Positions 1 through 64,000 of a stretch of DNA of 64,000 nucleotides are shown here, piece after piece. Position 1 is the stretch's first letter, and each line of letters starts with the position of its first letter. Made by a program: the position numbers and the translations under genes. The notes under the pieces were generated by a model. It did not search any database, was not told the origin of the DNA, and worked only from the letters and a program-made list of their open reading frames with translations. The stretch is from positions 124,001 to 188,000 of IMG/VR virus record IMGVR_UViG_3300020122_000238; one strand, written 5' to 3'.

Positions 1-2
1 CC

Positions 3-785
3 TACAGCAAAGCGTACTACCAGGATCACAAGGGCGTGATCAACGACCGTATGGTGGCCATCAACCGTCGCCGCCGTCACGATCGCTACGAGGAGATCCA
101 GAAGCTCAAGGCCATGCCATGCACCGATTGTGAGCGGAGCTATGACGCCTACGTGATGGACTTCGACCACCGAGATCCGACACAGAAGACGATGGATGTG
201 TCCCTCATGGTCAAGCGGATGTTTGCTTGGAAGACTGTTCTTGCCGAGATCGTCAAATGCGACATCGTTTGCGCGTGTTGCCATCGGAAGCGGACGTACC
301 ACGGAGACAACAACTACCGCACACATCGCCATCTATTTAACATGGCGATCCTCAACGAGCTGAAGGCCACAACTCCATGCCTCGACTGTGGGGGCACTTT
401 TCTCGCTTGCCAAATGGACTTCGACCACCTCGGCGCAAAGGTCTCCAATGTCGCCCGCCTGGTTCCTGGTCCACAGGAACCGCTTCTCGCTGAGATCCGG
501 AAGTGCCACCTCGTCTGCGCCAATTGTCACCGCATTCGAGGCTTTACAGGCGTTCGTAAGGATGCCCCCGAGCACCCCGAGATGTTGATTGCTACTTTTC
601 TGGAGATCGCTGCCCGCACCCCCTACCCCCAGGATGGACGACGAGCTGACTTCCCTTGGGCTCCTCTTGTAGGGACTATGCCTGACAAGGAGATTGCCAA
701 AAATTCAGGAGTCTCGCAAGCCATGGTTGCATGGGTTCGTAGAAAGCGAAGGGTTCAACCCTTCAAGAGAGTGGCACCATGGTGA
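3..785 (+). CDS. Tandem HNH endonuclease with C-terminal HTH (probably 5'-partial)
   Basis: Two copies of CxxC...DFDH...CxxVCAxCHR; C-terminal DKEIAKNSGVSQAMVAWVRRK is HTH-like; frame is open back to the window edge. Confidence 0.8.
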   Translation, partial: YSKAYYQDHKGVINDRMVAINRRRRHDRYEEIQKLKAMPCTDCERSYDAYVMDFDHRDPTQKTMDVSLMVKRMFAWKTVLAEIVKCDIVCACCHRKRTYHGDNNYRTHRHLFNMAILNELKATTPCLDCGGTFLACQMDFDHLGAKVSNVARLVPGPQEPLLAEIRKCHLVCANCHRIRGFTGVRKDAPEHPEMLIATFLEIAARTPYPQDGRRADFPWAPLVGTMPDKEIAKNSGVSQAMVAWVRRKRRVQPFKRVAPW

Positions 786-3364
786 AGTACTTCGGAGCCG
801 CGGTGAGCGGCTATCTGGATCCGTCAGGACGCAACTTCGAGTCGACCGTGAGCCAGGCCGGGAAGCCGGTTCTCGACAAGGAGCTGAACCTCGCAGAGGA
901 CATCGCAGAGGGCTTTTCGCAAGGGCTCGCTCAGCGCATGCCTTCGGGCTGGCTTGCGGATGACTTTTTGGGGACGAGTAGCGCCTCCTCGGGCATCTTC
1001 ACGGCGAGCGTGGTCGCCAACCAGCTCGCGATGCCCAACAACCTCGTTGCACAGGTCAACGGCTGGACGTTCCTCATCGCCCATACCAACGCGAACGGGT
1101 CCAACAAGCTAGATATGGGAGCGGCTCCCGCTGGAGCTGGGGCCAACCGAACGGATCTCGTTGTCCTGGAAGTCTGGAGGGCTCTCATCTCGGCCTCCCC
1201 CAACGCAACGAACAAGAGCCCCGCGGGTCGCATCTGGAAAAACGGCAACGTCAAGGTCACCTCTGGCAACGACTTGGCGTTGAACTACGCCGACGACATT
1301 TTGGACGTCAACGTGGGGTTGGAGACCACCAAGAGGGTTCAGCTACAATACCGGCTGAGGGTCCTTCATGGGGTCGACCTTTTCGCAACCCCCTACGGGC
1401 TCGATGACCCGACTGTGGTCGCGAATTCAATCCCGACCAACGCGGCCACTCCGGATGGAGTGGCCACACTTTTCGCCTACGACAACCAATCACCGAGTGG
1501 CGACCCTGGTCTTTGGCTCGCCGGGGATGGGGACCCCACGAACACCTTGGGAACTGTGGATGGGTACATGTACGCCATCCCTCTCCTTGCGGTGTTCCGG
1601 CGGAACACCACGGCGTTTGCACGCAACACGAACCACAACGGAGGGGTCGCGAGCCCGGGGCCGAGTGATCGTCCGGATGGGCTTTTCCACGACATCTTTG
1701 CTGCAAAGGATGTCGCTGATCTCCGGCATGCTGTGAGTCCTTCAGGCTGGGACTACCGCGAACTCCTGGAGAAGAGCTTCAATGCGCTCCTCGATAACTC
1801 GATTCAGACGGATTGGACGTCGACCGTGATTGGTGGTGGATCCAATGGGCACACGGTCCTCTGGGCTGACTCGATTGGTATCTCGAACGCCAACGGCGGA
1901 GATGGGACAACGACTGGGTCGACACCTGGAGCAGCTTTCATTGGGGAGTTCGATGCTGCTCGGAGGTCGTTCTCGGATCGTGTGATCTACGAGATCATCA
2001 CGGTTGCTGTGCCGGCTCCTGGTGGGGGGTGGGTTGATGGCTCAGTGGTCACGATCGACCCTACTGCCTTGGCAATCTACCCGTACCCCGCCTTCAACTG
2101 GGCGTCTTACAACCCTGCCTCCGTGTCCTTCGTGGACTACCTGGGTGCCCAATGGATTGGGGATGGCAGCGGGAAGGTGACTCGGGATGCCATCAACGGG
2201 GTTTATTTCGTGACAGGGCTCGGTGAGGTTCCTGTGAACACCATTACGATCACGATGGGGATCCTCTTCGGGTTCGGTTTGACGAACGAGACGCTGTACG
2301 TGGATCTCTTGGTGGCCTACCCGGCTGGGATTGGTCTCTCGAAGACGCCGACCACATCGTTTGGGGCGGCTTCCTTTGAGGTGAACAACCCTCTGGCTCT
2401 ACCGGCCCCCTCCCCCATTTCGTTTTCGGCTCTGGCGTCAACGAATGCCATCGATGCCCCCCATCGCGAGGTGCGGCTCCAGTACAACACGTCAACGATC
2501 ACGCTGACGATGGACGCGGACACGACTCAAATCGCTACGCGCTACCGACTTCCGGAACGGGCAGAGAGCATCGTTTCTGTGCTCAAGAATGGGTCCCCGA
2601 TCTCGGGGACGACATCGCTGCACTTCAGCGGGCGCTACTTCGATTTCACAACCGAGTCAACGACCCCTGGGGATGTGCTCGACATCTCCTACGTGGCTAT
2701 TCGACCGCTCCCTCAGAACGGGGAGCAGTTGACGGTCTACTACGAAGCGCGGGCCCCTCAAACGGCTCGGTCCGAGCTGCTCGGGATGACCCTGACTTTG
2801 ACCCCGAGGCTTGTCGGTGAGTCCCTCTTCGCTTTCTCCACGGGGAGCGGGTCTCAGGATGAGGGTTATCCTTTCCCCTTCGCCTACGTCCAGGTGGGAG
2901 GCATCTACCCGACGGACGGCGGTTCCTTCAATGGGGACCATGAGCTGACGGGCTCGAAGCAACTCTCGGTGATGAACTTCAACGCCTCGACGGGCTTCCT
3001 CAAGTTGCCGCTGTACGTGCCTTTCGTCCCGAGCCCGGAAGCCATGACCTTCGACCGTGATCTTGTGGACACTGATATCGAGGGGCGTAGTTTCTTCAAG
3101 TCCGTGCCTGGAGGGTATACCCCCAACGCCTACGCGCAGAGCTTGTCTGATGCAAAAACGCACCGAGATGTTCTCCCGGTGCTCGCGGAGCTTTCCTCGG
3201 ATTCACCGTTGGGCTTCCGTGGTCAACTCGTTCTCGTGATGCTCGTCCGGAATGCTCCGCTCGACGATGGGAATTGGGTGGCTTTTGACTCCAATCTCTC
3301 TCTGAATACGACGACAGCAGGTGTAGTCCGCATCAAGGGCAACCCGCTCTCTCGGAGGTTCTGA
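779..3364 (+). CDS. Virion structural protein (tail/baseplate-like), paralogue of 6139..10449
   Basis: 861 aa, Gly/Thr/Ser-rich; shares GKPxxDxxLN, ETTxRVQLQYRxRV, GLWxAGDG, DGYxYAIP and RPDGLF blocks with 6139..10449. Confidence 0.65.
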   Translation: MVKYFGAAVSGYLDPSGRNFESTVSQAGKPVLDKELNLAEDIAEGFSQGLAQRMPSGWLADDFLGTSSASSGIFTASVVANQLAMPNNLVAQVNGWTFLIAHTNANGSNKLDMGAAPAGAGANRTDLVVLEVWRALISASPNATNKSPAGRIWKNGNVKVTSGNDLALNYADDILDVNVGLETTKRVQLQYRLRVLHGVDLFATPYGLDDPTVVANSIPTNAATPDGVATLFAYDNQSPSGDPGLWLAGDGDPTNTLGTVDGYMYAIPLLAVFRRNTTAFARNTNHNGGVASPGPSDRPDGLFHDIFAAKDVADLRHAVSPSGWDYRELLEKSFNALLDNSIQTDWTSTVIGGGSNGHTVLWADSIGISNANGGDGTTTGSTPGAAFIGEFDAARRSFSDRVIYEIITVAVPAPGGGWVDGSVVTIDPTALAIYPYPAFNWASYNPASVSFVDYLGAQWIGDGSGKVTRDAINGVYFVTGLGEVPVNTITITMGILFGFGLTNETLYVDLLVAYPAGIGLSKTPTTSFGAASFEVNNPLALPAPSPISFSALASTNAIDAPHREVRLQYNTSTITLTMDADTTQIATRYRLPERAESIVSVLKNGSPISGTTSLHFSGRYFDFTTESTTPGDVLDISYVAIRPLPQNGEQLTVYYEARAPQTARSELLGMTLTLTPRLVGESLFAFSTGSGSQDEGYPFPFAYVQVGGIYPTDGGSFNGDHELTGSKQLSVMNFNASTGFLKLPLYVPFVPSPEAMTFDRDLVDTDIEGRSFFKSVPGGYTPNAYAQSLSDAKTHRDVLPVLAELSSDSPLGFRGQLVLVMLVRNAPLDDGNWVAFDSNLSLNTTTAGVVRIKGNPLSRRF

Positions 3365-5502
3365 TGCCCAGCTCGAAGAATCCGATCACCGTCGTCGTCC
3401 CCGGCCCCGGTAAGCTCCCGGCGAACGTGGCCAATGCTTCGGCGTTGCTCTTTCCGGCTGGCGGGGCGTCAGGGGTGAGCATCTCCAGCCACATCACGGA
3501 TCCGACCGACGCGCACATGTCGTCCGCGATCGGAGTGGCGGCAACCGACCCGGTGACTTCCGAACCTCTTCTGGAGAGTGCTGGCGGGATCATTCGCGGA
3601 GAGAGCGTCTTTGACTTCATCCGGCAGTTTAAAGACCTCGCTCCGATTCCCCCCAACACCCTGGGGTCGGACGACCCTACGACCCCAAACTCGGGGGCCC
3701 CTTACTGGGGGGATCCTATTTCTCTCACGGGTGTCAACGGGGCATGGTCTCAAGACTCGACACATGGTCGAGTGACTCGTTCCTTGATGCCTGCCTTCGG
3801 GGTGACGAACACCATCACGGGGTTTCTCTATCCCGCAGATCGTGGAGTGCTCGCGATCTACAAGACGACGGCCACGAACTTCTTTGACAGTGCCAACACG
3901 ACACTGGTCGGGGCTCTCTGGTTGGGGGGGTCTACGTCCCCTGCGTACAGCGTGCCCTACGCAGGCTTTGATGAGGCTCTTCGTGCCGTGGGGCAAGCGG
4001 ACTACAGCCCCAGCCAGTCGGGTATCGACACGATCACGCTGCAATATCGCGGCCCGCAGAGCACGAACAGCATGGGGGGTAACTATTCACCATACCCCCA
4101 AAACTTCTCTGCGTACCAGATCGCTGAGTACAGATACTCCTTCAACATTGCTTCGGGGGACAATGGAAGCTACCTCCTGATTCATTGGAAGGAGTCCTAC
4201 GCGACTACCCTTGCGTCCATTCAGCCGGCTGGGTTGACGTCGTTGACGTTCGTCGAGGCCAACTGTTATTCGGCGACTCCGTCGTCCTCCTTCTTCGAGA
4301 ACGTCATTCGGACGAGTATCTACGCTGATGCGACGGCAACTCTCCCGACAAGTGTGTCTCTCACCACGGCACCCGCGGGTACAGTGACAACTGCGCTGAC
4401 TTCCGGCGTGCCTTACTACAACAGCTCGAACCTCGCATTCACGATCACAGGGATCGCCAACAATTTGTTCGCGAACTCCTACTACACGAATACCAATGTA
4501 ACCTTGGCGGTGCCCCAAGGTTATACCTCGACCACTACGCCGATTGCGATCGACTGGTCAGATTTTGGGGGTCCCGTTCATGCGTTCGACCTTTTTGCGT
4601 CGCCCTCCTACATCTTCAATAACGCGACTTCTTCGTCCTTTTCCAATGGGAATCCCCCGATGCCTGGCACGGTCGTGAAGTTCAACGGCGTTGCACTTCA
4701 GGTCCTTGGGTCGAGTCCACAATGGCCACACGCCGTGATCCGCCTTCAATACCAGGCAGCATTTCGGTCTCCCTTGGTGGTGCAAAGCACGGAGAAGTAC
4801 ATGTACAACTCCCTGTCCTTGCCCGCGTCAACGAACACGCTTGAGCTTTTCAGCGACGAAGTCTATCGCCATGTGGGTTCATTCACGGCGGCATCGTCCA
4901 CCACCCCCATCATCCCGGTGGGCGGGAACAAGTACACCTCTGCCACTGTGATCACGTCCAACAACGGTGAACTCCAGTGCAGTCTTGGGTACTTGACGTA
5001 CCCTAGCGTCAACTACACGTCAGGGTACTTCCCGGCGACGGGTCCGGATTACGCGGCTGTCTTCTCTGGTGATTCTTCTACCCATATCCGCCGGTACATC
5101 CGTGCCTTCGATACGGGATTTCCGACCAGCACCGGCAAGCTCAGGCTACGGGGGTTGAACCCAGCCGACTTTGCTTCTGGGGGTGTCGCGTATACCGGAG
5201 CTGAGGTCGCCGACCACCCCGGAGGTGCCATCGTTCAGGTTAAGGTTCCTGGGGTCACGGGATGGCTGGACGTGGGGCGAGCCAAGGGAGATCCCGACCT
5301 CACCACGGTGGACTTCCATGGGTGCCGTACCCGGCTCACCATCTCCCCTACGATTGTGGAGAATGTGTATGTGGAGTATGACACGACCCTCCCCACCGTG
5401 AACAATGGGAGCGGGCGCTACCTGATCTTCGTTCGAGTGAGCTACATCAAGAGCACGGGAAACGTGCGAGTTCTGTCTGAACTCGAATGGACAGCGGAAT
5501 GA
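3364..5502 (+). CDS. Putative virion structural protein
   Basis: 712 aa, Ser/Thr/Tyr-rich, translationally coupled (TGATG) inside the structural operon. Confidence 0.55.
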   Translation: MPSSKNPITVVVPGPGKLPANVANASALLFPAGGASGVSISSHITDPTDAHMSSAIGVAATDPVTSEPLLESAGGIIRGESVFDFIRQFKDLAPIPPNTLGSDDPTTPNSGAPYWGDPISLTGVNGAWSQDSTHGRVTRSLMPAFGVTNTITGFLYPADRGVLAIYKTTATNFFDSANTTLVGALWLGGSTSPAYSVPYAGFDEALRAVGQADYSPSQSGIDTITLQYRGPQSTNSMGGNYSPYPQNFSAYQIAEYRYSFNIASGDNGSYLLIHWKESYATTLASIQPAGLTSLTFVEANCYSATPSSSFFENVIRTSIYADATATLPTSVSLTTAPAGTVTTALTSGVPYYNSSNLAFTITGIANNLFANSYYTNTNVTLAVPQGYTSTTTPIAIDWSDFGGPVHAFDLFASPSYIFNNATSSSFSNGNPPMPGTVVKFNGVALQVLGSSPQWPHAVIRLQYQAAFRSPLVVQSTEKYMYNSLSLPASTNTLELFSDEVYRHVGSFTAASSTTPIIPVGGNKYTSATVITSNNGELQCSLGYLTYPSVNYTSGYFPATGPDYAAVFSGDSSTHIRRYIRAFDTGFPTSTGKLRLRGLNPADFASGGVAYTGAEVADHPGGAIVQVKVPGVTGWLDVGRAKGDPDLTTVDFHGCRTRLTISPTIVENVYVEYDTTLPTVNNGSGRYLIFVRVSYIKSTGNVRVLSELEWTAE

Positions 5503-6116
5503 GCACCCACTACTTCATCGACTACTTCGGGTCCACTTCGTACGCTCGGGTTCAGGATGTCCGTACCACGATCTCTGGGCAGAGTGTGGCAACGGGCTCG
5601 ATGGTGATCCGAGTCCCGGACTCGATTCCTATCGCCTACTCTGGGTACGCCTATGATGTGCTGAGCCAGAAGCACACGGGACAACTGGCTCAATACCCGG
5701 GGTACACCAACATCGTGTACGACGATCTCCTCGATACCTCCGGGATCGATCTTGGGAGTTCGAGGTGGCTCTATACTGGGAAACGAGGAGCTGTGTCTCT
5801 CCGTGACAGCTCCTCGTTCTTCCGAACCCTGCCTGTGGTTCTGAACAGCACGCCGACCCAAGCGATCTTCGCTTGGGAGGCGTTTGGGTACGACCTTCTC
5901 GACTTCGCTTCGGAGAACTTGGTCTTGACCTATAGTGAGGCGAATCCTGGGCTCTTCTCGGCTCTGGTGAGCTTCGATGGGGGGGCCACGTATATCAGTG
6001 TGAATGACGGCACCCCCTTCCAGATTCCAGTGGGCCAACAGGGGTCTACCTTCGTGATCCAAATCTCGGGCTATAGCTCCAGGCTCAACCTGGGGGCTTG
6101 GTCGCTAGTGTATTGA
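5499..6116 (+). CDS. Putative virion structural protein
   Basis: ATGA overlap with upstream gene; beta-rich with VSFDGGATY Asp-box-like turn. Confidence 0.5.
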   Translation: MSTHYFIDYFGSTSYARVQDVRTTISGQSVATGSMVIRVPDSIPIAYSGYAYDVLSQKHTGQLAQYPGYTNIVYDDLLDTSGIDLGSSRWLYTGKRGAVSLRDSSSFFRTLPVVLNSTPTQAIFAWEAFGYDLLDFASENLVLTYSEANPGLFSALVSFDGGATYISVNDGTPFQIPVGQQGSTFVIQISGYSSRLNLGAWSLVY

Positions 6117-6138
6117 TTCGATCCCCCAATAGATCCAC

Positions 6139-9100
6139 ATGACAAATCTCGGCAGCGGCGTTTCTCGGGTTCTGGACCCCACTGGAACTTCCTACACAGA
6201 GGTGATCTGGCAACAGGGAAAGCCCCCGATGGATGCCGATCTGAACCTCCTCCAGGAGCTTTCGCAGAACTTCTGTCGGCAGATCGTCATGCGTGGCACG
6301 CCGAGTGGGTGGCTCAGCAATGAGACCAACGCGACGGAAGACTACGTGACCAACTCGATCTGGTCGAACTGGTTCCAGTTCGGTCGGCAGAGGACGGGGG
6401 AGAAAGCGGCCATCGAGTGGGCAGCCGTCAACGGTTGGCTTGTGCCGGTCATGGGTACGAAGACGGGGACGCCGCCGGGCAATCCGGACGATGTCAACAC
6501 CTGGAATGTCATCGCCCTGGATCCGCCTCCCTCGAACTCGGGGGACTTCCGGATCGACTACGTCTTCATGGAGGTGTGGCAGGCTCGGATCCCGACCAAC
6601 CCATCGACGCTCAACAAGCCCGCTGCAAACTCGGTCTACCGCTACGGCAACGTGGAAGGTGGGTTCACTTTCCTCACGGACGACCTCATCGACCCGGCTC
6701 TCGGGTTCGAGACCACGCAGCGTGTCCAGCTCCAGTACCGGATCCGGGTGGTCAAGGGGCTCGTGGGGCTCACGAGCTACCCGTCGGGATTCGATCCTGT
6801 GGTCGTGAAGGCGCAGGGCGGAGCGACGACGCCTTCGAGCTATGTCTTCACGAACATGCGGAAGGACCTCGGGGATGCAGGTTTGTGGCGAGCTGGCGAT
6901 GGGGTGCCCTCCAATGCCTTCGGGACGACTGACGGCTATGTGTACGCGATCCCCATCGCGTCGATCTTCCGTCGCAACTCGGTCGCCTGGAACGGGGACC
7001 CGGCACAGAACCTCAATGGAGCCTTCAACCGCAACACGACGGCGGTTGATCGGACGGGGATCAGGACCTTCTCGACGACGGCCACGCTGGCGTTGGACCT
7101 CTCGGCTTCGGCCGTCTCGATCCAGCTCGTGTCCTCCTCGAACATCCCCCTGCCTCTCGCTCCGACGCTCCCTGTTCTCATTCAGATTGGGGACGAGATT
7201 CTCACCTACTCTTCTGTCTCGGGATCTCCTCCGATTCTGGGGGGCCTGACTCGGGGTGTGAACGGTTCGCGAGCGGAGACCCACAAGGCTGGGACCGTCG
7301 TCACCATTCTATCGGGACGCCCCGATGGGCTTTTCTCCGATCAGATCGCCGCGACGGACATCCTGGACCTCCGGCATATTGTGAACCCTAACGGGTTCAA
7401 CTACGACGTCCTTCTCAGAATGAACCTGGACAAGATGCTCCGGGGTCAGATGAGGGCGAACTGGAAGCGTTCTGGAGCTGGGCCGCAAGGTCCTTTCGTC
7501 TTCTACCAGGACAAGATCGTCAACGGGTCATCTGCACTTGGGGTCACCAAGCTTGATGGGCCGGACAACATTCGAACGGTTTTCTCGGATGCTGCTGTCA
7601 CACAAGCCGTCGAGCTTGTGGTGAAGGCGAACTCCGTTTCTTTGCCGGCAGCAGTGAACGTTGCATGGTCCTTGACCATGAACGCGAACCACGTCACGCG
7701 TTCGGTTACGAATACCTTCAGCCCACTCGATGTCATCTCGATCCCGGTAGCCCAGCTCAAGGCGGGGCTACCGGGAGGAGATTCTGATCAGATCCGATGG
7801 CTCACTGATTTCGAGGGGAATGCGGTTGTTCTTCGGATTGATGGGGAGTTGAATCCGATCCACGCGAGTCATTTCACGGTGACTCCGGCATCCCCGACTC
7901 CGACGGATGACTTGGTCATCACGCTTGCGTCAAGCTTCCCCTCGACGACCAAACAGATATACATTACGGCGCACGTTCAATACGGCCCGGGACGAGGACT
8001 GGCTCGCCGGCCGGATGCTTTGCACTCGCTGGCTTTCATCAATCCGAGCACGGAGCTGCTCCTTCAGACAGCCGCAGTCCCTCTGGCCAACCAGACGCTC
8101 CGGACTTCATGGCTTGCACTTTGGAGCAAGTTCCGTGGAGCGACCTACCAGGGTCTTCTCCCTGTCACGGCGGAAGCCTATGCCGACCTCGGAAGCAAGA
8201 CGGTGGCGATCACCCCCTTCCGTCGCATTGATTGGCCGGATGAGTTCCGGACGATGGATGGTACAGGAGCGAACCCGAACGCCACAACGTTCGTTACCAG
8301 CGTCAATGGTGCTAGCTCTGGCACCACGACATTGACCGACACTCTGGTCAATTTCACATCGTTGGGTGTTGTCGTGGGCGATGTGGTCACCATTCCCAGT
8401 GGTGTTCGCACAGGGAAGTACTTGGTGACTCAAGTGTCTCCTGGAGGAGACACCACGAAGATCGTGCTCGATCGTGCAACTGCTTCTGGGTTCACTTTCG
8501 ATTTCACGATCTCGCATGCTCAAGGAGTAATGCCTCTCCTCAAGTCTGACGGAGTCACTGCGAAGTGGACGACGACGGATCCTCTCCAGCTCTTCTCGGG
8601 TACGACTGAATCGACGGCTGCAACGAAGAATATCTACGTCACGATGCCCCGACACATGGTGCCTGGATGGGGAGCGTTTTACGTCCCTGTTCTTTGGCAA
8701 GACAACGGGGTCTTCGCTGAGGGAATTGACTTCATGTTGATCAGTCGGAAAGGGGGCTCTCCTTTCGCCGACAGCGACAAGAACTACTGCCCCTACTCGA
8801 ACGGACCGTTGACGTACGCTGCCTTCTCGACGTTGAACTTCAACCCTCCGGCAATGACGGCAACCTACAACGCGGCGTTCTCTTTTGGTGGGAAGACATT
8901 TGCGGGTATGCGGTTCTACACGGATACCCGAGGTCTCGGCCGAGAAGGGCTGGAGCTGCCTCCTTTCTACGGGATCTCCAGGTTGTTTGCGGTCTACGAA
9001 GCGGACGACTACAAGCTCAACGGGTCGGCGTACGACGCTACCACGAGGAATCTCACGGGCAGCGGGGCAACGAACCTCCTTCGGCAGAACTTCGCAGGTC

Positions 9101-10449
9101 CGACCTGCTGGGTTGAGCTGGATGCCGATGGCGACTCGACGTTCATTCTCAACGCTGCGGTGATTGACCTCGCACGTTCGCCGAACACGATCGCCACCTT
9201 CGCTTCTGGCAACTACGTCATCGAGTCGAACATCTTCGGCTTTGATCGAGGCTCCTTCGACATCACGAAGGACTTCCGTTTGGTCCTGACGCGGCCGACG
9301 AGCGCGGGTCTCATGCGGAGCCAGGCAGCGGATACGGTGACACGAGCCAACAACTTGGGAGTCGTCGTCGCGGGACCTGTTGGGGTTCTCCCGGGACCTG
9401 TCACGGTCTCGGACCAGATTGTGGCCAACTACTCCCGGACGGTCTACCAGGGCGATGCTTGGGGGTCGCAGACCAGCTACACGGACATCGGGTACGCCCC
9501 GGGGCCCATTCAGTCGGGATCTGCCTTTCAGGTGGCTTCCACTTCTCTCGATGCAGCGAACCTGACGCGGCCGAATCAGAAGGTCTTTGAGGTGCTCGCG
9601 TCGATCGGCTTCACGACGACACTGGGTACGGGTCGGCTCTCGGGGGACTCCGTTTCACAGGTCATCGATCTGCGTAACGTCAGCTACGAGGACACGACAG
9701 ACTTCCCTCCCGTCACGTCCATTGCGGCTCGCCCTCCCATCTTCCCGGCGGCATTCAGCAGTGAACCCAACACGGTGAACATCGGGACGGAGTATCACGG
9801 CTGCACGGAGCGGCTGCCCCTTGGGGCTCTGTGCCGAGACAAGGACTTCCGAGGAGGCACCATCAACTCCACGACTGACATGCCCTTCGTCTATCTCCAG
9901 GACTGTGGGATGGGCTTCCTGGCAAGTCAGGGCAACGCCAAGAAGCTGGAGCAGACGGAGGTCAACGTCTCGTCCGCCTCTGTCATCACGGGAGCACCCG
10001 GAGACATGGGGGTACATGTCGATGGGGAGCAGGGGAACTACTCTCTCCTCACGAACTTCAGGACCTACCGGGGTGGAAGTCTCTACTGTGCTTCGGGGTC
10101 ACACCCTGGGGGAGAGATGGCTGTCGTGCATCCCACGGTCAGCGCCCCGTCAGGGCGGACGAACGTGATCACGGCACGGGCCTTCCTCGTGCGGAACACG
10201 GTGACTCTGGTGGGCTCGACGGAAGTCTCTGCCGGAGACGAGCTGATGATGGTGGTCGTCACGACGGCCATCCTCATCTCCGATACAAACGGTCACCCGG
10301 GGCTTGTCGTCATCGGGACGAACGGGACTGGGGAAGGGTACTCGGCGGCAGACATCTACCGCATCGAGGGACACCCTCTCGTCTCGAACAACAGCCGGTT
10401 CACCATCGACCCGTCGACCATCCCGCTCACGATTTCGCTGAAGGGTTGA
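6139..10449 (+). CDS. Large virion structural protein (tail/baseplate-like)
   Basis: 1436 aa; N-terminal ~430 aa paralogous to 779..3364; Thr/Ser/Gly-rich. Confidence 0.65.
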   Translation: MTNLGSGVSRVLDPTGTSYTEVIWQQGKPPMDADLNLLQELSQNFCRQIVMRGTPSGWLSNETNATEDYVTNSIWSNWFQFGRQRTGEKAAIEWAAVNGWLVPVMGTKTGTPPGNPDDVNTWNVIALDPPPSNSGDFRIDYVFMEVWQARIPTNPSTLNKPAANSVYRYGNVEGGFTFLTDDLIDPALGFETTQRVQLQYRIRVVKGLVGLTSYPSGFDPVVVKAQGGATTPSSYVFTNMRKDLGDAGLWRAGDGVPSNAFGTTDGYVYAIPIASIFRRNSVAWNGDPAQNLNGAFNRNTTAVDRTGIRTFSTTATLALDLSASAVSIQLVSSSNIPLPLAPTLPVLIQIGDEILTYSSVSGSPPILGGLTRGVNGSRAETHKAGTVVTILSGRPDGLFSDQIAATDILDLRHIVNPNGFNYDVLLRMNLDKMLRGQMRANWKRSGAGPQGPFVFYQDKIVNGSSALGVTKLDGPDNIRTVFSDAAVTQAVELVVKANSVSLPAAVNVAWSLTMNANHVTRSVTNTFSPLDVISIPVAQLKAGLPGGDSDQIRWLTDFEGNAVVLRIDGELNPIHASHFTVTPASPTPTDDLVITLASSFPSTTKQIYITAHVQYGPGRGLARRPDALHSLAFINPSTELLLQTAAVPLANQTLRTSWLALWSKFRGATYQGLLPVTAEAYADLGSKTVAITPFRRIDWPDEFRTMDGTGANPNATTFVTSVNGASSGTTTLTDTLVNFTSLGVVVGDVVTIPSGVRTGKYLVTQVSPGGDTTKIVLDRATASGFTFDFTISHAQGVMPLLKSDGVTAKWTTTDPLQLFSGTTESTAATKNIYVTMPRHMVPGWGAFYVPVLWQDNGVFAEGIDFMLISRKGGSPFADSDKNYCPYSNGPLTYAAFSTLNFNPPAMTATYNAAFSFGGKTFAGMRFYTDTRGLGREGLELPPFYGISRLFAVYEADDYKLNGSAYDATTRNLTGSGATNLLRQNFAGPTCWVELDADGDSTFILNAAVIDLARSPNTIATFASGNYVIESNIFGFDRGSFDITKDFRLVLTRPTSAGLMRSQAADTVTRANNLGVVVAGPVGVLPGPVTVSDQIVANYSRTVYQGDAWGSQTSYTDIGYAPGPIQSGSAFQVASTSLDAANLTRPNQKVFEVLASIGFTTTLGTGRLSGDSVSQVIDLRNVSYEDTTDFPPVTSIAARPPIFPAAFSSEPNTVNIGTEYHGCTERLPLGALCRDKDFRGGTINSTTDMPFVYLQDCGMGFLASQGNAKKLEQTEVNVSSASVITGAPGDMGVHVDGEQGNYSLLTNFRTYRGGSLYCASGSHPGGEMAVVHPTVSAPSGRTNVITARAFLVRNTVTLVGSTEVSAGDELMMVVVTTAILISDTNGHPGLVVIGTNGTGEGYSAADIYRIEGHPLVSNNSRFTIDPSTIPLTISLKG

Positions 10450-10450
10450 T

Positions 10451-10681
10451 ATGGGGATCCAGCACCTTTCGTATCACGACATCCCGCCCGAGAAGCGACG
10501 GAAGGGGGCGGAAGAAGCTCGGAGGAGGGTTCAGGCTCTCCTCTCGACGCCGCTTCTTTCCGCGGACCAGGTGAAGGCTCTCCAGGAGCAGATTCGTCGC
10601 ATCGATCAGTGGGAACGAGGGGATCTTGATCCCCTTATGCCTCTCGATAATCGAGGCGATTCCCATGAGCACACAGGTTGA
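10451..10681 (+). CDS. Hypothetical protein
   Basis: 76 aa ORF starting 1 nt after the upstream stop. Confidence 0.5.
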   Translation: MGIQHLSYHDIPPEKRRKGAEEARRRVQALLSTPLLSADQVKALQEQIRRIDQWERGDLDPLMPLDNRGDSHEHTG

Positions 10682-11129
10682 CCACCTTCTCGACGTCTAC
10701 TTCTGGCCCACTCTCTTCCTCTGTCTCGGCATCTATCTCACGACCTACTTCGTGAGGACGTCGATTGAGGGGGTCTTCCCGAAGGTGAAGACCAAACTCC
10801 TCTGGACGGAGGTGTGTCTTCCCCTTGGGCCTATCGGAATGGGGCTCCTCTTCGCGCTCATCGGGAAGTCCTTCCCGTGGCCGTCGACTGTGGAGACCTA
10901 CGGGGTCTGGGTCCGGCTCACCTACAGCGGCCTCTGTGGGATCGGGTCGGCATGGGTCTACGGACGCTTCCGGTCGACCCTCAAGGCTCTCGCCATCAAG
11001 AAGCTCCTGGCGGAGTTGGCCAAGGACCCGGAGCCGACCCTCACACCGGCCGATCCCTCTGAGGAGAAGTTCCTCGATGCGAAGCTCGCGACCACCACCC
11101 TGAGCAGCAAGACGGACAGCCTCAACTGA
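10665..11129 (+). CDS. Membrane protein, holin-like
   Basis: About three hydrophobic segments plus charged C-tail; lies after the structural genes. Confidence 0.45.
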   Translation: MSTQVDHLLDVYFWPTLFLCLGIYLTTYFVRTSIEGVFPKVKTKLLWTEVCLPLGPIGMGLLFALIGKSFPWPSTVETYGVWVRLTYSGLCGIGSAWVYGRFRSTLKALAIKKLLAELAKDPEPTLTPADPSEEKFLDAKLATTTLSSKTDSLN

Positions 11130-11134
11130 GACCC

Positions 11135-11503
11135 ATGAAAAAGTATCTCTATCTCGTTCTCCCTCTGGCCCTCATGAGCTGTCAGATGTCAGCGAAGGAT
11201 GCAGCCACCTTGGCTGCAAACGAAACCCGAGACATCGCCGCGACCGAGCACAAGATCATCCTCGACTACTGCGTTCCTCGCTACAAGGCCGCGTCGACTC
11301 CGACGGAAATCAAGGAGGTCGACAAGCTGTGTTTGCCGGCTGAGGCCGCCTATGTGTCCACCAAGGCGGCTTGGGGCCAGGTGCTCACCCTTCTCAACGC
11401 TGCGAAGAGTGGGACGGTGTCGATCCAGGAACTCAACGATGCAGCGCGAGGGTTGGGTGAGACCCTCGCGAAGCTTCAGCATATCTCGGGGGAAATGCAA
11501 TGA
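11135..11503 (+). CDS. Lipoprotein
   Basis: MKK + hydrophobic stretch + LMSC lipobox. Confidence 0.6.
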   Translation: MKKYLYLVLPLALMSCQMSAKDAATLAANETRDIAATEHKIILDYCVPRYKAASTPTEIKEVDKLCLPAEAAYVSTKAAWGQVLTLLNAAKSGTVSIQELNDAARGLGETLAKLQHISGEMQ

Positions 11504-11679
11504 GCGTTCAGGAAGTTCTCGTTCTTCTTCAGTTTCTCGATGACCTCTTCGAGCTGGGGGGCAAGATGGTCGCTGTGGCTCAAGGGAAGCATCCCGAGCT
11601 TGTGACGACTCCTCTCCCGGATCTCGCGGAGATGGACAAGGCACGAGAAGCCGCCATCAAGCGTACATCGGACACCTGA
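11500..11679 (+). CDS. Small hypothetical protein (59 aa, MSVQEVLVLL...)
   Basis: Below the ORF-track cutoff; ATGA and TGATG overlaps with both neighbours. Confidence 0.55.
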   Translation: MSVQEVLVLLQFLDDLFELGGKMVAVAQGKHPELVTTPLPDLAEMDKAREAAIKRTSDT

Positions 11680-12644
11680 TGAGCAACGAGGGCTCACACC
11701 AAGCGGACTTGAATCCGCCTCTCGGGAAGCCTGGAGGGCCCTCATCAGTCGTGCAGCGCATCCTTCAGCGGGTGCAAAACCCCCATCTTCAGCACGACCT
11801 CGTGGACGAAGTTCAGCAGGGAGAGGACCTCTCGAATGCTGAGGCCTCGAAGGTCTACCACCTGGACATCGAGCCCGGGATTGGTCTGATCAAGAGGATC
11901 CAGATCACAGCTCATGCCCAGTACCGGATGGATCTCCGGGGGGTAACTGTCGAGGCTGTTCAGGATGTTCTCAAGCACTTCGTGACACAGCTCAACAACT
12001 GGAAAGTGTTGAAGAGCCCTGCCTACGAGCGGATGCTCTCGACGCTCGGCTCAGGGGACAAGATCGAATGGGCGAACCCGAAAACGGGGCTCAGGATCGT
12101 GTTCTCCACGATTGGGCCGGGGACGGTGAATCTCATCACCACCTTCAACAAGTGGCACAACAGCTCGACGCCTGATCCTTCTATCGGGGCACCCACAAGA
12201 GGCGATATGTACTCTGATCTCGTTCATCGGGTTGCGGATCGATTCCAGGATGACGCTGTGATCACGGCGGCCGATGACGGAGGGGTGTGGCTCCCGGACA
12301 TGCTCGGCTCGAAGGAGAACCTCGTGAAAGAGATCCTCCTCGCCGCGAAAAAGATGGCAACCGCCGACACCTTCAAGAAGGGGACATCAAGAGCATCTGC
12401 GGCGGGGTCTTGTATTTCCTCATGGAGGAAAAGGCTGGGAAGGCCGTCGCGGACAAGCTCTGGAATCTCCTCGATGCCTCCGCTGGGCTTGATGTTGGGG
12501 CTGCGGTCAACAAGCTCGTCTGGCGAATCACGCCTCACCTGGACCATGGGGACAAGGGGAAAGTCCAGGCGGCAGCCGTTGGGATCTCGCTTCTCCAGCG
12601 CTCCAAGCAGCCGACCAAGGCTCAGCGAGCCAACGCCATTTTGA
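11679..12644 (+). CDS. DUF4258/RelE-like domain protein; the part after ~12380 is probably out of frame
   Basis: ITAHAQYRMDLRGV ... LRIVF ... LITTF pattern; in-frame internal start at 12207. Confidence 0.4.
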   Translation: MSNEGSHQADLNPPLGKPGGPSSVVQRILQRVQNPHLQHDLVDEVQQGEDLSNAEASKVYHLDIEPGIGLIKRIQITAHAQYRMDLRGVTVEAVQDVLKHFVTQLNNWKVLKSPAYERMLSTLGSGDKIEWANPKTGLRIVFSTIGPGTVNLITTFNKWHNSSTPDPSIGAPTRGDMYSDLVHRVADRFQDDAVITAADDGGVWLPDMLGSKENLVKEILLAAKKMATADTFKKGTSRASAAGSCISSWRKRLGRPSRTSSGISSMPPLGLMLGLRSTSSSGESRLTWTMGTRGKSRRQPLGSRFSSAPSSRPRLSEPTPF

Positions 12645-13078
12645 GGGACGCTATCAAGTCCTCGATCGACATGGCCGGGCCTCCTGAAGAGAAGGGGAAG
12701 ACCCCGACGGCGAAGGACACCTTCCTCCAGATGGTGAAGGACCAGATCCCCTTCGCGCAGACCCTCTACGGCGAGATCAAAGATCCCGGGATTGCCGCGC
12801 TGGTTGTCTCGTATGCTCTCGACAACGCGAACTTCGGAGAGGCAGCCTACTTCGCCGAGTCGACCCTCAAGTCGATCGCCACCAAAAACCCTCCCGACGA
12901 TGTCGTTCAAGACTTTGGGGGGCAGGTCTCGGACGAGATCAATTTCTCTGTCTACGAGACGGCCGCTTTTGGTGTGGCTCTGATGCAAGAAGCCGGTCAA
13001 GCGTCCGCAGCGCGAACCCTTTTCACCGGCTTCCTTCGCATCATCGGACCCGCCATCGGCCCTAGAAGCTTGTTCTAA
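12207..13078 (+). CDS. RVxxRF-tagged helical protein with a -1 frameshift near 12380
   Basis: MYSDLVHRVADRF start; protein-like sequence continues in the 12287..13078 frame after AAGAAGGGGAC. Confidence 0.5.
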
Positions 13079-13165
13079 AGAGCCCGGCACTCCTCGACGT
13101 ACTGGAGAAGTTGGGGGCTTGTATTCGGAACAGTCTCCCACACATCTGGGGCATCTGACGATGCT

Positions 13166-13204
13166 CATGGGGGTCCTACAGAGCGGACCCCCATGAGCTC
13201 AACC
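13166..13204 (-). promoter_or_regulatory. Class B promoter-like element (GGTTGAGC variant) overlapping a 14-bp hairpin
   Basis: GGTTGAGC-N16-TGTA-GGACCCCC-ATG; inverted repeat 13163-13176/13185-13198. Confidence 0.55.
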
Positions 13205-13710
13205 TAGAAGAGCGAAAGCTGCTCGGCGATCTTCTCGACGGGCTTCGTCTCCCAGACGATCTTCCCGTCGATCTTCCGGCCGATCTTGGCCCCGTTCTTC
13301 CTCCAGTAGTCAACGAACCTCTCGATCCCGACCTTATCGAGGCCAGTCCAGGAAGGCCGCACCATCTTCATGGCAGCCAGCCCTGCATACATGCCTTCGA
13401 GGCCCATGGCCATGGGCCCAAAGATGTCAGGGCAGGCATAGACCGAGTCCTTCGGGATCCGCGTGTCGAGCATGGGGGCAGCGAAGACGGCCCGCACGAT
13501 GTTGTCGTTGTCGAGGTTGTCGATGATGTAGACGTCGTCGACAACGTTCCCCAGCTCCCTCTCGAAGTCGTCGTGGGGGATGGAGACCGTGCTCTGGCCG
13601 TACCCCTCTTGAGGGCCGGGATAGCCCGTCAAGCCGCTCAGACCTCGCGTGAGGACAAGGTAGCGATCGTCGCGGGGGGCTTTGGGCGGCGTCTTCTTCT
13701 TGGTAGCCAT
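13204..13710 (-). CDS. Hypothetical protein ending in a beta-clamp-binding motif
   Basis: 168 aa, C-terminus EQLSLF; directly follows a class B element. Confidence 0.65.
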   Translation of the reverse strand: MATKKKTPPKAPRDDRYLVLTRGLSGLTGYPGPQEGYGQSTVSIPHDDFERELGNVVDDVYIIDNLDNDNIVRAVFAAPMLDTRIPKDSVYACPDIFGPMAMGLEGMYAGLAAMKMVRPSWTGLDKVGIERFVDYWRKNGAKIGRKIDGKIVWETKPVEKIAEQLSLF

Positions 13711-13746
13711 GGGGGTCCTACAAGACGAAAGGAGGCGGGATCAACC
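13708..13746 (-). promoter_or_regulatory. Class B promoter-like element
   Basis: GGTTGATC-N16-TGTA-GGACCCCC-ATG. Confidence 0.7.
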
Positions 13747-13749
13747 CCT

Positions 13750-14133
13750 TCAGTGAATGACGGCAGAAACCTCGTGCTCGACCTGGAAGCGAGCACGGAC
13801 CTTCGCGATCGTGACCCGGAGGCCAGCGTCCGCAATCGGGATCAGCTCGTCCCCCACCTGGCGGAAGCGGGTAGGGACACAGGTCACTTTCCAGCCGGGG
13901 CCCACCACGGATTCGAGCCCGAGGCCTTCGAGGACCGAGAGGACGAAGCTTCGAGCATGGATCTCGGCCGCACAGGGGGTTGCCCCACGACGTTCCTTGC
14001 GCTCTCGGGCCAGCTTGACCAGAGGAGCGCACAGCTCTTCCAGGACAGCCTGAGAGACCTTTTTGGTCGGAGACCATAGCGGAACCGCTTCCGGCCACTC
14101 CGCGTCGATGACCTCGGTGTCGATGCTTTTCAT
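13750..14133 (-). CDS. Hypothetical protein (MKSIDTEV...)
   Basis: Start chosen at the ATG after the class B element. Confidence 0.55.
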   Translation of the reverse strand: MKSIDTEVIDAEWPEAVPLWSPTKKVSQAVLEELCAPLVKLARERKERRGATPCAAEIHARSFVLSVLEGLGLESVVGPGWKVTCVPTRFRQVGDELIPIADAGLRVTIAKVRARFQVEHEVSAVIH

Positions 14134-14170
14134 ATTTTGCTCTACAGCAGTGGGGCCCCCCCGATCAACC
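14131..14170 (-). promoter_or_regulatory. Class B promoter-like element
   Basis: GGTTGATC-N16-TGTA-N9-ATG. Confidence 0.7.
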
Positions 14171-14197
14171 GCTCTCTGAATTTCTACACCGCTCTCT

Positions 14198-14203
14198 GGT
14201 GTA
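14198..14203 (+). promoter_or_regulatory. Class A element GGTGTA
   Basis: 12 nt before ATG 14216; an inverted copy (TACACC) lies at 14185-14190. Confidence 0.6.
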
Positions 14204-14215
14204 GACAGGACTTCA

Positions 14216-15973
14216 ATGACCGCCCTATCCCCGCAAGACACGACGGCTTACGAAACGCTGAAGAAGGTTCGAGCGTCTACAACTGTTGCGTTGAAGCCCA
14301 CCCCCATGCTCAAGGCGAGCATCGTCGGCCTTGACGGACAAGCTCAGGATTTTCGCCTACGGTATTACCAGGTTCAGGGGGTCTTCCACCTTCTGACTAT
14401 GACCAGGATGATTTTGGGGGATGGGACGGGGCTCGGAAAAACGATCCAGGTGATCGCCGCTCTTTGCTATCTGCGTCCCCGGGAGCCCAACAACCGGGTC
14501 ATCATCGTCACCCCCAAGAGCGTTCTACGTCAGTGGGGAGAAGAGATCGAACGCTTCACGACGGGGGTCAAGTGCTACGTCGTGAGTGGGTCTCTTGAAG
14601 AACGCAAAGCGGTCTACGAGAAGTGGGCCAAAGCGCCTGTGGGGGATGACGCCCCCCTCTCCGTGCTCATCGTCAACTACGCGATCATCGTTCGAGACTG
14701 GGATCAGGGTAGCCAGTCTATTCCCGGGAAGACTCCCAAGGAGAAGCCGACCGTGCTGCCCGGCTACCTGGACGGGATCACTCGGGGAATGGACCTGGTC
14801 GTCATCTACGATGAGGCGACGGCATTCAAGAACCATTCAACCAAGACGTGGCAGACGTGCCGCTATCTCTCGGATCGAGCGAAGAGGTGCTACGGGCTCA
14901 CGGCGACGCTTCTCAAGAACAACTTGATGGAGGGCTTCTCGATCTTCAAGGTGATCGTCCCTCGCCTCTTTGCGACGAAGACTGCCTTCCTGGCAGCCTT
15001 CTGCATCGTCGAGCAAAAGAGGGTGGCGGGGAACCGGAAGATCCCCATGGTCGTGGGGTACAAGAACCTGGAAGCGTTCCGGGAGAGGATTGACCCCTAC
15101 TTCCTCGGGCGTCCGAAGCACGCGGTGTCTGCGGAGCTACCTGTGCTCACCACGAAGCAGATCATCGTGGAACTGTCGGCCGCCGAGGACCAGAAGTACC
15201 AGGAAGCCCTCTCGGGGGTCCTCGAAATGGGGGACGGGTCCACCAAGGACTACGAGGAGCACAAGGCCTTCGTCTCGCTCTGCTACTGCCAACAGGTCGT
15301 CGACTCGCTCACCTTGCTCAAGTACAAGGCGGGGGACGAGCTGCTCCCCGGCGGGTATGAGCGGCTCGATGCGGAGATCGCCAGCCACACGATCGCGAAG
15401 CTCGGGAGCAAGGAGCAGGCGTTCCAGGACCTCATTCTGGACGAGCTGGATGGTGAGAAGGTCATCGTCTACACCCGCTTCGAGTCTCTTGTGGGGCGCC
15501 TACAGGCCATCCTCAAGGAGAAGGGGATCAGGAGCGGGCGCATCACGGGGAAGGACTCGGATTCGGCTCGCCGAGCCCATCAGAAAGAATTCCAGAACCT
15601 CGATTCAGACATGAAGGTCATCTTCATCACGGACGCCGGAAGCGAGGCCATCAACCTCCAGGCGGCCAGCGCCCTCGTCTTCTACGATGCCCCCTGGAGC
15701 TGGGGCAACTACGTGCAGACCCTTGGGAGGCCGATTCGCATCGGGAGCCCTCACCCCAACGTGTGTGCTTACCACATCGTGGCTGTTCGTCCCAAGGCGG
15801 CGGGGAAGAACAAAAAGACGATCGACCATCACATCCTGACCCTCCTCACGAGTAAGAAGAACCTCGTCGACAAGGTTCTCGGAGAGGCCGCCGTTGGGGC
15901 TCTCGACTTCAAGAAGGATGGCGTTGGGGCTGGGACGAAGGAGCTGCTCAAGCAAATGCGTTCCGGCGAATGA
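14216..15973 (+). CDS. SNF2-family (SF2) helicase/ATPase
   Basis: LGDGTGLGKT Walker A, YDEA Walker B, LTAT motif III, AINLQ, QTLGRPIRIG motif VI. Confidence 0.9.
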   Translation: MTALSPQDTTAYETLKKVRASTTVALKPTPMLKASIVGLDGQAQDFRLRYYQVQGVFHLLTMTRMILGDGTGLGKTIQVIAALCYLRPREPNNRVIIVTPKSVLRQWGEEIERFTTGVKCYVVSGSLEERKAVYEKWAKAPVGDDAPLSVLIVNYAIIVRDWDQGSQSIPGKTPKEKPTVLPGYLDGITRGMDLVVIYDEATAFKNHSTKTWQTCRYLSDRAKRCYGLTATLLKNNLMEGFSIFKVIVPRLFATKTAFLAAFCIVEQKRVAGNRKIPMVVGYKNLEAFRERIDPYFLGRPKHAVSAELPVLTTKQIIVELSAAEDQKYQEALSGVLEMGDGSTKDYEEHKAFVSLCYCQQVVDSLTLLKYKAGDELLPGGYERLDAEIASHTIAKLGSKEQAFQDLILDELDGEKVIVYTRFESLVGRLQAILKEKGIRSGRITGKDSDSARRAHQKEFQNLDSDMKVIFITDAGSEAINLQAASALVFYDAPWSWGNYVQTLGRPIRIGSPHPNVCAYHIVAVRPKAAGKNKKTIDHHILTLLTSKKNLVDKVLGEAAVGALDFKKDGVGAGTKELLKQMRSGE

Positions 15974-15974
15974 C

Positions 15975-15980
15975 GGTGTA
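15975..15980 (+). promoter_or_regulatory. Class A element GGTGTA
   Basis: 11 nt before ATG 15992. Confidence 0.6.
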
Positions 15981-15991
15981 GGGGTAGGAAC

Positions 15992-16627
15992 ATGGTTCCC
16001 TCCAACATCGCGGACAACTTTCGTGCCGACCCTCAACTTTTTATCATGACCCGTTGGACTCAGATAAATCGGTCCAACCAAACATCAATGCACCCTTTAG
16101 TTGAAATCGATGTGGTTGAAATAGTCCACACCAAGGATGGGTCTTCACTATGTGTTGGTGTGGGCAGTAGCGGGCCTCTTCGATCATTTTGGGTGTTGAA
16201 TACGGAGCTTCTATCCGATACCTCCGCATTCAACTACATCGGAACAGCCTCAGAACTCGCGTTCATACAACTTCACACCTGGTTGTACCGTCTCGAATTG
16301 CTGTGGCCTACCCAAAGGAGAATCGGGCAGATCCGAAGCATTGAGGGTAATCTCGTCCGACTGGCCGATACGATCCCCCCCACGGATGCCTCCTATTTCT
16401 ATGAGGCCTATGATGCTATTCTAAGGACCTTCAGAGTAGCCTCGTCGGAAGAAGTCATTGAGGCTTCTCGGCCACCCTCAGAAACTGAGCAGATACAATT
16501 GACCGTGATTGAGGAGGGGATTGGCCCTCTTCCACCTAATCCTATCCCGAATGTTATCGAAGAACTCCCCAGGACCTATGGTCGCCTGACGTCGTGGGAC
16601 ATCCTGGACTTCGAGTCGGACATCTAG
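15992..16627 (+). CDS. Hypothetical protein with TSWDIL-acidic tail
   Basis: 211 aa ORF after a class A element. Confidence 0.6.
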   Translation: MVPSNIADNFRADPQLFIMTRWTQINRSNQTSMHPLVEIDVVEIVHTKDGSSLCVGVGSSGPLRSFWVLNTELLSDTSAFNYIGTASELAFIQLHTWLYRLELLWPTQRRIGQIRSIEGNLVRLADTIPPTDASYFYEAYDAILRTFRVASSEEVIEASRPPSETEQIQLTVIEEGIGPLPPNPIPNVIEELPRTYGRLTSWDILDFESDI

Positions 16628-16628
16628 C

Positions 16629-16634
16629 GGTGTA
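16629..16634 (+). promoter_or_regulatory. Class A element GGTGTA
   Basis: 12 nt before ATG 16647. Confidence 0.6.
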
Positions 16635-16646
16635 GGGACGAAGCGA

Positions 16647-17540
16647 ATGCCTGACGAGAAAAAGGTCTGCTCCAAATGTGGGGGTACGGGGCGAATCGAG
16701 GTGGACGACCTTACGGTCCGCCAGTGCATCTGCGCGTTTGCCCGAGCAATGAAGGAACACCTCGGGGCAGAGATCGCTCTAGCCCCGTCCATCACGTCGA
16801 GCCCGCTGTTCGAGATGGGCGGCGTGGACAAGGACCCCAAGACCGATCTAACGAGCAAGAACCTCTTCCTCAAAGGGGCCTGGGAAGACCTTCTCCCTCA
16901 TCTGAAATGTGCTCTTGTCGGGAAAGGTCTTTTTTTCTCCTTCAAGGTCTTGACCGACGAGCGGCTCAAGATCGTTTACGTTGGGGATGAGAGCTACAAG
17001 GCTCGCTCCAAGAGCAAGCGAGATGAGTCTCCTACCTTCAACTCGCTGACGGACATCTTGGGCCCGGATGTCGACCTTGTGATCCTACGTATCGGTAAAT
17101 TGGGGTACCCCAATAAAGCCATGCCCGGGATTCTCAAGGAAGCTCTCATGCTTCGTGAAGCTGCCTCGAAAGCTACTTGGATCAACGAGACGCCAGATAG
17201 CTTTTTCGGTCCCGGTCACTTCTCCTACGATGAGAACGTGGCTGAGTACATCGAAAAGAGATTCGCGATCATGGACCTGACGAACAAGAATCGTACGAAG
17301 GAAGCTCCCCAGGGGTGCTACATTCCTTCCGAGCCTGTCGACGTGGATATGAACTCTCCGCCGCAAGCACAGATCGTCACGGAAAAGGCATGGGAATCAG
17401 CTCCGAAGCCTCGGTTCGAGAGCCGTCCTTCGAGTGCCAACTCGGATGGGGCGTTGGGGGATGGCGGCGGAGGGTACAAGCCGAAGTACAAGCCGAAGAA
17501 GTACGGTGACAACGGTGGAGGAGGGGGTCCGCTCGGATGA
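16647..17540 (+). CDS. Zn-finger protein, possible degenerate DnaC-like helicase loader
   Basis: N-terminal CSKCGGTG...CIC; directly upstream of and coupled to the helicase; no intact Walker A seen. Confidence 0.45.
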   Translation: MPDEKKVCSKCGGTGRIEVDDLTVRQCICAFARAMKEHLGAEIALAPSITSSPLFEMGGVDKDPKTDLTSKNLFLKGAWEDLLPHLKCALVGKGLFFSFKVLTDERLKIVYVGDESYKARSKSKRDESPTFNSLTDILGPDVDLVILRIGKLGYPNKAMPGILKEALMLREAASKATWINETPDSFFGPGHFSYDENVAEYIEKRFAIMDLTNKNRTKEAPQGCYIPSEPVDVDMNSPPQAQIVTEKAWESAPKPRFESRPSSANSDGALGDGGGGYKPKYKPKKYGDNGGGGGPLG

Positions 17541-19000
17541 AGCGCCTACTTCGATCCATCATCGACTTCGATGGGCAGACACCTCAAGAGCACCTGACGC
17601 AGAATCTCCAGCGGCTCATTGCTGCTCAAATTGCCTGGAATCGTCCCGACGACGAGAAAATCTTCGAGTACGTCAAGTCGTACTTTCAACAGCGGTTGGA
17701 GATCCCCGCTTCCCAGACGATCAAGGACTATTTCGTCCGCATGGACGACGTCGAGATCCAGGAGCGCATTCCGGATATCGAGGCTTCGCCGACATACGTC
17801 CGAACCAACTTCGCGGCCTTGCTCCAAACGATCCTGGAGCAACAGAACACGAACAAGACGATCGCTCTCCTCAAAGAGACGCACGAGATCGTCACCCGCG
17901 GTTTGGAGATCGTCGAGGGACGCGAGAAGATTCGGAAGCAAGGAGTTCGAGATGCCCTCGTGCATTTCACCTCGAAGTCTCACGACCTGATCATCCCGGA
18001 GTACAACGCGAGGACCTCGGGCGACATCCGGAAGGATGGTCAAGCCATCCTCGATCAGTACCAGGATGCCAAGGTCAACAAGGAGAAGACCTGGGGGAAG
18101 TTTTGCGGGCTCAACGAGATCGATAAGAATACCCACGGAATCAAGCGTGGGGAGCTGTGGGTTCACGCGGCCTTCCCCGGCGAGCTGAAGACCACGTTCT
18201 CGCTCAATTGGTGTTACAACCTCGTCACCCGATATCGGACGAACATCGTCTACTGGTCGCTGGAAATGCCCTACGAGCAGATCCGCCTCCAGTTTTACGT
18301 GCTCCACTCGGCCAACATGAAGTGGCGAGCCATGGGGTACATGCCTCTCGATTACCGGAAGGTCCGGGATGGGGAGCTAACCCCCGCGGAGGAACTCTTC
18401 TACGAGAAGGTTGTTGACGACTTCGCCAACAACCCGGACTACTGCCACTGCGAGATCATCTCCCCTGACCGGGAGGTGACCATGGATGACATTCGCCTGG
18501 AGTGCGAGCTTCTCCACAAGCAGATGGAAGTGGGGCTGATCGTCATCGACCACGGACAAGAGGTCGAGGCTCGCAAGACCAAGAGGTCGAAGGATTACGG
18601 CGTCGAGCTGAACTCTGTCGTTCGGGATGCGAAGCGATTAGCTTTGCACTTCAACCACGGGGAGCGTATCGCCGTCCTCATGCTCTTCCAGATCAACCGG
18701 CAAGGCAAGGACGAGGCGTCCAAGAACGAGGGCAAGTACAAAATGAGCGCCGTGGCCTACGCCAACCAGGTCGAGAAGTCGTCGGACGTGCTGACGACAA
18801 CCTACCTGGATGAGAACCACCGGGCTAACGGCACCACCCTGTTCTGCAACCTCAAGAACCGGGACAACCCGATCTTCGAGCCCTTCTTGGCGTCGGTCCA
18901 CTTCAGCTCGAAGCGGATCTACAACATGGACATGTACCAGGGCAAGGGGATGAGCGTCGAGGAGCACAAGCAGGTGCTCGACGAGATGTTCAACGTGTAA
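17537..19000 (+). CDS. dnaB: DnaB-like replicative helicase
   Basis: GIKRGEL..AAFPGELKT, SLEM, IVIDH, QINR and KNRD motifs. Confidence 0.85.
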   Translation: MKRLLRSIIDFDGQTPQEHLTQNLQRLIAAQIAWNRPDDEKIFEYVKSYFQQRLEIPASQTIKDYFVRMDDVEIQERIPDIEASPTYVRTNFAALLQTILEQQNTNKTIALLKETHEIVTRGLEIVEGREKIRKQGVRDALVHFTSKSHDLIIPEYNARTSGDIRKDGQAILDQYQDAKVNKEKTWGKFCGLNEIDKNTHGIKRGELWVHAAFPGELKTTFSLNWCYNLVTRYRTNIVYWSLEMPYEQIRLQFYVLHSANMKWRAMGYMPLDYRKVRDGELTPAEELFYEKVVDDFANNPDYCHCEIISPDREVTMDDIRLECELLHKQMEVGLIVIDHGQEVEARKTKRSKDYGVELNSVVRDAKRLALHFNHGERIAVLMLFQINRQGKDEASKNEGKYKMSAVAYANQVEKSSDVLTTTYLDENHRANGTTLFCNLKNRDNPIFEPFLASVHFSSKRIYNMDMYQGKGMSVEEHKQVLDEMFNV

Positions 19001-19001
19001 G

Positions 19002-19238
19002 ATGCCCGTACTCGAAAATGAAGAACAGCTTCGGATTCATGCCTTTCTGTCTGTAAGCGCAGTGCAGAGCATCTTCCCAGGGCTGACAGACAAGGAGTAC
19101 GAGGAGTTGGCATTCGTCTTTTTGGAGCTTGAGGCAGAAGACTTGGAGCCCATGACTCTACCTGGGTATGCTCTGTCCTGTACGATCCCTATCCCGAGCC
19201 TCAAGACAGCGTGGGATTACCTGGAGGAGGACCTGTGA
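19002..19238 (+). CDS. Small protein with TAWDYL-acidic tail; paralogue of the next gene
   Basis: QSIFPG...PGY...TAWDYL aligns with QNIFPG...PGY...TSWDHL. Confidence 0.55.
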   Translation: MPVLENEEQLRIHAFLSVSAVQSIFPGLTDKEYEELAFVFLELEAEDLEPMTLPGYALSCTIPIPSLKTAWDYLEEDL

Positions 19239-19492
19239 GCCTTACTGAAGAAGCAGCTCAAATCTGCATTAAAGCCGAGCTGGCTTTTCGTGCCATGCAA
19301 AATATATTCCCAGGTGTGTATGGCTCAAATGCAACCCTGTTGATATGTTCATTTCTCCTTCTTGAAGACACACATTTAAAAGAGATGTGTGTCCCTGGGT
19401 ACCCGTTGTTCACTGAGTTGTGGTGTGTGTCTACAACTAGCTGGGACCATCTTGATGGGAATCTTTTGAAGGATGACAACGATGGCATTTGA
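19235..19492 (+). CDS. Small protein with TSWDHL-acidic tail
   Basis: GTG start overlapping upstream TGA; paralogous to 19002..19238. Confidence 0.55.
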   Translation: MSLTEEAAQICIKAELAFRAMQNIFPGVYGSNATLLICSFLLLEDTHLKEMCVPGYPLFTELWCVSTTSWDHLDGNLLKDDNDGI

Positions 19493-20108
19493 ACCCCAAG
19501 ACCACGAGCGGAAAGAAGTCTTTCGCCGTTGGATCCAGGCTCGCATCGAGGCGATTCACCGCCAGGTGACGGCCTATGACGTGCTCCGCCGGAACGGGGT
19601 GAGCCTTCGGAATGGGGGTGCTCGCGAGGAACAGTTCGCCTGTCCCTTCCACGGGCGAGACAACAAGCCCTCAGTCCGGTATCACCCGGAGTCGAATCGC
19701 GGCCCGTCTCACGCATGGTGCTTCGTGTGCCAGGAACGCTGGGACTGCATCGCCCTCTACAAGAGGTTCGAAGGGTTTGAGGGCAAGTTCACCCAGCTCC
19801 TCGCGATGATCGAGCGGGACAACGGGCTCACCGCGCCTGAAGGCCCCCCGCCAGAGCAGCATGGGGAAGAAGAAGAGGCTCTGGCTCAAGATGCAGAGGT
19901 ACATGGCCTTCTCGGAATCTGTGAACGCCGGCTTCTCGCCGCCAAGGGGCTCTTTGACATGAAGGCCTACCTGGTCCTCGGGACGATCCTCGATCGACTC
20001 TATGGATCTCTTGACGATCGCCGAGTGCTCCCGCTCAAAGCCAAGGAGACCATCCGGCTTGTGCTTGACAAGATCGGACAGAGGGAGCGGGCTTGTCCCG
20101 ACGTCTGA
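19473..20108 (+). CDS. Stand-alone primase-type CHC2 zinc-binding domain protein
   Basis: CPFHGRDNKPS...WCFVC; no TOPRIM domain. Confidence 0.75.
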   Translation: MTTMAFEPQDHERKEVFRRWIQARIEAIHRQVTAYDVLRRNGVSLRNGGAREEQFACPFHGRDNKPSVRYHPESNRGPSHAWCFVCQERWDCIALYKRFEGFEGKFTQLLAMIERDNGLTAPEGPPPEQHGEEEEALAQDAEVHGLLGICERRLLAAKGLFDMKAYLVLGTILDRLYGSLDDRRVLPLKAKETIRLVLDKIGQRERACPDV

Positions 20109-20518
20109 AGCTCCGGACCAACGAGCTGGGCTTCTTGGAGCTGTTTCTCATCTACATCTACGGCGAGGCCTGGGAAGATGAATGGCTCCAGCTTCAAGGC
20201 CAGCCGATCACGGCCAACATCCCACAAATCTCGAAGGCGACGATGGACCATGCCCTTCGAGGTTGGACCCGCCCCTTCATCGACCAGCTAGGCCCAGCGC
20301 CAGCTCTACTTCTACGCAAGCTCCCTGAGACACATTCTCAGTGTGTCCAGCGGAAGCGGTGTAGCCTCTACATCCCCCATTACTGCGTCCCCTCGGCCAA
20401 GAAGATGCCTTGGTGTTTTCAGCCCGAGGGGACGGATGATTTTACGGGGCCTCTCGCGGCGGAAGTCATCCGGCTCTGGCGTGAAGGTGTGTACATCGTG
20501 TTGGTTCAGGAGGCGTGA
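20093..20518 (+). CDS. Hypothetical Cys-rich protein
   Basis: 141 aa filling the gap between the ZBD and polymerase genes. Confidence 0.55.
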   Translation: MSRRLKLRTNELGFLELFLIYIYGEAWEDEWLQLQGQPITANIPQISKATMDHALRGWTRPFIDQLGPAPALLLRKLPETHSQCVQRKRCSLYIPHYCVPSAKKMPWCFQPEGTDDFTGPLAAEVIRLWREGVYIVLVQEA

Positions 20519-23415
20519 TGGCTGACGAGTTCGATGACGACGATTTTGATTTCTTGAACTCCCCAGCTCCTCTCGGACGCAAGGAGCTGGCCCTCACCGC
20601 GATGGCAAAACAGGCGATGAATCGCCCCGTCGAGTCTTTCGAGGATGAGGGTGGGCTCGACGACTTCATGTCGAACACCGGGATGGTCCGGGAACGCGAT
20701 GTCCCGGACCCGACGAAGCCTTGGATGCGTTTCCACGAGTTCGTGCTCGTGAAGACTATCGAGGAGGTTCGAGCAATCGTCGATGCGGCCATCGCTGCCA
20801 AGAACTGCTCGCTCGACCTGGAAACCCAGGGCCTCGACAACCGCATCTTCTACGATGCGGAGGGCAAACCTCAGACGGTTCACAAGATCGTGGGGTTCTG
20901 TATCTCGTACAACTCCAAGACGGGCTACTACATCCCTGTCCGCCACAGGACCGGCGAGGGGATGCCGGATCTGAACGTCAAGCCGAGCGAGGTCGAGGCG
21001 GAAATCCGTCGCCTATGTCTCGCCTCGCAGCCGACCCCCAAGGGCTCTCCGAAGGACCTCCTTTCCTTCAAGGAGTTCGAGGAGGGGCCTCAGCTCGTCA
21101 TCAACTTCTGGAACGCCAAGTTCGATCAGGAGTTCCTCTTCCCCATTACGGGGATCGACTGGTGGCACCCTGACTCCTTCGAGGATGGTTGCCTGGCTGC
21201 CTTTACGGTCTACTCCGATGATTGGCTCGGTCTCAAGGAGAATGCGAAGGAGAAGCTCCGCGTCTCTGAAGAGGTTACGGGATCGGATGGGAGGCGCTTG
21301 AAGGTCGAATACGCCTACGAGATGATCGAGCTGAAGGAGCTGTTTCTCAAGGGCCGTCCGATCCAGTTCGATGCTCTCTCGCCGGATGAGCCGGGCGTGA
21401 TCAAATACGCCTGTTCAGACGCCATCTGCACGAATCTCCTCTGCCTACGAGACGACCTCGTGAAGCTGTGCCGGGACAAGTACGGCTTCACCTACCGTCT
21501 GGAGAAGCAAGTTTCCCAAGTGGCTCGGGTCATGGAACGCAATCGTGCGATGGTGAACCGAAACAAGGTCAAGCTCCTCTTGGACAAGCACACCAAGAAG
21601 CGCGACGAGCTTCTCGTGCTCATCGATGCTCTCGCCAAGAGCAAGGGCTTCCACGGTTTTGATCCCGCGAGCACCAAGCAGCTCGGGGAGTTCCTCTTCG
21701 GGGAGAAGGGTCTGGATATCTCCCCGAAGCCCGAGAAGAACGAGAAGTCACAGCAGTACAAGACCGACGGAGAGACGCTCGAAAACCTCACGAAGGACAT
21801 GGGCCCCAATGCCCCCATGATCCTCCAGTGGATGGTCAAGCTCCGCGAAGAGGAGAAGCTCCTCGGGACCTATCTTCACAACCTCTACGAGAACTACGAC
21901 AAGCACGCGATGCCTCTGTCGGAGATGCGTTTCGACTGGAAGCAGACGGGAGCTGCCACGGGGCGCTTCTCAGCTCCCGGCCGGAAGGATCACATCGACC
22001 ACGGCTTCAGCGGAGTCCCTATTCACGGGATTCCCTCGACGTCCGATCTCCGGACGTGCTTCGAGGCCCGTCCGGGCTACGCGATGTGCAAGTGCGATTA
22101 CGCAGGGCAAGAGCTGCGGATCGTTACGAACCTCTCGAACGAAAGCGTCTGGATCAAGGAGTTCAAGGAAGGGTCGGGCGACCTTCACAGCATCACCGCC
22201 AGGGCCTTCTTCAACAAGGCGGACATTACCAAGGACGAGCGGAAGATGGGCAAGATTGCCAACTTCGCTCTCGTCTACGGTGGTGGCCCGGCTGCCATCA
22301 TGCGGGCAACGGGCTGTGACAAGGTCGAGGGGCAACGCCGGAAGGCGGCCTTCGATAAGGCTGTCCCGACCTTCGCGAAGTGGGTCAAGCAGCAACATAC
22401 GAAAGTCAAGAGGGACAAGGGTGTCTGGACGGCCTTCGGTCGTTGGATCGCCATCCCCGATGCCAACGTGATGGAAGGGGAGATGCTCAACGGTCGGATC
22501 TTGTCGTCGCAAGACGCGAACATGATCCGAGCTGCCTGTGAGCGACACGCGACGAACTACCCGATTCAGGGGAGCGGCGCGGACATTATGAAGATCGCTA
22601 TGGTTCTTCTTCACAAGGAATTCCACCGCCGGGGCTGGCTCCGAAATGGGGGTGACGATTCGGTTCGGATGCTCCTCACGGTTCACGACGAGCTTGTCTT
22701 CGAGATTCGCTACGATCGTGTGGCGGAAGCCATCCCCCTCATCGTCGAGCAGATGGAGATGCCGACGAAGATGGCAAGGCCTCCCTACTCGCCTGTGTGG
22801 CAGGTCCCTCTTGTTGTCGAGCCCTTGATCGGCTTCAACTGGGGCGCGGGCTACGGGATCGTTCCCTTCAAGGAGGGGTATGTCCTCAAGGAGTTCGAAG
22901 TGCTCCTCGGCGGATTCGTCTACTCTCTCACCCGCGTGGTCGAGAAGGAAGGCGAGATTCTGGAGGAGGAAGTCATCGTCAAGACGGAGGAGAAGAGTGG
23001 CAAGAAGGTCTTCACCATCCGGTTGAAGATCGACCCCCCGTGGCTCAAGGGTGGATCCAGCTCACCTCCGCCGCCTCCTTCAACTCCGCCGTCCTCGGAT
23101 AGCCGTGAGAGGATTGCGCCCCCCTCTTCACCGATGGCCCCCCTGTCTCAACAGACGTTGAAGCAGGATGGGCCGCCGCCCGAGGTGGTCACGATTCGAC
23201 TGCGAGAACTGTCCCCGTCCACGCTTCGGCAAGTCCGTGGAGTGTGCGCGCAGTACATCGATCCCGACAATGGATCGCTTCTCCGGCTGATTGACCCGAT
23301 GTCGGGTAAGACGATCATTGACCCCAAGCTCGGAGTCAAGATCAACCCCGAGATGGTTGCGGGGGCTCTCAAGGAGATGCATCTTTCCGACGGACAGTAT
23401 CTTCCCAGTTCGTAA
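20515..23415 (+). CDS. polA: Family A DNA polymerase with 3'-5' exonuclease
   Basis: Exo DLETQG, NAKFD, YACSD; pol TGRFS, DYAGQELR, KIANFALVYG, IQGSGADIMK, VHDE. Confidence 0.93.
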   Translation: MMADEFDDDDFDFLNSPAPLGRKELALTAMAKQAMNRPVESFEDEGGLDDFMSNTGMVRERDVPDPTKPWMRFHEFVLVKTIEEVRAIVDAAIAAKNCSLDLETQGLDNRIFYDAEGKPQTVHKIVGFCISYNSKTGYYIPVRHRTGEGMPDLNVKPSEVEAEIRRLCLASQPTPKGSPKDLLSFKEFEEGPQLVINFWNAKFDQEFLFPITGIDWWHPDSFEDGCLAAFTVYSDDWLGLKENAKEKLRVSEEVTGSDGRRLKVEYAYEMIELKELFLKGRPIQFDALSPDEPGVIKYACSDAICTNLLCLRDDLVKLCRDKYGFTYRLEKQVSQVARVMERNRAMVNRNKVKLLLDKHTKKRDELLVLIDALAKSKGFHGFDPASTKQLGEFLFGEKGLDISPKPEKNEKSQQYKTDGETLENLTKDMGPNAPMILQWMVKLREEEKLLGTYLHNLYENYDKHAMPLSEMRFDWKQTGAATGRFSAPGRKDHIDHGFSGVPIHGIPSTSDLRTCFEARPGYAMCKCDYAGQELRIVTNLSNESVWIKEFKEGSGDLHSITARAFFNKADITKDERKMGKIANFALVYGGGPAAIMRATGCDKVEGQRRKAAFDKAVPTFAKWVKQQHTKVKRDKGVWTAFGRWIAIPDANVMEGEMLNGRILSSQDANMIRAACERHATNYPIQGSGADIMKIAMVLLHKEFHRRGWLRNGGDDSVRMLLTVHDELVFEIRYDRVAEAIPLIVEQMEMPTKMARPPYSPVWQVPLVVEPLIGFNWGAGYGIVPFKEGYVLKEFEVLLGGFVYSLTRVVEKEGEILEEEVIVKTEEKSGKKVFTIRLKIDPPWLKGGSSSPPPPPSTPPSSDSRERIAPPSSPMAPLSQQTLKQDGPPPEVVTIRLRELSPSTLRQVRGVCAQYIDPDNGSLLRLIDPMSGKTIIDPKLGVKINPEMVAGALKEMHLSDGQYLPSS

Positions 23416-23455
23416 TCCTGGCATATCCTGAAACGTTCGGGTATTATCCTCCCTC

Positions 23456-24001
23456 ATGGCTTCGGAACGTCGAGATCTGTACGGAGAATGCAACGTGGAC
23501 GGGGCGACGCTCGACCAGTTCACGGCCGAGTGCTGTTCCCGTTGCATGACTTCGGAGTGTTCTCGGAGCCTCTTGGGTGGGGGTAAGTTCGAGCGTCGTA
23601 TACAGAGCTGGGAGGATCGGTTGTTCACCAACCCTCCGCAGTTGGACCCCAAAGACCCGCGCTACATGAAGATCCAGGGTCAACGCTTCCTGACCCTGGA
23701 TGTCGGGCGCACCCCCGAGATTCGATCCTCGGGGTGGATCGACCCCCTGGCACCAGCTGAAACACAGGAGGCGGCACCCATTTCCCCGCCTTCTCTCATT
23801 TCGGTTCCGGCTGCCCCCAGCTCGAAGTTGGTCCTCCCGCGGCGGCTATCCGGGGCAAATGCTCCGGATCAATCGGGAAAAATGGTGGGGGCCCCGGCGG
23901 CTCCTTCAAGAGATCCGTGGGCCGCTTCTTCTCTTCCTCCCACAACGGATCCAACTATTTCGCCGGGAGGCACAGTCAAGCTCCGCGGTTCTGGTGTATA
24001 G
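23456..24001 (+). CDS. Hypothetical protein (Cys cluster, Pro-rich tail)
   Basis: 181 aa ORF, CCSRCxxxEC. Confidence 0.55.
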   Translation: MASERRDLYGECNVDGATLDQFTAECCSRCMTSECSRSLLGGGKFERRIQSWEDRLFTNPPQLDPKDPRYMKIQGQRFLTLDVGRTPEIRSSGWIDPLAPAETQEAAPISPPSLISVPAAPSSKLVLPRRLSGANAPDQSGKMVGAPAAPSRDPWAASSLPPTTDPTISPGGTVKLRGSGV

Positions 24002-24046
24002 ATCGGCTGTCCCCCACACCATCGAAGCTACCGGAGAGACACAGAC

Positions 24047-24229
24047 ATGAAGTTCAAGGCCACCATCAAGTCCGACGGCAAGGTCGTCACCGAGGTTCTC
24101 GCCCGCGAGAACCACCTTTGCAGCGAAATCTACAAGGTGACCAACGCCATCGGCAAGCAGCTCAGCGACGACGAGATCGGCCCCGAGTGCGATCCGCAGA
24201 CCGAGGTCAACAGCGACACCTCGCTGTAG
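24047..24229 (+). CDS. DUF2997-like small protein
   Basis: IKSDGKVVTEV...C pattern; GGAG RBS; typical context next to DUF1257 and AAA. Confidence 0.55.
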   Translation: MKFKATIKSDGKVVTEVLARENHLCSEIYKVTNAIGKQLSDDEIGPECDPQTEVNSDTSL

Positions 24230-24268
24230 GTCTCTCCAGTAGTACCCTTTCGAGAGGAATCCCAGAGC

Positions 24269-24592
24269 ATGTCACACCGCGTCACGACCCAGACCAGCAT
24301 GAAGAATGCCGCCAACGTGAAGGAAGCCTGCAAGCAGCAGGACGTCTCCTTCCAGGAGCACGGCACCACCATCCGCTTCACGAGCGGGCCCCTCAACACG
24401 GCCTCGCTCGACCTCACCACGGGGACGATCACGGGCGACACGGATCGCCACAGCGCCTCGACGCTGGGGGCCCTCAAGCAGGCCTACGGCGAGGTGTCCT
24501 ACCGTTTCGAGTGCATGAAGCAGGGCATCACCGTCGAGTCTCGCACCGTCGAGAAGAACGGTGATATCACTCTGATGTGCGCGAGCGCCTGA
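24269..24592 (+). CDS. DUF1257/Ycf35-like protein
   Basis: MSH.....T start, LKQAY, G..V......NG.I.L end. Confidence 0.6.
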   Translation: MSHRVTTQTSMKNAANVKEACKQQDVSFQEHGTTIRFTSGPLNTASLDLTTGTITGDTDRHSASTLGALKQAYGEVSYRFECMKQGITVESRTVEKNGDITLMCASA

Positions 24593-24629
24593 TCCGGTTC
24601 CCTTCGGCGGCCGGGCGAGTCCCCGGTAA

Positions 24630-24680
24630 CTGAAATGCGAGTGCCCTTTCTCCAATGGAGAAAGGGCACTCGCATTTCAG
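24630..24680. repeat. 51-bp palindrome (25-bp perfect arms)
   Basis: CTGAAATGCGAGTGCCCTTTCTCCA-A-TGGAGAAAGGGCACTCGCATTTCAG. Confidence 0.9.
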
Positions 24681-24719
24681 GGGTAGAAGTTCAATCAAGA
24701 TGGGGGTCAAGGCCCCAAC

Positions 24720-24725
24720 GGTGTA
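24720..24725 (+). promoter_or_regulatory. Class A element GGTGTA
   Basis: 10 nt before ATG 24736. Confidence 0.65.
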
Positions 24726-24735
24726 AAGAGTCCTT

Positions 24736-26310
24736 ATGTCATCCCACGAAGATCTCGTCTTCCACCTTCGAAGCCTGAGCCGCGTGATCTACTACGTCAC
24801 CGACGAGGAAGATCGGTTTCTCGTGAAGCTGCGGGACACCCTCAAGAAGCACGCTGATCGGTGCTGGGTGTTCAGCGCAACCTTCGGGCTCGTTACGCTC
24901 AAGAACCTGATCTCGGACTGGACCTCGAAGCAGCACGCGATCAATCGTGAGCAGCTCTCGATCCACGACGCCTTGGAGAGCATCTACAAGGACGACCCCA
25001 AGGACGAGCGCAATTTCTACGTTTTCACGGACCCGGAGCGCTGGCTCGCCGATGCCCACGTCAATCGGCGCCTCCTGAACATCGTCCACCAGGTCCACCA
25101 GGACATCAGAACCCTCAAGATCCTGATCTTCGTCGGGACCCGCAAGGCGATGCCGGAATCGCTTGCCCCCTACATGGAGGTCATCCAGGACACCGGGCTG
25201 ACGCCGGAAGAGATCATGTCGACGGTCGAGGCAGCCTGCAAGCACCTCCCCGGAGTCGAGCCCCCGCCCAACTGCGCGCAGCTCTTCGCTGGGATGAACA
25301 GCTACCAGATCGACATGGCCGTGGCGAAGTCTATCGTGGCCACCAAGAAGGACGAGACGTCTCCGAAGCGGATCGACCCGGCGCACATCACGAAATACCG
25401 TCGGAACCAGCTCAAGAAGACGGACCTGCTCCAGCTCCTCGACGTCGAGGGGGTGACCTTCGATCAGCTCGGCGGCAACCACCGCTTCAAGGAGTGGGCC
25501 ATTGAGACGAAGGATAGCTGGAGTGAGGAAGGGCGGGCCTTCGGTCTCAAGCCCCCGAAGGGTGTCCTCCTCGTGGGTGTCTGGGGCTGCGGTAAGTCGC
25601 TGGCGTCGAAGGCGATGGCTCAGGCGTGGGGTATGCCGGTCGTCCAGCTCGAAATGGGCAAGCTCCGTTCGGCCAACGTTGGCCAGTCCGAAGCCAACGT
25701 CTATAAGGCCATTCGGCACATCGAGTCGATCGCTCCCTGTGTGGTGTGGATCGATGAGGCCGAGAAGAGCCTCGGCGGCGGGGCGTCCTCGGCGGCCTCC
25801 GATGCAGGAACGACGAGCCGCACGATCGGTATCCTCTCGACATGGCTCCAGGAGACCACGTCTCCGATCTGCCTCGCCCTCACGGCGAACAGCCTGAAAA
25901 CGCTTCCGATCGAGTTCGTCAACCGGATGGACGAGCGGTTCTTCTTCGACATCCCGAGCGAGGAAGAGCGGATCGAGATCCTTCGTATTCATCTCCGCAA
26001 GGCGGGGCAGAACCCGAGTGATTTCCAGCTCGCCGCTCTGTCCGATGCCTGCAAGGGCATGGTCGGTCGCGAGATCGAGCAGACGGTCGGAGCAGGTATG
26101 CGGAAGAGCTTCAAGGTACGCAGCAAGAAGCTCGATGAGACCATCCTCCTGGACATCGCGGGGAAGAAGCCCCGGATCCTGAAGACGATGGTCGACGAGA
26201 TCCGCGAGCTGGTCGAGTGGGTCGGCTTCGACACGGACGCTAACGAAGGGATCAAGGCTCGCCTGGCTTCGGCCCCGAGCAAGGGAAGCAGCTTCAAGCT
26301 CGTCGAGTGA
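24736..26310 (+). CDS. Ycf46-like AAA+ ATPase
   Basis: PKGVLLVGVWGCGKS, WIDEAEK, TAN, RMDERFFFDIP; degenerate N-terminal AAA. Confidence 0.85.
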   Translation: MSSHEDLVFHLRSLSRVIYYVTDEEDRFLVKLRDTLKKHADRCWVFSATFGLVTLKNLISDWTSKQHAINREQLSIHDALESIYKDDPKDERNFYVFTDPERWLADAHVNRRLLNIVHQVHQDIRTLKILIFVGTRKAMPESLAPYMEVIQDTGLTPEEIMSTVEAACKHLPGVEPPPNCAQLFAGMNSYQIDMAVAKSIVATKKDETSPKRIDPAHITKYRRNQLKKTDLLQLLDVEGVTFDQLGGNHRFKEWAIETKDSWSEEGRAFGLKPPKGVLLVGVWGCGKSLASKAMAQAWGMPVVQLEMGKLRSANVGQSEANVYKAIRHIESIAPCVVWIDEAEKSLGGGASSAASDAGTTSRTIGILSTWLQETTSPICLALTANSLKTLPIEFVNRMDERFFFDIPSEEERIEILRIHLRKAGQNPSDFQLAALSDACKGMVGREIEQTVGAGMRKSFKVRSKKLDETILLDIAGKKPRILKTMVDEIRELVEWVGFDTDANEGIKARLASAPSKGSSFKLVE

Positions 26311-27503
26311 CATGCATGCACAGCTCTTCTTTGGTCCCGCTGATCCCCGAGGTCCGGACGCTCGCTCGTCCGGCTCCGGGGGATCTTCTCGCCGCCCGGC
26401 AAGAAATCCAACGCAACCCTGCCCTTCAACAGCTCTTCCGAGCAGCACGAGACGAGAAGCAAGAGCCTCAGCGGTTTGCTGAAGACCTCGCTGAGGTGCT
26501 CTTCAATCACATTGAGGGCACCAACGCAGAGATTCAGACGGCTGCGGCCTACCTCGCCGATGAGTACCTCCAGCTCGGCGATGGGATGCTCATCATCTCG
26601 TCAACGACGGGCCGGGCCATCTACAAGGTCACGGAGGAAGACATCTGGCAGCCTCCTGAAGTGCCTCGTGAGAGCGGGGGGATGGCTACCCCGCTCCGTC
26701 GGCTCCGCCCTGCTCTTGAAGGCTTCCTGGTCCAGTGGGTCTTCGATGAAGCTCGGGAGACGAACATCCTGCGAGACACCTATCAACGTCTTGCGGCCAA
26801 AGGGACCCACGTCGAGAACGACTCTCGCTTCCTCCCCATCACGAGGCGAGGGCGGAAGACGATCGTCGAGGAGATCCGGGAGCAGCTCCCATCCCTGCTC
26901 CCCGGACGTGTTCGAGGGAACATGGGGGCGTTCCTGGCTTGCTTCGAGCTGAGGGACACAGACCCCGTAGAATCCAAGCTCACGCCCCTGGTTCGGAGCA
27001 TCGGGGTTGCGTCAGGGCGATCCAACATCGCCGATCCGACGACCATCAACCTCAACTTCCATCAGACGACGGCCATCACAGCTCGGATCGCCGCTCAGTG
27101 GACCTCGGAGATCGCGCGGACAATTTCGGTGGCTGCACATGCAGCCACCGAAATGCACGAGATTTCCTATTTGGCGTCCGATCTCCGAAGTCTTTTGAGG
27201 GGTCTTGGGGGAGAAAGCCTGTGGGTGGCAAATCCTCAAGAATGGGCTTGTATTCGAGAGCGGGCTCGCCCCATGGATCGGCCCCTGATTGTCCACCCCA
27301 TTGAGGGTGGAAATCTGACTAAGATCGAGAAACAGGCGGGGGTCATCGTTATTCACCCGGACTCTTTCACGATCGAAGCCCGCGAAGTCCACGATCGCTG
27401 GGACGTGGTCGCCACCTTCGAGTACACGCTCTGGATCGATTGGCGCCACGTCGAGGGCATGGTGATGACAGACCTTCCCGTCGAGGTACAGATCGTCCGA
27501 TGA
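26307..27503 (+). CDS. Hypothetical protein
   Basis: 398 aa ORF coupled to both neighbours. Confidence 0.6.
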   Translation: MTCMHSSSLVPLIPEVRTLARPAPGDLLAARQEIQRNPALQQLFRAARDEKQEPQRFAEDLAEVLFNHIEGTNAEIQTAAAYLADEYLQLGDGMLIISSTTGRAIYKVTEEDIWQPPEVPRESGGMATPLRRLRPALEGFLVQWVFDEARETNILRDTYQRLAAKGTHVENDSRFLPITRRGRKTIVEEIREQLPSLLPGRVRGNMGAFLACFELRDTDPVESKLTPLVRSIGVASGRSNIADPTTINLNFHQTTAITARIAAQWTSEIARTISVAAHAATEMHEISYLASDLRSLLRGLGGESLWVANPQEWACIRERARPMDRPLIVHPIEGGNLTKIEKQAGVIVIHPDSFTIEAREVHDRWDVVATFEYTLWIDWRHVEGMVMTDLPVEVQIVR

Positions 27504-27724
27504 AGACCGGCGGCTTTTACTCGTTCGTCGTCTGGGCTGTTGAAGAGGTGCCGCTTCCGGAGCACCTCTTGCTCCTCGAACCGGGCATGAACGCCTTCAA
27601 CGCTCAACTGGAAGACCTGGATGGGTTCATCGCCTGTCTCAGGGAAGCCAAGGTCGAGGTCCGCCAGGTCAACAACCTCACGGATCCTTCGTTCGTCCCT
27701 CTCACCAATCTCCTGACGGAATAG
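27500..27724 (+). CDS. Hypothetical protein
   Basis: ATGA overlap, MKTGGFYSF... Confidence 0.5.
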   Translation: MKTGGFYSFVVWAVEEVPLPEHLLLLEPGMNAFNAQLEDLDGFIACLREAKVEVRQVNNLTDPSFVPLTNLLTE

Positions 27725-27726
27725 GT

Positions 27727-28080
27727 ATGATCACAGATCCCGAAGAAGCTCTCACGCACATTCAACGGGTGGCGGCAGAAGGTCGCCTCGAATGGGCCCC
27801 CACAGATCAGGTTACCTCTCTTGATGCGGAGATCCAAGAGATATTCTCTGAGGTCTACGGTGCTCTCATGGGGAGACTGGTAAAGAAAGGGGGCATCATG
27901 GCGACCGATCGCTCCTACATTGGGGATGTCCTCGACTTTGAGGGCGACGAGTACACAGCCAAATCGGAAGCTGCCCTCAAGACGGCTTCCGATAAGCTCG
28001 GTATCCCTCTGAGTGCGGACAACCTCTTTGTGACGGCTGCCCTGCTTCTTCGGGCAAAACGAGCCACGTCCCACAGCTAA
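27727..28080 (+). CDS. Hypothetical protein
   Basis: 117 aa ORF in operon. Confidence 0.55.
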   Translation: MITDPEEALTHIQRVAAEGRLEWAPTDQVTSLDAEIQEIFSEVYGALMGRLVKKGGIMATDRSYIGDVLDFEGDEYTAKSEAALKTASDKLGIPLSADNLFVTAALLLRAKRATSHS

Positions 28081-28084
28081 ATTC

Positions 28085-28090
28085 GGTGTA
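28085..28090 (+). promoter_or_regulatory. Class A element GGTGTA
   Basis: 10 nt before ATG 28101. Confidence 0.65.
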
Positions 28091-28100
28091 GACGTTTCGG

Positions 28101-28688
28101 ATGAAGAAACGTCTCCGCATTTTGATGGACATTGATGGTGTTGTGGCCGATTTCATGGCCACTGCCCTCGACATCGTGGAAAAGCTCTCGGGGGATCGAT
28201 ACCACCCCACCGATTTCCACGCGTGGGACATCTTCGAGACCATCCCCCGAGAGCACGAGCTGGACTTCCTCGACGCATTCAAGGTCAAGGGGACCTGCCT
28301 TGGGATTCCCCTCATCCCGGGCTCCAAGGAAGGCGTCGATGGGCTGCGGGCTCGCGGCGATCTCTACGTCGTGACCTCCCCGATGGGGTGCGTCGAGACT
28401 TGGTCCCATGAGCGGGATGCCTGGCTGAAGCAGCACTTCGAGATCCCTACCTCGAAAATCATACACACATCGGCCAAGTACGTCTGTGCGGGGGACTGGC
28501 TCATCGACGACAAGCCGGCGAACATAACCCCCTGGCTGGAGCACAACCCGAACGGGAAAGCGATGCTCTGGCACCACAACTACAACGCCAAGGAAGACCT
28601 CGGGCCTCGCGTGCATCGAGTCCACAACTGGGTTGATGTCTTTGCCATCCTGGACGCGGAGACGACCACTGGACGATTCGATGACTGA
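28101..28688 (+). CDS. 5'(3')-deoxyribonucleotidase (HAD, NT5C family)
   Basis: DIDGVVADF, VVTS, WLIDDKP motifs. Confidence 0.85.
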   Translation: MKKRLRILMDIDGVVADFMATALDIVEKLSGDRYHPTDFHAWDIFETIPREHELDFLDAFKVKGTCLGIPLIPGSKEGVDGLRARGDLYVVTSPMGCVETWSHERDAWLKQHFEIPTSKIIHTSAKYVCAGDWLIDDKPANITPWLEHNPNGKAMLWHHNYNAKEDLGPRVHRVHNWVDVFAILDAETTTGRFDD

Positions 28689-28899
28689 GCTGCGAGATCG
28701 ATCTGGCGAGGTGTGTATTGATTCGAAGCTTGTGAGCTTCCTCTACGATCTCATGCGAGATCATCTTCCGCCGGGGGTTGTGGAGACCCTCGTTCAAAAT
28801 GCGTCGAATCCAGACGTGACCTACACAAATGGTTGGTTGGCATCTTATGCCGAAGACCTCGCCAAGAGACTCGGCGACACCCCCAAAAGGATCAAATGA
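28681..28899 (+). CDS. Hypothetical protein
   Basis: MTELRDRSG..., coupled to thyA. Confidence 0.5.
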   Translation: MTELRDRSGEVCIDSKLVSFLYDLMRDHLPPGVVETLVQNASNPDVTYTNGWLASYAEDLAKRLGDTPKRIK

Positions 28900-30014
28900 A
28901 GCAATATCAAGACGCAGTCCGACACGTCCTCGCCAACGGAACTCGCAAGGAGAATCGGACTGGGGTCGATACCCTATCGACTTTCGGATACTACTACGAA
29001 GTGGACCTCGCCGAGGGTTTCCCGCTCCTCACCACCAAGAACGTGAGCTGGAAGAACATCGTCGTTGAGCTTTTGTGGTTCCTCTCGGGTCAAACCGATA
29101 TCGCGATCCTCAAGCGCCACGGTTGCAAGTTCTGGGATGCTTGGGCGGACCCTGATACGGGCAAGGTCCCGAGCGCCTATGGCAACTTCTGGCGCAAGTT
29201 TCCGGTTCATCGTCAAGATGATCCGAAATCCCCCGCAGTCCAATCCAGGGGATCAGCCATTTCGCCTGACTTCAACGACCAGATCGCCTGGGTGCTCGCT
29301 GAGATGCGCAGGAACCCCATGAGTCGGCGGATGGTCGTCTCGGCTTGGGCTCCCGGAAACGCACAGACGAGCAAGCTCCCGCCCTGCCACTGCCTCTACG
29401 TGTTCAACGTGCAGAACGCGGACCCGACGCCGAGGTACGTGCATTACGGACACAATAGGGGAGAGGACCCTGTGTGCGGCAACTACAATGACGGCCGACG
29501 GGTTCTGCCGCACGGGGAAGGGATGAAGTATCGGGAGGCATGGTGCCCCGACTGCCAGGTCCTTCTCAACGGAGCGCGAGGGGGCGATGTCTTCAAGAAC
29601 CCTCCTGTGGGGGACGACCCGCGTCGCCTCTGCCTTCATTTGACGCAGAGATCGCTGGATGTAATGCTTGGCGCACCGTACAACCTCGCCTCGTACGCGC
29701 TGCTCATCGAGCTGTTCAGCCGGTTCACGGGAATCAAGCCTGGGATTTTCGGGCATTCCGTGGTCGACATGCACATCTACTGTGCCAAGCCCGATGGGTC
29801 TATGGCCGAATACGACCACACCCCTGGTGCTCGCGAGCAACTTACGAGAGAGCCCCGTCTTCTTCCTCGCCTCATCATCGATGACAGTATCAAGGACCTC
29901 AGCGATATCGAACGCCTGATGGATCCATCGGTCACTACAGAAGAAATCATGGGTCTCTTCCGCTTGGAAGGGTACAATCCACACCCGGCCATCAACTTCA
30001 AAGTTGCAGTCTGA
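28896..30014 (+). CDS. thyA: Thymidylate synthase with a Cys/His-rich insertion
   Basis: NRTG, FPLLTTK, ELLWF, SRRMVVSAW, LPPCH, QRSLD, DMHIY; ends FKVAV. Confidence 0.93.
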   Translation: MKQYQDAVRHVLANGTRKENRTGVDTLSTFGYYYEVDLAEGFPLLTTKNVSWKNIVVELLWFLSGQTDIAILKRHGCKFWDAWADPDTGKVPSAYGNFWRKFPVHRQDDPKSPAVQSRGSAISPDFNDQIAWVLAEMRRNPMSRRMVVSAWAPGNAQTSKLPPCHCLYVFNVQNADPTPRYVHYGHNRGEDPVCGNYNDGRRVLPHGEGMKYREAWCPDCQVLLNGARGGDVFKNPPVGDDPRRLCLHLTQRSLDVMLGAPYNLASYALLIELFSRFTGIKPGIFGHSVVDMHIYCAKPDGSMAEYDHTPGAREQLTREPRLLPRLIIDDSIKDLSDIERLMDPSVTTEEIMGLFRLEGYNPHPAINFKVAV

Positions 30015-30032
30015 TGTTCACTGTGCTACGTC

Positions 30033-30911
30033 TTGGACGTGGTGACTGAAGAGTTCCTCCGAAAGAAGTACCTTGGCGATCTGCTCTCCCTTCGGCAGAT
30101 CGCTTCTCTTTGTGGTGTGGCTGTCGGCACGATCCGCTACCACATGAAGCGCTTTGGGATTCCTCGCCGAACGAAATCCGAGGCCCTCTCTGGGGACAAG
30201 AACCCCATGCATGGGAAGACGAAGTCAGATGCGACCCGGCGGAAAACCTCAGAGACCCTTCAAGTCACAAATAAGGATCCTGATGTAAAGGCCCGCCGAA
30301 GCGCCTCAACTTCGGGGATCCGAAATCCCATGTATGGGAAAACACACACAGAAGAGGTAAAGGAAGCCGCACACACAAGGCTGAATTCTATACGACACAC
30401 CCCAGACTTTGTGTCAGCTCAAAAAGCTGCAATGCAACGACTGGAAGTCCGCCAAGCTCTCTCGGAGAGCGCCTCCCAAAGAGTGGGGGAGAAGAACCCC
30501 TTCTTTGGGCATGAGCATAGCTCCGAGACCAAGCAGAAAATAGCTCAAGCCAACCGAGGTCGTTTTCTAGGGGAGAAGGGTTCCAACTGGAAGGGCGGGA
30601 AGACTCGACTCTCAGCTCTGATTCGGAACTCCGAACCGGCAATCCGATGGCGAAAGGATGTCTTCAAGAGGGACGCCTATACTTGCCAGAGGTGTGGTCA
30701 AATTGGGGGTCAACTACAGGCGGATCACATTCAACCTCTTGCGGGGCTCCTCGACGAGCACTGCATCAAGACCCTCGAAGATGCGTTCAACTGTCCCACC
30801 CTCTGGGATTTGACCAACGGTCGGACGCTCTGCATTTCGTGTCACAAAAAGACGCCTTCCTACGCGGGCAACTATCAGAAGAATTATCCTGCGTTCAAGG
30901 TCGCGGTGTAG
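30033..30911 (+). mobile_element. Free-standing HNH homing endonuclease with NUMOD3-like repeats
   Basis: NPMHGK/NPMYGKTH/NPFFGHEHS repeats, CQRC, DHI, NGRTLCISCH; ends FKVAV like thyA. Confidence 0.85.
30905..30910 (+). promoter_or_regulatory. Class A element GGTGTA overlapping a stop codon
   Basis: 10 nt before ATG 30921. Confidence 0.6.
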
Positions 30912-30920
30912 GCTTTCACA

Positions 30921-31430
30921 ATGCGGGCTCTCGACTGCTTCCTTCTTGAGGTTATACCCACCGGGGCCCTTGCGTTTTTTGACTTGGACCTCGGGGTGTA
31001 CTATCGACTGGGGGAGTCGCCGGCTCATGGGTATCCCAACATCGTGGAAGGGGAGGTCCAGCGACGGATTCAACGTATATTGTGCGAGCCCGTCGCTGTC
31101 TTCGATAGGATACTTGAGGATCGCGCTATGGAAATGCTGTGGAGAGCAGCATTGTCAAATGGGTGGATCCCTGAAGACACCCTCACAACCTGGTTTGCAT
31201 CGCATGACCTCGATTACCAGGGGTGTCGTATAGTCCACAACGGCTGTGAATTGGCTGTTGTTACTCCTGATACTCTCGGGGGGATTATCAGAGCTGATGA
31301 CGTGCAAGACTCACCCTCTGCCAGAAACCTTCTCCTGTTCAACCTCAAGGGGGTTGTGAGGATTGGAGACACGGAAGCAGTTCAAAACGCACGTCCCACC
31401 TTGTGGGACAAACTTGGAGACGACCTATGA
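30921..31430 (+). CDS. Hypothetical protein with TLWDKL-acidic tail
   Basis: 169 aa after a class A element. Confidence 0.55.
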   Translation: MRALDCFLLEVIPTGALAFFDLDLGVYYRLGESPAHGYPNIVEGEVQRRIQRILCEPVAVFDRILEDRAMEMLWRAALSNGWIPEDTLTTWFASHDLDYQGCRIVHNGCELAVVTPDTLGGIIRADDVQDSPSARNLLLFNLKGVVRIGDTEAVQNARPTLWDKLGDDL

Positions 31431-31606
31431 AAATCGGTGATGTGGTACAGCTCAAGTCCGGCGGTCCCGATATGACCGTGTTAGAAAAAACTCGCGAAGA
31501 AGATCTCTGGTGGCTGTGCGCCTGGTTCCATGGAGCCAACGTGGTTCAAGAGAGCTTCCCCGAAGCAGCTCTCGACCACATGAAGACGAAGTGCGACTTC
31601 GAGTGA
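31427..31606 (+). CDS. YodC/DUF2158-family small protein
   Basis: MKIGDVVQLKSGGPDMTV...CAWF...FPEAAL. Confidence 0.8.
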   Translation: MKIGDVVQLKSGGPDMTVLEKTREEDLWWLCAWFHGANVVQESFPEAALDHMKTKCDFE

Positions 31607-31845
31607 GCCCTGAAGAACTCGCGGCGCACAAGAAGCGCTTCCTCGACACGATGGAGAAGGCCTGGCACGATATTGAGGTTGCTTACAAGCAGCCGCACTT
31701 CCCCGCTTGCAAGGCAACGGAAATGAACGTCTTCATCGAGATGAAGTTCGACACGAACGACTACGTGATCGCCTGCAACCCCATCATCCCCATGCAGGGC
31801 GATTTCAACTCTTGGGCGCCCACCAAGACCATCAAGACCGGGTAG
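31603..31845 (+). CDS. Hypothetical protein
   Basis: GTG start overlapping upstream TGA. Confidence 0.5.
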   Translation: MSPEELAAHKKRFLDTMEKAWHDIEVAYKQPHFPACKATEMNVFIEMKFDTNDYVIACNPIIPMQGDFNSWAPTKTIKTG

Positions 31846-31852
31846 CGCTTTC

Positions 31853-31858
31853 GGTGTA
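31853..31858 (+). promoter_or_regulatory. Class A element GGTGTA
   Basis: 10 nt before ATG 31869. Confidence 0.65.
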
Positions 31859-31868
31859 CTATGCCCAG

Positions 31869-32372
31869 ATGGGCACCGAATTCGAGCGCAAGTTCCTCCT
31901 CACCACCACCGAGTACTTCCACCCCGAGGCCTATCGGAGTGGCGGGACGAACATCGTCCAGGGCTACCTCTCGGAGAAGCCCTGCGTGCGGGTTCGGACC
32001 ACGCTGAACACCCCCAACGAATTCCACGGTTTCCTCACCGTCAAGGGTCCGGGTCTACTCGAACGCCCCGAGTTCGAGTACGAAATCCCCTATGAAGAGG
32101 GAGTTTCGATGCTCGCCATGTGCCCGGACACACTGAAGAAGGTCAGATTCACGGTGTACACCGCGGGGCATCTTTGGGAGGTCGACCGTTTCGGTGGCCA
32201 CCTCGAAGGGCTCTGGCTTGCGGAAGTCGAGTTGAAGAACTCGACTGAGTACATCGAGCACCCCGCCTGGCTCGGGAAAGAGGTCACGTTCGACGCTCGC
32301 TACCAGAACGTGAACCTCATCAAATGGGGGGTCCCCCAAGAAGACCCCGGTGTAATCTTGGGGAATGCCTGA
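31869..32372 (+). CDS. CYTH-domain (triphosphate tunnel) protein
   Basis: EFERKFL, QGYL, VRVR, LTVKG, EFEYEI, WEVD, AEVEL. Confidence 0.88.
   Translation: MGTEFERKFLLTTTEYFHPEAYRSGGTNIVQGYLSEKPCVRVRTTLNTPNEFHGFLTVKGPGLLERPEFEYEIPYEEGVSMLAMCPDTLKKVRFTVYTAGHLWEVDRFGGHLEGLWLAEVELKNSTEYIEHPAWLGKEVTFDARYQNVNLIKWGVPQEDPGVILGNA
32349..32354 (+). promoter_or_regulatory. Class A element GGTGTA
   Basis: 10 nt before ATG 32365. Confidence 0.65.
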
Positions 32373-32832
32373 GAAAGAAACCTCCGCAGTCCAGGGCTTG
32401 ATCCGCTTCTACAAGCAGGTCCTCAACGACCCAGCCCGCGTGGGAGCGATCCTCACTTCTTCCGGGGATCACTACAACGTACGAATCGTCGTGTTCTCGG
32501 GTTATGGGCACAACGCCGTGTTGTTCCAGATTTGCAGTGCGGACAGCACCGAGTCGTATGAGACTGCGGCCCAACAGCTCTTGCACAGCTACCGGGACAT
32601 CGCTATCGCCTTCCAGGACCTCTCCTTCTACAGCAACGGGCAGAAGATCCCAAAGGTGCGGTGCCTGTGCGTCAACTGTTCATCCGGGCATCGGAAAAAC
32701 CTGTGCTATGCCCGGGTGGCTGACATTCAGAGTTTTGGGGGGACGCTCCTGTGCTCAAGCTGCATGAGAAACCACCCTTCAAGTGTGGCGGCTGTGCTCA
32801 ATCAGGATGACGATGAAGAGGATATCGGGTAG
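32365..32832 (+). CDS. Hypothetical Zn-finger protein
   Basis: CLCVNC...C...CSSC. Confidence 0.5.
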   Translation: MPEKETSAVQGLIRFYKQVLNDPARVGAILTSSGDHYNVRIVVFSGYGHNAVLFQICSADSTESYETAAQQLLHSYRDIAIAFQDLSFYSNGQKIPKVRCLCVNCSSGHRKNLCYARVADIQSFGGTLLCSSCMRNHPSSVAAVLNQDDDEEDIG

Positions 32833-32837
32833 GTCCT

Positions 32838-32843
32838 GGTGTA
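32838..32843 (+). promoter_or_regulatory. Class A element GGTGTA
   Basis: 10 nt before ATG 32854. Confidence 0.65.
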
Positions 32844-32853
32844 CTAGACCCCC

Positions 32854-33237
32854 ATGAAGAACTTCCCGTCTGACCTTCACCATGACATCCCCGAAGAGCG
32901 GGCGACCATGATCCTCAAAATGAAGATGGCATCACAAAACTACTACAGTAGCGCCATCAGGACGGGCGTCCACGCCTTCATCGAGTTCAACGGGCTGATG
33001 AACGAGTTCATACAGGTCTGCGAGAAAGCCCAGAACGCCGGCCAAGACTTTACGATGGCCAACACCCATTCGGGGCAGGCGCTTCCGTTCCACGAATACA
33101 ACGCGAAGTACCTCGCCGAGAAGCTCAACTGCATCTACGGTCCCGCGCTTCTCGGCGACGATGCCAACCGTCGTGCCTTCGTCGAGGAACTCTTCGAGGG
33201 TGAGTACGAGCTGGTCAAGAAGAAGCCCCAGCGATGA
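32854..33237 (+). CDS. Hypothetical protein
   Basis: 127 aa. Confidence 0.6.
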   Translation: MKNFPSDLHHDIPEERATMILKMKMASQNYYSSAIRTGVHAFIEFNGLMNEFIQVCEKAQNAGQDFTMANTHSGQALPFHEYNAKYLAEKLNCIYGPALLGDDANRRAFVEELFEGEYELVKKKPQR

Positions 33238-33542
33238 GCTACAAGGAAGAGAAGGCGGCGAAGAAAGCTCTGCGTCAAGCTCCAGGGCCTGACGCACATC
33301 AGGCGATCCCTGCCAAGAAGGACAAGAAGCGTTGGTGCGGCGGTCATGAGGGTCGCGAGCACACGCCGGTCTGCATGAAGGACCTCGCTTGGGATGGGTG
33401 GGCCGCAAGGTTCAAGAAACCGAATACGCACCGGCTCCTCTCCTGTACGACGTGCGGGAAGGTTCTTGAGCGATACTACGGTACGGGGTCTCTGTGGGCA
33501 GGACACACTCCGAAGCCCAAGCCCGACTGGGTGACCTTCTGA
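33234..33542 (+). CDS. Basic Zn-binding hypothetical protein
   Basis: WCGGH...H...CTTCGK. Confidence 0.55.
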   Translation: MSYKEEKAAKKALRQAPGPDAHQAIPAKKDKKRWCGGHEGREHTPVCMKDLAWDGWAARFKKPNTHRLLSCTTCGKVLERYYGTGSLWAGHTPKPKPDWVTF

Positions 33543-34105
33543 TGCCCTCCTTCGACCCCACTAAGTGCATCACGTTCAGGAAGACCAGGGAAGCTTGGGG
33601 CGGCTACTCCAACATGGCCGCCGGGTTCCCTCTGCGTCTCTTTGACCTGGAGATCGCAACGAGCGAATCGCTCTACCAAGCGTGCCGCTTCCCGGATGAC
33701 CCCGCGTTGCAGGGTGTCATTCTGGCAATCCGGAATCCCATGCACGCCAAGATGGCGACCAAGCCTCATCGTCATCTGACCCGGGGGGACTGGGAGGTGG
33801 GGGATGCCAGGGTCAAGGCCATGGAATGGGCCTTGAGGATCAAGCTGATGCAGCACCCGGTGACGTTCGGGGATCTGTTGATGCTGTCGGGAACTCTCGA
33901 CATCGTTGAGGATTCTCCGAAGGACAGATTTTGGGGTGCTGTGCGAGATTACGCGGGGATGCTCAATGGTGCGAATATGTTGGGCTGCCTCCTGATGAAG
34001 CTCCGAGAGGAAGTCCGCGAGAACGGGCCTATCGTTCGAGTAGCACCCCCGGAACTCCCCAACTTCAAAATTGCGGGCGTAATTGTCCCTGTCCTCACGA
34101 TCTAG
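33542..34105 (+). CDS. NADAR-family hydrolase
   Basis: GGYSNM, TSESLYQACRF, MEWALRIK, IVEDSPKDRFWG, GANMLGCLLMKLR. Confidence 0.85.
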   Translation: MPSFDPTKCITFRKTREAWGGYSNMAAGFPLRLFDLEIATSESLYQACRFPDDPALQGVILAIRNPMHAKMATKPHRHLTRGDWEVGDARVKAMEWALRIKLMQHPVTFGDLLMLSGTLDIVEDSPKDRFWGAVRDYAGMLNGANMLGCLLMKLREEVRENGPIVRVAPPELPNFKIAGVIVPVLTI

Positions 34106-34108
34106 CTC

Positions 34109-34606
34109 ATGGCCAACAACGCTTTCGTGACGGTCTCTGGGGGCAGGTTCAGCTCTGGGAAAATTGATCTTTTCCTTACCCAGCTTGTACAGACGAAGTG
34201 GGGTGACCGTATCGCTGTCTCACGAGACAGCGATACGTGGTGGCGTATCGAGCAACAGGGAGTTATGAGCCTTACTGTCGAGATGAGGAACCCTCGCAGA
34301 ATAAGTCTGCGTCCTGGAACATGGCCGCTGACACAGTGGGCTCTGTGTTATGTTCAGGAGTCCCTGGCGACCTATCTGAATGGGGTTTGCTCCGATGAAG
34401 GCTTCGACGGCACTTGGAAGGGGGTCCCCGAGAGGTTGGACACTTTTCAGAAGTGGTTCGCTCTTGCAACTCGCCAAACTTCTAACAGACATCCTGAAGA
34501 GATTCCGGAATTTCTGGACGATGACGCTGAGTTCCAGAAGACGCTCGATCGTATTGTGGGACGTCTTTCGAGCGTCTGGAAAATCCCGAAAGCGTTGCTC
34601 GGGTGA
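34109..34606 (+). CDS. Hypothetical protein
   Basis: 165 aa in operon. Confidence 0.55.
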   Translation: MANNAFVTVSGGRFSSGKIDLFLTQLVQTKWGDRIAVSRDSDTWWRIEQQGVMSLTVEMRNPRRISLRPGTWPLTQWALCYVQESLATYLNGVCSDEGFDGTWKGVPERLDTFQKWFALATRQTSNRHPEEIPEFLDDDAEFQKTLDRIVGRLSSVWKIPKALLG

Positions 34607-34757
34607 AAACATATAGCGGTCGACCCGAGCAGTGTCTCATGGATCGTTTCCGTCGCTACCGGAGACGAAGATTTCGAGCTGGTCGTCTCCTGGAAGAGCG
34701 AGCTGGGAAACGTCGAGCGCGAGCCTCTGGGCATGCCGAAGTCCTGGGGTTCCTCGC

Positions 34758-35369
34758 ATGAGCACGTACGATGCGAGATTTCTCGCATGGGCTCACTCGA
34801 TGCCCGTACCCGCAAACACAGTCCTGGCTGAAGGAGATGATCAGGTGGAAGATAGCTCGATCGCTGTGGGTTTGATTGCAGCCATGGACCCCAGCGGAGT
34901 CATTGGCATCGACGGGAAGATGCCCTGGAAGTACCCGGCAGACTTCCGACGGTTCAAGCAGGTCACGATGGGTGGGGTTCTCGTCATGGGGAGCAAGACT
35001 TTTCGGTCTCTCCCGGGGCTGCTTCCTGGGAGGACTCACTTCGTCGTGAGCCGGGGGGACATGAAGGCGGACAAAGTCCAACCCGAGCTTGTCTGTGAGA
35101 GCCTGGACTTGGCCATCGAGACGGCAGAGAACATCGCAGATACCCACGCGATCTGGATCGCCGGGGGAGCACAAATCTACCGACTGGCTCTGGAAGGTCG
35201 CCGGGTGGACTTCATCGACCTCACGATCGTTCCTCCTGTGGACATCCCGCCGGGCGCTTCAGTGGTTCGATTCCCCACTGATCTTCTTTCGGACTGGGAG
35301 ATGGTGAGAGAGAGTCCTCTCACCGAGGACCCCCGCCTCATGGTTCAACGCTACGAACATCACCCGTAG
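34758..35369 (+). CDS. folA: Dihydrofolate reductase (alternative GTG start near 34845)
   Basis: LIAAM..GVIG..GKMPW..DFRRFK..T..VMGSKTF.SL..LPGR; IAGGAQIY. Confidence 0.9.
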   Translation: MSTYDARFLAWAHSMPVPANTVLAEGDDQVEDSSIAVGLIAAMDPSGVIGIDGKMPWKYPADFRRFKQVTMGGVLVMGSKTFRSLPGLLPGRTHFVVSRGDMKADKVQPELVCESLDLAIETAENIADTHAIWIAGGAQIYRLALEGRRVDFIDLTIVPPVDIPPGASVVRFPTDLLSDWEMVRESPLTEDPRLMVQRYEHHP

Positions 35370-35407
35370 CGTCCCTAGTATACTCTCCTGTTGAGACTCT
35401 TTCCCTA

Positions 35408-35797
35408 ATGGATGATATCGATCTCTCGACGTACTTCGCAGTCCAGTCCACGCGTTATGAGACGTCGCATGACGTGGCAAAAGCGGTGATGTTGGCCTCC
35501 AAGACAGCTCAGGTGCTCTTCAGGAGGTTGGAAAGTCTCGACACGATGAGTGTCGGGACCTCCACATTTATCCGATTCAGGGCTGATCTCGGGACGCCCC
35601 GGGCAATCTTCGATGCGCTCTTGGCGGGCGGCCGGGGGATCATCGAGTGCCAGGGGAAGGCCTACGTGGTGAAGCTCCCTGGGGGTCGTTCAGGGCCCAT
35701 GAACACGCTGACGATGCACGCTGAACCCAAGCCGGGGAATCAGCGCATGTACCGCGGGACCAAGATCAAAGAATGGGCTGATCAGTTTCCCCGCTGA
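35408..35797 (+). CDS. Hypothetical protein
   Basis: 129 aa. Confidence 0.5.
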   Translation: MDDIDLSTYFAVQSTRYETSHDVAKAVMLASKTAQVLFRRLESLDTMSVGTSTFIRFRADLGTPRAIFDALLAGGRGIIECQGKAYVVKLPGGRSGPMNTLTMHAEPKPGNQRMYRGTKIKEWADQFPR

Positions 35798-36503
35798 CGG
35801 CCCGTTTACGAGCCCACCCAGCTTTCAAGGCTGTAATCCTTCTAGCTCTGGCTTCGGGGTCTGCCCAAACTCCTTTCAGGGAGTTTCTCATCTTGTCTTT
35901 TACTTCAGGAGCTGAAAGAGCTTCTTTCATTCTCTTGATGCGTCGAGCCTTGATGTCAGAGTCTTCCCAGCTTTTCTTTTGCGCTTCCTTCTGTTTTGCC
36001 TTCGTCTCGGGGAGATTTTGGGCCACCTTGGATGCTGTACGTTGTCTTTCTTGTGTTTGGGGATCATCGCGTGCTGTTTTCAAGGCAGCACAACGTTGCT
36101 CTCTTTTCTGGGGATCTGCCCATGCCTTCTTTTGAGCTTCGCCAATCCTGGCTTTAGCAATAGAAGTGTGGGACATACCGATGATACCCCCACCTCCATC
36201 AGTATGATTTGTGAGTCGATCTCCCATGCCTCTATAGTGGGCTACCCATCGCACCTCTGCGTCATTCCATCCGTTGTCTGTTCCAGTCTCTACTACAGTA
36301 AAAACAGGCTCAACACCTGACGACAGAAGAAACCTCTTCCAGTACCCACAGTGCGTCTTATCGCATCCTGACTTCGCTACCTGCAAGTGTCGGCGCCATC
36401 GGTCACATGGTTTTTGATGTGTTTTACCGACATAGCGAACCTCATGGGGCTCTCTGGGATCATGTAGGGTGTAAATGACCCACGACCTAGATTTGAAGGG
36501 CAT
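35766..36503 (-). mobile_element. GIY-YIG homing endonuclease with helical repeat tail
   Basis: VIYTL...RYVGKT, LTNHTDGG, repeated KxxWxDP; opposite strand to neighbours. Confidence 0.8.
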
Positions 36504-36542
36504 GCTCTTTTATAGCAAAAAGAGCTGGGAGGACCAGTTCTC

Positions 36543-36548
36543 GGTGTA
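36543..36548 (+). promoter_or_regulatory. Class A element GGTGTA
   Basis: 10 nt before ATG 36559. Confidence 0.65.
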
Positions 36549-36558
36549 AAGCGTCCAC

Positions 36559-37104
36559 ATGGAACCCTTTGAGCCATTTCAAAAAATCACCCGATTGAAC
36601 CGCGAATGCATCGCCACAGAGAAGCTCGACGGAGCCAACGTCGGGATCACCATCGCCGACGACTTCAGGAGCTACTTGGTCAACTCCCGCACGAAGTACA
36701 TCAACTACAAGGACGACTACAAGGGCTTCGCCCGCTGGGTCGAGGAGAACCGGGAAGAGGTCCTCAAGCTCGGCCCCGGGCGTCACAACGGCGAGTGGTG
36801 GGGGTCGGGGCTCGGTCGGGGCTATGGGCTCAAGGAGAAGCGGTTCTCCCTCTTCAACACCGCCATCTGGAGTGATGATGCGGTTCGGCCGAAGTGCTGC
36901 CATGTCGTCCCGGTTCTTGGGCGAGGCAAGGACATCCGGGTCGTCACGGAGAACGCTCTGACCCTTCTTCGCGAGAAGGGTAGCCAGGCTGCTCCGGGTT
37001 TTCTTGATCCGGAGGGCATTGTGGTGTTCCACACTGCTTCGGGGCATCTCTACAAAGTGACCCTCAAGAACGACGAGTCCCCCAAGGGGGCTCAGGCTGA
37101 GTGA
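36559..37104 (+). CDS. RNA ligase (Rnl2-like adenylyltransferase domain)
   Basis: TEKLDGAN motif I, GEWWG, EGIVV, YK. Confidence 0.8.
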   Translation: MEPFEPFQKITRLNRECIATEKLDGANVGITIADDFRSYLVNSRTKYINYKDDYKGFARWVEENREEVLKLGPGRHNGEWWGSGLGRGYGLKEKRFSLFNTAIWSDDAVRPKCCHVVPVLGRGKDIRVVTENALTLLREKGSQAAPGFLDPEGIVVFHTASGHLYKVTLKNDESPKGAQAE

Positions 37105-37107
37105 GCC

Positions 37108-37272
37108 ATGGGTGCCGAACCTGATTGGGCCAAAGATCCTGACGCCGTGATCGCCAAGCTGAATGCGCCCGAGAGCCCTTACTCCAATGGGTGCTCGTGT
37201 GCAATCGGTCTCGCGATCATGTGCGTCGTAATCTTGGGGGGCATTGGTGGTCTGATCTCCCTGTCCCACTGA
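37108..37272 (+). CDS. Small membrane protein (54 aa)
   Basis: MGAEPDW... with C-terminal hydrophobic helix; below ORF-track cutoff. Confidence 0.45.
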   Translation: MGAEPDWAKDPDAVIAKLNAPESPYSNGCSCAIGLAIMCVVILGGIGGLISLSH

Positions 37273-37313
37273 GGGATCCTTCTATCGTCTCCTATGCGTA
37301 GGAGACGCGCACA

Positions 37314-38093
37314 ATGCCCCTCAAAGTCGCCGCTGTTCAATTCGCTCCTATGTATGGGGACAAGCTCGGAAATCTCCGCAGAGTCGCCAGGCTCGTTCTC
37401 CATGCGGCGGAGAACGGGGCCCGGCTTATCGTTCTCCCGGAGCTGGTCACCACGGGGTACAGCTTCATGGGCGAGGAGGATGCTATCCCTGTGGCTGAGG
37501 AAATCTCCCTCAACAGCCTGACGATGAAGGCGATGCACGCGCTCGCGTCCTCCTACAACGTCCACCTCGTCTGGGGAATGGTCGAGCGCGAGGTGGGCAC
37601 CAACAAGCTCTACAACAGCCAGGTCTACATCGACCCCACGGGCTACTTCGAGTCCTATCGCAAGGTCAACCTGTGGGGGAACGATATCCTTTGGGCGCAC
37701 GAGGGGAAGGGGAATCCACCCATCATCCGAGCGAAGTTCGAGGCAGGAATTGGGGAGCCTTCCACCACGATGCGGGTGGGGCTGCTCATCTGCCGAGACG
37801 TCCGAAACAAGAAGGACGATAAGTGGACCGACTTCTACGAGTCGGGGGATGCTGATGTCGTGTGCTTCTCAGCCAACTGGGGTAACGGGGGCTTCCCGTC
37901 AACGACGTGGTGGGACTTCGCGAGGGACAACAACACCTGGCTCATCGTCGCGAACCGCTACGGCAAAGAGGTTCCGAACGACTTCGGGGAGGGCGGCATC
38001 TGCGTCATTGAGCCTTCGGGGAAGGTCCACTGCGACGGCCTCAAGGGGCACTGGCTTCAGGACTGCATTGTCTATGCGGAGATCCCGGCATGA
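37314..38093 (+). CDS. Carbon-nitrogen hydrolase (nitrilase superfamily)
   Basis: VAAVQ, LPEL (Glu), YRK (Lys), ICRD (Cys), VANRYG. Confidence 0.88.
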   Translation: MPLKVAAVQFAPMYGDKLGNLRRVARLVLHAAENGARLIVLPELVTTGYSFMGEEDAIPVAEEISLNSLTMKAMHALASSYNVHLVWGMVEREVGTNKLYNSQVYIDPTGYFESYRKVNLWGNDILWAHEGKGNPPIIRAKFEAGIGEPSTTMRVGLLICRDVRNKKDDKWTDFYESGDADVVCFSANWGNGGFPSTTWWDFARDNNTWLIVANRYGKEVPNDFGEGGICVIEPSGKVHCDGLKGHWLQDCIVYAEIPA

Positions 38094-39202
38094 TTGCAGC
38101 TAGGGTTGTAGCTCGCTACCTTCGAGCAGACGAAGGCGAGGCGGACTCAGCGAAGGGGGGCGTTCCCGCTCGTTGGAAGGAGTGGTTGGACGCACTCCAC
38201 GATGGGGGGAAGTCGAGGATTACAAATCCCAACCCAGAAACGAAGAGCCGTCATCCGGAGGTATCGTACAGCACTGCCCTCAAGACTCCCCACTTCTTCA
38301 CGCATGCGCTGAAGGAGTACAAGGAGTGGGCGAAGAAGAACCCCGAGAAAGACGGAGGCACCCCAAAAAAGGAGAAAGCCCCTGAAAAAGAGACGGAGTC
38401 TTCTGGGCTCACCTTGAAGGGGCCCTTCAGCATCAAGCCCGGCACCATTGACGAAATGCTTGAGAAGCATAAGGCCCATTTTGATACCATTGTGGGGGGT
38501 TTGAAAAAGAAAGTCGATACCTACCTATCTTCAAGTGAGGTGTCTGAGGACCCTATCATGAAGAAGCACTTCCTTTCTCTTTCGCCCAATGAGAAAATGG
38601 TTCATGTGGGGGGCCATGAGATCGGGAAGTATTTCGAGGACAACGTTCTTTCAAAGGATGACGTTGAAATCCACGATATCTACTTCAATGCTTGGCGGAT
38701 CTCCGCTGGGAATAATGAATCAAATCATCTACATGGGATGATGGCAGCCTCGGGGGTGAAAGGATATAAAACCCCCGAGGAAGAGAAGGATGATGGGCGT
38801 ACAGACAAAAACCGTAAGTTCGGAGCGGGGGACGAAGAGCTTCATGGGTATGCACAGAAGATGTATGCTTTTCAACAAGCCTTTTTCAAACATATCGGCC
38901 TGAAGGAAGTGACTCTTTTCCGTGGGGTGCGTGGGCAAGGGTTGGACAAAGAGCCTCCCCATGAAGATGATTCCGTATCTTTCAAAGCTCGCGAGCTATC
39001 CTCGTATACAACGGACCCCCGTGTATCGGATGGGTATGGGCGGGCTCTCAAATTCAAAGTACCTGTTGAAAGAGTATTTGGGTCATCTCTTGTCCGACCC
39101 AAGATAGGATCGGACACCTCTCCAGGGTCATTTGGAGAAGCCGAAATGATCCTCATGGGAGCTTCTGACCTTCAAGGTACTATCATTAACAAGGCTGAGT
39201 AA
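38090..39202 (+). CDS. Putative ADP-ribosyltransferase (R-S-E type) with RVVARY tag
   Basis: TLFRGV ... LSSYTTD ... GEAEMIL in the C-terminal domain. Confidence 0.6.
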   Translation: MIAARVVARYLRADEGEADSAKGGVPARWKEWLDALHDGGKSRITNPNPETKSRHPEVSYSTALKTPHFFTHALKEYKEWAKKNPEKDGGTPKKEKAPEKETESSGLTLKGPFSIKPGTIDEMLEKHKAHFDTIVGGLKKKVDTYLSSSEVSEDPIMKKHFLSLSPNEKMVHVGGHEIGKYFEDNVLSKDDVEIHDIYFNAWRISAGNNESNHLHGMMAASGVKGYKTPEEEKDDGRTDKNRKFGAGDEELHGYAQKMYAFQQAFFKHIGLKEVTLFRGVRGQGLDKEPPHEDDSVSFKARELSSYTTDPRVSDGYGRALKFKVPVERVFGSSLVRPKIGSDTSPGSFGEAEMILMGASDLQGTIINKAE

Positions 39203-39204
39203 AT

Positions 39205-39369
39205 ATGGCGGATATAGAGATCCATCTGTCTGGGGAAAACGAAGACTGGCTTTGTAAGAAAGATGACGAAGAACCCAAAAAGCCAAAAGAGGCGACGCTC
39301 GTTGAACGTGTGGCTCGGCGAGCGTCGCGATCAAAACGTCCCCCAAAAGAATCCGGAATGGTGTACTAG
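39205..39369 (+). CDS. 54-aa protein with LVERVARRA tag
   Basis: MADIEIHLSGENEDWL...; starts 2 nt after ART stop; below ORF-track cutoff. Confidence 0.5.
   Translation: MADIEIHLSGENEDWLCKKDDEEPKKPKEATLVERVARRASRSKRPPKESGMVY
39360..39365 (+). promoter_or_regulatory. Class A element GGTGTA
   Basis: 10 nt before ATG 39376. Confidence 0.65.
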
Positions 39370-39375
39370 ATCCCC

Positions 39376-40623
39376 ATGGCCCAAAACATCGCTAAGTGCT
39401 CGTTCTGTGGAAAGCCCCGCAATGAGGTGAAAGCCCTCGCGGGGAGTGACGGGGGCGCCCTCATCTGTGACAAGTGTGTGGGGCAGATCGGTCGAGCCTT
39501 CGGCGAAGCGGAGCTGAAGAAGAACGCCGACAAGAAGGAAGTCCTTCGCAAGCCCATGGAAATCCGGGCTTTCCTGGATCAATACGTCATCGGGCAGGAA
39601 CGGGCGAAGGTGGACATGGCGGTGGCTGTCTACAACCACTACAAGCGGCGGGATGCCATCCGCCAACACCTGGATCTCGGAGTCGAGATCCAGAAGAGCA
39701 ACATGATGGTCATCGGCCCGAGCGGGTGCGGCAAGACCGAGATCGCTCGAACCCTCGCCAGGATGCTGGGGGTGCCGATGTTCAACGCGGACGCCACCAA
39801 GCTGACACAGGCGGGCTACGTCGGAGATGACGTCGAGAGCTTGATCCAGGGGCTCATCGCGGATGCCAACGGGGACATCGAGCGTGCTCAATGGGGGATC
39901 ATCTTCATCGATGAGTTCGACAAGCTGGCTCGGAAGTCGGGGCGGGGGTCGACCGGCTATCGCGACGTCACGGGGGAAGGCGTTCAGCAGAGCCTCCTCA
40001 AACTCCTCGAAGGGAACAAGATCAACGTGCCCCGCGGGCAGATGAAGAGCACGTCGGGTGGCGAATCGGATCCGTTCGACACCACCAACGTGCTCTTCAT
40101 CTGCGCGGGATCCTTCGCTGGCATTGAGGACATCATCTCGCAACGGGTGAACCACAAGTCGAGCCTTGGATTCGGCGCGGAGGACAAGAAGAAGCTCTCC
40201 AAGACGGAGACCTACCTGGAGGTGAAGGAAGACGACATCCTCAGCTTTGGGATCATCCCCGAGCTGATGGGCCGCGTGCCGGTGCTCACGACGGTGATCG
40301 AGCTGACGGAGGATGAGATGTTGCAGATCCTCACGGAGCCCCGTAACGCCATCATCAAGCAGGTCAAGGCCCTCTTTCACATGGACCGCATCAATCTCCA
40401 GTTCGATGATGCCGCCCTCCGGCACATCGCCAAGGAGGCCAAGAAGCGCCCGACTGGAGCCCGCGGGCTTCGTTCCGTCGTCGAGAGCATCTTGGCTCCG
40501 TACGCCTACAGCTCGCCGAGCGACCCCACGATTGTCTCGATCCGGATCACGGAGGAAGCGACCATGGGGAAGGAGCAGGCCGTCATCCTCCGCAGGTATG
40601 TCCCGGCAGAAGCGGTGGGGTAA
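39376..40623 (+). CDS. clpX: Clp protease ATP-binding subunit ClpX
   Basis: CSFCGK Zn domain, GPSGCGKT, AGYVGDDVE, IDEFDK, RDVTGEGVQQ, LGF loop, TGARGLR. Confidence 0.95.
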   Translation: MAQNIAKCSFCGKPRNEVKALAGSDGGALICDKCVGQIGRAFGEAELKKNADKKEVLRKPMEIRAFLDQYVIGQERAKVDMAVAVYNHYKRRDAIRQHLDLGVEIQKSNMMVIGPSGCGKTEIARTLARMLGVPMFNADATKLTQAGYVGDDVESLIQGLIADANGDIERAQWGIIFIDEFDKLARKSGRGSTGYRDVTGEGVQQSLLKLLEGNKINVPRGQMKSTSGGESDPFDTTNVLFICAGSFAGIEDIISQRVNHKSSLGFGAEDKKKLSKTETYLEVKEDDILSFGIIPELMGRVPVLTTVIELTEDEMLQILTEPRNAIIKQVKALFHMDRINLQFDDAALRHIAKEAKKRPTGARGLRSVVESILAPYAYSSPSDPTIVSIRITEEATMGKEQAVILRRYVPAEAVG

Positions 40624-40627
40624 GACA

Positions 40628-40903
40628 ATGATGTCCGACGCAGAATACATCCGAGAGTATCTCCGGGTCTGTCGAGTTGTCCTTGACAAGAGCCCCAACG
40701 TCGGTTGGGTGATCCACATGCCAGGCATCGGAGATGCCTCTGAAATCGATCGGGACGACCGTTTCGAGGAGTCGTGTCGGCTTCGGCGGGAAGTCTGTCT
40801 CTCTAAGTGGAGAGGCCTGTCGGACGAGGATCTCGTGAAGGAGTTCGGTACGGTTCTCTCGAACCGCGACACCATCAATCGCATGATTCCGCAGCCGCAC
40901 TGA
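40628..40903 (+). CDS. Hypothetical protein
   Basis: MMSDAEYIREY... Confidence 0.5.
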   Translation: MMSDAEYIREYLRVCRVVLDKSPNVGWVIHMPGIGDASEIDRDDRFEESCRLRREVCLSKWRGLSDEDLVKEFGTVLSNRDTINRMIPQPH

Positions 40904-40913
40904 AGGCAGATAC

Positions 40914-41185
40914 ATGATGGGTATTCCGCGAAAAGGTAGCCGACGGATGAGGTAGCTGGGAGGGCCTTTCGCTACCTCATCAAAGAGGAACGCGATAATG
41001 AAGAGGTTGAGTGGGGGCGCCGGCTGACTCTCACACTTCAAGAAGTCGCCCTTCATACAGGTCGCCCTTTGCAGGTTAAGATCCCACATTGGGTCGGGTG
41101 CGTTACCCCTTCGATGATCGCCGAGATCATCACGAAGAAGCTCAGTGCAGGTTGGGATCCAAGTTCTCGAAAAGCTACTCCATGA
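40914..41185 (+). pseudogene. Frameshifted hypothetical gene (MMGIPRKGSRR / EVAGRAFRYLIKE...)
   Basis: One extra base near 40948 joins two frames into ~90 aa that overlap the next ATG. Confidence 0.45.
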
Positions 41186-41901
41186 AAGTTGGCCTCATCT
41201 CAGACCTTCACTTCGAGTTTCAACGAGACTCGGGGCGGTCGCTCGTGAACCACATCCTCCCTGATGGCTGCGATGTGCTCGTTGTGGCGGGAGACCTCAC
41301 GGTGGGAGCTGAGCTGGTCCCGGCTCTGAAGATGCTGTGTGAGCAGTACCGAGAGGTGGTCTACGTCCCGGGGAACCACGAGTACTACCGGATGACCCGG
41401 GGCGAGCTTCGCAAGAGGCTACACACCTTCGCCGGCCGCCACAAGAATTTCCACTGGCTGGACAACAGCTCTGTGGTTCTTGGGGGACATCGCTTCCTTG
41501 GGGGTACGATGTGGTTTCGACATGACCCCGTCGCCCTGAAGGATGAAATGTGGGACTTCCGGCTCATCCCCGAGCTGGAGTCCTGGGTGTACCAGGATAA
41601 TGCAGCCACACTCACATTCTTCCAGAAGGAGGTGCAGGAGGGAGACATTGTCGTCACGCACCATCTCCCTTCTCCGCGGTCGACTCCCGAGCAGTACAAG
41701 GAATTCAAGATCAATCCGTTCTTCGTCTGCAACATGGAGGAGCTGATCCTCGCGAAGAAGCCTGCGATTTGGATGCACGGCCATACCCACGGGTCCTTCG
41801 ACTATCGGCTTGGGGATACGCGGGTGCTCTGCAACCCATTCGGGTACGCTCGGAAAGAAGAGAACCCCAAGTTCAATTTCGAGTTGACCGTGACCGTTTG
41901 A
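41182..41901 (+). CDS. Calcineurin-like metallophosphoesterase
   Basis: SDLH, AGD, GNHE, THHLP, HGHTH. Confidence 0.9.
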   Translation: MKVGLISDLHFEFQRDSGRSLVNHILPDGCDVLVVAGDLTVGAELVPALKMLCEQYREVVYVPGNHEYYRMTRGELRKRLHTFAGRHKNFHWLDNSSVVLGGHRFLGGTMWFRHDPVALKDEMWDFRLIPELESWVYQDNAATLTFFQKEVQEGDIVVTHHLPSPRSTPEQYKEFKINPFFVCNMEELILAKKPAIWMHGHTHGSFDYRLGDTRVLCNPFGYARKEENPKFNFELTVTV

Positions 41902-41927
41902 GAGTTCTTTGATATGACGGATGGATC

Positions 41928-42434
41928 ATGGATCGTCTTGCACTTGAGGTTTTCCGTCGGTTCCAAGAGTCTCACTTGAAGCCTACTTGTTTGTTCCGTA
42001 TCGGGAAGCCTTCCAGTGCCAAACCCTACGCTCAGGTCAACATCACGGCGTCTGTGGCCTTGAGCCAAAAAACCCCGTTGGGGGTTGACCCCTCACGGGG
42101 TGGCAACGGGTTGACCCGCCCTCAGTTCAACCCCGAGATCCCAGAAAAGGTGGCTGCGCTAGCCGCAACGGTTCGGGATTCCCTGGGCAAGTTCTTCGAG
42201 GAAAATGGGGTTGAAGGGGCGGTCACCTACTGCGAATCTGCGGCCTCGTTGAGCCGATTCGTGGGGCAACTGCACGCTGGGAACTACACGGACCCTCTCA
42301 ATTTCCTGGGGGCCCATTTCAGGGTTCCCTACGGAGCCGGGCAGAAGAAACGAGTGGTTCACCTCTCTCGGGACATCGCTCGACTGGCCAGTGCGTTCGA
42401 GAGCAGCATGGATGTCGAAGTGAAACTGGAGTGA
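41928..42434 (+). CDS. Hypothetical protein (LEVFRRF tag variant)
   Basis: 168 aa. Confidence 0.55.
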   Translation: MDRLALEVFRRFQESHLKPTCLFRIGKPSSAKPYAQVNITASVALSQKTPLGVDPSRGGNGLTRPQFNPEIPEKVAALAATVRDSLGKFFEENGVEGAVTYCESAASLSRFVGQLHAGNYTDPLNFLGAHFRVPYGAGQKKRVVHLSRDIARLASAFESSMDVEVKLE

Positions 42435-42468
42435 TCTTCTTGTTTTTCTCTTGTGCCCCTCCCTCAGT

Positions 42469-43260
42469 GTGAGTGACCTCGTCCATCGTGTTGCGAACCG
42501 CTATGCAGCGGTGGTCCTCCCTTTCAAACCCAAGTTTGGGGTCCCGACGGCCACCATTGGGGGTCGGAAGTACGTGCTCAGCACGTACCGTGGAGAGGGG
42601 ATGGACGTCTCGGAGAAAGTCAATGAGGGCGGCCCTGGAACGGGGCACGCTCGCTACATTCATCTCCCGAGCAACACCCCTTGGCGATACATATGGGTGT
42701 TCGATGCTGAGAAAAAGATCGTGGCCATGTGGCAAGTCTCTGAAGGGGACCTGAAGATCCACGGCCCTTCTGGGCACTTCGCTTCGATGATCGTGCATCT
42801 CGAAAAGAAGGGGCAGCTCAACCGGGTCACTCACGAAGAATACCGCGACCTCGAAAAGAAGATGGAGCTTGTCTACGACAAGACCGTGTCTGACCTCAAG
42901 ACTTTTTTCGAGCAGAACGACAGCGACTTCCAAAAGAAGGTCAATGCGGGCGTTCAGGAATACTATGCCAAGTACGTCAAGCCCAAGGTGGACAAGGCCA
43001 TCTCTGATGTGTTGAATGGTGCCACTCCTCTGGGGTTCAAGCCCTACGTGAGCCCGCACCGATCCACACAGAGCCAGGCTATCGGCTTCAACGTGGGGAT
43101 GGTTCTCAAGAGGGAGCTGGACCTATCGAAGGTTGAAGAGGCTCTGGTCCGCATGGGGATCAATGTGCATTCCCCCCACGAGGACAACCAGGCGACCTAC
43201 TGGGCCATCGGCGATATCAAGGATACAGTTCTTGACCGGCTTTCCACCGAGTATACCTGA
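42469..43260 (+). CDS. RVANRY-tagged hypothetical protein
   Basis: GTG start gives MSDLVHRVANRY, nearly identical to the 12207 N-terminus. Confidence 0.6.
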   Translation: MSDLVHRVANRYAAVVLPFKPKFGVPTATIGGRKYVLSTYRGEGMDVSEKVNEGGPGTGHARYIHLPSNTPWRYIWVFDAEKKIVAMWQVSEGDLKIHGPSGHFASMIVHLEKKGQLNRVTHEEYRDLEKKMELVYDKTVSDLKTFFEQNDSDFQKKVNAGVQEYYAKYVKPKVDKAISDVLNGATPLGFKPYVSPHRSTQSQAIGFNVGMVLKRELDLSKVEEALVRMGINVHSPHEDNQATYWAIGDIKDTVLDRLSTEYT

Positions 43261-43303
43261 TGCCCCGCCGATAAATCTCCTATCTTTCCGCCAAGGTGCC
43301 CCC

Positions 43304-44101
43304 ATGACTACACGTCGCACACTTCTCCGCGTTGTCGCTCGTTTCCAAATGCAGCTTGCCATGGAGCATTCATCGCCAGAAGAGCTGAAAGAGTACCTGC
43401 ACGAGCACCCCCAAGCCGACCCTGCGAACCACACCGTCACGAAGAAGGAAGAGCACGGGGGTGGTGATGAGCACGATGCCCCCAAGAAGTCCTGGAAAGA
43501 ACGCCTGCAAGGACTCGGGGCAAAGGCGAAGAAGTTCTACGAAGACGCGCCCGCGGGAGTCAAGCAGTTCTTCACCGACGATGCCTATCGTCGAACGGCG
43601 CTCATGGGAGCCCACAAAAAGCTGATGGATGCTCCGCACAACGTCGTTCAGCACGCCATTCAGACGGTCAAAAACGAGGTGAAGGAGTACAAGGATGCGG
43701 CAGCCGGGGTGAAGGCTGTCCTCAAGGGAGGCAAGATGACCCCCGAGCAGAAGCATGCCTTCAAGACGGTTGTCAAGCACATGGCTGTTACCGCAGCAGC
43801 AACGGCTCTAACAGTGAGTGGGGGGCCTCTTGTTGCTGCGGGTGCTTTTGGAAAGACGCTCGCAAAGAATCTCGCGATGCGAGCAGCACATGATGCTCTT
43901 GGCCATTATGATGGTCTCCACGAATACATGGAGATTGGCCACGGGATCCACAAACATCTCCATCACCTTCTCGCCGCGGATGAGGACGCCAAGGTGGACG
44001 AGGCGATCGCGAAGTTCGTCATGGCCAAGGTCGCCAAACAGATCCAGGACCTCGACATGGACGCGATCGAAGCGGCCCTCAAGGAAATGGACTCGGAGTA
44101 A
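43304..44101 (+). CDS. RVVARF-tagged His/Lys-rich protein
   Basis: MTTRRTLLRVVARFQ; central Ala/Gly hydrophobic segment. Confidence 0.6.
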   Translation: MTTRRTLLRVVARFQMQLAMEHSSPEELKEYLHEHPQADPANHTVTKKEEHGGGDEHDAPKKSWKERLQGLGAKAKKFYEDAPAGVKQFFTDDAYRRTALMGAHKKLMDAPHNVVQHAIQTVKNEVKEYKDAAAGVKAVLKGGKMTPEQKHAFKTVVKHMAVTAAATALTVSGGPLVAAGAFGKTLAKNLAMRAAHDALGHYDGLHEYMEIGHGIHKHLHHLLAADEDAKVDEAIAKFVMAKVAKQIQDLDMDAIEAALKEMDSE

Positions 44102-44112
44102 TGCCTCCAGTT

Positions 44113-44118
44113 GGTGTA
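44113..44118 (+). promoter_or_regulatory. Class A element GGTGTA
   Basis: 10 nt before ATG 44129. Confidence 0.65.
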
Positions 44119-44128
44119 CTTGGGGGAT

Positions 44129-44644
44129 ATGCCCTCCTACAAAAATAAGCCCTCCCCCAAGAACCCCCTCCTCCTGGGAGGGTTCTTTCTCATCCTCCTC
44201 ATCGGTTTCGGGATCACCGCGGGGTGCAAGGATATCCGGTTCGATCAGAACTGCGAGGGGCATCTCAAGCGAGCAGCAGACGCCAACACGATCGAGCTGG
44301 CATCCACGGAGCTGGGGACGGCCATTCAGTACCTCAAGAGGTCGGGGCTCACGTCCGGCAACACGTCGATCCTCTTCGACACCCCCAACAACGACATCGG
44401 CTTTTGGTTCTCGAACCTCAGCGCTTCCCAGGCGGAGCTGGCCAAGGTGACGCCCGAGACCGCCATGCTGGAGAGGAGCATGTTGCTCCTCAAGCTCCGG
44501 GAGACGTTGCTCGATGGGCAAGTGGTGACCGTCCCGTCGGGCATCACGCTTTTACCGAATGTCCAGCTCTACTTCTGGTGGGGCGTCATCTCGGCGATCG
44601 GGTTCGTCACGGGCCTGGGTGTGGCGATGTCCCGCGCCTATTGA
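44129..44644 (+). CDS. Membrane protein (two TM segments)
   Basis: N- and C-terminal hydrophobic helices. Confidence 0.6.
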   Translation: MPSYKNKPSPKNPLLLGGFFLILLIGFGITAGCKDIRFDQNCEGHLKRAADANTIELASTELGTAIQYLKRSGLTSGNTSILFDTPNNDIGFWFSNLSASQAELAKVTPETAMLERSMLLLKLRETLLDGQVVTVPSGITLLPNVQLYFWWGVISAIGFVTGLGVAMSRAY

Positions 44645-44661
44645 CGCGTGTAGAGACGACG

Positions 44662-45510
44662 ATGAGAAATCCCCCCCTTCGAAGCGGTCGCGAAGAAAAT
44701 CTCCCTTACAGCCTGAGCCGGTGGACGGACGTCCCGGCCGCCAAGTGGGAGTGGTTCAAGACCTCCCTCCGGGAAGGCTTCATGGATGGCTTCGACCCGC
44801 GGACCGCCATCCCGGCGAAGTGGTCTCTCCAACCCGAAGAGACCCTCGGGCTCGTTTTCTGGACGAAGGACCCCTGGAATCTGGTCATGGATCAGCGTCT
44901 CCTCCAGGACTTCAAGGTCAAGATCCACGTCACCGTCACGGGCTGGGAGGAAGTGGAGAAGGGAGCCCCGACGCTGATCCAGGGAGCGCACGGCTTGATG
45001 ACCGCTTCGGACGCGTTCGGCCCTGAGAACGTCACCTGGCGTTTCTCGCCCGTCCCGATGGTCCCCAACGTCGTTGAGCGGTTCGGTCGGATCCTCGTCC
45101 ACGCGGCGGATGCTGGACTCAAGAGCGTCTTCCTGTCCTTCCTCCAGACGAACGACATGATGGCCGAAACCCGGACCGACGTCGATCGCCTCAACACCCT
45201 CGTGCAGATTGCCGAGCTGGGTGAGAAGTACGGCGTCACGGTCCTCCTCTGCAATGAGGACCGTCTCCTCATCGGGTATCCGGATGCACATGCGAACCTC
45301 GCCTCTGGTATCTGTGCTCCGCCGGAAGACTTCTTCCTCAAAGGTCGTGAGATGGCCCCCTCGGAGGGCTGTGGCTGCGTTCTGATGGTCGACCCGTTCA
45401 CCATCAACGAGACCTGTACGATGGGATGCAAGTATTGCTACGCGGCAGACGCGAGCCTCGCGCACAAGAAGCGCAACACGACCAAGGTGTCTCTGCCTCT
45501 CGTGCGATGA
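44662..45510 (+). CDS. DUF1848-like radical-SAM-related protein
   Basis: SRWTDVPA, VFWTKDP, WRFSP, C-terminal CGC...CTMGCKYCYA; CGTGTA 9 nt upstream. Confidence 0.75.
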   Translation: MRNPPLRSGREENLPYSLSRWTDVPAAKWEWFKTSLREGFMDGFDPRTAIPAKWSLQPEETLGLVFWTKDPWNLVMDQRLLQDFKVKIHVTVTGWEEVEKGAPTLIQGAHGLMTASDAFGPENVTWRFSPVPMVPNVVERFGRILVHAADAGLKSVFLSFLQTNDMMAETRTDVDRLNTLVQIAELGEKYGVTVLLCNEDRLLIGYPDAHANLASGICAPPEDFFLKGREMAPSEGCGCVLMVDPFTINETCTMGCKYCYAADASLAHKKRNTTKVSLPLVR

Positions 45511-45573
45511 CCCCGGCCAAGAAAAAGGGGAAACCCCTCCCTAAAGTCAAACCTCGTACCACCTTGGGGAAGG

Positions 45574-45855
45574 ATGCACTTGACGATGAAGCCTGAAATT
45601 TCTGTCGTCCCTCTCGACGAAGACTCTCCCGACTTGACGGACGAAGATACCCGTCAAGCACAACCGACAGACTCCGCCGGGGATGTCACCCAATCGCTGA
45701 AAAACTTGTCGTGCTGCTCTTGTGGGGCTCGACCCGAGCCCACCTCGTATGCTTTACGACGAAGAGGCCCTCACTTTTACTGGAAGGTGAGCTTGCGCTG
45801 CCTTGAGGGGCACGAGCGGATCATGGTTTTCCAGACGGATTGGATCGGACGATGA
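45574..45855 (+). CDS. Hypothetical Zn-ribbon protein
   Basis: CCSCG...CLEGH. Confidence 0.45.
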   Translation: MHLTMKPEISVVPLDEDSPDLTDEDTRQAQPTDSAGDVTQSLKNLSCCSCGARPEPTSYALRRRGPHFYWKVSLRCLEGHERIMVFQTDWIGR

Positions 45856-46202
45856 GCGACAACGGTTGTTGCGACGAGGAGCCCCGATGCACCAACTGCG
45901 ATCGGGACACGAAGAACAACGTGTGGCTGGAGCGAGGCACGCCGGGGGCGATCGGCATCTGCCTCCTCGACACGATGACCCGATCGCAGGTCATCTACTG
46001 CCTGGAGCACGATGAGAGATCCCGAGCGGACCTCCTACGGATCACATCCAATCCGGATCTCCTGGAGCTGGCTGCTACGGTCACCAGGCTCCCGACTGTG
46101 GAGCTGATGGACGCAATGCAGAGCGACTTCAATCGAGAGGGCCCCTCTACGAACGTGCTCTACTCGACGTTCAAGGGGATCTCTCCCTGGGTGGGCTCGT
46201 GA
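45852..46202 (+). CDS. Hypothetical protein
   Basis: ATGA overlap, CTNC. Confidence 0.5.
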   Translation: MSDNGCCDEEPRCTNCDRDTKNNVWLERGTPGAIGICLLDTMTRSQVIYCLEHDERSRADLLRITSNPDLLELAATVTRLPTVELMDAMQSDFNREGPSTNVLYSTFKGISPWVGS

Positions 46203-46735
46203 ATGAAGACCCGTCTACTGGAGACCCCGTCGCAGTCCTTGGCTCCGAAGAACGCAATCGAGTGGCACCGGCTGATGACGGAGGTCCTCACCTCCGCTCA
46301 GACGATCGAATCCAGGCATCTTCCCGGGCTACGTCTGGCCGTGTCGAAGGGGCAGACCGAGCAAGCTCTCCGCCGGTTGGGGATCATCTGCCAGGCGGAC
46401 ATCGAGCGGGAGTTCCCCAAGAAGTAGACCCTGCTGAAGAGGCCCTCCAGAGCTTCTCGACCGGAGATCCCACCCAGGTCTTCGCCGCCGTTGAGAAGCT
46501 CGCTGAGGCCTATCACGAGATTCTTGCGGAAGGGGCTCGGCTACGGTTCCGTCTGAATTTCGGGACGGTGATCTGCGAGCGTTGCGAAGGGCTCAAGGCT
46601 GGGCCTGGGGTGATTGCAACGTGCTTCCAGATCAAGAAGTGCAATTTTGCAAACGTCCGTGAAGAGGACGTCTCCAAAAAGCATCTCAGAGTCCTGAAAT
46701 CTCGAATTGGGACCGACCCCAAAATATATCCTTGA
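46203..46735 (+). CDS. Hypothetical protein with probable -1 frameshift near 46416
   Basis: MKTRLLE...EREFP joins QEVDPAEE...CERC if one C is added to CCCC. Confidence 0.4.
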
Positions 46736-46839
46736 CAGAACCTTCTAGTTAGGGTCCTATCACAGGGAACCATCTTACCGTCTTCGACATACCCCAAGGG
46801 GACCGAGAGACGGCATGTGCATCTGGAGATCATCCCAAT

Positions 46840-47637
46840 ATGAACAAGATCACGTACGAGAGCACCCTATCCGAGCTTCAGTCGGACGTCACCGCGAAGC
46901 AGGCCGAAGCGATGAAGGCCGCGGACAAGGTGACGAAGTTCGTCGAAATCTTCGGGGAGGGGGCGGAAGCCGCCTCCTTCACCATCGGCCCCCCGAAGGG
47001 CAAGCCCGGCCGCAAGCCGAAGGACAAGACCGCAGATCCCAAGGACTCGCCAGAACCTGCGGCCCCGAAAGGCAAGCCGGGTCGCAAGCCGAAGCCCAAG
47101 GACGAGTCCGCCGCAGACCCGAAGCCGAAGGGCAAGCCGGGACCGAAGCCCAAGGTGGCGGGCCTGAGCCGAGCCGCGGAAGGCCGTCGCCAGGTGGCCA
47201 ATGGGGAGCGCCCCAAGCTGCATGACGCCATGGCCGTGACGGCTGGAGATCGCATCGTGAACGCCGACACCCTCTTCGAGGAGATGCAGGTCCTCGGCTG
47301 GCTCCCCAATTCGAGTGATCCGCGGGGGTACATCTCGTACACCTTCAGCTCGGCTAAGGAGGTCTTCGAGAAGGTCCCGGCGAAGGGACGCGGATTCTAC
47401 CGCGTCGTGTCCTCGTACGAGGCTCCCGCTGCCCTCGTCGCGCAAAAGAACGCCAAGGGAAGCACGCCCAAGGCTTCCTCGGACGAGGACACGAAGGCGG
47501 AATCGGAAGTGACCGCAGCTCCCGTCGAAGACGAGGCCCCCGTCGCTGCCCCCAAGGCGGCCGTGGTGAAGCGCAAGAGCACGGACGACGTCCTCAAGGA
47601 TGCCGGTCTCGATCTCGGCGGTCCTTTCGGCGGCTGA
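46840..47637 (+). CDS. Histone-like/nucleoid DNA-binding protein
   Basis: Three KGKPG[RP]KPK repeats then a winged-helix-like domain ending GRGFYR. Confidence 0.55.
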   Translation: MNKITYESTLSELQSDVTAKQAEAMKAADKVTKFVEIFGEGAEAASFTIGPPKGKPGRKPKDKTADPKDSPEPAAPKGKPGRKPKPKDESAADPKPKGKPGPKPKVAGLSRAAEGRRQVANGERPKLHDAMAVTAGDRIVNADTLFEEMQVLGWLPNSSDPRGYISYTFSSAKEVFEKVPAKGRGFYRVVSSYEAPAALVAQKNAKGSTPKASSDEDTKAESEVTAAPVEDEAPVAAPKAAVVKRKSTDDVLKDAGLDLGGPFGG

Positions 47638-47682
47638 ACGATCCCTCTCTGCTTGGAAGCGGATTCGGTGTCAGTATAAACG

Positions 47683-48033
47683 ATGCCCTCCGCTATCCTC
47701 GCCCAACACCTCGCCCAACGCCTGCTTCGCAGCCTGGCTCGCAGGACTGTCTACCTCCCGAAAAGTCGCTACCATCGCATGCTCGGTCTGGAAGACGACA
47801 TCGAGAAGTCCGCTCACGCTGAATGGGTCGAGCATCTCAAGACCTGGGATCTTTACAAGCCATCCCACAAAGCCATCCTGACGCACATCGTAGAGATTTC
47901 CTTCCGGAATGCGCTCTACGACGTGCGTCGGTCGTTCGAAGATGACGCATCAACGGCGTACCCCATCCTCAAGAAGTTCGAGGAGCAGTTCACGCCCCAA
48001 GACCTTCTGACCCCGGCAGTGGTGGAGGCATGA
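47683..48033 (+). CDS. Hypothetical protein
   Basis: GGTGTC variant 10 nt upstream of ATG. Confidence 0.55.
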   Translation: MPSAILAQHLAQRLLRSLARRTVYLPKSRYHRMLGLEDDIEKSAHAEWVEHLKTWDLYKPSHKAILTHIVEISFRNALYDVRRSFEDDASTAYPILKKFEEQFTPQDLLTPAVVEA

Positions 48034-48548
48034 AGCTCGGAGACCTCCTTCTGCACGACGGGCAGCACTGGATTGTCCGTAAGTATGACCCGAAGCGAAC
48101 GCACATGTCGGAGTTGCTTGCAGCCTCCGGACAGGTGAAGGAGATCCGCTTCGATGCCGACCTCAAGGGGGAGGCAACGGTTCTCTCCAACCCTCAGACG
48201 GAGTGGCCGTTCGTGGTCATGGCGTCCAGGCCCAGCTTGGGCCGGTTGCAGCACATTGCTCGCATCATCGGGCCTCTGGCAACTCCGACGGAAGAACCCT
48301 TGAGGTTGTACGTTGACTGGGTGGCGAGTGACCCAGCTCGTATGGGTGGCCCCGTGTTCTTCTCGCCCATGTTGGGGTTGCAACCTGGGAACCTCCTCGT
48401 GGCTGTCCACGACAAAGGCCGCTCTCGGATCGACATCACCGCTCAATTCAAGACGGTCAAGCAACGGATCGCCCATGTCGCCGTCAAGCCGAAACCCGAG
48501 AAGAACGTCTACACCCATCTTCTCGATGACTCCGAGTTCGACGAATGA
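48030..48548 (+). CDS. Hypothetical protein with NVYTHLL-acidic tail
   Basis: 172 aa, coupled. Confidence 0.55.
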   Translation: MKLGDLLLHDGQHWIVRKYDPKRTHMSELLAASGQVKEIRFDADLKGEATVLSNPQTEWPFVVMASRPSLGRLQHIARIIGPLATPTEEPLRLYVDWVASDPARMGGPVFFSPMLGLQPGNLLVAVHDKGRSRIDITAQFKTVKQRIAHVAVKPKPEKNVYTHLLDDSEFDE

Positions 48549-49177
48549 CTCGACGGTCGCTCCCTCTACTCTTCGAGAGAGATACCCATGAGGTCCAAGC
48601 TCAACGCTTCGAGCGGGCTGGGGCCTTCGAGGCTTCGGTTCGGGATGCGGCAGAGGATCTCGGACGGGCGATCTCGTGTTCCGTGAAATGCTCAGCCTGC
48701 TGTTCCCACCCCGTGGGGATCTCCATTCTGGAGGGGATCAGTCTCTTCCGTTGGCTGGCAGAACGAGGTCTATGGACCGCGAGCCTTCAGGAAAAACTCC
48801 AGACGCATTCAACGCAGGTCTGGGGCCTGGCTCATGAAATCTGGTTTCTGAGCAACACCCCTTGCCCACTTCTCTCTGAGGGCAAGTGCTCTGCACACGA
48901 GGGCCGCCCCTTCGTCTGTAGGACAACCTGGTCGACGGGGGACCCCTACGATTGTCACCCGCACCGATTCGGGCCTCGAACAGGGATTGTCCCGAGAGCT
49001 GATGCCATTCGAGACTTCCACCAGATGGAAGCTTCCAAGCTCCGCCAACACGGGTTGAAACATATCCCTCTACCTATCTCCAAAGCGCTACTACTCGCTG
49101 AGCGTGTCTGTTCGGGTAAACTTGCGATAGAAGACGTACAGCACACGCTCTTGAAAGAGTATGGGGACGTCGGATGA
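48545..49177 (+). CDS. YkgJ-family cysteine-cluster protein
   Basis: CSVKCSACC ... CPLL...CSAHEGRPFVCR. Confidence 0.8.
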   Translation: MTRRSLPLLFERDTHEVQAQRFERAGAFEASVRDAAEDLGRAISCSVKCSACCSHPVGISILEGISLFRWLAERGLWTASLQEKLQTHSTQVWGLAHEIWFLSNTPCPLLSEGKCSAHEGRPFVCRTTWSTGDPYDCHPHRFGPRTGIVPRADAIRDFHQMEASKLRQHGLKHIPLPISKALLLAERVCSGKLAIEDVQHTLLKEYGDVG

Positions 49178-49461
49178 AATGCTGTGTTTGCTCGAAGAAG
49201 ATCGAATCGTCGGCCTGTGTCACGCTTCGACTATCGGACTCCGAGAAGGAGTCTGTACGCCAGATGGGGCAAGAGCCTCAAAATGAGTACGAGTATTGTC
49301 GACCCTGCTTTCGACTACTCTCGAACCCGGAGCAAGGCGCACAGCTCATCCGGGGGACATTCCAGCTTTCTTTGCGCTCCGCGGGCATCCCTGATGCAGA
49401 GTCAAAGTCTCGGAAGTATTACGATTTTCTGATCCGTGGCGCCAATCACCCCACCCACTGA
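49174..49461 (+). CDS. Hypothetical Zn-finger protein
   Basis: CCVC...YCRPC. Confidence 0.55.
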   Translation: MKCCVCSKKIESSACVTLRLSDSEKESVRQMGQEPQNEYEYCRPCFRLLSNPEQGAQLIRGTFQLSLRSAGIPDAESKSRKYYDFLIRGANHPTH

Positions 49462-49469
49462 GGATATGT

Positions 49470-49985
49470 ATGAGCGACAACAAAGAGCCTCTGGGACCGA
49501 ACGAGGAGTTTGCCCGTGTCCTTCAGGCACAGATGCCGGCGGTCACGACCCAAGCGCAGTTCAATGCCCTCATGGCGTCGTTTGACGCGCTTCGTTTCCT
49601 CTTCAACGGAATCTGCGCGTCAAACGCGGTTCAGGAGACGGAGGGCCGAAAGGCCCTGGACATGTCTCTTGAGCTGGGTCGCAAGGTGACCGAGGTGTCC
49701 GAACAGCTCAAAGACATCCCGGAGGCTGCTACCTCCAAGGCCGCGGAGGAGCACAAGAAGCCCCCGGCGCAGTACTACGAGTACGACGTCCAACGTGCTT
49801 TGCTCTCGGAGCTGAAACACACAGCAAATTACAATGAACTCAACAAGTGGTACGTTCTCACCAAAGAACGTCGAGAATTGGTGAGAACGTCAAGTCTCCG
49901 GAACGCTTTGTTCGATGCGATCCGGAATCACAGATCAGCACTCCAAGTGCTGAGGTCCGAAAGTTCAGGAGAAAAGACCCAGTGA
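49470..49985 (+). CDS. Hypothetical protein
   Basis: 171 aa helical; GAGGA RBS. Confidence 0.55.
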   Translation: MSDNKEPLGPNEEFARVLQAQMPAVTTQAQFNALMASFDALRFLFNGICASNAVQETEGRKALDMSLELGRKVTEVSEQLKDIPEAATSKAAEEHKKPPAQYYEYDVQRALLSELKHTANYNELNKWYVLTKERRELVRTSSLRNALFDAIRNHRSALQVLRSESSGEKTQ

Positions 49986-50377
49986 AAGTTTTGGTCTGCG
50001 GGAGTCGGGATTACGCCAACCGAGTTGGGATGCGGAAGGTCTTCGACAAGCTCGCCGAGAAAAAGATCCCCATCCTCATCGTCCACGGGGACTGCCCGAC
50101 GGGGGCTGATGCCATGGCGACCGAGCTGGCCAAGGAGTACGGCTTCGAGGTGCGGACCTACCCCGCCGACTGGGATGCGGCAAAAGCAGCGGGGAACCCC
50201 AAGTCTGCGGGCCCGATCCGGAACGCAAAGATGATCCGCGACGAGCACCCCCACAAGGACGGGACGTCCTTGGACCTCGGGATCGCCTTCACCCCCAACC
50301 TGGAGCGCAGCCGGGGAACGAAGGACTGCCACACCCGAGCGAGGGCGGCGGGGATCAAGATGCTCCTCTTCCCGTAG
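49982..50377 (+). CDS. DUF2493/YspA-like SLOG protein
   Basis: KVLVCGSRDY, IVHGDCPTGAD, YPADW, AGPIRNAKM, SRGT. Confidence 0.85.
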   Translation: MKVLVCGSRDYANRVGMRKVFDKLAEKKIPILIVHGDCPTGADAMATELAKEYGFEVRTYPADWDAAKAAGNPKSAGPIRNAKMIRDEHPHKDGTSLDLGIAFTPNLERSRGTKDCHTRARAAGIKMLLFP

Positions 50378-50382
50378 GTTTC

Positions 50383-50388
50383 GGTGTA
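50383..50388 (+). promoter_or_regulatory. Class A element GGTGTA
   Basis: 10 nt before ATG 50399. Confidence 0.65.
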
Positions 50389-50398
50389 AGATCGGAGG

Positions 50399-50749
50399 AT
50401 GCACACCATCCGTTTCGAGAGGTATTACAATGTCAAGGCCCAAAAACGCCCTCAACAACTCCGCCCCTCAACACGACGGTGGAATAGAGAGACACTTCTT
50501 GCTGTACTTCGTCAGGACATCCTGAATATTCAGACGAATCCCACACCAGAGACTCGCCGTCTTCACATCGAGAAGATGGCTGAGAAGTACAGAGCCAAGA
50601 GAAACATCGTGGCATGGTGTTTCTCCAGGTTGAAAACGGAGGGATTGATTGGCAAACCTGTCAATGGGATTCCTTCAGAATCTCCTTTCTCTCGCAAGAG
50701 GTCTGAAGTGGCCTGGACAGCAACCGCTTTCTACGTGACTGGGACATGA
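50399..50749 (+). CDS. Basic hypothetical protein, paralogue of the next gene
   Basis: RPS.RRW..E.LL, VAWCFSRLK.EG, W.AT shared. Confidence 0.6.
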   Translation: MHTIRFERYYNVKAQKRPQQLRPSTRRWNRETLLAVLRQDILNIQTNPTPETRRLHIEKMAEKYRAKRNIVAWCFSRLKTEGLIGKPVNGIPSESPFSRKRSEVAWTATAFYVTGT

Positions 50750-51084
50750 TCTTCTACCGAAGCGGGGACATAACCCGAACCCAAATCCGACCTTCGATGA
50801 GGCGTTGGAAGAAAGAAAAGCTTCTCGATGCGATCCGAGAGGCCATCAAAGATAAGTTCTCTACTTCGAATCCCAACAACTACTCTCGCCATGTCTTCAT
50901 TGAAGAATTCGTCAACATGTTTCTAGCCAAGCAGGCTCTTGTGGCTTGGTGCTTCTCGCGACTGAAGATTGAAGGCATCCTCGGGGCGCCTGTGAATCGG
51001 ATGCCTCACGACTGTTTTCGAGGCATCTGGAACCCCACATCGAGGTGGCAAGCAACCCGTTTCCCCGTTCTACTGGAAACATGA
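50746..51084 (+). CDS. Basic hypothetical protein, paralogue of the previous gene
   Basis: Same shared blocks as 50399..50749. Confidence 0.6.
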   Translation: MIFYRSGDITRTQIRPSMRRWKKEKLLDAIREAIKDKFSTSNPNNYSRHVFIEEFVNMFLAKQALVAWCFSRLKIEGILGAPVNRMPHDCFRGIWNPTSRWQATRFPVLLET

Positions 51085-51617
51085 TCCACTACCTAAAAGG
51101 CGACGCCACGCGACCTCAAGGCACGGGGATGCGGTACATCGTCCACGTCTGTAACGACGTTGGGGGTTGGGGCCGTGGTTTTGTCTTGGCGCTATCCAAG
51201 CGTTGGTCAGAACCTGAGCAAGCCTATCGAGAATGGCATCGAAATGGGAGCCCCCATCGAAGCGGGAAATTCGCTCTTGGGGAGGTTCAGAGTGTGAGTG
51301 TCCAGGGGCCTCCCTACCCTGAGAACACAGGGCTTTGGGTGATGAACATGATCGCTCAGACGGGCTATGGCTTCAAGAAGACGCAGCACAAGGGAGCAGA
51401 TGATAGCGGGCCCCCCATTCGCTACGACGCGCTGAGGGAGTGCCTCCGAAAGGTTGCAAAGGCTGCCAGGATCACCCGAGCCTCAATACACATGCCGAGG
51501 ATCGGGTGTTCTTTGGCTGGTGGATCCTGGATGGAAGTCTCCAAGATCATCGAAGAGACCATGCCCGACCTCGATGTATATGTGTATGACCTTCCTGGGG
51601 GGTCCTATCGAGCATGA
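51081..51617 (+). CDS. Macrodomain (ADP-ribose-processing) protein
   Basis: KGDAT, IVHVCNDVGGWGRGF, MPRIGCSLAGGSW. Confidence 0.85.
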   Translation: MIHYLKGDATRPQGTGMRYIVHVCNDVGGWGRGFVLALSKRWSEPEQAYREWHRNGSPHRSGKFALGEVQSVSVQGPPYPENTGLWVMNMIAQTGYGFKKTQHKGADDSGPPIRYDALRECLRKVAKAARITRASIHMPRIGCSLAGGSWMEVSKIIEETMPDLDVYVYDLPGGSYRA

Positions 51618-51810
51618 TCCTTCGATCCTGGGAGCCAGCGACACCAGATGCTCGTTACTTTTGCCGTCGGGATCACGAGACAGGGCGGGCAATCGTCTAC
51701 GTGATCCCCAAGAAAGTAGACGATATGGAAAGACCCAATGGCGTCTGTAAGAAAAGTGATGGGGATGGGGGTGGCGCTGGGAGGTAAATCGATGCCCTGA
51801 CTCTCATGTT

Positions 51811-51822
51811 GGGGGGGGGGGG
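51811..51822. repeat. G12 homopolymer
   Basis: Twelve consecutive G between the macrodomain and DHH genes. Confidence 0.85.
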
Positions 51823-51893
51823 TTTGAGCTGCACTTCGAAAAGGCAAAAGAGGCGGCTGATATTCTCGCTCTTCAGCTCGGACACACGTTCTT

Positions 51894-51899
51894 GGTGTA
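51894..51899 (+). promoter_or_regulatory. Class A element GGTGTA
   Basis: 10 nt before ATG 51910. Confidence 0.65.
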
Positions 51900-51909
51900 G
51901 CCACGAGGG

Positions 51910-52908
51910 ATGATATCTCTTGAAAGACTCGAAGAAGTCACCACCCTCATCGTCCACGACAACTGCCCGGATGGTCTCGCCTCAGCGATGATCCTGCATG
52001 ACGCTCTGCCCAAGGCCGAGATCGTCTACATGCGGCACATGTCCCCAGAGCTGGCCGCCCTGGAGCCCAAGCCGGGGATGCTCTTCTGCGACTTCTCTCC
52101 CCATGCCGACCAGGCCCAGAAGTTCGTGGACGCGGGCGCCATCGTGCTCGACCACCACAAGTCCTCCCAGGCTGTCATCGAGTCCTTCGGAGAGAACGGC
52201 GTCTTTGGGGATGAAGCGCAAGACCCGGGCGTCTCCGGAGCTGTGCTTGCCTTTTGCGAGGTGTGGCTCCCCATGTGGGATTCGATGTGCCTGAAGACGC
52301 TTGGGATGACGTACCCCCCTGTGGATGGGTTTCCCCGTGCAATCAGGGAGTTCGCAACTCTCGCTGGCATTCGAGACACCTGGCAGAGACAGAGCCCCCG
52401 TTGGCTCGAAGCCTGTGCTCAGGCCGAAGCGCTTCTGTTCTGGCCGCGAGAGAAGTGGTTCGAAGCGGAGCTGGGGGAGATCCTCTCACGACCCATGCTG
52501 GACATTGGGCCCGTCCTGGTCCAGAAGCAGCAAGACAAGGTCAAGAGCATCGTGGAGAGGGCCTACCGCTTCACGACGCCGGTCGGAACGCGCGTGGTGG
52601 TCTTCCAGGGGCTCACGACGACGAGCGATGCAGCGGAGCTGATTGACAAGGATGCGGACCTCGTCATTGGATTCTCGTGTCAGTTCGACGGGGAGAACCA
52701 CAAGCTAGCGTTCTCGACGCGGAGCCACACGACGTTCGACTGTGCGAAGTTCGCGAAGGTCTTCGGGGGTGGCGGACACACGAAAGCCGCGGGGTTCAAT
52801 CGGACGATGGTCCCGACTGACCCGCAGCCTTACGAAATGGTGCGTCGGACTCTTGCGTTGTTCGAAGGCCCCATGGAGCCTGATAACACGAGCCTCATCG
52901 ACGGGTAG
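51910..52908 (+). CDS. DHH/DHHA1 phosphoesterase
   Basis: HDNCPDG, CDFS, LDHH, STRS, GGGGHTKAAGF. Confidence 0.88.
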   Translation: MISLERLEEVTTLIVHDNCPDGLASAMILHDALPKAEIVYMRHMSPELAALEPKPGMLFCDFSPHADQAQKFVDAGAIVLDHHKSSQAVIESFGENGVFGDEAQDPGVSGAVLAFCEVWLPMWDSMCLKTLGMTYPPVDGFPRAIREFATLAGIRDTWQRQSPRWLEACAQAEALLFWPREKWFEAELGEILSRPMLDIGPVLVQKQQDKVKSIVERAYRFTTPVGTRVVVFQGLTTTSDAAELIDKDADLVIGFSCQFDGENHKLAFSTRSHTTFDCAKFAKVFGGGGHTKAAGFNRTMVPTDPQPYEMVRRTLALFEGPMEPDNTSLIDG

Positions 52909-52909
52909 C

Positions 52910-53152
52910 TCAGAACTGGGGGAGGAGCTTGGCGGGGGCGATCTGCCAGCCGGGGATGACATCTCCCATGCTGAGGGGGCTGAGAGTCAGGGAGTTACGC
53001 CCCAGAACCTCAGCCAACCAGCCCACATGGTAGCAAGTACTTCCGATACTGACGGCGAGGGCATCGAACAAGCGGTCGCCGTCAACTGTGTACTCCCGCC
53101 CGTTGAACTCGAACTCGTACTTATCCGTCATCGTGTCGAGCTTGGCCTTCAT
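52910..53152 (-). CDS. Hypothetical protein
   Basis: 80 aa directly after a class B element. Confidence 0.6.
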   Translation of the reverse strand: MKAKLDTMTDKYEFEFNGREYTVDGDRLFDALAVSIGSTCYHVGWLAEVLGRNSLTLSPLSMGDVIPGWQIAPAKLLPQF

Positions 53153-53188
53153 GGGGGTCCTACGAGGCCAAGCTCGACACGATCAACC
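53150..53188 (-). promoter_or_regulatory. Class B promoter-like element within a 19-bp inverted repeat
   Basis: GGTTGATC-N16-CGTA-GGACCCCC-ATG; arms 53130-53148/53165-53183. Confidence 0.7.
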
Positions 53189-53247
53189 GGGTATCAGGTC
53201 GGGGGATGAACATTCGGGACTCCTCTGTGGGGTGTGGCAAAGCCCGG

Positions 53248-53622
53248 TTACGTAGCCAGTACACGAGCAGGGGCGAGGCGATCAATTTCGGAAGGTAAAA
53301 TCCTCCGAAGGGTGCATTCGAAGTCCTCCAGGGAGATTTTGAGCGGCATGTCGAAATAGTGGTGATTCCACTTCCCTGAGAAGGGGTTGAGCCCAGATGT
53401 CCCGACGACAGCCTTTGCCGCGTCGGGGTCGTTGAACTGGCAGGCGACCCAGTTGCCATAGGTGGCAATGCTGAGATACCCAGCTCGGGTCGTGATCTCG
53501 TAGTAGTTGGGGAGCCACTCCTTGCCTTGAGAGATCCCACCCAGACGAGTGACGATCTCTACCACCCCGGTATCGAAGGCAGCCTCTTGAACCGCTTTTT
53601 GCTTTTTGGTCAACTTCTTCAT
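53248..53622 (-). CDS. Hypothetical protein, paralogue of 53619..53912
   Basis: AFDTG..EIV.RLGG, T.AG.L, C.F.DP.AA, G.WNH.Y shared. Confidence 0.65.
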   Translation of the reverse strand: MKKLTKKQKAVQEAAFDTGVVEIVTRLGGISQGKEWLPNYYEITTRAGYLSIATYGNWVACQFNDPDAAKAVVGTSGLNPFSGKWNHHYFDMPLKISLEDFECTLRRILPSEIDRLAPARVLAT

Positions 53623-53912
53623 GGCAGGACCTTTCGGAGAGTCTCCTCGAATTCCTTCAACGCCGTGCGGATGGACTTTCCGAGGTATTCGTGATTCCAC
53701 TCGCCCGTCTGAGGGTCGACAGGGTCGACAGTGAGCTGGCTGGCCGCCCTGGGGTCGTCGAACCGACAGTCGACATAGTCCCACTTCGGAAGAACGCGAA
53801 GGGGTCCCGCCAGGGTCTTGATGTAGAGGGCCTCTCGGACGCCTTGCCAGCCTCCGAGACGTAGAACGATCTCGATGATGCCCGTATCGAAGGCGTTTTT
53901 TCGGGTGCTCAT
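53619..53912 (-). CDS. Hypothetical protein, paralogue of 53248..53622
   Basis: Same shared blocks; follows a class B element. Confidence 0.65.
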   Translation of the reverse strand: MSTRKNAFDTGIIEIVLRLGGWQGVREALYIKTLAGPLRVLPKWDYVDCRFDDPRAASQLTVDPVDPQTGEWNHEYLGKSIRTALKEFEETLRKVLP

Positions 53913-53948
53913 GGAGGTCCTACAGGAGGACGGGGCATACGATCAACC
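53910..53948 (-). promoter_or_regulatory. Class B promoter-like element
   Basis: GGTTGATC-N16-TGTA-GGACCTCC-ATG. Confidence 0.7.
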
Positions 53949-54317
53949 CTTCGGCTTCTTCAGGATCAGGGCGAGCTGTGCCGCGAAAGAGACCTGTTCC
54001 CTGGTCGGGCCCGGCTCACCCTTCGCGATCTTCTTCAGCTCCTTCTGGACAGCCTTGACAGCTCGCTTTGCGGGGGCTTCCTTCGACCAGCCGACCAGGC
54101 GATCCTCAACGGATTGCCCTGCGAAATCCTTCGGGTTGGCCAGGAAACAGGCCTGGAAGAGCCTGCAATGAAGGCTTTCATCCATGAAAGCTGCCCGAAG
54201 AGGCTCACTCTCGCCGTCTTCCGAGATGAGGTAGACACGGAAAGCCTTGGGGTCATCCCACTCCGCGAACACACCGTTGATTTTGCTAGCGTCTTCTTTG
54301 ATCTTGGAGGTAGACAT
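53943..54317 (-). CDS. Hypothetical protein (MSTSKIKED...)
   Basis: Start chosen at the ATG after the class B element. Confidence 0.6.
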   Translation of the reverse strand: MSTSKIKEDASKINGVFAEWDDPKAFRVYLISEDGESEPLRAAFMDESLHCRLFQACFLANPKDFAGQSVEDRLVGWSKEAPAKRAVKAVQKELKKIAKGEPGPTREQVSFAAQLALILKKPKG

Positions 54318-54353
54318 GCTTCTCTTACACACCGGAAACCTTGAGGATCAACC
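54315..54353 (-). promoter_or_regulatory. Class B promoter-like element
   Basis: GGTTGATC-N16-TGTA-N8-ATG. Confidence 0.7.
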
Positions 54354-54387
54354 GGAAAGTATTGATAGCGGCCCTCTCCGTAGAGAC

Positions 54388-54660
54388 ATGGCTTCTCGTG
54401 AAATGACCGCTAGGGGGTTCTTCGATGTGGGGGACCGGATTCTGTACGGCAAGTACAAGAACAAGAAGGGCCGGATCGTCTCCGTGGGGCTCGACGTCAA
54501 GGGAAACCCCATCATCGAGATTGAGCCCGTCCCCAAGGGCCGGAAGAAGAACCAGATCATCGGGCTCTACAAGATATGGCATGACCCTCCGCCGGCACTT
54601 GCTCAGAAGGTGCTCGCTCGTTACACCCAGTCCGCCATGCTCGACGACGGGGAAGACTGA
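54388..54660 (+). CDS. Small KOW/SH3-like protein with C-terminal KVLARY tag
   Basis: FDVGDRILYGKYKNKKGRIV. Confidence 0.5.
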   Translation: MASREMTARGFFDVGDRILYGKYKNKKGRIVSVGLDVKGNPIIEIEPVPKGRKKNQIIGLYKIWHDPPPALAQKVLARYTQSAMLDDGED

Positions 54661-54663
54661 ACC

Positions 54664-56544
54664 ATGTCTCTGACCTCTCGGGTTCTTGCCCGTTACCTCG
54701 AAGCAAAGAAGGCTCCTGATCCGGAGTTTTTCCTCTCCGCCAAGTTCTTCCGAGAGCAGAAGGCGGACTTGACGAAACGGCTCAAGGCACCGTTGAAGTC
54801 AGGCTCTCGTGGTCTGGACTCAATGGAATACGTTATTGGGGATACACTCACCCCCTTCTTCAAGAAGTTCGAGCAGGACTTTGCTGCCGTCATCACCTAT
54901 CAAAAAGCTTTGGACTTCGTACACCAAGCTGTTGAAGGCACCATCGCAAAGCTTGCGAAAATCGGGGATTACGCTCGTTTTGTGGGAACCATCGTCCCCT
55001 TGCCGCCCAAAGGAGATGTAGAGGCCGAGCTTCGCTGGCTGGCGCATAATGAGGCTTTGGGCGTTTTTGAGGAGAAGGTCAGTAACCTACAGGACTTTCT
55101 CAAGTATGAGTGGGATGTTGACAAGCATCTTCGAGAAGTGCTCGTCAACAGAACGTCCGTGGGCATTACCACTCCAGAATTGAAGAAAGCTTTCGAAGCC
55201 TCTTGGGATGATTCCTATGGGGACGTCAATAGCTTGCTAAGGTGGGAATACCTCACCCAAATGCACTTCTACGACACGGCAAAGAAGACTCTCAAGAGGA
55301 AGCCTCCGGCAGACCCCATCACGTTTTACACCCAATGGGTTGGAGCTGTGTATGAGGCTCTATTCAGGTTCAATTCCGATTACGTAGACCCTGCCAAACC
55401 CCTGTACCGAGAGATCGACCTCTACGGGATGAAGGTTGTCATCAATGACAACACTGTCACCCCGGAGGATACGGGGAACTACATTCAGTTCATCGATGAG
55501 ACATACGCTCGGCTTCGAGCCAAGAAGCTTGAATCTGCCTGGTATGGGCACATTCTCATTGAATGTAAGGAGTGCGGGGGCATCAACTCCAACGGAGCGG
55601 ACTATGGTGTGGGGGGCAACTATACAGTCAAGGAAGATACTGTTCGTATCTTTGACCGTCCCGGCAGGTATATCGTAGACCTTTTGGCGCACGAGCTGGG
55701 GCATCGCTACTGGTATCAAAAACTGACGTCTGAGCAACGCACACACTTCGCAGATCTGGTCAGGGTACACAAGCGCTCCCGTCCAGACCCCAAGAAGATG
55801 ACCCCCCCGTACATCATCAGCCCTGAAAGGGAGAAGAAAGTAAAGGGTATGATTCTTGACTATGGCGTCAAGATTGTACACGTCCTTGCTGAGTTCCGGG
55901 ACTCCAAAGAGGGGTATACCTCGGACATGGCCAAGTTTCGACCGCAACTCTCAAGTCTTGCGGAAGACTTCAAAGACGAGACCAACTACACTCTTGACTA
56001 CGCCGGTACAGAAAGGGATATCACCCCCGCAGTATCCGACCTATTCAAAGAAGTTCAGAAGGACGCCCAAAAGGTGGTCGAGACCTTGAGCTATGCCTCC
56101 AGGCTGGACAATTACTTGTACACGTCTCCTGACGAAAACGCCGAGAACCAAGCGTTCTCGGAACTCAAAGAGAACGTGTATAAAGAGGTGGTCAAGTTTC
56201 TCGATGACCACATGAACTCCGCGTATAGCTTCATCAAGCTAGCTATCATGGCGCACAACGCGAAAGAAACCAGAGAGCACGACCCGGCGGTCAAGACCAA
56301 AGAGTGGCAAGCTGAGTTCGACAACGACCCCAGGCCTGTGTCCCCCTTCTCAGAATACGGGAGCAACAACATCAGCGAGGCATGGGCGGAGGTGTTCATG
56401 GCCTACGTCACGAACAAGGACCTTGACAGGGATCAGCTCGAATCGTTCAAGACCATCCTGAAGCGATCCTCCCTCGTGACAGCCGAGCAAGTGCTTGCTC
56501 GCTTCCGGCTTCTTGTGGAAGATTGCTCTTGTACGTCGACCTGA
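54664..56544 (+). CDS. Zincin metallopeptidase-domain protein with RVLARY tag
   Basis: LAHELGHRYW (HExxH) and distal SEYG..N..EAWAEVF third-ligand motif. Confidence 0.7.
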   Translation: MSLTSRVLARYLEAKKAPDPEFFLSAKFFREQKADLTKRLKAPLKSGSRGLDSMEYVIGDTLTPFFKKFEQDFAAVITYQKALDFVHQAVEGTIAKLAKIGDYARFVGTIVPLPPKGDVEAELRWLAHNEALGVFEEKVSNLQDFLKYEWDVDKHLREVLVNRTSVGITTPELKKAFEASWDDSYGDVNSLLRWEYLTQMHFYDTAKKTLKRKPPADPITFYTQWVGAVYEALFRFNSDYVDPAKPLYREIDLYGMKVVINDNTVTPEDTGNYIQFIDETYARLRAKKLESAWYGHILIECKECGGINSNGADYGVGGNYTVKEDTVRIFDRPGRYIVDLLAHELGHRYWYQKLTSEQRTHFADLVRVHKRSRPDPKKMTPPYIISPEREKKVKGMILDYGVKIVHVLAEFRDSKEGYTSDMAKFRPQLSSLAEDFKDETNYTLDYAGTERDITPAVSDLFKEVQKDAQKVVETLSYASRLDNYLYTSPDENAENQAFSELKENVYKEVVKFLDDHMNSAYSFIKLAIMAHNAKETREHDPAVKTKEWQAEFDNDPRPVSPFSEYGSNNISEAWAEVFMAYVTNKDLDRDQLESFKTILKRSSLVTAEQVLARFRLLVEDCSCTST

Positions 56545-56554
56545 TGTAGCACCC

Positions 56555-57316
56555 ATGCCTAGCCTGCCCTTCCGAGTAGCTGCCCAACATGTCGTCTCCC
56601 GTCGGGGGGCCGCTCTACGATCCGTCGTGGCAAGGGGAAGCTCTGGGGGGATGCCACTTCCTCCGGAGATGGCGGACCACCCTGCTCTGACCGCGGGGCT
56701 GACGAAGATTTATCCCAACCCCAAAGAGGTCGGTGGCTACCTCGGGGTCATCGACGGCGGATCTTGGATCGCCTTCGTGGGTGTGGATGGGAAGACTGAG
56801 CTATGGACCTCCCGCGAACCCAAGGGCGGCACCATCGGGAATCCCTATGTGTTCCAACGGGACGACATCTCTTCGGCGTCGACCGTGACCATCCCGAACC
56901 CTGTGTTCCAGTTCTACTCCCCCATCGAACTCAAGATTATGGGGGTCACGCAACGGGTCGCTGCTCGCTACAAGAAGTCCTCCGATGACTCTCTGTCTGA
57001 GGTTGTCGAGAGATACATGATGGCAACCTCACAATATCTTGGAAAACGTCTCGGTGGGTCCAAGTCCGGCGTCATGAAGTCCCAGTTCCCCAAGTGGAAA
57101 ATCGGGGTCTCCCTGAGCAACCCGTTAGTTTTTGACCACGTCATCGACGTGGTCCTCGATGGGTGTACATTGGTGTTTTCAGCATACCAATACACCCCTG
57201 GTTCGACGGGACTGCAACTCATCAAAAAAGCCACAGCTTCCGTGAACTCGTCTCCCAGTGACTTCGTTGAAGTCTTGGCGAGGGCGTACGAAAATCAAGC
57301 TTCGGACCTGTACTGA
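56555..57316 (+). CDS. Two-module hypothetical protein with RVAAQH and RVAARY tags
   Basis: Motif at the N-terminus and again mid-protein. Confidence 0.55.
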   Translation: MPSLPFRVAAQHVVSRRGAALRSVVARGSSGGMPLPPEMADHPALTAGLTKIYPNPKEVGGYLGVIDGGSWIAFVGVDGKTELWTSREPKGGTIGNPYVFQRDDISSASTVTIPNPVFQFYSPIELKIMGVTQRVAARYKKSSDDSLSEVVERYMMATSQYLGKRLGGSKSGVMKSQFPKWKIGVSLSNPLVFDHVIDVVLDGCTLVFSAYQYTPGSTGLQLIKKATASVNSSPSDFVEVLARAYENQASDLY

Positions 57317-57324
57317 AGGCAACC

Positions 57325-57621
57325 ATGAACGATCTCACGCTTAGGGTTGCGGCCCGCTATGCTCTTGCTTCGGGGGTGGTCCTTGTCAAAAGCAAGGTGA
57401 AGGGGAATTACAGAACAGTAGATGGTGCCTACTGGTTTCGCCCCATGGAGACGCATAACAACAACACTCGTCCTGAACGCTATGATGTCATTCGGATGAG
57501 TGACCGGGTTACAGTTGCTGAGGGTATGACCCTCGCTACCGCTAAAAGGCGATTTGAGGCTTATCTCAAGGATGTTGAGACTGGGTCGCCGCTTCAAAAA
57601 CTTCCTTATGATCGTGGTTGA
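57325..57621 (+). CDS. RVAARY-tagged small protein
   Basis: MNDLTLRVAARYALA. Confidence 0.6.
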   Translation: MNDLTLRVAARYALASGVVLVKSKVKGNYRTVDGAYWFRPMETHNNNTRPERYDVIRMSDRVTVAEGMTLATAKRRFEAYLKDVETGSPLQKLPYDRG

Positions 57622-57664
57622 AATACAAGAATATCGGTAACTTCCCTCTAGAAAAATGAAAGCA

Positions 57665-59032
57665 ATGAGCACGTCTCAATCTCTTCGCGTTTTGGCGAAG
57701 TATAAAGCCAAAAAGAAGGTCAAGAATCAAGACGGCGAGGACATGACCGTCTACGAGTATTCCGACAAGCAAATCGCCAACCGGAACCGGGAGAAGGCGA
57801 AGCGAATCGAGAAGCTCCGAGGCAAGATCGACGACGTCCGCTCGAAGGCCAAGAAGGACCTGAAGTCGAGCGACCCCGAGAAGATGCTCACGGCACTCGC
57901 CGTGATGCTGATGGACCACACGTATGAAAGGGTTGGGAACGACGAGAGCGCGGACGACGGGCACTTTGGGGTCACGGGCTGGCAGAAGGACCACATCACC
58001 TTCAGCAAGGGCGGGGCGACCATCAAGTACGTCGGCAAGTCCGGCGTCAAGCACGTCAAGAAGGTGACCGACTCGACCATCACCAAGGCGCTCAAGGATG
58101 CCTGTGAGGCGGCTGAGAACGAGACGTCTTGCATCTTCGAGTGGGACGGGGGCAAGGTCTCAGCCGAGAAGGTGAACGCCTACCTGAAGGAGTTCGACAT
58201 CTCGGCGAAGGATATCCGTGGGCTACATGCAAATGTCGAAATGCAGGAACAGCTCAAGGCTGCCAGGAAGAAGGGCGGCAAGCTTCCCGAGGACCCCAAG
58301 AAGCGGGATAAGCAGCTCAAAGAGGAGTTCAAAGAAGCACTCGAAGTCACGGCGGAAGCCGTAGGCCACGAGCCTGCCACGCTGAAGAGCCAATATTTGG
58401 TCCCTGGAATGGAGGAAGATTTCTTGAAGGACGGCGTGATCAACGAGAAGCTCCACACGAAGACGGCAGATCTCAAGCAGGGGTGCGCCGGCTGTAGTTG
58501 CCACGCTAAACCCGAGGAGCACGACCAGTCGGAACGGGTGATTGCTCGTTTCTTGAGCCAGGACAAGAAAGCGGTGGGGTATTACGATACCGATCGTGAT
58601 GAGACTTGGGTGGATCCTACAAAGGACCTCGACAAGTGGCTTGATAGGCTTCTACGCTTGACTCAAGAGGCCAAACGAGATGCCCCAGGAGAGCATCGAC
58701 GTGGAGAAGGCCCTGGGAAGGCCTATCTAGAGCTTTCCAGCTTTATGGGAGACCGGGAGCACACGAAGTGGTACAAGTTCTTCTATGCTTCCACTGTTCA
58801 GAAGGATGTCTCGTCCGCTATAGTCCCCAACGACTATAGCGATCCCAAGATGGCGCAAGACTACAGTCAATGGCTCGACAAGTTGGAGGACGCTATCAAG
58901 GACGCGGACGCGGAAATCCGTAGGGATGACCGTCCTGGAGACAAGATGTTCGAGCTGAAATGGATCATGAAGAACTACAGTAAAGAGAAGTGGTATGCCT
59001 ATTACTTCATGCAGTCCATGACATTCCGGTGA
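57665..59032 (+). CDS. DNA topoisomerase IB with C-terminal extra domain
   Basis: RVGN, GKSG, KDIR, VGH.....KSQY match the catalytic R-K-R-H-Y set. Confidence 0.85.
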   Translation: MSTSQSLRVLAKYKAKKKVKNQDGEDMTVYEYSDKQIANRNREKAKRIEKLRGKIDDVRSKAKKDLKSSDPEKMLTALAVMLMDHTYERVGNDESADDGHFGVTGWQKDHITFSKGGATIKYVGKSGVKHVKKVTDSTITKALKDACEAAENETSCIFEWDGGKVSAEKVNAYLKEFDISAKDIRGLHANVEMQEQLKAARKKGGKLPEDPKKRDKQLKEEFKEALEVTAEAVGHEPATLKSQYLVPGMEEDFLKDGVINEKLHTKTADLKQGCAGCSCHAKPEEHDQSERVIARFLSQDKKAVGYYDTDRDETWVDPTKDLDKWLDRLLRLTQEAKRDAPGEHRRGEGPGKAYLELSSFMGDREHTKWYKFFYASTVQKDVSSAIVPNDYSDPKMAQDYSQWLDKLEDAIKDADAEIRRDDRPGDKMFELKWIMKNYSKEKWYAYYFMQSMTFR

Positions 59033-59147
59033 TTGCTCACCAGGTTCTTGATCGCCGACAAAGTCATGGTCGCCTACGGTCCCGGCCGAGTGCCGGAGCA
59101 AGTCCGACACTGGCTCCACATCGCCATCCCTGGGAAAGTCAAGTTCG

Positions 59148-60080
59148 CTAGAACTCTTCCATAAGGGCGTTCATGTAGGTAAAGGGGTCCTCTTGGTGCT
59201 CCGAGATGAAGGGGGTGAGCCCCTCCCTACGCCCCACCACCACAAGCTCTCCAACAGCCTCCCGCTTCGCTCCGTCCGAGTTGATAGAGCGCCCCATCTT
59301 GACCTCGTGGATCTCCCATCCAGCGTACAGCTCCCTCACGAGGGGCGTATCCGAGTTTGAGAGAACGACAGCCACACCACGCTCTGCCAGCTCGGCGAAG
59401 CTCTTGGCGAGGGCTCTCTGTGCTTCCTCGTCGAATCCTTCTGAGGTGTACCCCGTGAAGCTCGCGGTCTCAGAGACCGGCACGTAGGGGGGATCGAAGT
59501 AGACGAGGTCTCCCGGCTGAGCCTTGGAGATACTGTCCTGCCAGGAGTTGTGACGAACAAATAGTTCGTCTTGTCTTGAATCGATCTCCCGGAGTACCTG
59601 AGCACAAGCCGAGATATTGGCCGCATCACAAATCTGGGCCATCTCGTCCTTTCCCCAAGAAGAGTTGAATTGCCCCTTCTTGTTGGTACGGTACAGGCCG
59701 TTGAAGCAGGTCTTGTTCAGGAAGATCATCCTGACAGCGCGGGTGACCGGCTCCAGAAGAGCCGGATCCATCTGTCGCCAGGTCGTGAACGTTTCCTTGG
59801 GGGCGATGCGGTACGCTTCCGCAACCATGAGGAGGTCTCGAATCACCTCCTCACCGAAGCCGCCGATCATCAGGTACGCGTTGACCAGCTCGGCATTCAG
59901 GTCGGACAAGACGGCCTTCTCGAACCTCTTTTCTTGAGCGAGCGCCCAGAAACTAGCGCCACCCCCAAGGAAGGGTTCGTAGTAGGTCCCAATCTTCTTG
60001 GGGTAGATTTTGAGGAGGAAGGGAAGAAGGGTGGTCTTGCCACCAACCCATTTGAGAAAGGGGCGCGCGGGGGAGGACAT
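59148..60080 (-). CDS. dam: Dam-family (D12 class) DNA adenine methyltransferase
   Basis: FLKWVGGK, EPFLGGG, FNGLYRTN, YFDPPY, LSNS; target specificity not proven. Confidence 0.88.
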   Translation of the reverse strand: MSSPARPFLKWVGGKTTLLPFLLKIYPKKIGTYYEPFLGGGASFWALAQEKRFEKAVLSDLNAELVNAYLMIGGFGEEVIRDLLMVAEAYRIAPKETFTTWRQMDPALLEPVTRAVRMIFLNKTCFNGLYRTNKKGQFNSSWGKDEMAQICDAANISACAQVLREIDSRQDELFVRHNSWQDSISKAQPGDLVYFDPPYVPVSETASFTGYTSEGFDEEAQRALAKSFAELAERGVAVVLSNSDTPLVRELYAGWEIHEVKMGRSINSDGAKREAVGELVVVGRREGLTPFISEHQEDPFTYMNALMEEF

Positions 60081-60092
60081 ACCCCTCCTGGC

Positions 60093-60098
60093 TACACC
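60093..60098 (-). promoter_or_regulatory. Class A element GGTGTA
   Basis: 12 nt before methylase ATG 60080. Confidence 0.6.
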
Positions 60099-60100
60099 GC

Positions 60101-60394
60101 CTATCGTTCGTAGAAGCACGAAGCGCTGGGTACGCGCTTCGTGAGCTTGAGCCAGTAGTTCCCATCCTGCTGGTCACCCCCACCCTTCTCGACGTGCCAC
60201 CCACCTTCGGTCTCGTACTTCGTCTTCAGCTCGGCGAGGATACGAGTCGTGAACTGCGGTCCGAAACTGACGAGGATAGTGGACCCCGGCTGCCACTCCT
60301 TTTCGATCACATCATCGATGTGATCTTCCCCCTGCTTGATGATTTGGGTGTCCAGGACGCGGGTTCTCTCTTCGATTTCGCTTGCTTTGATCAT
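60101..60394 (-). CDS. Hypothetical protein
   Basis: 97 aa. Confidence 0.55.
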   Translation of the reverse strand: MIKASEIEERTRVLDTQIIKQGEDHIDDVIEKEWQPGSTILVSFGPQFTTRILAELKTKYETEGGWHVEKGGGDQQDGNYWLKLTKRVPSASCFYER

Positions 60395-60478
60395 GGTCAG
60401 TTCCCCACGCCATTCGAGTGCAGGCTACGAGCTTCCTCGTGACACAGGGATCGCTGGCGTGACTCTCGACCCCCATTT

Positions 60479-60517
60479 CATGGATCTCCTACAGGGCGCC
60501 CGGCTTGGGGATCAACC
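60479..60517 (-). promoter_or_regulatory. Class B promoter-like element
   Basis: GGTTGATC-N16-TGTA-GGAGATCC-ATG; the ATG opens an 18-aa ORF. Confidence 0.7.
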
Positions 60518-60522
60518 TTGAA

Positions 60523-61191
60523 TTACAGGTCGACCTCCCAGGAGAAGAGCGGCTCATCCACGGACCGCTCCCGGAGAATCCGAGCCACGGGTTCGTAGCT
60601 CCGCCTGTGGATCGGGCAAGGTCCGCGCGCCTGAAGAGCCCGTGTGTGTTGGTGGTTCGCATCCCCGCCATAACCCTTATTTTTGCTAAAGCCGTACTCA
60701 GGGTAGAGTTTGTCCGATTCGACCATAAGGCGGTCATGGGTGACTTTGGCGATGATACTCGCGGCTGACACAGCAGGGATAAAGCTATCCGCTTTGGGGA
60801 TGCTTCGGGCTCCTTCGATCTTGAGGTTACCATCCACGAAAGCTGCTGAAGGTTTGCCTCCGAACATCATCTGGACTTGAAGTGTTCCGGAATGTACACA
60901 GTCCGTGTGCATCGCACAGAGACAGACATAAACTCCTTTCTGATCGATTTCAGCAGGATGCGCTACGCACATCTGCCAAAAGATTGAAGAGTCCTCTTGA
61001 AGACCCTTAAATGCTCTCTCACGGGCTTTCTCGGTCAAATTCTTCGAATCACCTATAGGAACGCTCGGGACCCAATTCGCTGGGGCAGCGACCATCGCGA
61101 CCACAAGGGGTCCCGCCCACGCTCCATACCCAGCTTCATCGCAGCCAATGATGCAGAGGTTGCTCGAAGGATCGTAGGGTAGTTGAAACAT
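60523..61191 (-). CDS. rnhB: Ribonuclease HII
   Basis: GCDEAG.G..AGPLVVA, DSK, VDG, KAD, SAASIIAK, KGYG, HRRSY. Confidence 0.9.
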   Translation of the reverse strand: MFQLPYDPSSNLCIIGCDEAGYGAWAGPLVVAMVAAPANWVPSVPIGDSKNLTEKARERAFKGLQEDSSIFWQMCVAHPAEIDQKGVYVCLCAMHTDCVHSGTLQVQMMFGGKPSAAFVDGNLKIEGARSIPKADSFIPAVSAASIIAKVTHDRLMVESDKLYPEYGFSKNKGYGGDANHQHTRALQARGPCPIHRRSYEPVARILRERSVDEPLFSWEVDL

Positions 61192-61207
61192 ATACAAACC
61201 CACACCT

Positions 61208-61660
61208 CTATTCATCGGCATCGAGCTGTTCCCAGAAGGTCTTGGGGAGTGCCGGGGGAGGATCTTGCCATCTAATAAGGGTATTGCCGTTTTCTTCAAG
61301 AGAGTCCCAGATAGGTTCCGGACCATCGAGTGGGATAGACCATTCATGCTTCCAGCCGTGAGCGTGGAGAACGTTCGCTTTTACATCAATGATGTACTCC
61401 CACTCCAGATCAAATTGGGATCCTGGAGTTAAAAGTTTCGCGTTGGTGTAATTTTCAGCGGCCCGAGTTCCATAGAACACCTCCCACCTTTTTGAGGTAA
61501 GTATGTCTAAAAGACATTGATTTAGATTACTTCCTCTCCGAGCAATCTGGAGCTTATGCCAGAGGTTCCGCCCCAAGGCTGTTGGGTACGAATCGCAATG
61601 GTTGTAGACGCCAGCCCAGGCGCCAGGCACCCCAACAGCAACACATCCTCGGGTACTCAT
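61208..61660 (-). CDS. Hypothetical protein with TFWEQL-acidic tail
   Basis: MSTRG..., YNHCDSYP..LG, EWEYIID. Confidence 0.6.
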   Translation of the reverse strand: MSTRGCVAVGVPGAWAGVYNHCDSYPTALGRNLWHKLQIARRGSNLNQCLLDILTSKRWEVFYGTRAAENYTNAKLLTPGSQFDLEWEYIIDVKANVLHAHGWKHEWSIPLDGPEPIWDSLEENGNTLIRWQDPPPALPKTFWEQLDADE

Positions 61661-62070
61661 CAGGCCCACCCCGGAACATCCATCTTCTTCGCGCTCCAAT
61701 CATGGAAGTCGAAGCAGGGTTTGATGGGGGCGAGGCCGATAGCCACGTGAGCAACCACGTTGTGAAACACCCACCATTTATCGGGCTTCGAGGGGATTTC
61801 CTTGAGGCGCATCTCGGTAAACATCGGAACCAGGTCGCGCATTGCTCGGTTCTTGTTGAGCCAGTTCGAGGTGACCGTGTGCAGCTCGACCGTCCTCATG
61901 TTCGGGAGGACCCCCAGAAGAGGGTGAGCGACGCAGTTGTGCGCCAGCCACAAGAGGTGGTGTCGGAGTCGCGGGTTCGGTGTACCGTCTTGAACGAACT
62001 TCTCGACCCTCTCGTGATAGCGAGACTCGCAGGTCGACGGCGCCTCATCCTCAAAATCCTCGAAATTCAT
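61660..62070 (-). CDS. Hypothetical protein with duplicated HNxVAH motif
   Basis: WLAHNCVAHP and WVFHNVVAHV. Confidence 0.6.
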   Translation of the reverse strand: MNFEDFEDEAPSTCESRYHERVEKFVQDGTPNPRLRHHLLWLAHNCVAHPLLGVLPNMRTVELHTVTSNWLNKNRAMRDLVPMFTEMRLKEIPSKPDKWWVFHNVVAHVAIGLAPIKPCFDFHDWSAKKMDVPGWA

Positions 62071-62435
62071 GGCTTATCCTCCGGAATCACAGACAACACG
62101 AGGGAGAGGGCGCCCAAGGCTTCGTTGGCTCTCTCTGCTTGCTTGACGGAATCCGCGAGGAGCTTCTCCTGGTGTTCCACCACCTTCTTCCGGAAGGCGG
62201 GGAGAAGCGCTTGTGCCGCCTCATCGAGGGTCTTGCCCGTCCCCATGATGAAAAGGTTCGGCACGCTCTTGTCTCCGAAGGATTGGGATTGGGTGTCGAT
62301 CATGTCGATGTGGACATTGCCCACATTCCCAGCGGGGACTTCCGTCAGGATCTTCACCCTGAACGTGAACAGGGATTGCGGCCGAAGAACCAACGCTTGA
62401 GCAGCAAGAAGCCTGAAAATCTCTTCTAAAACCAT
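62067..62435 (-). CDS. Hypothetical protein
   Basis: 122 aa coupled to the downstream gene. Confidence 0.5.
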   Translation of the reverse strand: MVLEEIFRLLAAQALVLRPQSLFTFRVKILTEVPAGNVGNVHIDMIDTQSQSFGDKSVPNLFIMGTGKTLDEAAQALLPAFRKKVVEHQEKLLADSVKQAERANEALGALSLVLSVIPEDKP

Positions 62436-62823
62436 GGCTGACCCTTACACCAATCGTCGCTGGGAACGCGCTCAGAGACGTAGAAAACTACGCGAAAAGG
62501 CTGTCTCGTATCTTGGGGGTCGCTGTATGAATCCCAAATGTGGGTACGACCGCTGTATCACGGCGTTCGACTTCCATCACGTGGATGCCCGAGAGAAGGA
62601 CTTCACCATCTCGGACCGGATGACCTCCTGGAAGGTGATCCGGTCCGAGCTAGATAGGTGCGTGCTTCTCTGCGCAAATTGCCATCGGGAAGTCCACGAT
62701 GGACTTCTACCCGGCTTTCTTGCCGACGATGCTGACAGAGGATTCGATCTTGACGGGCCCGATTTTGATGATCCAACCCTCGGGGAGGACGATGTTCCGG
62801 ATCTGCTTGAGGATAGCGCCTAA
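62434..62823 (+). CDS. HNH endonuclease
   Basis: GGRC...CGY, FDFHH, LLCANCHREVH; same family as 3..785. Confidence 0.8.
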   Translation: MADPYTNRRWERAQRRRKLREKAVSYLGGRCMNPKCGYDRCITAFDFHHVDAREKDFTISDRMTSWKVIRSELDRCVLLCANCHREVHDGLLPGFLADDADRGFDLDGPDFDDPTLGEDDVPDLLEDSA

Positions 62824-62883
62824 CTCGGTCGCGGGAGCATCCGGCGGGGCGACAATCTGAATCGTGGCGGTGAGCTTGGTCAT
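62707..62883 (-). CDS. Possible 58-aa protein (MTKLTATIQIV...)
   Basis: Continues the minus-strand gene run; overlaps the acidic HNH tail antisense. Confidence 0.35.
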   Translation of the reverse strand: MTKLTATIQIVAPPDAPATELGAILKQIRNIVLPEGWIIKIGPVKIESSVSIVGKKAG

Positions 62884-62926
62884 GCCGGTAGGATAGAAGG
62901 TTGGCCCCCCCAGGCCAACTTTGCGG

Positions 62927-63565
62927 CTACGGCTTGTCGGAGGTCGGCGGGTAGAAGAAGGGCTCCACGGGCTTCGGAGTGGTTGCCGGTTCCGGAGTGG
63001 GCTCTTCTTTCTCCAGGATCGGGCGATCCTTCACGAGAAGGTCGAGTGCGGCCTCGGTCAGGGCTTCCTGGAAACCCTTCTCGTTCGAGGTCGGGTTGAA
63101 CATGCCGTCGAGGAGGTTCCGGATGCGTTGGGCCTCCTCGTCGATCAGGGTCATGACGCGGGCCGTTGCCGCGTAGAAGTTGTCCTCGGGGATGATTCGC
63201 ATGTATGAACATCCGCCCGGGATCTCGTCCACCGCATTCGGGGTGACCCCCGTCGTGTTGAGGCCCTGCTTGCCTTCGCCGTAGGAACGGCCCGCTCGCG
63301 GCATGCCCTTGTATTCGCTACCAGCGCTGGCGATCGTACCCGTGAAAACGATGGCCCCCAGCTCAGCGATCCAGAAGACCTTGAGCCCCAGAGCGAGAGG
63401 GGTCGACTCCAGGTAGCTGAACAGGGTCCCCATGCTGCGGGACTTCCTGGTCTCGGTGACAAGACCGAGCGGGAGAGCCACTTCTTGGAGGACCCTCGCC
63501 GTGAGCGTGATGGTCTCCGGAATCGTGTTGTTCTGACGGGAGATATTGAATATTTCTCGAAGCAT
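62927..63565 (-). CDS. Hypothetical protein
   Basis: 212 aa. Confidence 0.55.
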   Translation of the reverse strand: MLREIFNISRQNNTIPETITLTARVLQEVALPLGLVTETRKSRSMGTLFSYLESTPLALGLKVFWIAELGAIVFTGTIASAGSEYKGMPRAGRSYGEGKQGLNTTGVTPNAVDEIPGGCSYMRIIPEDNFYAATARVMTLIDEEAQRIRNLLDGMFNPTSNEKGFQEALTEAALDLLVKDRPILEKEEPTPEPATTPKPVEPFFYPPTSDKP

Positions 63566-63583
63566 GGGGATGGTCTTTCGGGG

Positions 63584-63997
63584 CTACAGGACGAACTTTT
63601 TGCGAAATGTTCTATCGAACAGCGCGGACTCTTCCGCGGGGGAGCCGTACAGCAATGACATGTTCGAGATGCCAATGGCAGTCGTGGGGTTGATAGCGAG
63701 CTGCCCCACAACATCGGAGAAGCGGCCTTGAATGAAGGTGCATCCGTCGCGAAAGAAGCGAGGGGTTTCTTTCATGATGTCGATCCCCACGTAGTTGATA
63801 CGAGGGTCAAAGAGGACATGCTGCAAGGCCAGGCAACACCCCACGTCGTAGACCGTAAGTCGCTGCTTTTCCCAGCCCATTCTAGCTCCCATCTCTCTGA
63901 TATCGGCTTTCCTCACGAGAAGCTGTGCGAAATTCTCGTAATCCTCAATGAAGCCGAGGAAGCTCATGTCGATTCCGACTGAATCGTCTTCACACAC
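63584..63997 (-). CDS. Class I SAM-methyltransferase-like protein (start uncertain)
   Basis: VYDVGC...YVGID resembles SAM-binding motifs I and II. Confidence 0.35.
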   Translation of the reverse strand: MCEDDSVGIDMSFLGFIEDYENFAQLLVRKADIREMGARMGWEKQRLTVYDVGCCLALQHVLFDPRINYVGIDIMKETPRFFRDGCTFIQGRFSDVVGQLAINPTTAIGISNMSLLYGSPAEESALFDRTFRKKFVL

Positions 63998-64000
63998 GAG

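What the first reader, a model, noticed from the sequence alone, without database searches (positions are those of the whole stretch)
14198..60098. Class A element: GGTGTA a fixed 10-12 nt before 15 start codons, suggesting a leaderless phage promoter
Seen (position, spacer): 14198 (12), 15975 (11), 16629 (12), 24720, 28085, 30905, 31853, 32349, 32838, 36543, 39360, 44113, 50383, 51894 (all 10) and minus-strand 60098 (12). Variants are CGTGTA 44647 (9) and GGTGTC 47667 (10). It is often preceded by C. Most spacers lack a Shine-Dalgarno and I found no shared -35. The genes are replication, nucleotide-metabolism and accessory types. Inference: a single -10-like box read by a phage sigma factor or RNA polymerase, with transcription starting at or near the AUG, defining a middle regulon.
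Basis: partly seen in the sequence, partly recalled or inferred. Interest (0 to 1): 0.7.

Follow-up and report, generated by a model that had tools for sequence, protein, structure and literature searches.

The report
Leaderless-type promoter box of huge phages
A strictly conserved seven-letter DNA word (pyrimidine + GGTGTA) sits 10 letters before about one gene start in five in this uncultured giant soil phage and its relatives; it is most likely a phage-specific promoter that starts messenger RNAs at or next to the start codon, with no ribosome-binding site.

Summary
All 15 listed sites are confirmed and a 16th was missed (minus strand, 62451). The window lies in a 275 kb fragment of a huge uncultured soil phage. 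That contig holds 170 copies of GGTGTA, and 44 of them have ATG exactly 10 nt downstream (background 2-3).

The element is Y-GGTGTA at -17 to -11, with no -35 box and no conserved spacer. Shine-Dalgarno-like words are depleted. Single-mismatch variants are almost unused.

It precedes the same genes (SNF2 helicase, AAA ATPase, nucleotidase) in relatives down to about 49% DNA polymerase identity, with spacing of 9-16 nt. It also precedes some SD-led genes from 15-38 nt away. That pattern fits a promoter, not a translation signal.

A second class shares the TGTA core: GTTGATC-N16-TGTAG-N7-ATG, in front of small unknown genes.

No RNA polymerase gene was found. A divergent sigma-70/ECF-like factor occurs in every motif-rich record where I could look for it, and not in a huge phage (LR745208) without motif enrichment.

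No RNA data could be listed, so transcription starts are inferred, not shown.

Verdict: a -35-independent, leaderless-type, middle-type phage promoter, probably read by a phage sigma factor. It is a new variant of a known kind.

The parts
14197..14218 (+). Class A box (Y-GGTGTA at 14197-14203), 12-nt spacer, ATG 14216; gene 14216-15973, SNF2-family helicase
   Evidence: motif conserved before the orthologue in L011, L012, L013, L014, L024, L025
15974..15994 (+). Class A box, 11-nt spacer, ATG 15992; gene 15992-16627 (211 aa, no Pfam match)
16628..16649 (+). Class A box, 12-nt spacer, ATG 16647; gene 16647-17540 (297 aa, no Pfam match)
24719..24738 (+). Class A box, 10-nt spacer, ATG 24736; gene 24736-26310, AAA ATPase
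   Evidence: conserved before the orthologue in six relatives with spacing 10-16
28084..28103 (+). Class A box, 10-nt spacer, ATG 28101; gene 28101-28688, NT5C 5'-nucleotidase
30904..30923 (+). Class A box, 10-nt spacer, ATG 30921; gene 30921-31430. The TAG formed by the box's TA and the next base is the stop codon of the upstream ORF 30033-30911
31852..31871 (+). Class A box, 10-nt spacer, ATG 31869; gene 31869-32372, CYTH domain
32348..32367 (+). Class A box, 10-nt spacer, ATG 32365; gene 32365-32832
32837..32856 (+). Class A box, 10-nt spacer, ATG 32854; gene 32854-33237
36542..36561 (+). Class A box, 10-nt spacer, ATG 36559; gene 36559-37104, RNA ligase domain
39359..39378 (+). Class A box, 10-nt spacer, ATG 39376; gene 39376-40623, ClpX-like AAA+ ATPase
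44112..44131 (+). Class A box, 10-nt spacer, ATG 44129; gene 44129-44644
50382..50401 (+). Class A box, 10-nt spacer, ATG 50399; gene 50399-50749
51893..51912 (+). Class A box, 10-nt spacer, ATG 51910; gene 51910-52908 (weak DHHA1 match)
60078..60099 (-). Class A box (60093-60098), 12-nt spacer, ATG 60080-60078; gene 59148-60080, D12-class (Dam-like) N6-adenine DNA methyltransferase
62433..62452 (-). Class A box (62446-62451), 10-nt spacer, ATG 62435-62433; gene 62067-62435.
13708..13745 (-). Class B promoter-like cassette (GTTGATC, 16 nt, TGTAG, 7 nt, ATG) before gene 13204-13710. It shares the TGTA core with class A
53910..53947 (-). Class B cassette before gene 53619-53912 (97 aa). Further window copies start at 14169, 53187, 54352 and 60516 (all minus strand), and a TTGAGC variant lies before ORF 12224-13168

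Best explanation
Y-GGTGTA is the only sequence-specific element of a -35-independent promoter class. It is used by this huge phage and a wider clade of huge phages.

It lies where a sigma-70-family -10 element would lie if transcription began at the A of the ATG: its TA falls at -12/-11, followed by 4 nt and then 6 nt. The resulting mRNAs would have no leader, or one of 0-2 nt here and up to about 6 nt in relatives. They would be translated without a Shine-Dalgarno sequence.

The class heads about 60-70 genes in the 275 kb contig. Where a function is recognisable, they are DNA replication, nucleotide metabolism, DNA modification and ATPase genes, that is, a middle-type regulon.

The most likely reader is the host's multisubunit RNA polymerase carrying a dedicated factor. 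The best candidate is a divergent phage-encoded sigma-70/ECF-like protein. In this lineage it is found in the 94%-identical relative G001, behind a class B promoter.

Shown: motif, position, strictness, SD depletion, conservation, and co-occurrence with the sigma family.

Inferred: that it acts on DNA as a promoter, where transcription starts, timing, and who reads it.
For: 1. Position and strictness. There are 44 copies at exactly 10 nt before ATG against about 2.7 expected. Information is confined to -17 to -11. No single-mismatch variant exceeds 5 sites, against 40 for the exact word with an ORF of 50 codons or more.

2. Geometry. The TA, 4 nt, 6 nt, ATG arrangement equals the '-10 motif 6-7 bp before the ORF' shown experimentally to drive leaderless genes in Deinococcus-Thermus (PMC12340547).

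3. SD depletion. SD-like 4-mers occur in 7% of class A genes, 31% of other genes and 12% of random sequence. 55 of 60 class A starts are ATG.

4. Not tied to translation. In relatives with 49-71% PolA identity the same word precedes the same genes at 9-16 nt. In G000, nine copies lie 2-38 nt before called starts, six of them 15-38 nt upstream with an SD-like word in between.

5. Need for a promoter. 33% of class A genes have a divergent upstream neighbour, against 16% of other genes. At G000 242.3 kb and 244.6 kb, two copies lie back to back in divergent gaps of 34 and 41 bp. At G000:46606 a -28 kcal/mol hairpin plus T-tract ends right at the box, which leaves about 16 nt or less for any leader.

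6. Sister class B. GTTGATC-N16-TGTAG-N7-ATG has 25 copies at the exact spacing, and 30 against 0 control by pattern. It has sigma-70-family -35/-10 geometry and the same TGTA core.

7. Reader. No RNAP beta/beta' or T7-type polymerase was found in G000, G001 or G002. A 302-aa protein family matches TIGR02937 in all 9 members, best E 3.4e-7.

8. Co-occurrence. The sigma family is present in G001, L027, L028, G003 and G004. Motif counts against control are 51 vs 2 in G001, 70 vs 4 in G003 and 25 vs 0 in G004; L027 and L028 show start-linked copies by eye. Both sigma and enrichment are absent from LR745208 (22 vs 16).

9. Class B does not track the sigma. It is nearly absent from G003 and G004, so the sigma tracks class A.

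10. Cascade. The sigma gene sits behind a class B promoter in G001 and L027, as expected if early transcription leads to sigma and sigma then drives class A.

11. Functions of class A genes.
Against: - No transcription start, RNA or timing data exist. No RNA run could be listed.
- The sigma gene is not on this contig, which is only about 58% complete. Its fold could not be confirmed: pLDDT was 57 and the profile found no PDB match.
- The sigma has a conserved region-4 helix-turn-helix, which normally reads a -35 box, yet class A has none.
- The box lacks the T at -7 of housekeeping -10 elements (11 of 44), and its TG lies at -14/-13, not -15/-14.
- In class B the shared TGTA core lies 2 nt nearer the ATG. 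So either the two classes start at different points or they are read differently.
- Intrinsic terminators are not enriched upstream (4 of 71 against 3.4% of random windows).
- 72 further copies lie inside genes, 46 of them antisense. The hexamer alone may therefore not suffice, or antisense starts are tolerated.
- The co-occurrence rests on a handful of related phages and a single negative.
Confidence: 0.6

Rival explanations
1. Same promoter function, but read by the host's own sigma factor (housekeeping or alternative). A small phage protein could redirect it away from -35-dependent promoters, as in T4 AsiA or Thermus phage P23-45 gp39. The phage sigma-like protein would then serve another class, for example class B or late genes.
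For: - TA at -12/-11 with a directly preceding TG resembles an extended -10 arrangement, and there is no -35 box.
- P23-45 middle and late promoters are of the extended -10 class and are spared by gp39 (PMC7403470).
- The candidate sigma keeps a region-4 HTH. That would fit class B, which has a -35 box, and its gene lies behind a class B promoter. Self-regulation of this kind is common for ECF sigmas (own knowledge).
Against: - The hexamer is far stricter than housekeeping -10 elements. It lacks T at -7, and its TG is one position off.
- The identical word is kept in phages of 53-65% GC and 26-100% sigma identity. That is easier to explain by a phage-borne reader.
- Canonical sigma-70 promoter matches are not enriched in the window (4 against 5.6 expected).
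- Class B is almost absent from G003 and G004, which still carry the sigma family.
Confidence: 0.2
2. Initiator-type promoter of an unrecognised phage RNA polymerase. Transcription would start inside or right after GGTGTA, giving a fixed SD-less leader of about 10 nt rather than a leaderless mRNA.
For: - Short single-box promoters with the start inside the box are known for giant-phage non-virion RNAPs: phiKZ uses TATG, and AR9 uses AACA-N6-TA/G (PMC5312081).
- Many large proteins here have no family match.
- The genome fragment is incomplete.
Against: - No beta/beta'-like or T7-like polymerase was found in G000, G001 or G002.
- The only DxDGD-bearing large protein in the window looks like a DUF4815 virion protein (weak, score 0.81), and one or two such motifs are expected by chance.
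- AR9 and phiKZ transcripts have 26-491 nt or 31-40 nt leaders, not fixed short ones.
- The 10-nt spacing coincides with the sigma-70-family distance from -10 element to start, which this rival would leave as a coincidence.
- Class B supplies a -35 box at the canonical distance.
Confidence: 0.1
3. RNA-level signal. This could be a non-canonical ribosome-binding or translation-enhancer word, or the recognition site of an endoribonuclease that trims polycistronic RNA to give AUG-proximal 5' ends.
For: - Fixed distance to the start codon.
- Many sites follow the upstream gene by only 8-21 nt, so read-through transcripts must exist.
- GGUG can pair with CACC of the canonical 16S 3' tail (own knowledge).
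- Terminators are not enriched upstream.
Against: - Only 4 of the 7 conserved positions could pair with the canonical anti-SD. The GGUG end lies 12 nt from the AUG, about 7 nt too far.
- Other genes of the same genome use ordinary GGAG/GAGG words at the usual distance.
- In relatives the spacing drifts to 9-16 nt, and some copies lie 15-38 nt upstream of an SD.
- One third of sites head divergent units, where a promoter is needed and nothing else is conserved.
- The class B analogue has DNA-type -35/-10 geometry.
Confidence: 0.06
4. Operator-type site for a phage DNA-binding regulator that acts near gene boundaries, similar to the stoperators or start-associated sequences of mycobacteriophages, and not itself a promoter.
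For: - Many oriented copies in short intergenic gaps.
- Inverted pairs such as TACACC-N2-11-GGTGTA could bind a dimer.
- A 236-aa protein with two sigma-region-4-like HTH motifs is encoded at G000:23072-23782.
Against: - Nucleotide-exact spacing to the ATG is not expected of an operator.
- The word is only 7 bp, and most copies are single, not paired.
- The inverted pairs each face their own ATG at 9-10 nt, so they are simply divergent units.
- No other promoter-like element is present at these genes.
Confidence: 0.04

Closest known systems
'-10 region adjacent to the ORF' leaderless expression of Deinococcus-Thermus (also Actinobacteria): TANNNT 6-7 bp before the start codon (PMC12340547; PMC3160421)
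   Same: A -10-type element sits immediately before the start codon. The TA lies 10 nt before the ATG, which is the hexamer plus 6 nt. There is no SD, and the predicted mRNA has no 5'-UTR or a very short one.
   Different: There the host housekeeping sigma reads a degenerate TANNNT. Here only the TA is shared; T at -7 is not conserved, four extra upstream bases (GGTG) plus a pyrimidine are invariant, and mismatches are almost never used. The element is specific to a phage clade.
Thermus phage P23-45 middle/late promoters (extended -10 class, spared by gp39) (PMC7403470; Berdygulova 2011 cited there, not readable here)
   Same: A temporal phage promoter class that dispenses with the -35 box and relies on an extended -10 region, in a genome of similar GC content.
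   Different: Those promoters are read by host sigma A with a canonical -10 plus a TG motif. Here the box is non-canonical and a phage sigma-family gene co-occurs with it. No gp39-like factor was sought.
T4-type late promoters (TATAAATA at -10, no -35, read by the divergent phage sigma gp55) (own knowledge)
   Same: A single short, very strict box at -10 with no -35. It is conserved across a whole phage clade whatever the host, and read, in the model proposed here, by a highly divergent phage sigma-family protein.
   Different: The sequence differs. T4 late mRNAs have leaders with SD, and gp55 lacks region 4 and needs the clamp and gp33. Here the candidate sigma keeps a region-4 HTH and the genes are DNA-metabolism rather than late genes.
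ECF (group 4) sigma promoters, such as GGAACTT-N16-TCTGA or TGAAAC-N16-CGTA (own knowledge)
   Same: Class B has the ECF geometry: a -35 box, 16 nt, a short GT-containing -10 box, then about 7 nt to the start. The candidate factor matches the sigma70-ECF superfamily model.
   Different: Class A has no -35 box at all. Neither class has the AAC-type -35 or CGT-type -10 consensus. The sigma carries an insertion of about 110 aa between its N-terminal helices and the region 2.3/2.4-like helix.
Giant-phage RNAP promoters (phiKZ late TATG; AR9 late AACA-N6-TA/G) (PMC5312081, PMC8244752)
   Same: Short, phage-specific motifs in front of many genes of a very large phage.
   Different: Those depend on phage multisubunit RNAPs, which were not found here. 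They give leaders of 26-491 nt in AR9, and no leaderless transcript was found in phiKZ.
Start-associated sequences and stoperators of mycobacteriophages (own knowledge)
   Same: Repeated oriented short sequences at gene boundaries of a phage genome.
   Different: Those are 13-14 bp. The start-associated sequences contain the SD, and the stoperators bind the repressor. Neither has nucleotide-exact spacing to an SD-less ATG.

Membership tests
Housekeeping sigma-70-type -10 / extended -10 promoter | Hexamer TAnnnT with A at -11 and T at -7 | tested here: not met
   T-12 and A-11 equivalents are invariant, but position -7 reads A7 C9 G17 T11 of 44
Housekeeping sigma-70-type -10 / extended -10 promoter | TG at -15/-14, one base upstream of the hexamer (extended -10) | tested here: not met
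   TG lies at -14/-13, directly abutting the TA
Housekeeping sigma-70-type -10 / extended -10 promoter | Degenerate consensus with many near-matches in use | tested here: not met
   40 exact sites against 5 or fewer for any single-mismatch variant. Canonical promoter matches are not enriched
Leaderless '-10 adjacent to ORF' expression pattern | -10-type element ending 6-7 nt before the start codon | tested here: met
   TA, 4 nt, 6 nt, ATG in 44 copies, with shoulders at +/-1-3 nt; compare PMC12340547
Leaderless '-10 adjacent to ORF' expression pattern | No Shine-Dalgarno sequence before the start | tested here: met
   SD-like 4-mers in 7% of class A genes, 31% of other genes and 12% of random sequence
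Leaderless '-10 adjacent to ORF' expression pattern | Primary 5' end of the mRNA at, or within a few nt of, the start codon | not testable with these tools
   No RNA run could be listed. Indirect support only: a terminator abutting the box at G000:46606 and divergent gaps of 34-41 bp
ECF (group 4) sigma-dependent promoter | -35 box and short -10 box separated by 16-17 nt | tested here: not met
   Class A has no -35 signal. Class B does have this geometry
ECF (group 4) sigma-dependent promoter | A cognate sigma with regions 2 and 4 encoded by the system | tested here: inconclusive
   All 9 family members match TIGR02937, best E 3.4e-7, below the curated cut-off. The gene is in G001, L027, L028, G003 and G004 but not on this contig. 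The structure model is poor
Shine-Dalgarno / anti-SD pairing signal | Complementarity to the 16S 3' tail at 5-10 nt from the start | tested here: not met
   Only GGUG could pair with the canonical tail, and it ends 12 nt from the AUG. The invariant U, A and Y are unexplained, and spacing drifts to 16 nt in relatives. The host 16S is unknown, so the canonical tail was assumed
Phage-RNAP promoter (T7-like, N4-like, phiKZ/AR9-like) | A phage-encoded RNA polymerase | tested here: not met
   No match to PF00562, PF00623 or PF00940 in G000, G001 or G002. The PF00940 control rang nowhere, so that one is uninformative, and highly divergent polymerases cannot be excluded
T4-type late promoter logic (single strict -10 box plus divergent phage sigma) | One strict box at -10, no -35, clade-wide conservation | tested here: met
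T4-type late promoter logic (single strict -10 box plus divergent phage sigma) | Recognition by the phage sigma-like protein | not testable with these tools
   Co-occurrence only

The most novel reading that the evidence does not exclude
A clade of huge uncultured phages carries its own, highly divergent sigma-70-family factor, with an insertion of about 110 residues between its N-terminal helices and the region 2.3/2.4-like helix. This factor would direct -35-independent initiation from the 7-8 bp box Y-GGTGTA(G) so that transcripts begin exactly at the AUG. That would amount to a phage-encoded 'leaderless expression system' covering about a fifth of the genes. Their translation would be uncoupled from SD-dependent initiation, and every gene, even inside tightly packed arrays, would have its own start.
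Probability: 0.4. Interest if true: 0.7.

Novelty: new variant of a known kind. Interest (0 to 1): 0.55.

Why it matters
Promoters of uncultured huge phages are essentially unknown.

**Annotation.** This word is so strict and so well placed that it can be used directly in this clade to fix start codons, delimit transcription units and sort genes into temporal classes.

**Testable pair.** If the candidate sigma reads it, the pair is a compact, orthogonal promoter and sigma set. It can be tested in vitro without culturing the phage or knowing its host.

**Biology.** The system would be a natural case of large-scale leaderless gene expression run by a virus. It bears on how giant phages take over both transcription and translation.

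Tried and rejected
**RNA evidence.** Two run searches found one soil DNA run and no RNA run.

**Phage RNAP.**
- Pfam models for beta, beta' and T7-type polymerase found nothing.
- The 1436-aa protein at window 6139-10449 has a DxDGD motif. It has no Pfam, PHROG or PDB sequence match, its Atlas neighbours are DUF4815 virion proteins, and one or two such motifs are expected by chance. I dropped it.

**Sigma fold.** The AlphaFold model of the 302-aa factor was too poor for a fold search (pLDDT 57). A profile search of the PDB gave nothing relevant.

**Upstream signals.**
- A -35 box for class A was sought by position matrix and by k-mer enrichment. Only general A/T-richness and stop codons appeared.
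- Upstream terminators are not enriched.
- A possible third promoter word (TATACA) showed no coherent pattern.

**Host.** No close cultured phage was found and the contig has no tRNA. The host remains unknown.

**Records and literature.**
- The records behind L011, L014, L024 and L025 are not held, so the sigma could not be sought there.
- Literature searches for the word or for leaderless giant-phage promoters found no description.
- The P23-45 primary paper is not held.

Full report
**What the window is.** The window is bases 124001-188000 of a 275.3 kb linear IMG/VR viral record. CheckV rates it about 58% complete, so the whole genome is a huge phage of several hundred kb. GC is 58%. The only run found to hold it is a soil metagenome.

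No GenBank phage is close at the DNA level. The best protein match of its family A DNA polymerase is an uncultured 485 kb phage at 35% identity. In the large protein collection the polymerase has hundreds of relatives at 50-94% identity on contigs of up to 660 kb, so this is a populous clade of huge uncultured phages.

The window encodes an SNF2 helicase, a DnaB-like helicase, DNA polymerase A, an AAA ATPase, a ClpX-like protein, a 5'-nucleotidase, a CYTH protein, an RNA ligase domain, a Dam-like methyltransferase and a type IB topoisomerase.

**The observation.** GGTGTA occurs 38 times in the window against 10.5 expected. A 16th lies on the minus strand at 62446-62451.

Genome-wide there are 170 copies. 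ATG lies exactly 10 nt downstream in 44 of them, with shoulders at 9 nt (11) and at 11-13 nt (7, 7 and 6), over a background of 2-3. Among all hexamers and all offsets before ATG this is the strongest signal. The reversed control pattern matches 2 times against 58.

The position matrix shows information only at -17 to -11: pyrimidine, then GGTGTA. There is nothing at -35 and nothing in the spacer. K-mer enrichment in the 50 nt upstream shows only A/T-richness and stop codons.

With a crude gene caller of my own (320 genes, 88% coding), about 60 genes (19%) carry the box 9-13 nt before a candidate start, and 55 of those starts are ATG.

**Translation signal or promoter?** Six results point to a promoter.

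1. SD-like words are depleted before class A genes: 7%, against 31% for other genes and 12% for random sequence. Other genes show ordinary GGAG/GAGG words, so the host uses a normal anti-SD.
2. Only GGUG could pair with a canonical 16S tail, and it ends 12 nt from the AUG. The invariant U, A and Y would be unexplained.
3. In relatives with 94, 71, 66, 55, 54, 53 and 49% polymerase identity (L009, L011, L012, L013, L014, L025, L024; GC 55-64%), the same word stands before the same genes while the flanks differ. These genes include the SNF2 helicase, the AAA ATPase and the nucleotidase. Spacing there ranges from 9 to 16 nt.
4. In G000 itself, nine copies lie outside the 8-13 nt range before a called start. 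Six of these are 15-38 nt upstream with an SD-like word in between.
5. One third of class A genes have a divergent upstream neighbour, against 16% of other genes. At G000 242.3 kb and 244.6 kb, two copies lie back to back in divergent gaps of 34 and 41 bp, each 9-10 nt from its own ATG. In such a gap there is no room for any other promoter or for a leader.
6. At G000:46606 a strong hairpin with a T-tract ends right at the box. A transcript of that gene must therefore begin within the last 16 nt.

Upstream terminators are not generally enriched (4 of 71). Many class A genes can therefore also be read through from upstream.

**Geometry.** With the A of the ATG as +1, the TA of the box is at -12/-11. 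That is where a sigma-70-family -10 element begins, and it equals the arrangement shown experimentally to give leaderless mRNAs in Deinococcus-Thermus: a -10 motif 6-7 bp before the ORF (PMC12340547).

The box is nevertheless not a housekeeping -10 element. T at -7 is not conserved, the TG abuts the TA instead of lying one base further upstream, and the word is far too strict. Canonical sigma-70 promoter matches are not enriched in the window.

**A second class.** The hexamer scan also revealed CTGTAG/TGTAGG 6-7 nt before ATG. Inspection showed the full cassette: GTTGATC, 16 nt, (Y)TGTAG, 7 nt, ATG.

- There are 25 copies at the exact GTTGATC-to-ATG spacing. The pattern TTGATC-N15-17-TGTAG matches 30 times against 0 in the control.
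- The cassettes fill intergenic gaps of 30-39 nt before small genes (median 96 aa) that have no family match.
- This is sigma-70-family -35/-10 geometry with the start again at the ATG. It resembles ECF-type promoters in layout, though not in consensus.
- It shares the TGTA core with class A, but 2 nt nearer the ATG. I cannot explain this offset.
- Window copies lie on the minus strand at 13745, 14169, 53187, 53947, 54352 and 60516.

**Who reads it?**

- **No polymerase found.** No beta, beta' or T7-type polymerase was found in G000 or in the relatives G001 (350 kb, 94% polymerase identity) and G002. A DxDGD motif in the 1436-aa protein of the window is probably chance.
- **Sigma-related genes exist.**
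  - G000:23072-23782 encodes a 236-aa protein with two region-4-like HTH motifs.
  - G001 encodes a 302-aa protein that JGI names a sigma-24 family protein. It is not on the G000 contig.
  - Its family of nine members shows an N-terminal segment weakly matching Sigma70_r2 (Pfam E 0.035), an insertion of about 110 residues, an invariant region 2.3/2.4-like helix and a C-terminal HTH. Assigning these segments to sigma regions is my own reading of the alignment.
  - All nine members match the sigma70-ECF superfamily model, best E 3.4e-7, below the curated cut-off.
  - The predicted structure was too poor to use, and the PDB profile search was empty.
- **Distribution of the sigma family.**

| Record | Sigma homologue | GGTGTA-N9-13-ATG vs control | TTGATC-N15-17-TGTAG vs control |
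|---|---|---|---|
| G000 (this contig) | not on contig | 58 vs 2 (N10-12) | 30 vs 0 |
| G001 | yes, 100% | 51 vs 2 (N10 only) | 73 vs 0 |
| G003 (312 kb) | yes, 31% | 70 vs 4 | 4 vs 1 |
| G004 (155 kb) | yes, 26% | 25 vs 0 | 1 vs 0 |
| LR745208 (485 kb) | none | 22 vs 16 | 0 vs 1 |

  - The sigma family is also present in L027 (the 66% relative) and L028 (sigma 33% identical). Start-linked GGTGTA copies are visible in both.
  - In 160 kb of G003 the box is Y-GGTGTA-G at 9-10 nt from the ATG, again without a -35 box, at 53 gene starts.
  - So the sigma family travels with class A, not with class B.
- **Position of the sigma gene.** In G001 and L027 the sigma gene itself lies behind a class B cassette. 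In G003 it lies behind neither class.

The simplest model is a cascade. Class B (early-type, small unknown genes) drives the sigma gene, and the sigma then drives class A (DNA-metabolism genes). This is inference from co-occurrence in a few related phages.

**Comparison with known systems.**
- The element works like the '-10 adjacent to ORF' leaderless promoters of Deinococcus-Thermus and Actinobacteria.
- It also works like the single-box, -35-less phage promoters read by divergent phage sigmas (T4 late) or by a remodelled host holoenzyme (P23-45 middle/late; PMC7403470).
- It is not a member of the housekeeping -10 class, the SD class, the ECF promoter class or the giant-phage RNAP promoter class. 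AR9 and phiKZ transcripts carry leaders of 26-491 nt or 31-40 nt.
- I found no description of this word or of a leaderless promoter class in huge phages.

**Verdict.** It is a new variant of a known kind, of moderate to good interest. It can be tested directly in vitro with the candidate sigma and short templates.

Noticed in passing
window minus strand: 13708-13745, 14131-14169, 53150-53187, 53910-53947, 54315-54352, 60479-60516; variant before ORF 12224-13168: A second promoter-like class: GTTGATC, 16 nt, (Y)TGTAG, 7 nt, ATG. It lies before small genes with no family match. There are 30 copies in the contig and 73 in relative G001, against 0 in controls. It shares TGTA with class A but 2 nt nearer the ATG.
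   Followed up: yes
L017:1495-2403 (-) = G001:C1 about 280.2-281.1 kb; homologues P0121-P0129, L031, L032: A divergent sigma-70/ECF-like factor (302 aa) with an insertion of about 110 residues; two homologues carry a zinc-ribbon-like (DnaJ-type) insert. It is absent from the G000 contig and present in every motif-rich record where I could look for it. It lies behind a class B promoter in two lineages.
   Followed up: partly
G000:C1:23072-23782 (+), outside the window: A 236-aa protein with two sigma-region-4-like HTH motifs, encoded with an SD inside the block of large, probably structural, genes. It could be a second transcription factor of the system.
   Followed up: partly
window 59148-60080 (-) and all class B -35 boxes: A class A gene encodes a D12-class (Dam-like) adenine methyltransferase, and every class B -35 box (GTTGATC) contains GATC. 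Methylation of early promoters by a middle gene product could act as a switch. This is pure speculation; the enzyme's specificity is unknown.
   Followed up: no
G000:C1:242277-242312 and 244621-244663; many pairs in G003 (e.g. 45670/45693, 206196/206217): Back-to-back class A boxes (TACACC, 2-11 nt, GGTGTA) in divergent intergenic gaps of only 34-41 bp. These would be minimal bidirectional promoter units.
   Followed up: partly
window 30909-30911 and six other sites with a 9-nt gene gap: The TA of the box plus the next base (G or A) often forms the stop codon of the upstream gene, in frame with the downstream ATG. TAA or TAG occupies -12 to -10 in 29 of 44 sites.
   Followed up: partly
window 6139-10449 (+): A 1436-aa protein of conserved length lies next to the replication genes in relatives. 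It has no Pfam, PHROG or PDB match and carries a DxDGD motif near residue 997. Its Atlas neighbours are DUF4815 virion proteins (weak).
   Followed up: partly
window 57656-59032 (+): A eukaryotic-type topoisomerase IB catalytic core (Pfam E 8e-27), unusual for a phage.
   Followed up: no
relatives P0008, P0018, P0030, P0061 (polymerase) and L014:1651-4812 (SNF2 helicase): Several relatives carry inteins or LAGLIDADG insertions in the DNA polymerase and the SNF2 helicase. The window's copies are uninterrupted.
   Followed up: no
G000:C1:1-124000: The block of large SD-led genes, probably structural or late, has few class A or class B boxes. No promoter word for it was found. G003 has a similar motif-free stretch at 83-142 kb.
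   Followed up: partly

Follow-up and report, generated by a model that had tools for sequence, protein, structure and literature searches.

The DNA examined, referred to as the window, is a stretch of 64,000 nucleotides from an uncultivated huge phage. It corresponds to G000:C1:124001-188000, where G000 denotes the 275,300-bp virus record IMGVR_UViG_3300020122_000238. A number of small proteins with a similar C-terminal tail are encoded in the window. The first, at 15992-16627 (+), is a 211-aa ORFan located between the SNF2 helicase and a Zn-finger protein. Its tail motif, T-S-W-D-I-L, is encoded at 16589-16606, and the acidic run extends to 16624. Two more are found in tandem. The gene at 19002-19238 (+), directly after DnaB, encodes a 78-aa protein with the motif T-A-W-D-Y-L (19206-19223) followed by EEDL. 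The gene at 19235-19492 (+) encodes an 85-aa paralogue with a GTG start behind GGAGGAGG, and its motif, T-S-W-D-H-L (19436-19453), is followed by a 12-residue acidic tail. A 169-aa ORFan at 30921-31430 (+) has T-L-W-D-K-L at 31398-31415 and then GDDL. A 150-aa ORFan at 61208-61660 (-) has T-F-W-E-Q-L at 61240-61223 on the minus strand and then DADE. The sixth, at 48030-48548 (+), is a 172-aa protein with a body of predicted tandem small beta-barrels (body pI 9.7), a K/P linker, and a tail that begins N-V-Y-T-H-L-L-D-D (48504-48545).

Two AAA+ proteins are also encoded in the window and are candidate receptors for the tail. The gene at 39376-40623 (+) encodes a phage ClpX with an N-terminal C4 zinc-binding domain, a GYVG pore loop, and an LGF loop for docking onto ClpP. 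It is conserved in G001, a close relative (97%), and in G002, a distant complete relative in which DnaB is 53% identical (57%). The gene at 24784-26310 (+) encodes a Cdc48/p97-like classic AAA ATPase with an uncharacterised N-terminal region of about 215 aa.

The original prediction was that a T-x-W-[DE]-x-L motif plus an acidic tail is found at the C-termini of at least five small proteins, with a weaker variant at 48548. This observation was confirmed, and it is larger than first described. All six C-termini were present in the sequence at the stated coordinates and read exactly as originally written. In 349 crude gene calls from the whole record (80,285 aa), the strict pattern [TS].W[DE].L occurs 8 times. 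All 8 lie within 7 aa of a C-terminus and none is internal. The number expected in the C-terminal zones is 0.11 (Poisson P=4e-13), and shuffling of the last 40 aa gave a mean of 0.115 and a maximum of 2. In six frames there are 24 hits, of which 14 are within 12 codons of a stop and are followed by acidic residues. A relaxed rule, W/Y-x-x-[LMIV] followed by an acidic run, gives about 20 carriers in the record. The gene calls are crude and several of the tail ORFs have poor codon scores. However, 13 have a tail-keeping counterpart in G001, four of which were aligned along their whole length while only the C-terminal stretch was read for the other nine. The RVxARY set of proteins does not overlap with these carriers, as was originally proposed, and that motif sits mostly at the N-termini of other proteins.

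The bodies of the carriers are unrelated. Only the tandem pair 19002/19235 is paralogous (E=2e-11), and every other pairwise similarity is confined to the tail. Sixteen carriers were scanned against Pfam, and a slightly different set of sixteen was scanned against PHROGs. One matched, carrying Zn-ribbon/DUF3268. The possibility that the tail is not a protein signal at all, but a nucleotide-level element such as a promoter, terminator, or ribosome site for the next gene, or a chance or compositional effect at gene ends, was also considered. TGG-GA is fixed in all copies, one pair of convergent genes encodes its tails from a 33-nt inverted repeat that could also act as a hairpin, and a separate DNA motif, GGTGTAG, does sit at many gene junctions. 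However, the codons for Thr, Asp/Glu, and Leu vary freely between copies, and the motif is always in the coding frame and followed by acidic codons. It also occurs inside kinase loops far from gene ends, and it is conserved at the protein level in genomes with 25-50% identical orthologues. Together with the enrichment at C-termini, these findings contradict a nucleotide-level or chance origin, which is very unlikely.

The tails are retained in related phages while the bodies change. Between G000 and G001, core proteins are 91-98% identical and core replication proteins are 94-98% identical, but the bodies of the tail proteins are only 20-74% identical. The G001 orthologue of 15992-16627 is 32% identical in the body and 16/16 identical in the tail. 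The orthologue of 30921-31430 is 74% identical in the body and 15/16 in the tail. The other two aligned tails keep only the W-x-x-L-plus-acidic core, at 9-10 of 16. Of these, the orthologue of 19002-19238 ends KTVWYYLEDDL, and the orthologue of 19235-19492 is about 20% identical in the body but keeps W-T-H-L-L plus an acidic run. The G001 orthologue of 61208-61660 ends PKTFWDQLNTDEL. In genomes not used to build the tail profile, 12 of 13 fetched matches in G001 and 5 of 7 in G002 are C-terminal tails. All 15 profile hits of at least 8 bits in 1.6 Mb of other huge-phage loci are also C-terminal. Tails were found sporadically in the related records G004, G008, G011, G013, G016, and L040. Lack of enrichment at C-termini and loss of the tail in homologues had been named beforehand as outcomes that would refute the motif, and neither was observed.

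The protein at 48030-48548 is not peripheral, although it was originally listed as a weaker variant. It belongs to a conserved core family and is the ancestral carrier of the motif, carrying the tail across the whole phage group. All 35 homologues examined, counting 12 loci and 23 database proteins, some of them the same protein, end in P-[TS]-x-[FYWL]-x-x-L-[LI] plus an acidic run. Of the 12 residues invariant across the 12 aligned sequences, L164 is the only one that lies in the tail. The AlphaFold model of this protein (pLDDT 86.6) places a short helix at 160-165, on Y-T-H-L-L-D. The predicted fold is one of tandem Tudor/KOW-like barrels, and structural searches returned no convincing match.

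It is possible that this core carrier is the phage's unrecognised single-stranded-DNA-binding or replisome-organising protein. Its tip would then recruit polymerase, helicase, or primase, as the tips of E. coli SSB, T7 gp2.5, and T4 gp32 do, and the accessory proteins would copy the tip to reach, or compete for, the same sites. The basic body, K/P linker, and acidic tip are in keeping with this. No recognisable SSB of three families was found in three complete relatives that encode DnaB, primase, and PolA. Three of the W-tail genes sit inside the SNF2-DnaB-primase-PolA block with overlapping stops and starts. T4 gp32 ends T-D-L-D-D-L-L-N-D-L and T4 gp33 ends T-L-D-F-L-L, and both resemble the motif by eye. 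However, the tail profiles do not retrieve the gp32, gp33, or gp43 tails of T4. The predicted fold is not an OB fold, and the carrier is not in the replication cluster. A kinase, a membrane-anchored protein, and carriers in the accessory, anti-defence-like region are not obvious replisome clients. No sliding clamp of the beta or gp45 type was found in five records, three of them complete. This reading is only a weak possibility. The tail also differs from the tip of bacterial SSB (D-D-D-I-P-F) and the acidic tails of gp2.5 and gp32, which are likewise acidic, hydrophobic peptides on a disordered linker that dock a protein onto many partners. It has no Pro-Phe at the extreme C-terminus and no fixed register to the carboxylate, it also occurs internally, and it sits on more than 20 unrelated proteins rather than on one SSB. 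The sliding-clamp-binding motifs (bacterial QL[SD]LF and the C-termini of T4 gp43 and gp33) are short hydrophobic C-terminal peptides shared by many clamp clients. Their consensus is different, and family A polymerases do not normally use clamps.

The tail is not restricted to C-termini. A phage Ser/Thr kinase family carries the motif at three different sites. These are an N-terminal extension (G000, G001, and others), the β2-β3 loop (G002, G015, G007, and others, the last two being further related records), and the activation segment. In the record that holds the window, the C-terminal copies lie 3-12 residues from the C-terminus, and they lie further from it in relatives. This argues against a degron that needs a free C-terminus. 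Many of the kinase homologues (55 of 120) carry an N-terminal J domain, which links that family to another protein-remodelling hub.

The interpretation first offered, that the tail is a docking or degron motif for one hub protein such as the phage ClpX or AAA ATPase, an RNA polymerase, or a replisome part, is partly supported. Docking to one hub is the reading that best fits the evidence. The degron half is not supported as stated, and none of the named hubs could be confirmed. A signal related to ClpX could take one of two forms. The first is a tethering tail of the SspB type that binds the ClpX zinc-binding domain, in which case the carriers would be adaptors that deliver bound targets to ClpX plus host ClpP, or would themselves be turned over on a timer. 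The second is a degron engaged directly by the ClpX pore. SspB has the same architecture of a substrate-binding body, a flexible linker, and a short C-terminal tethering peptide. The core carrier lies 5-8 kb downstream of ClpX wherever the stretch upstream of the carrier could be read, and in G008 a W-tail ORF starts about 180 bp after ClpX. However, most of the related genomes were reached through their ClpX gene, and this apparent link is biased by how they were found. Most of 37 other ClpX-bearing records show no W-type tail at E<=0.02, and no ClpP was found in G000, G001, or the complete G002. Known ClpX-binding tails such as SspB LRVVK are basic and hydrophobic, whereas the tail described here is acidic, and its carriers are many and unrelated. 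Co-folding of a ClpX dimer with a tail peptide, the only binding test, scored 0.00, which counts neither for nor against binding. The pore-engaged form conflicts with the variable distance to the C-terminus and with the internal and N-terminal copies. A ClpX-related signal is only a tentative possibility.

Host-hub mimicry, in which the peptide would bind a conserved host machine, for example RNA polymerase, which these phages must take over, is equally tentative. The kinase would be brought to this machine to phosphorylate it, and the accessory proteins to modify or inhibit it. No RNA polymerase beta-type subunit was detected in G000, G001, or the complete G002, and the motif is conserved across very diverse huge phages. 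The best structural matches of the N-terminal barrel of the core carrier are the RNA-polymerase-binding Tudor domains of PcrA/UvrD and CarD, but at Z about 7 these are within the noise range. The J-domain kinases imply use of host DnaK, since no phage Hsp70 was found. Carriers also cluster among auxiliary and anti-defence-like genes.

A signal for loading into the virion is less likely. In this reading the peptide would target proteins to the capsid interior or scaffold so that they are packaged and injected with the DNA. Precedents are the T4 capsid-targeting sequence on internal proteins and Alt, and the C-terminal cargo-loading peptides of encapsulins, which sit on flexible linkers. Unrelated, hypervariable small proteins that share one terminal peptide are exactly the pattern of the T-even internal-protein loci, and the bodies do diverge rapidly between G000 and G001. 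The core carrier is small and basic like T4 internal proteins, and an injected kinase would parallel Alt. However, several carriers appear to be co-transcribed, and are probably translationally coupled, with replication genes. The motif inserted in the kinase activation segment suggests regulation by binding rather than mere loading. The T4 signal is N-terminal, is different in sequence, and is cleaved at L/I-x-E, and no conserved protease site was found next to the tail. The acidic character of the tail is also unlike that of the scaffold- or shell-binding peptides described so far.

The grammar of the tail can be summarized as a basic residue or Pro, an N-cap residue (T, S, or N), a small residue, an aromatic residue (W in the accessory proteins and F/Y in the core family), usually D/E, any residue, L, often a second L, and then a run of acidic residues. 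The linker is 12% Pro versus 5.9% in the same zone of all proteins, and the residues after the Leu are 50% acidic and 1.6% basic. This reads as an N-capped (capping-box) two-turn amphipathic helix that presents the aromatic residue and the Leu(s) on one face, followed by a disordered acidic stretch, on a Pro-rich flexible linker. The acceptance of T, S, or N at the N-cap position fits a helix cap and not a phospho-acceptor. The eukaryotic LIR/AIM motif ([WFY]-x-x-[LIV] with acidic flanks) and acidic activation-domain helices have the same core grammar. Their receptors (Atg8 family, Mediator, and others) do not exist in bacteria, and the likeness is one of physical chemistry only.

The tail is most likely a portable docking peptide, with a probability of roughly 0.8. 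The enrichment, the selection at the amino acid level, the conservation against diverging bodies, the modularity, and the independence of position were demonstrated from sequence. The helix and cap geometry, the binding itself, the existence of a single receptor shared by all carriers, and the identity of that receptor are inferred. Among the candidates, the ClpX zinc-binding domain or the Cdc48-like AAA+ protein and a conserved host machine rank equally, followed by the replisome, and then by the capsid interior or scaffold and other partners, with none of them favored strongly. In this view, the motif would tether whatever body it is attached to onto one conserved receptor, which should have a hydrophobic groove next to a basic patch. 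Three kinds of carrier are seen, namely the conserved basic beta-barrel protein, which carries the tail in every huge phage of this group examined, the Ser/Thr kinase family, and, in the lineage of this window, about 20 fast-evolving accessory proteins onto which the tail would have been copied. In these accessory proteins, variable bodies would be wired to a constant hub.

The window occupies bases 124001-188000 of a 275,300-bp linear IMG/VR virus record (G000), which is about 58% complete by CheckV and has a GC content near 58%. A search of the phage collection returned no relative at the DNA level. The window holds a replication block and other enzymes. These are an SNF2 helicase (14216-15973), a DnaB-like helicase (17537-19000), a primase-like zinc-finger protein (19482-20108), a family A DNA polymerase (20518-23415), a Cdc48-like AAA ATPase (24784-26310), a ClpX with a zinc-binding domain, a GYVG loop, and an LGF loop (39376-40623), and a type IB topoisomerase (57692-59032). 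The last encodes a eukaryotic-type catalytic core (Pfam Topoisom_I, E=8e-27) and is conserved at the end of the same gene block in a distant relative. Two adjacent genes, 28896-30014 and 30033-30911, both end in F-K-V-A-V followed by a stop and are probably paralogues.

All six C-termini of the original prediction were found in the sequence as they had been written, and its observation of a shared tail holds and can be extended. Crude gene calls for the whole record gave 349 genes and 80,285 aa. The strict pattern [TS].W[DE].L occurs eight times in these calls, and all eight lie within 7 residues of the C-terminus, with none internal. The expectation in the C-terminal zones is 0.11 (Poisson P=4e-13), and shuffled tails give at most two. 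In six frames there are 24 hits, of which 14 lie within 12 codons of a stop and are followed by acidic residues. A relaxed rule brings the list to about 20 genes, most of them in the accessory region at 220-275 kb. Only the tandem pair 19002/19235 is paralogous, and all other similarity is confined to the tail. Sixteen carriers were scanned against Pfam, and a slightly different set of sixteen against PHROGs. Only one, at genome positions 220602-221159, had domains, Zn-ribbon/DUF3268.

The codons for Thr, Asp/Glu, and Leu vary between copies, so selection acts on the peptide and not on the DNA. A DNA-level or chance origin is excluded for practical purposes. The heptamer GGTGTAG occurs 62 times in the record, at window positions 14198-14204, 15975-15981, 16629-16635, 28085-28091, 30905-30911, and 51894-51900 and at about 55 more sites in the record. 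Of these copies, 32 have an ATG 8-12 nt downstream, most often 9. It precedes replication, structural-looking, and tail-bearing genes alike, and its TAG is sometimes the stop codon of the upstream gene. It may be an unusual ribosome-binding or promoter-proximal element. The final codons of gene 30033-30911 form part of one such element just before the next gene. Two convergent genes, 243708-243908 on the plus strand and 243905-244621 on the minus strand of the genome, end in the same peptide, W-x-x-L-L-I-D-D-D-F-D, which is encoded by a 33-nt inverted repeat (91% complementary, 5-nt spacer) at genome positions 243870-243940 (15870-15940 of locus L013). This looks like a copied tail cassette that could also fold as a hairpin between the genes. 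A perfect tail (L-T-G-W-E-R-L-D-E-E-F, then a stop) sits on the minus strand of L013 at 7398-7463 (genome about 235398-235463), in a 22-codon frame cut off from a possible upstream body by an in-frame stop. It could be a decaying carrier, a read-through gene, or a sequencing error.

Aligned on the aromatic residue, the consensus is (R/K)-P-T-A-W-[DE]-x-L-[L/D]-acidic. The position two before the Trp is T, S, or N, usually preceded by Pro, and the position after the Trp is usually D/E, which is the grammar of a helix N-cap with a capping box. A role of the Thr as a phosphorylation site was rejected because Asn substitutes for it. The 25 residues upstream are 12% Pro, against 5.9% for the same zone of all proteins. 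The residues after the Leu are 50% acidic and 1.6% basic, and this stretch runs 3-12 residues. The AlphaFold model of one carrier puts a short helix exactly on Y-T-H-L-L-D. The tail therefore reads as a short amphipathic helix plus an acidic run on a flexible tether. The enrichment at C-termini, the selection on the peptide, its retention on diverging bodies, and its use at more than one position are established by the sequences, while the helix geometry, binding to a partner, and the existence and identity of a single receptor are inferred.

A second motif of the original prediction, R-V-x-A-R-[YF], is also real. It sits mostly within the first 5-15 residues of larger proteins in the replication region (the window 54664 gene, with its N-terminus at 54679, and 57343, 38102, 43328, and 56954) and sometimes near C-termini (copies near 14133 on the minus strand, 54660, and 56544). 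It does not overlap the acidic-tail set.

A search with DnaB led to G001, a near-identical relative (98% identical, a 350-kb record) represented by two records, and to the distant G002 (53%, a complete 437-kb record). Two short metagenome contigs were also recovered, a set too small for phylogenetic profiling of candidate receptors. A profile of the 20 tails found 17 matches in G001 and 11 in G002. Of those that were retrieved, 12 of 13 in G001 and 5 of 7 in G002 are C-terminal tails. One of the two non-C-terminal matches in G002 is a copy in a kinase. Another internal match, G-P-T-C-W-V-E-L-D-A-D-G-D at window 9094-9132, lies in a very large unannotated protein (the 1436-aa ORF 6139-10449) and is conserved in G001, but it is probably a chance resemblance in a beta-rich region. 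Between G000 and G001 the core replication proteins are 91-98% identical. The four tail proteins that could be aligned in full have bodies only 32%, 52%, 20%, and 74% identical. Two of their tails are identical or nearly so (16/16 and 15/16), and the other two keep only the W-x-x-L-plus-acidic core, at 10/16 and 9/16. In G002 and in a 56% relative the small genes beside DnaB are simply absent. Thus, the accessory carriers are hypervariable inserts between conserved genes, with a constant tail.

The 172-aa protein at 48030-48548, which had been proposed as a weaker variant, is the conserved carrier. It is 96% identical between G000 and G001 and has homologues in the ClpX-linked loci of a dozen other huge phages and 23 homologues in the large protein collection. 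Every homologue read ends in the same grammar, with F, Y, or L in place of W, after a Pro/Lys/Ala-rich linker. The body models with confidence (pLDDT 86.6) as tandem small beta-barrels and has a pI of 9.7. Fold searches of PDB, AFDB clusters, BFVD, ESM Atlas, and VIA wide gave only generic Tudor/KOW/SH3-like matches. The best of these are the RNA-polymerase-binding Tudor domains of PcrA/UvrD and CarD at Z about 7, which is within the noise range of the method. The gene order is conserved down to 25% identity and consists of ClpX, DUF1848, this gene, a CxxCxxCC protein with overlapping stop and start, and a YpsA/SLOG protein. In one of these loci, L133, the ClpX appeared to lack the zinc-binding domain, but this was due to a mis-called start and the domain is present upstream.

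Among 37 other ClpX-bearing huge-phage records, W-type tails are rare at E<=0.02. Even so, five of the six best hits are genuine C-terminal tails, in records G008, G011, G013, and G016. More were found in G004, G008, and locus L040. In 1.6 Mb of such loci, all 15 profile hits of at least 8 bits are C-terminal.

The motif is also carried by a Ser/Thr-kinase-like protein (genome 214423-215337, which is 6423-7337 of locus L012) that belongs to a large huge-phage family. In G000 and G001 it lies in an N-terminal extension. In G002 and in records G015 and G007 it sits instead in the loop between the glycine-rich strand pair and the catalytic-lysine strand. Of 229 database homologues, 120 were read, and about 29 of these carry a copy at one of three sites, an N-terminal extension, the beta2-beta3 loop, or the activation segment. 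Each copy is framed by Pro/Lys/Ala-rich spacers. An N-terminal J domain, with an HPD motif, is present in 55 of the 120, while no phage Hsp70 was found in the record or in complete relatives, which implies recruitment of host DnaK. The motif is therefore a portable module that does not need a free terminus, and this speaks for docking and against a terminal degron. An ssrA-like ClpX degron requires a signal at the extreme C-terminus with a free carboxylate, such as LAA-COOH, and the tails do not fit it, since their distance to the end is variable and functional-looking copies occur in the N-terminal extension and in two kinase loops. The kinase itself cannot be the general receptor because it was not found in several complete members.

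The interpretation in the original prediction is supported only in part. A docking motif for one hub is the best-supported reading, but the degron alternative and each of the hubs that were named remain unproven. A tether to ClpX or another AAA+ protein is possible but tentative. The tails share with the XB motif of SspB, which binds the ClpX zinc-binding domain, a short C-terminal peptide on a flexible linker behind a folded body; here the linker is Pro-rich and the bodies are folded or ORFan. The conserved neighborhood and the parallel with the J domains also favor this. Against it are the acidic chemistry of the tail and the fact that relatives were ascertained through ClpX. Co-folding of a ClpX dimer, modelled with an alignment, with a 32-aa tail scored 0.00, a score that by the method's own statement is no evidence either way. 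A host machine such as RNA polymerase is an equally tentative candidate. No phage RNA polymerase beta-type subunit was detected, the conservation of the motif is very broad, and the N-domain of the core carrier has the weak likeness to RNA-polymerase-binding Tudor domains. A sigma-like hit in G002 was below the cut-off.

A replisome tip appears somewhat less likely. A basic body with an acidic tip, the missing SSB, and three carriers inside the replication operon favor it. G000, G001, the complete G002, G008, and G015 encode DnaB, primase, and a family A polymerase, and no recognizable SSB (PF00436, PF08804, and PF10991), sliding clamp, ClpP, or RNA polymerase beta-type subunit was found in the record or in complete relatives. 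However, the core carrier models as tandem small barrels with no OB match. The tip of SSB is an acidic run ending in [IL]-P-F at the very C-terminus, but the tails here end variably (DDL, DDV, DDI, DADE, LLDD, KGD, and others) 3-12 residues after the Leu, and none ends in P-F. The consensus also differs from the QL[SD]LF-like clamp-binding motif, and there was no PF02768 or PF09116 match in G000, G001, G002, G005, or G008. T4 gp32 and gp33 end in peptides that look similar by eye, but when both tail profiles were used to scan 62 kb of T4 that includes genes 32, 33, 43, and 55, these tails were not among the top hits. Similarity to them was rejected as statistically unsupported, and the likeness is a lead only.

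Loading into the virion is the least likely of these readings. It has precedents in the T4 capsid-targeting sequence and in encapsulins, and, as with the T4 sequence, one terminal peptide is shared by unrelated, hypervariable proteins. The T4 sequence is N-terminal, is removed by the prohead protease at L/I-x-E, and is carried by proteins found in virions. The motif here is mostly C-terminal and no conserved cleavage site adjoins it. Apparent co-transcription with replication genes and the insertion in a kinase activation loop speak against this reading. The accessory region where most tail genes lie also encodes, at L012:167-1552, L012:5107-6423, L012:17791-19065, L014:4143-5123, L014:10692-11435, and L013:18296-19429, NAMPT-type NAD salvage, adenylosuccinate synthetase, a 2H phosphoesterase with weak Acb1 (anti-CBASS) similarity, an ADP-ribosylglycohydrolase, a Bax1-inhibitor-like membrane protein, and a cytidylyltransferase-like protein.

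Docking tails as such are known. No description was found, in the literature that could be searched, of this motif, its spread over about 20 hypervariable proteins, or its reuse inside a kinase family and a conserved core protein across many huge phages. A bolder and doubtful possibility is a zip-code system in a clade of huge phages, in which one conserved receptor would read a single N-capped aromatic-Leu-acidic peptide. In this view, the phage lineage has pasted the peptide onto more than 20 rapidly diversifying proteins, a kinase (even inside its activation loop), and a core basic protein. The receptor would be either the phage's own ClpX acting with host ClpP, which would make the carriers an arsenal of adaptors feeding host factors to a hijacked protease, or the capsid, which would make them an injected anti-defense arsenal. 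Either way, it would be a modular client-recruitment network of a size not described for any phage.

Short linear motifs are the wiring of eukaryotic and eukaryotic-virus protein networks, but very few are known in phages. This one sits on roughly 6% of the genes of a huge phage. It is conserved while the proteins carrying it change almost beyond recognition between strains whose replication proteins are 94-98% identical, which is the pattern expected when variable, arms-race proteins must stay plugged into an invariant machine. It gives a sequence handle on about 20 ORFans at once, and it marks a conserved core protein of unknown function and a widespread phage kinase family as putative clients of the same partner. 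It offers a direct experimental route to a central hub of huge-phage infection biology. If the hub is ClpX or the capsid, it would reveal a new strategy of host takeover or of protein injection.

What the first reader, a model, noticed from the sequence alone, without database searches (positions are those of the whole stretch)
29985..30911. Homing endonuclease inserted at the thyA 3' end with a duplicated, recoded FKVAV terminus
Seen: ThyA ends ...AINFKVAV (ttc aaa gtt gca gtc tga) and the following HNH ORF ends ...YPAFKVAV (ttc aag gtc gcg gtg tag). The downstream copy has the genome-typical GC-rich codons and contains the class A element of the next gene. Inference: the downstream copy is the original thyA end. 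The element inserted in the last codons, supplied a synonymous replacement end that would also destroy its own target, and adopted the old stop. This is intron-less homing caught in the act.
Basis: partly seen in the sequence, partly recalled or inferred. Interest (0 to 1): 0.62.

Follow-up and report, generated by a model that had tools for sequence, protein, structure and literature searches.

The report
Endonuclease gene duplicating the thyA end
A selfish DNA-cutting-enzyme gene sits in the last codons of a giant phage's thymidylate synthase gene and brings a spare copy of that gene's end, a trick known from fungal mitochondria and here found across a whole family of phage elements; it is old, not a fresh invasion.

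Summary
ThyA (28896..30014) ends FKVAV-TGA. The next ORF, an HTH/NUMOD3/HNH endonuclease (30039..30911), ends FKVAV-TAG. These are the only two FKVAV in six frames of the 275 kb phage contig.

The endonuclease belongs to a family of about 35 metagenomic proteins (43-94% identity). In 10 of 12 lineages inspected it lies directly 3' of thyA. The conserved core always stops at ...QKNY/F. What follows is a thyA-like tail in 5 lineages and decayed remnants in the others.

One occupied/empty pair (L129 vs L096) has the same genes on both sides. There the downstream tail is collinear with a genuine thyA end that overlaps the next gene's start codon. The upstream tail plus a short leader stays with the endonuclease even where thyA has been replaced by thyX (L134).

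"Caught in the act" is not supported. The cassette predates the split from its closest relative (dS 0.23, neighbours 0.28-0.50) and is under purifying selection (dN/dS 0.13). Codon choice cannot tell the two copies apart. Self-immunity by recoding is untested.

The closest analogue is the fungal mitochondrial mORF elements.

The parts
28896..30014 (+). thyA (thymidylate synthase, 372 aa), complete, with the canonical C-terminus ...GYNPHPAINFKVAV
   Evidence: Relatives end in [F/M/G][K/R]VAV.
29997..30014 (+). Upstream (replacement) copy of the thyA end, FKVAV plus TGA. Its last 12 nt together with the leader form a block that stays with the endonuclease gene.
   Evidence: The block is conserved in L002, L098 and L132, and in L134 where the upstream gene is thyX.
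30015..30038 (+). Cassette leader between the thyA stop and the endonuclease start. It contains the conserved GTTCACTG..GCTAC stretch.
   Evidence: Alignment A2. The weak hairpin over the start codon is not significant.
30039..30887 (+). Conserved core of the homing endonuclease: N-terminal HTH, three NUMOD3 repeats and a C-terminal HNH (CxxC..DH..N..CxxCH). It ends at ...QKNY.
   Evidence: dN/dS is 0.13 against L002.
30888..30911 (+). Displaced original thyA end (PA-FKVAV plus TAG), read in frame as the last 8 codons and stop of the endonuclease ORF
   Evidence: Homologs diverge exactly after ...QKNY/F. The same position in L129 is collinear with the thyA end of HEG-free L096. In L002 it is conserved at the end of the extra ORF, directly before the orthologous next gene.
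30905..30912 (+). GGTGTAGG gene-start element of the next gene, overlapping the old thyA Val codon and stop
   Evidence: 13 of 19 copies precede ORF starts by 4-13 nt.
30921..31430 (+). Next gene (169 aa, no family match), whose start signals overlap the displaced thyA end
   Evidence: The ortholog in L002/L007 is 76% identical.

Best explanation
This is a free-standing HNH-type homing endonuclease cassette resident at the extreme 3' end of a jumbo phage's thyA gene.

Layout of the unit: [replacement thyA end + stop + short leader] - [endonuclease ORF without a stop of its own] - [displaced native thyA end + native stop].

Why both copies are kept. In these phages the last codons of thyA do two jobs. 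They encode the conserved ThyA C-terminus (established knowledge holds it important for catalysis; not tested here), and they overlap the translation start signals of the next gene: an overlapping ATG in some phages, the GGTGTAGG element here. An insertion 4-5 codons before the stop would break one of these jobs unless the end is duplicated. The upstream copy keeps ThyA intact. The downstream copy keeps the next gene's start and incidentally terminates the endonuclease ORF.

Shown here: the anatomy; the family-wide association with the thyA 3' end; the empty/occupied comparison; linkage of the upstream copy to the endonuclease; purifying selection on the enzyme; and degraded copies in other phages.

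Inferred: the enzyme cuts or nicks endonuclease-free thyA 3' ends during co-infection, and recombinational repair copies the cassette in (intronless homing). Also inferred: the mutual divergence of the two copies helps prevent both self-cleavage and deletion by repeat recombination.

The insertion in this phage is old (it predates the split from L002/L007), not ongoing.
For: Anatomy and non-randomness.

Enzyme identity.

No intron.

Family: 35 homologs at 43-94% identity. Of 12 lineages inspected, 10 lie immediately 3' of thyA: the window, L002/7, L004, L098, L129, L130, L131, L132/3, L135 and L136. One lies next to thyX (L134) and one, at 35% identity, lies elsewhere.

Variable ends: all homologs share a core ending ...QKNY/F and then diverge. 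The ends PAFKVAV, ATKVAV, KRKPVAV, RRVAV and RPRKKAV are thyA-like; the others are short decayed tails.

Empty versus occupied: HEG-free L096 has the thyA end with the next gene's ATG overlapping its stop. In L129 the same downstream gene (71% identity) is preceded by the endonuclease, and collinearity with L096 begins at the Lys codon of KVAV.

Linkage of the upstream copy: the block made of the last 12 nt of thyA plus the leader is conserved in the window, L002, L098 (ThyA 62% identical) and L132, and persists upstream of the endonuclease in L134 where the neighbour is thyX.

Life-cycle stages: an internal deletion in L098, an N-terminal remnant fused to an HU-like gene in L097, and many empty sites.

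Selection: dN/dS 0.13 and dS 0.23 between the window and L002.

Three or more different downstream neighbours (169-aa gene, HU-like, DHFR and others) show that the association is with thyA, not with the downstream gene.
Against: No endonuclease-free allele close to this phage was found, so the empty site of this genome is inferred, not seen.

The five codons carry too little information to show which copy is foreign: distant empty alleles match both copies equally.

There is no clear co-conversion signature. The endonuclease and the thyA 3' part are only slightly less diverged from L002 (dS 0.23-0.26) than the least diverged neighbouring gene (0.28), and low dS goes with low dN/dS here.

The Pfam HNH score is below its cut-off.

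Confidence: 0.8

Rival explanations
1. Reverse polarity. The upstream end is the phage's native thyA end, and the downstream FKVAV copy is part of the mobile cassette: a short 3' homology arm that travels with the endonuclease and recombines with any thyA end.
For: thyA-like tails sit at the endonuclease's 3' end in lineages with unrelated downstream genes. The window's downstream copy is a perfect thyA end although it is not under ThyA selection, while L002's copy at the same place has 3 changes in 9 nt. After the first event, homing copies both tails from the donor anyway.
Against: In L129 the downstream tail is collinear with the thyA end plus next gene of empty L096, including the overlapping start codon. 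The block that demonstrably stays with the endonuclease, even beside thyX, is the upstream tail plus leader. The last 9 nt of the downstream tail are constrained by the resident next gene's start element.
Confidence: 0.12
2. Coincidence or convergence. The endonuclease's C-terminus happens to read FKVAV because the next gene's GGTGTAGG element fixes Val plus stop and the rest matches by chance.
For: GGTGTAGG explains the Val codon, the TAG and one base of the Ala codon.
Against: Phe, Lys, Val and Ala are not explained. FKVAV is expected 0.09 times in the genome and is seen only at these two stops, 897 nt apart. Four other family members end in VAV or KAV directly 3' of thyA. The homologous core ends before the tail.
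Confidence: 0.03
3. The segment is a group I intron (or an intein) near the thyA 3' end, with the downstream FKVAV as a tiny second exon or extein.
For: thyA and the endonuclease ORF share one frame, separated by a single TGA. Phage thyA/td genes are classic hosts of group I introns (PMC2988022).
Against: No ribozyme match was found even at E up to 1. ThyA is complete with its canonical end before the stop. In L129, L130, L135 and L136 the endonuclease start overlaps the thyA stop in another frame, and L004 has two in-frame stops, so neither a fusion nor read-through is conserved. Splicing would only replace FKVAV by FKVAV.
Confidence: 0.03
4. Domesticated nuclease. The gene is no longer mobile and is kept because it serves the phage, for example in excluding competing phages by cutting their thyA, or because its removal would damage the neighbouring genes' expression.
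For: It is vertically inherited since the split from L002, with dN/dS 0.13. There is no clear co-conversion tract. Both junctions are tied into translational signals.
Against: The distribution on the thyA tree is sporadic, with deleted and truncated copies, as in a gain-decay-loss cycle. Purifying selection is also what an actively homing gene shows. The two roles are not exclusive.
Confidence: 0.2

Closest known systems
Mobile endonuclease ORFs (mORFs) of fungal mitochondria that carry a replacement C-terminus: atp6 of Allomyces macrogynus; atp6, atp9, cox2 and nad3 of Glomus sp. (PMC3630166 and the Allomyces work cited there)
   Same: An endonuclease ORF is inserted in the 3' part of an essential gene. 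An in-phase inserted C-terminal piece completes the host protein. The native C-terminal piece remains downstream as a diverged duplicate. [quoted passage not shown] The duplicates differ mostly at synonymous sites.
   Different: Those elements are mitochondrial and encode LAGLIDADG or GIY-YIG enzymes, with duplicated pieces of 50-300 nt. Here the host is a phage, the enzyme is HTH/NUMOD3/HNH, the duplicate is only 12-24 nt, and the retained native end has a second job (the next gene's start signals). Foreign origin of the inserted end could be shown there by phylogeny. Here the piece is too short.
Free-standing homing endonucleases of T4-like phages and 'intronless homing' (seg and mob genes; review PMC2988022)
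   Same: A phage-borne endonuclease gene lies outside any intron or intein, between conserved genes of nucleotide metabolism. It is sporadically present among relatives, and it depends on neighbouring genes' expression signals.
   Different: T4 seg and mob genes lie in intergenic regions and duplicate no coding sequence. T4 Mob proteins have the HNH domain at the N-terminus (PMC2988022), whereas here it is C-terminal. The cleavage site and homing are unknown here.
Gene-splitting insertions of phage homing endonucleases (mobE in nrdA of phage Aeh1, cited in PMC5374615; mobA next to gene 60/39, table in PMC2988022)
   Same: A free-standing endonuclease is inserted inside a coding region of an essential nucleotide-metabolism or replication gene, with a device that preserves the host function.
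   Different: Those split the gene into two functional pieces. Here the host protein stays in one piece through a duplicated end.
I-TevI / I-BmoI: intron-encoded GIY-YIG enzymes that target thyA/td
   Same: The target gene is thymidylate synthase. NUMOD3 and HTH DNA-binding modules are present; the nearest solved structure by sequence is the I-TevI DNA-binding domain 1i3j, E 0.007.
   Different: Those are intron-encoded GIY-YIG enzymes that, from established knowledge, target the active-site coding region. Here there is no intron, the nuclease is HNH, and the site is the last codons of the gene.

Membership tests
Free-standing homing endonuclease gene (intronless homing type) | Encodes a nuclease of a homing endonuclease family with an intact catalytic motif | tested here: met
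   NUMOD3 71.7 bits; PHROG HNH endonuclease families down to E 3.9e-22; CxxC..DH..N..CxxCH visible and conserved in homologs. The Pfam HNH score is only 19 bits against a cut-off of 21.4.
Free-standing homing endonuclease gene (intronless homing type) | Not embedded in a self-splicing intron or an intein | tested here: met
   No Rfam match at E up to 1 over 28500..31800. ThyA is complete before its stop. The frame relation to thyA is not conserved in homologs.
Free-standing homing endonuclease gene (intronless homing type) | Present or absent at one and the same site among related genomes | tested here: met
   There are 10 occupied lineages, 2 degraded copies and 21 empty thyA alleles, plus an empty/occupied pair with the same flanks.
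Free-standing homing endonuclease gene (intronless homing type) | Co-conversion of flanking markers with the endonuclease gene | tested here: inconclusive
   Window vs L002: dS is 0.23 (endonuclease) and 0.26 (thyA 3' part) against 0.28-0.50 for neighbours. The saturated thyA 5' part marks a separate exchange.
Free-standing homing endonuclease gene (intronless homing type) | Site-specific cleavage of the endonuclease-free allele and preferential inheritance | not testable with these tools
   Needs enzyme assays and mixed infections.
mORF with replacement C-terminus (Allomyces/Glomus type) | Inserted in-phase C-terminal piece completes the host gene; the native C-terminal piece is left downstream of the endonuclease ORF | tested here: met
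mORF with replacement C-terminus (Allomyces/Glomus type) | The inserted piece is of foreign origin (closer to other lineages than the native piece) | tested here: inconclusive
   The 18-nt pieces match empty alleles equally. Supportive only: the upstream piece plus leader stays with the endonuclease across lineages, and the Ala codon GCA occurs in 5 of 10 occupied against 1 of 21 empty lineages (tallied by hand; hypergeometric p about 0.007, not corrected for phylogeny).
mORF with replacement C-terminus (Allomyces/Glomus type) | Mitochondrial element encoding a LAGLIDADG or GIY-YIG enzyme | tested here: not met
   This is a phage contig with an HNH/NUMOD3 enzyme. It therefore works like an mORF but is not a member of that group.
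T4 Mob-type HNH endonucleases | N-terminal HNH domain followed by a C-terminal DNA-binding region (PMC2988022) | tested here: not met
   The order here is HTH (residues 18-40), NUMOD3 three times, then HNH (218 onward).
Group I intron with endonuclease ORF | Ribozyme core flanking or containing the ORF | tested here: not met

The most novel reading that the evidence does not exclude
The duplicated thyA end is not just a scar but the working part of a self-contained homing cassette. The upstream copy keeps ThyA alive and, by its recoding, makes the occupied allele immune. The downstream copy acts as a portable micro-homology arm and a ready-made translational coupling site. Together they let the cassette home into any thyA 3' end whatever gene lies downstream, which would explain the at least five different downstream neighbours.
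Probability: 0.2. Interest if true: 0.7.

Novelty: new variant of a known kind. Interest (0 to 1): 0.5.

Why it matters
It shows how a selfish endonuclease can settle inside the end of an essential gene in a tightly packed phage genome, where that end also carries the next gene's start signals. Duplicating 12-24 nt keeps both functions.

This is the phage counterpart of the mitochondrial mORF architecture, and I found no phage report of it in the paper searches I ran.

The family offers a natural series: intact, truncated, internally deleted and empty sites, and even a fossil tail beside thyX. Such a series can be used to study the gain-decay-loss cycle of homing genes. It also offers a set of HNH enzymes that presumably recognise a conserved thyA sequence.

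For annotators, the repeated tail can cause mis-called gene ends and false 'fusion' proteins.

Tried and rejected
1. Group I intron or other RNA family: nothing relevant was found (the only match at E up to 1 was a eukaryotic lncRNA model at 20.6 bits against a gathering score of 40, read as chance; nothing for the split thyA loci).

2. Cultured phages: no close relative exists. The best ThyA matches are 32-40% identical.

3. Search for a close endonuclease-free allele of this phage, via ThyA and the 169-aa downstream protein in viral and metagenome contigs: only L002/L007, which are occupied, are close.

4. Codon test of which tail is native: not informative, 13.7 vs 13.9 of 18 matches.

5. 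Test for recent transfer by divergence profile: the striking 94% block from 29300 to 30886 turned out to be at or only slightly below local background. The real outlier is the saturated thyA 5' part.

6. ThyA tree to count independent gains: mostly unresolved.

7. Hairpin over the endonuclease start: not better than shuffles, z 0.52.

8. ORF113 of L002: no homolog anywhere, so insertion versus deletion could not be decided.

The same computation was redone from references.

Full report
**1. What is in the window**

The window is bases 124001-188000 of a 275,300-base IMG/VR viral contig. It has 58% G+C.

- thyA runs 28896..30014 and gives a 372-aa thymidylate synthase (Pfam E 1.7e-80). Its end...GYNPHPAINFKVAV, is the canonical end of this family.
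- After the TGA come 24 nt of leader and then an ORF to 30911.
- The ORF's start is most likely GTG 30039. The TTG at 30033 is CTG in the nearest relative, and the GTG aligns with the ATG of L134.
- The 290-aa product has an N-terminal helix-turn-helix, three NUMOD3 repeats and a C-terminal HNH motif. Its nearest solved relative by sequence is the DNA-binding domain of I-TevI, at E 0.007.
- It ends ...YQKNYPAFKVAV-TAG.
- Nine bases later the next gene (169 aa, no family) starts at 30921.

**2. Is the repeat more than chance?**

FKVAV occurs exactly twice in all six frames of the contig, both times before a stop. Expected counts are 0.09, or 0.002 with a stop.

The two 18-nt ends differ at 6 bases. 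These are every third codon position that can change without changing the protein, except that of Phe, plus the stop codon.

Two copies that had drifted apart in place to this degree should also have collected amino-acid changes in the copy that is not under ThyA selection. That copy has none. This argues that the two copies come from two different thyA lineages rather than from an old duplication in place (inference).

**3. The element in the downstream copy**

GGTGTAGG (30905..30912) is a genuine gene-start motif of this phage. Of its 19 copies, 13 are followed within 4-13 nt by the start of an ORF of at least 60 aa. One-base variants at the last position behave the same way.

The motif by itself explains only the Val codon, the TAG and one base of the Ala codon. 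It does not explain Phe-Lys-Val-Ala.

**4. Relatives**

ThyA searches gave 11 viral and 32 metagenomic loci.

- L002/L007 (ThyA 89% identical) carry the same endonuclease at 94% identity.
- L004 (ThyA 63%) carries a 60% identical one.
- L098 carries a copy with an internal deletion that leaves only the last 37 residues.
- L097 keeps only the N-terminal HTH, fused to an HU-like gene.
- The remaining complete alleles, 21 distinct lineages, are empty.

A protein search with the endonuclease found 35 homologs of 43-94% identity and similar length. I looked up eight of them:

| Locus | Identity to the window's endonuclease | Position |
|---|---|---|
| L129, L130, L131, L132/133 | 52-67% | directly 3' of thyA, usually in the order NT5C-thyA-endonuclease |
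| L135, L136 | 47%, 43% | directly 3' of thyA |
| L134 | 70% | 3' of a thyX gene |
| L137 | 35% | elsewhere |

The genes downstream of the endonuclease differ between lineages: the 169-aa gene, HU-like, DHFR and several orphans. The constant partner is therefore the thyA end.

**5. The 3' junction**

All homologs share a core that ends ...QKNY/F and then diverge.

- After the core come PAFKVAV (window), ATKVAV (L129), KRKPVAV (L130), RRVAV (L131) and RPRKKAV (L132).
- Elsewhere there are short unrelated tails such as KLV, KP, GRKR and RST.
- In each of the first five, thyA just upstream ends in its own KVAV or FKVAV with different synonymous codons.

The decisive comparison is L129 against L096. 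L096 has no endonuclease, and the ATG of its next gene overlaps the thyA stop. L129 has the orthologous next gene (71% identical) in the same overlap, but with the endonuclease's stop. The two loci are collinear from the Lys codon of KVAV onward. Upstream of that codon L096 continues as thyA and L129 continues as endonuclease.

So in L129 the downstream tail is the original thyA end, and the insertion point lies 4-5 codons before the stop. The window has the same layout, with the most complete remnant seen. However, I found no empty partner for it.

**6. The 5' junction**

The last 12 nt of the window's thyA together with the following leader form a block. It recurs in L002, in L098 (25 of 27 bases identical although ThyA is 62% identical) and in L132.

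In a slightly diverged form it also lies upstream of the endonuclease's ATG in L134. There the neighbouring gene is thyX (PF02511) and no thyA exists. A thyA-end fossil beside thyX shows that this copy of the end is physically linked to the endonuclease gene.

Other lineages have other 5' junctions. In L129, L130, L135 and L136 the endonuclease start overlaps the thyA stop. This copies the way the native next gene is coupled to thyA.

**7. Why a duplication?**

This section is inference from sections 3, 5 and 6.

The thyA end has two functions. It encodes the C-terminus of ThyA, and it overlaps the start signals of the next gene. A cassette entering there must restore both, and a duplicated end does so. 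As a by-product the endonuclease ORF, which has no stop of its own, runs into the old end and uses the old stop.

The part of the old end that overlaps the start element is conserved between the window, L002 and L004. The part upstream of the element is free to decay: it is LKFAV in L002 and KLV in L004.

**8. How old is it here?**

Window against L002:

| Region | dS | dN/dS |
|---|---|---|
| endonuclease core | 0.23 | 0.13 |
| thyA 3' part | 0.26 | 0.09 |
| five neighbouring genes | 0.28-0.50 | 0.15-0.33 |
| thyA 5' 300 nt | 3.65 (saturated) | 0.03 |

The cassette was thus already present in the common ancestor of the two phages, or was exchanged only slightly later. It is kept by purifying selection. 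The sharp identity step at about 29250 belongs to a separate replacement of the region 27727-29250, where L002 also lacks the NT5C gene.

The phrase 'caught in the act' is therefore not supported. What the window shows is an established cassette with an unusually well preserved scar.

**9. What could not be decided**

- Which of the two 18-nt copies is foreign cannot be read from codons. The 21 empty alleles match them 13.7 and 13.9 of 18 on average, although one (L115) is identical to the downstream copy.
- The Ala codon GCA is commoner in occupied lineages (5 of 10) than in empty ones (1 of 21). I tallied this by hand. Hypergeometric p is about 0.007, not corrected for shared ancestry.
- Whether the recoding gives immunity, where the enzyme cuts, and whether it still homes are all open.
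- L002/L007 have an orphan 113-aa ORF with its own AGGAG site exactly between the endonuclease core and the old tail. Whether that is an insertion there or a deletion here is unknown.

**10. Comparison with known systems**

The working principle matches the mobile endonuclease ORFs of fungal mitochondria. Those bring an in-phase replacement C-terminus and leave the native one downstream. They were first described for Allomyces atp6 and later for atp6, atp9, cox2 and nad3 of Glomus (PMC3630166).

It also matches the free-standing endonucleases of T4-type phages in being intron-less and placed among nucleotide-metabolism genes (PMC2988022). It differs from them in three ways: it sits inside a coding end, it duplicates that end, and its domain order is the reverse of T4 Mob proteins.

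My searches of the held literature turned up no phage case of this architecture. That is not proof of absence.

I therefore rate it a new variant of a known kind, of moderate interest.

Noticed in passing
window 30905..30912 and 18 other places in the 275 kb contig (e.g. window 15975, 16629): GGTGTAGG, and variants at its last base, lies 4-13 nt upstream of ORF starts in 13 of 19 cases. It is a phage-specific gene-start element (promoter, processing site or ribosome signal) of unknown nature. The same motif precedes genes in relatives L002, L004 and L005.
   Followed up: partly
window 27727..29250: Relative to L002/L007 this block is foreign. L002 lacks the three genes 27727..28896, including the NT5C 5'-nucleotidase. 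The first 300 nt of thyA are saturated at synonymous sites (dS 3.65), while the rest of thyA has dS 0.26. This is a recombination joint inside thyA, about 750 nt upstream of the endonuclease.
   Followed up: partly
window about 29420..29630 (ThyA residues about 176-245): ThyA carries a roughly 70-residue insertion with two Cys pairs (a possible zinc ribbon) between the catalytic Cys segment and the DV.LG.PYN segment. Relatives vary here, with ThyA lengths of 316-394 aa.
   Followed up: no
L011/L012 3296..4000; also L126 3830..4639: Other relatives have thyA interrupted mid-gene. In L011/L012 a 235-codon insertion is open in frame with thyA and has no Pfam match, and no Rfam family reaches its gathering score anywhere in L011. 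It may be an in-frame endonuclease-like insertion. L126 has about 810 nt between ThyA residues 106 and 127. thyA is a hot spot for several kinds of insertion in this phage group.
   Followed up: partly
L134 235..2920: The second-closest homolog of the endonuclease (70% identical) lies between a 486-aa thyX-type thymidylate synthase and an HU-like gene. It still has the last 11-12 nt of a thyA end and the leader in front of it. This is non-orthologous replacement of thyA by thyX next to the endonuclease.
   Followed up: partly
L097 1610..2140: The N-terminal HTH of a decayed endonuclease is fused in frame to the downstream HU-like DNA-binding protein (PF00216), giving a chimeric ORF.
   Followed up: partly
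L002/L007 6015..6356: An orphan 113-aa ORF with its own AGGAG site sits exactly between the endonuclease core and the old thyA tail, and ends LKFAV. It has no homolog in the viral contigs scanned, in this phage's contig, or in PHROGs.
   Followed up: partly
L098 4982..5117: An endonuclease copy with an internal deletion of about 740 nt. The leader is joined directly to the last 37 codons, followed by DHFR.
   Followed up: yes
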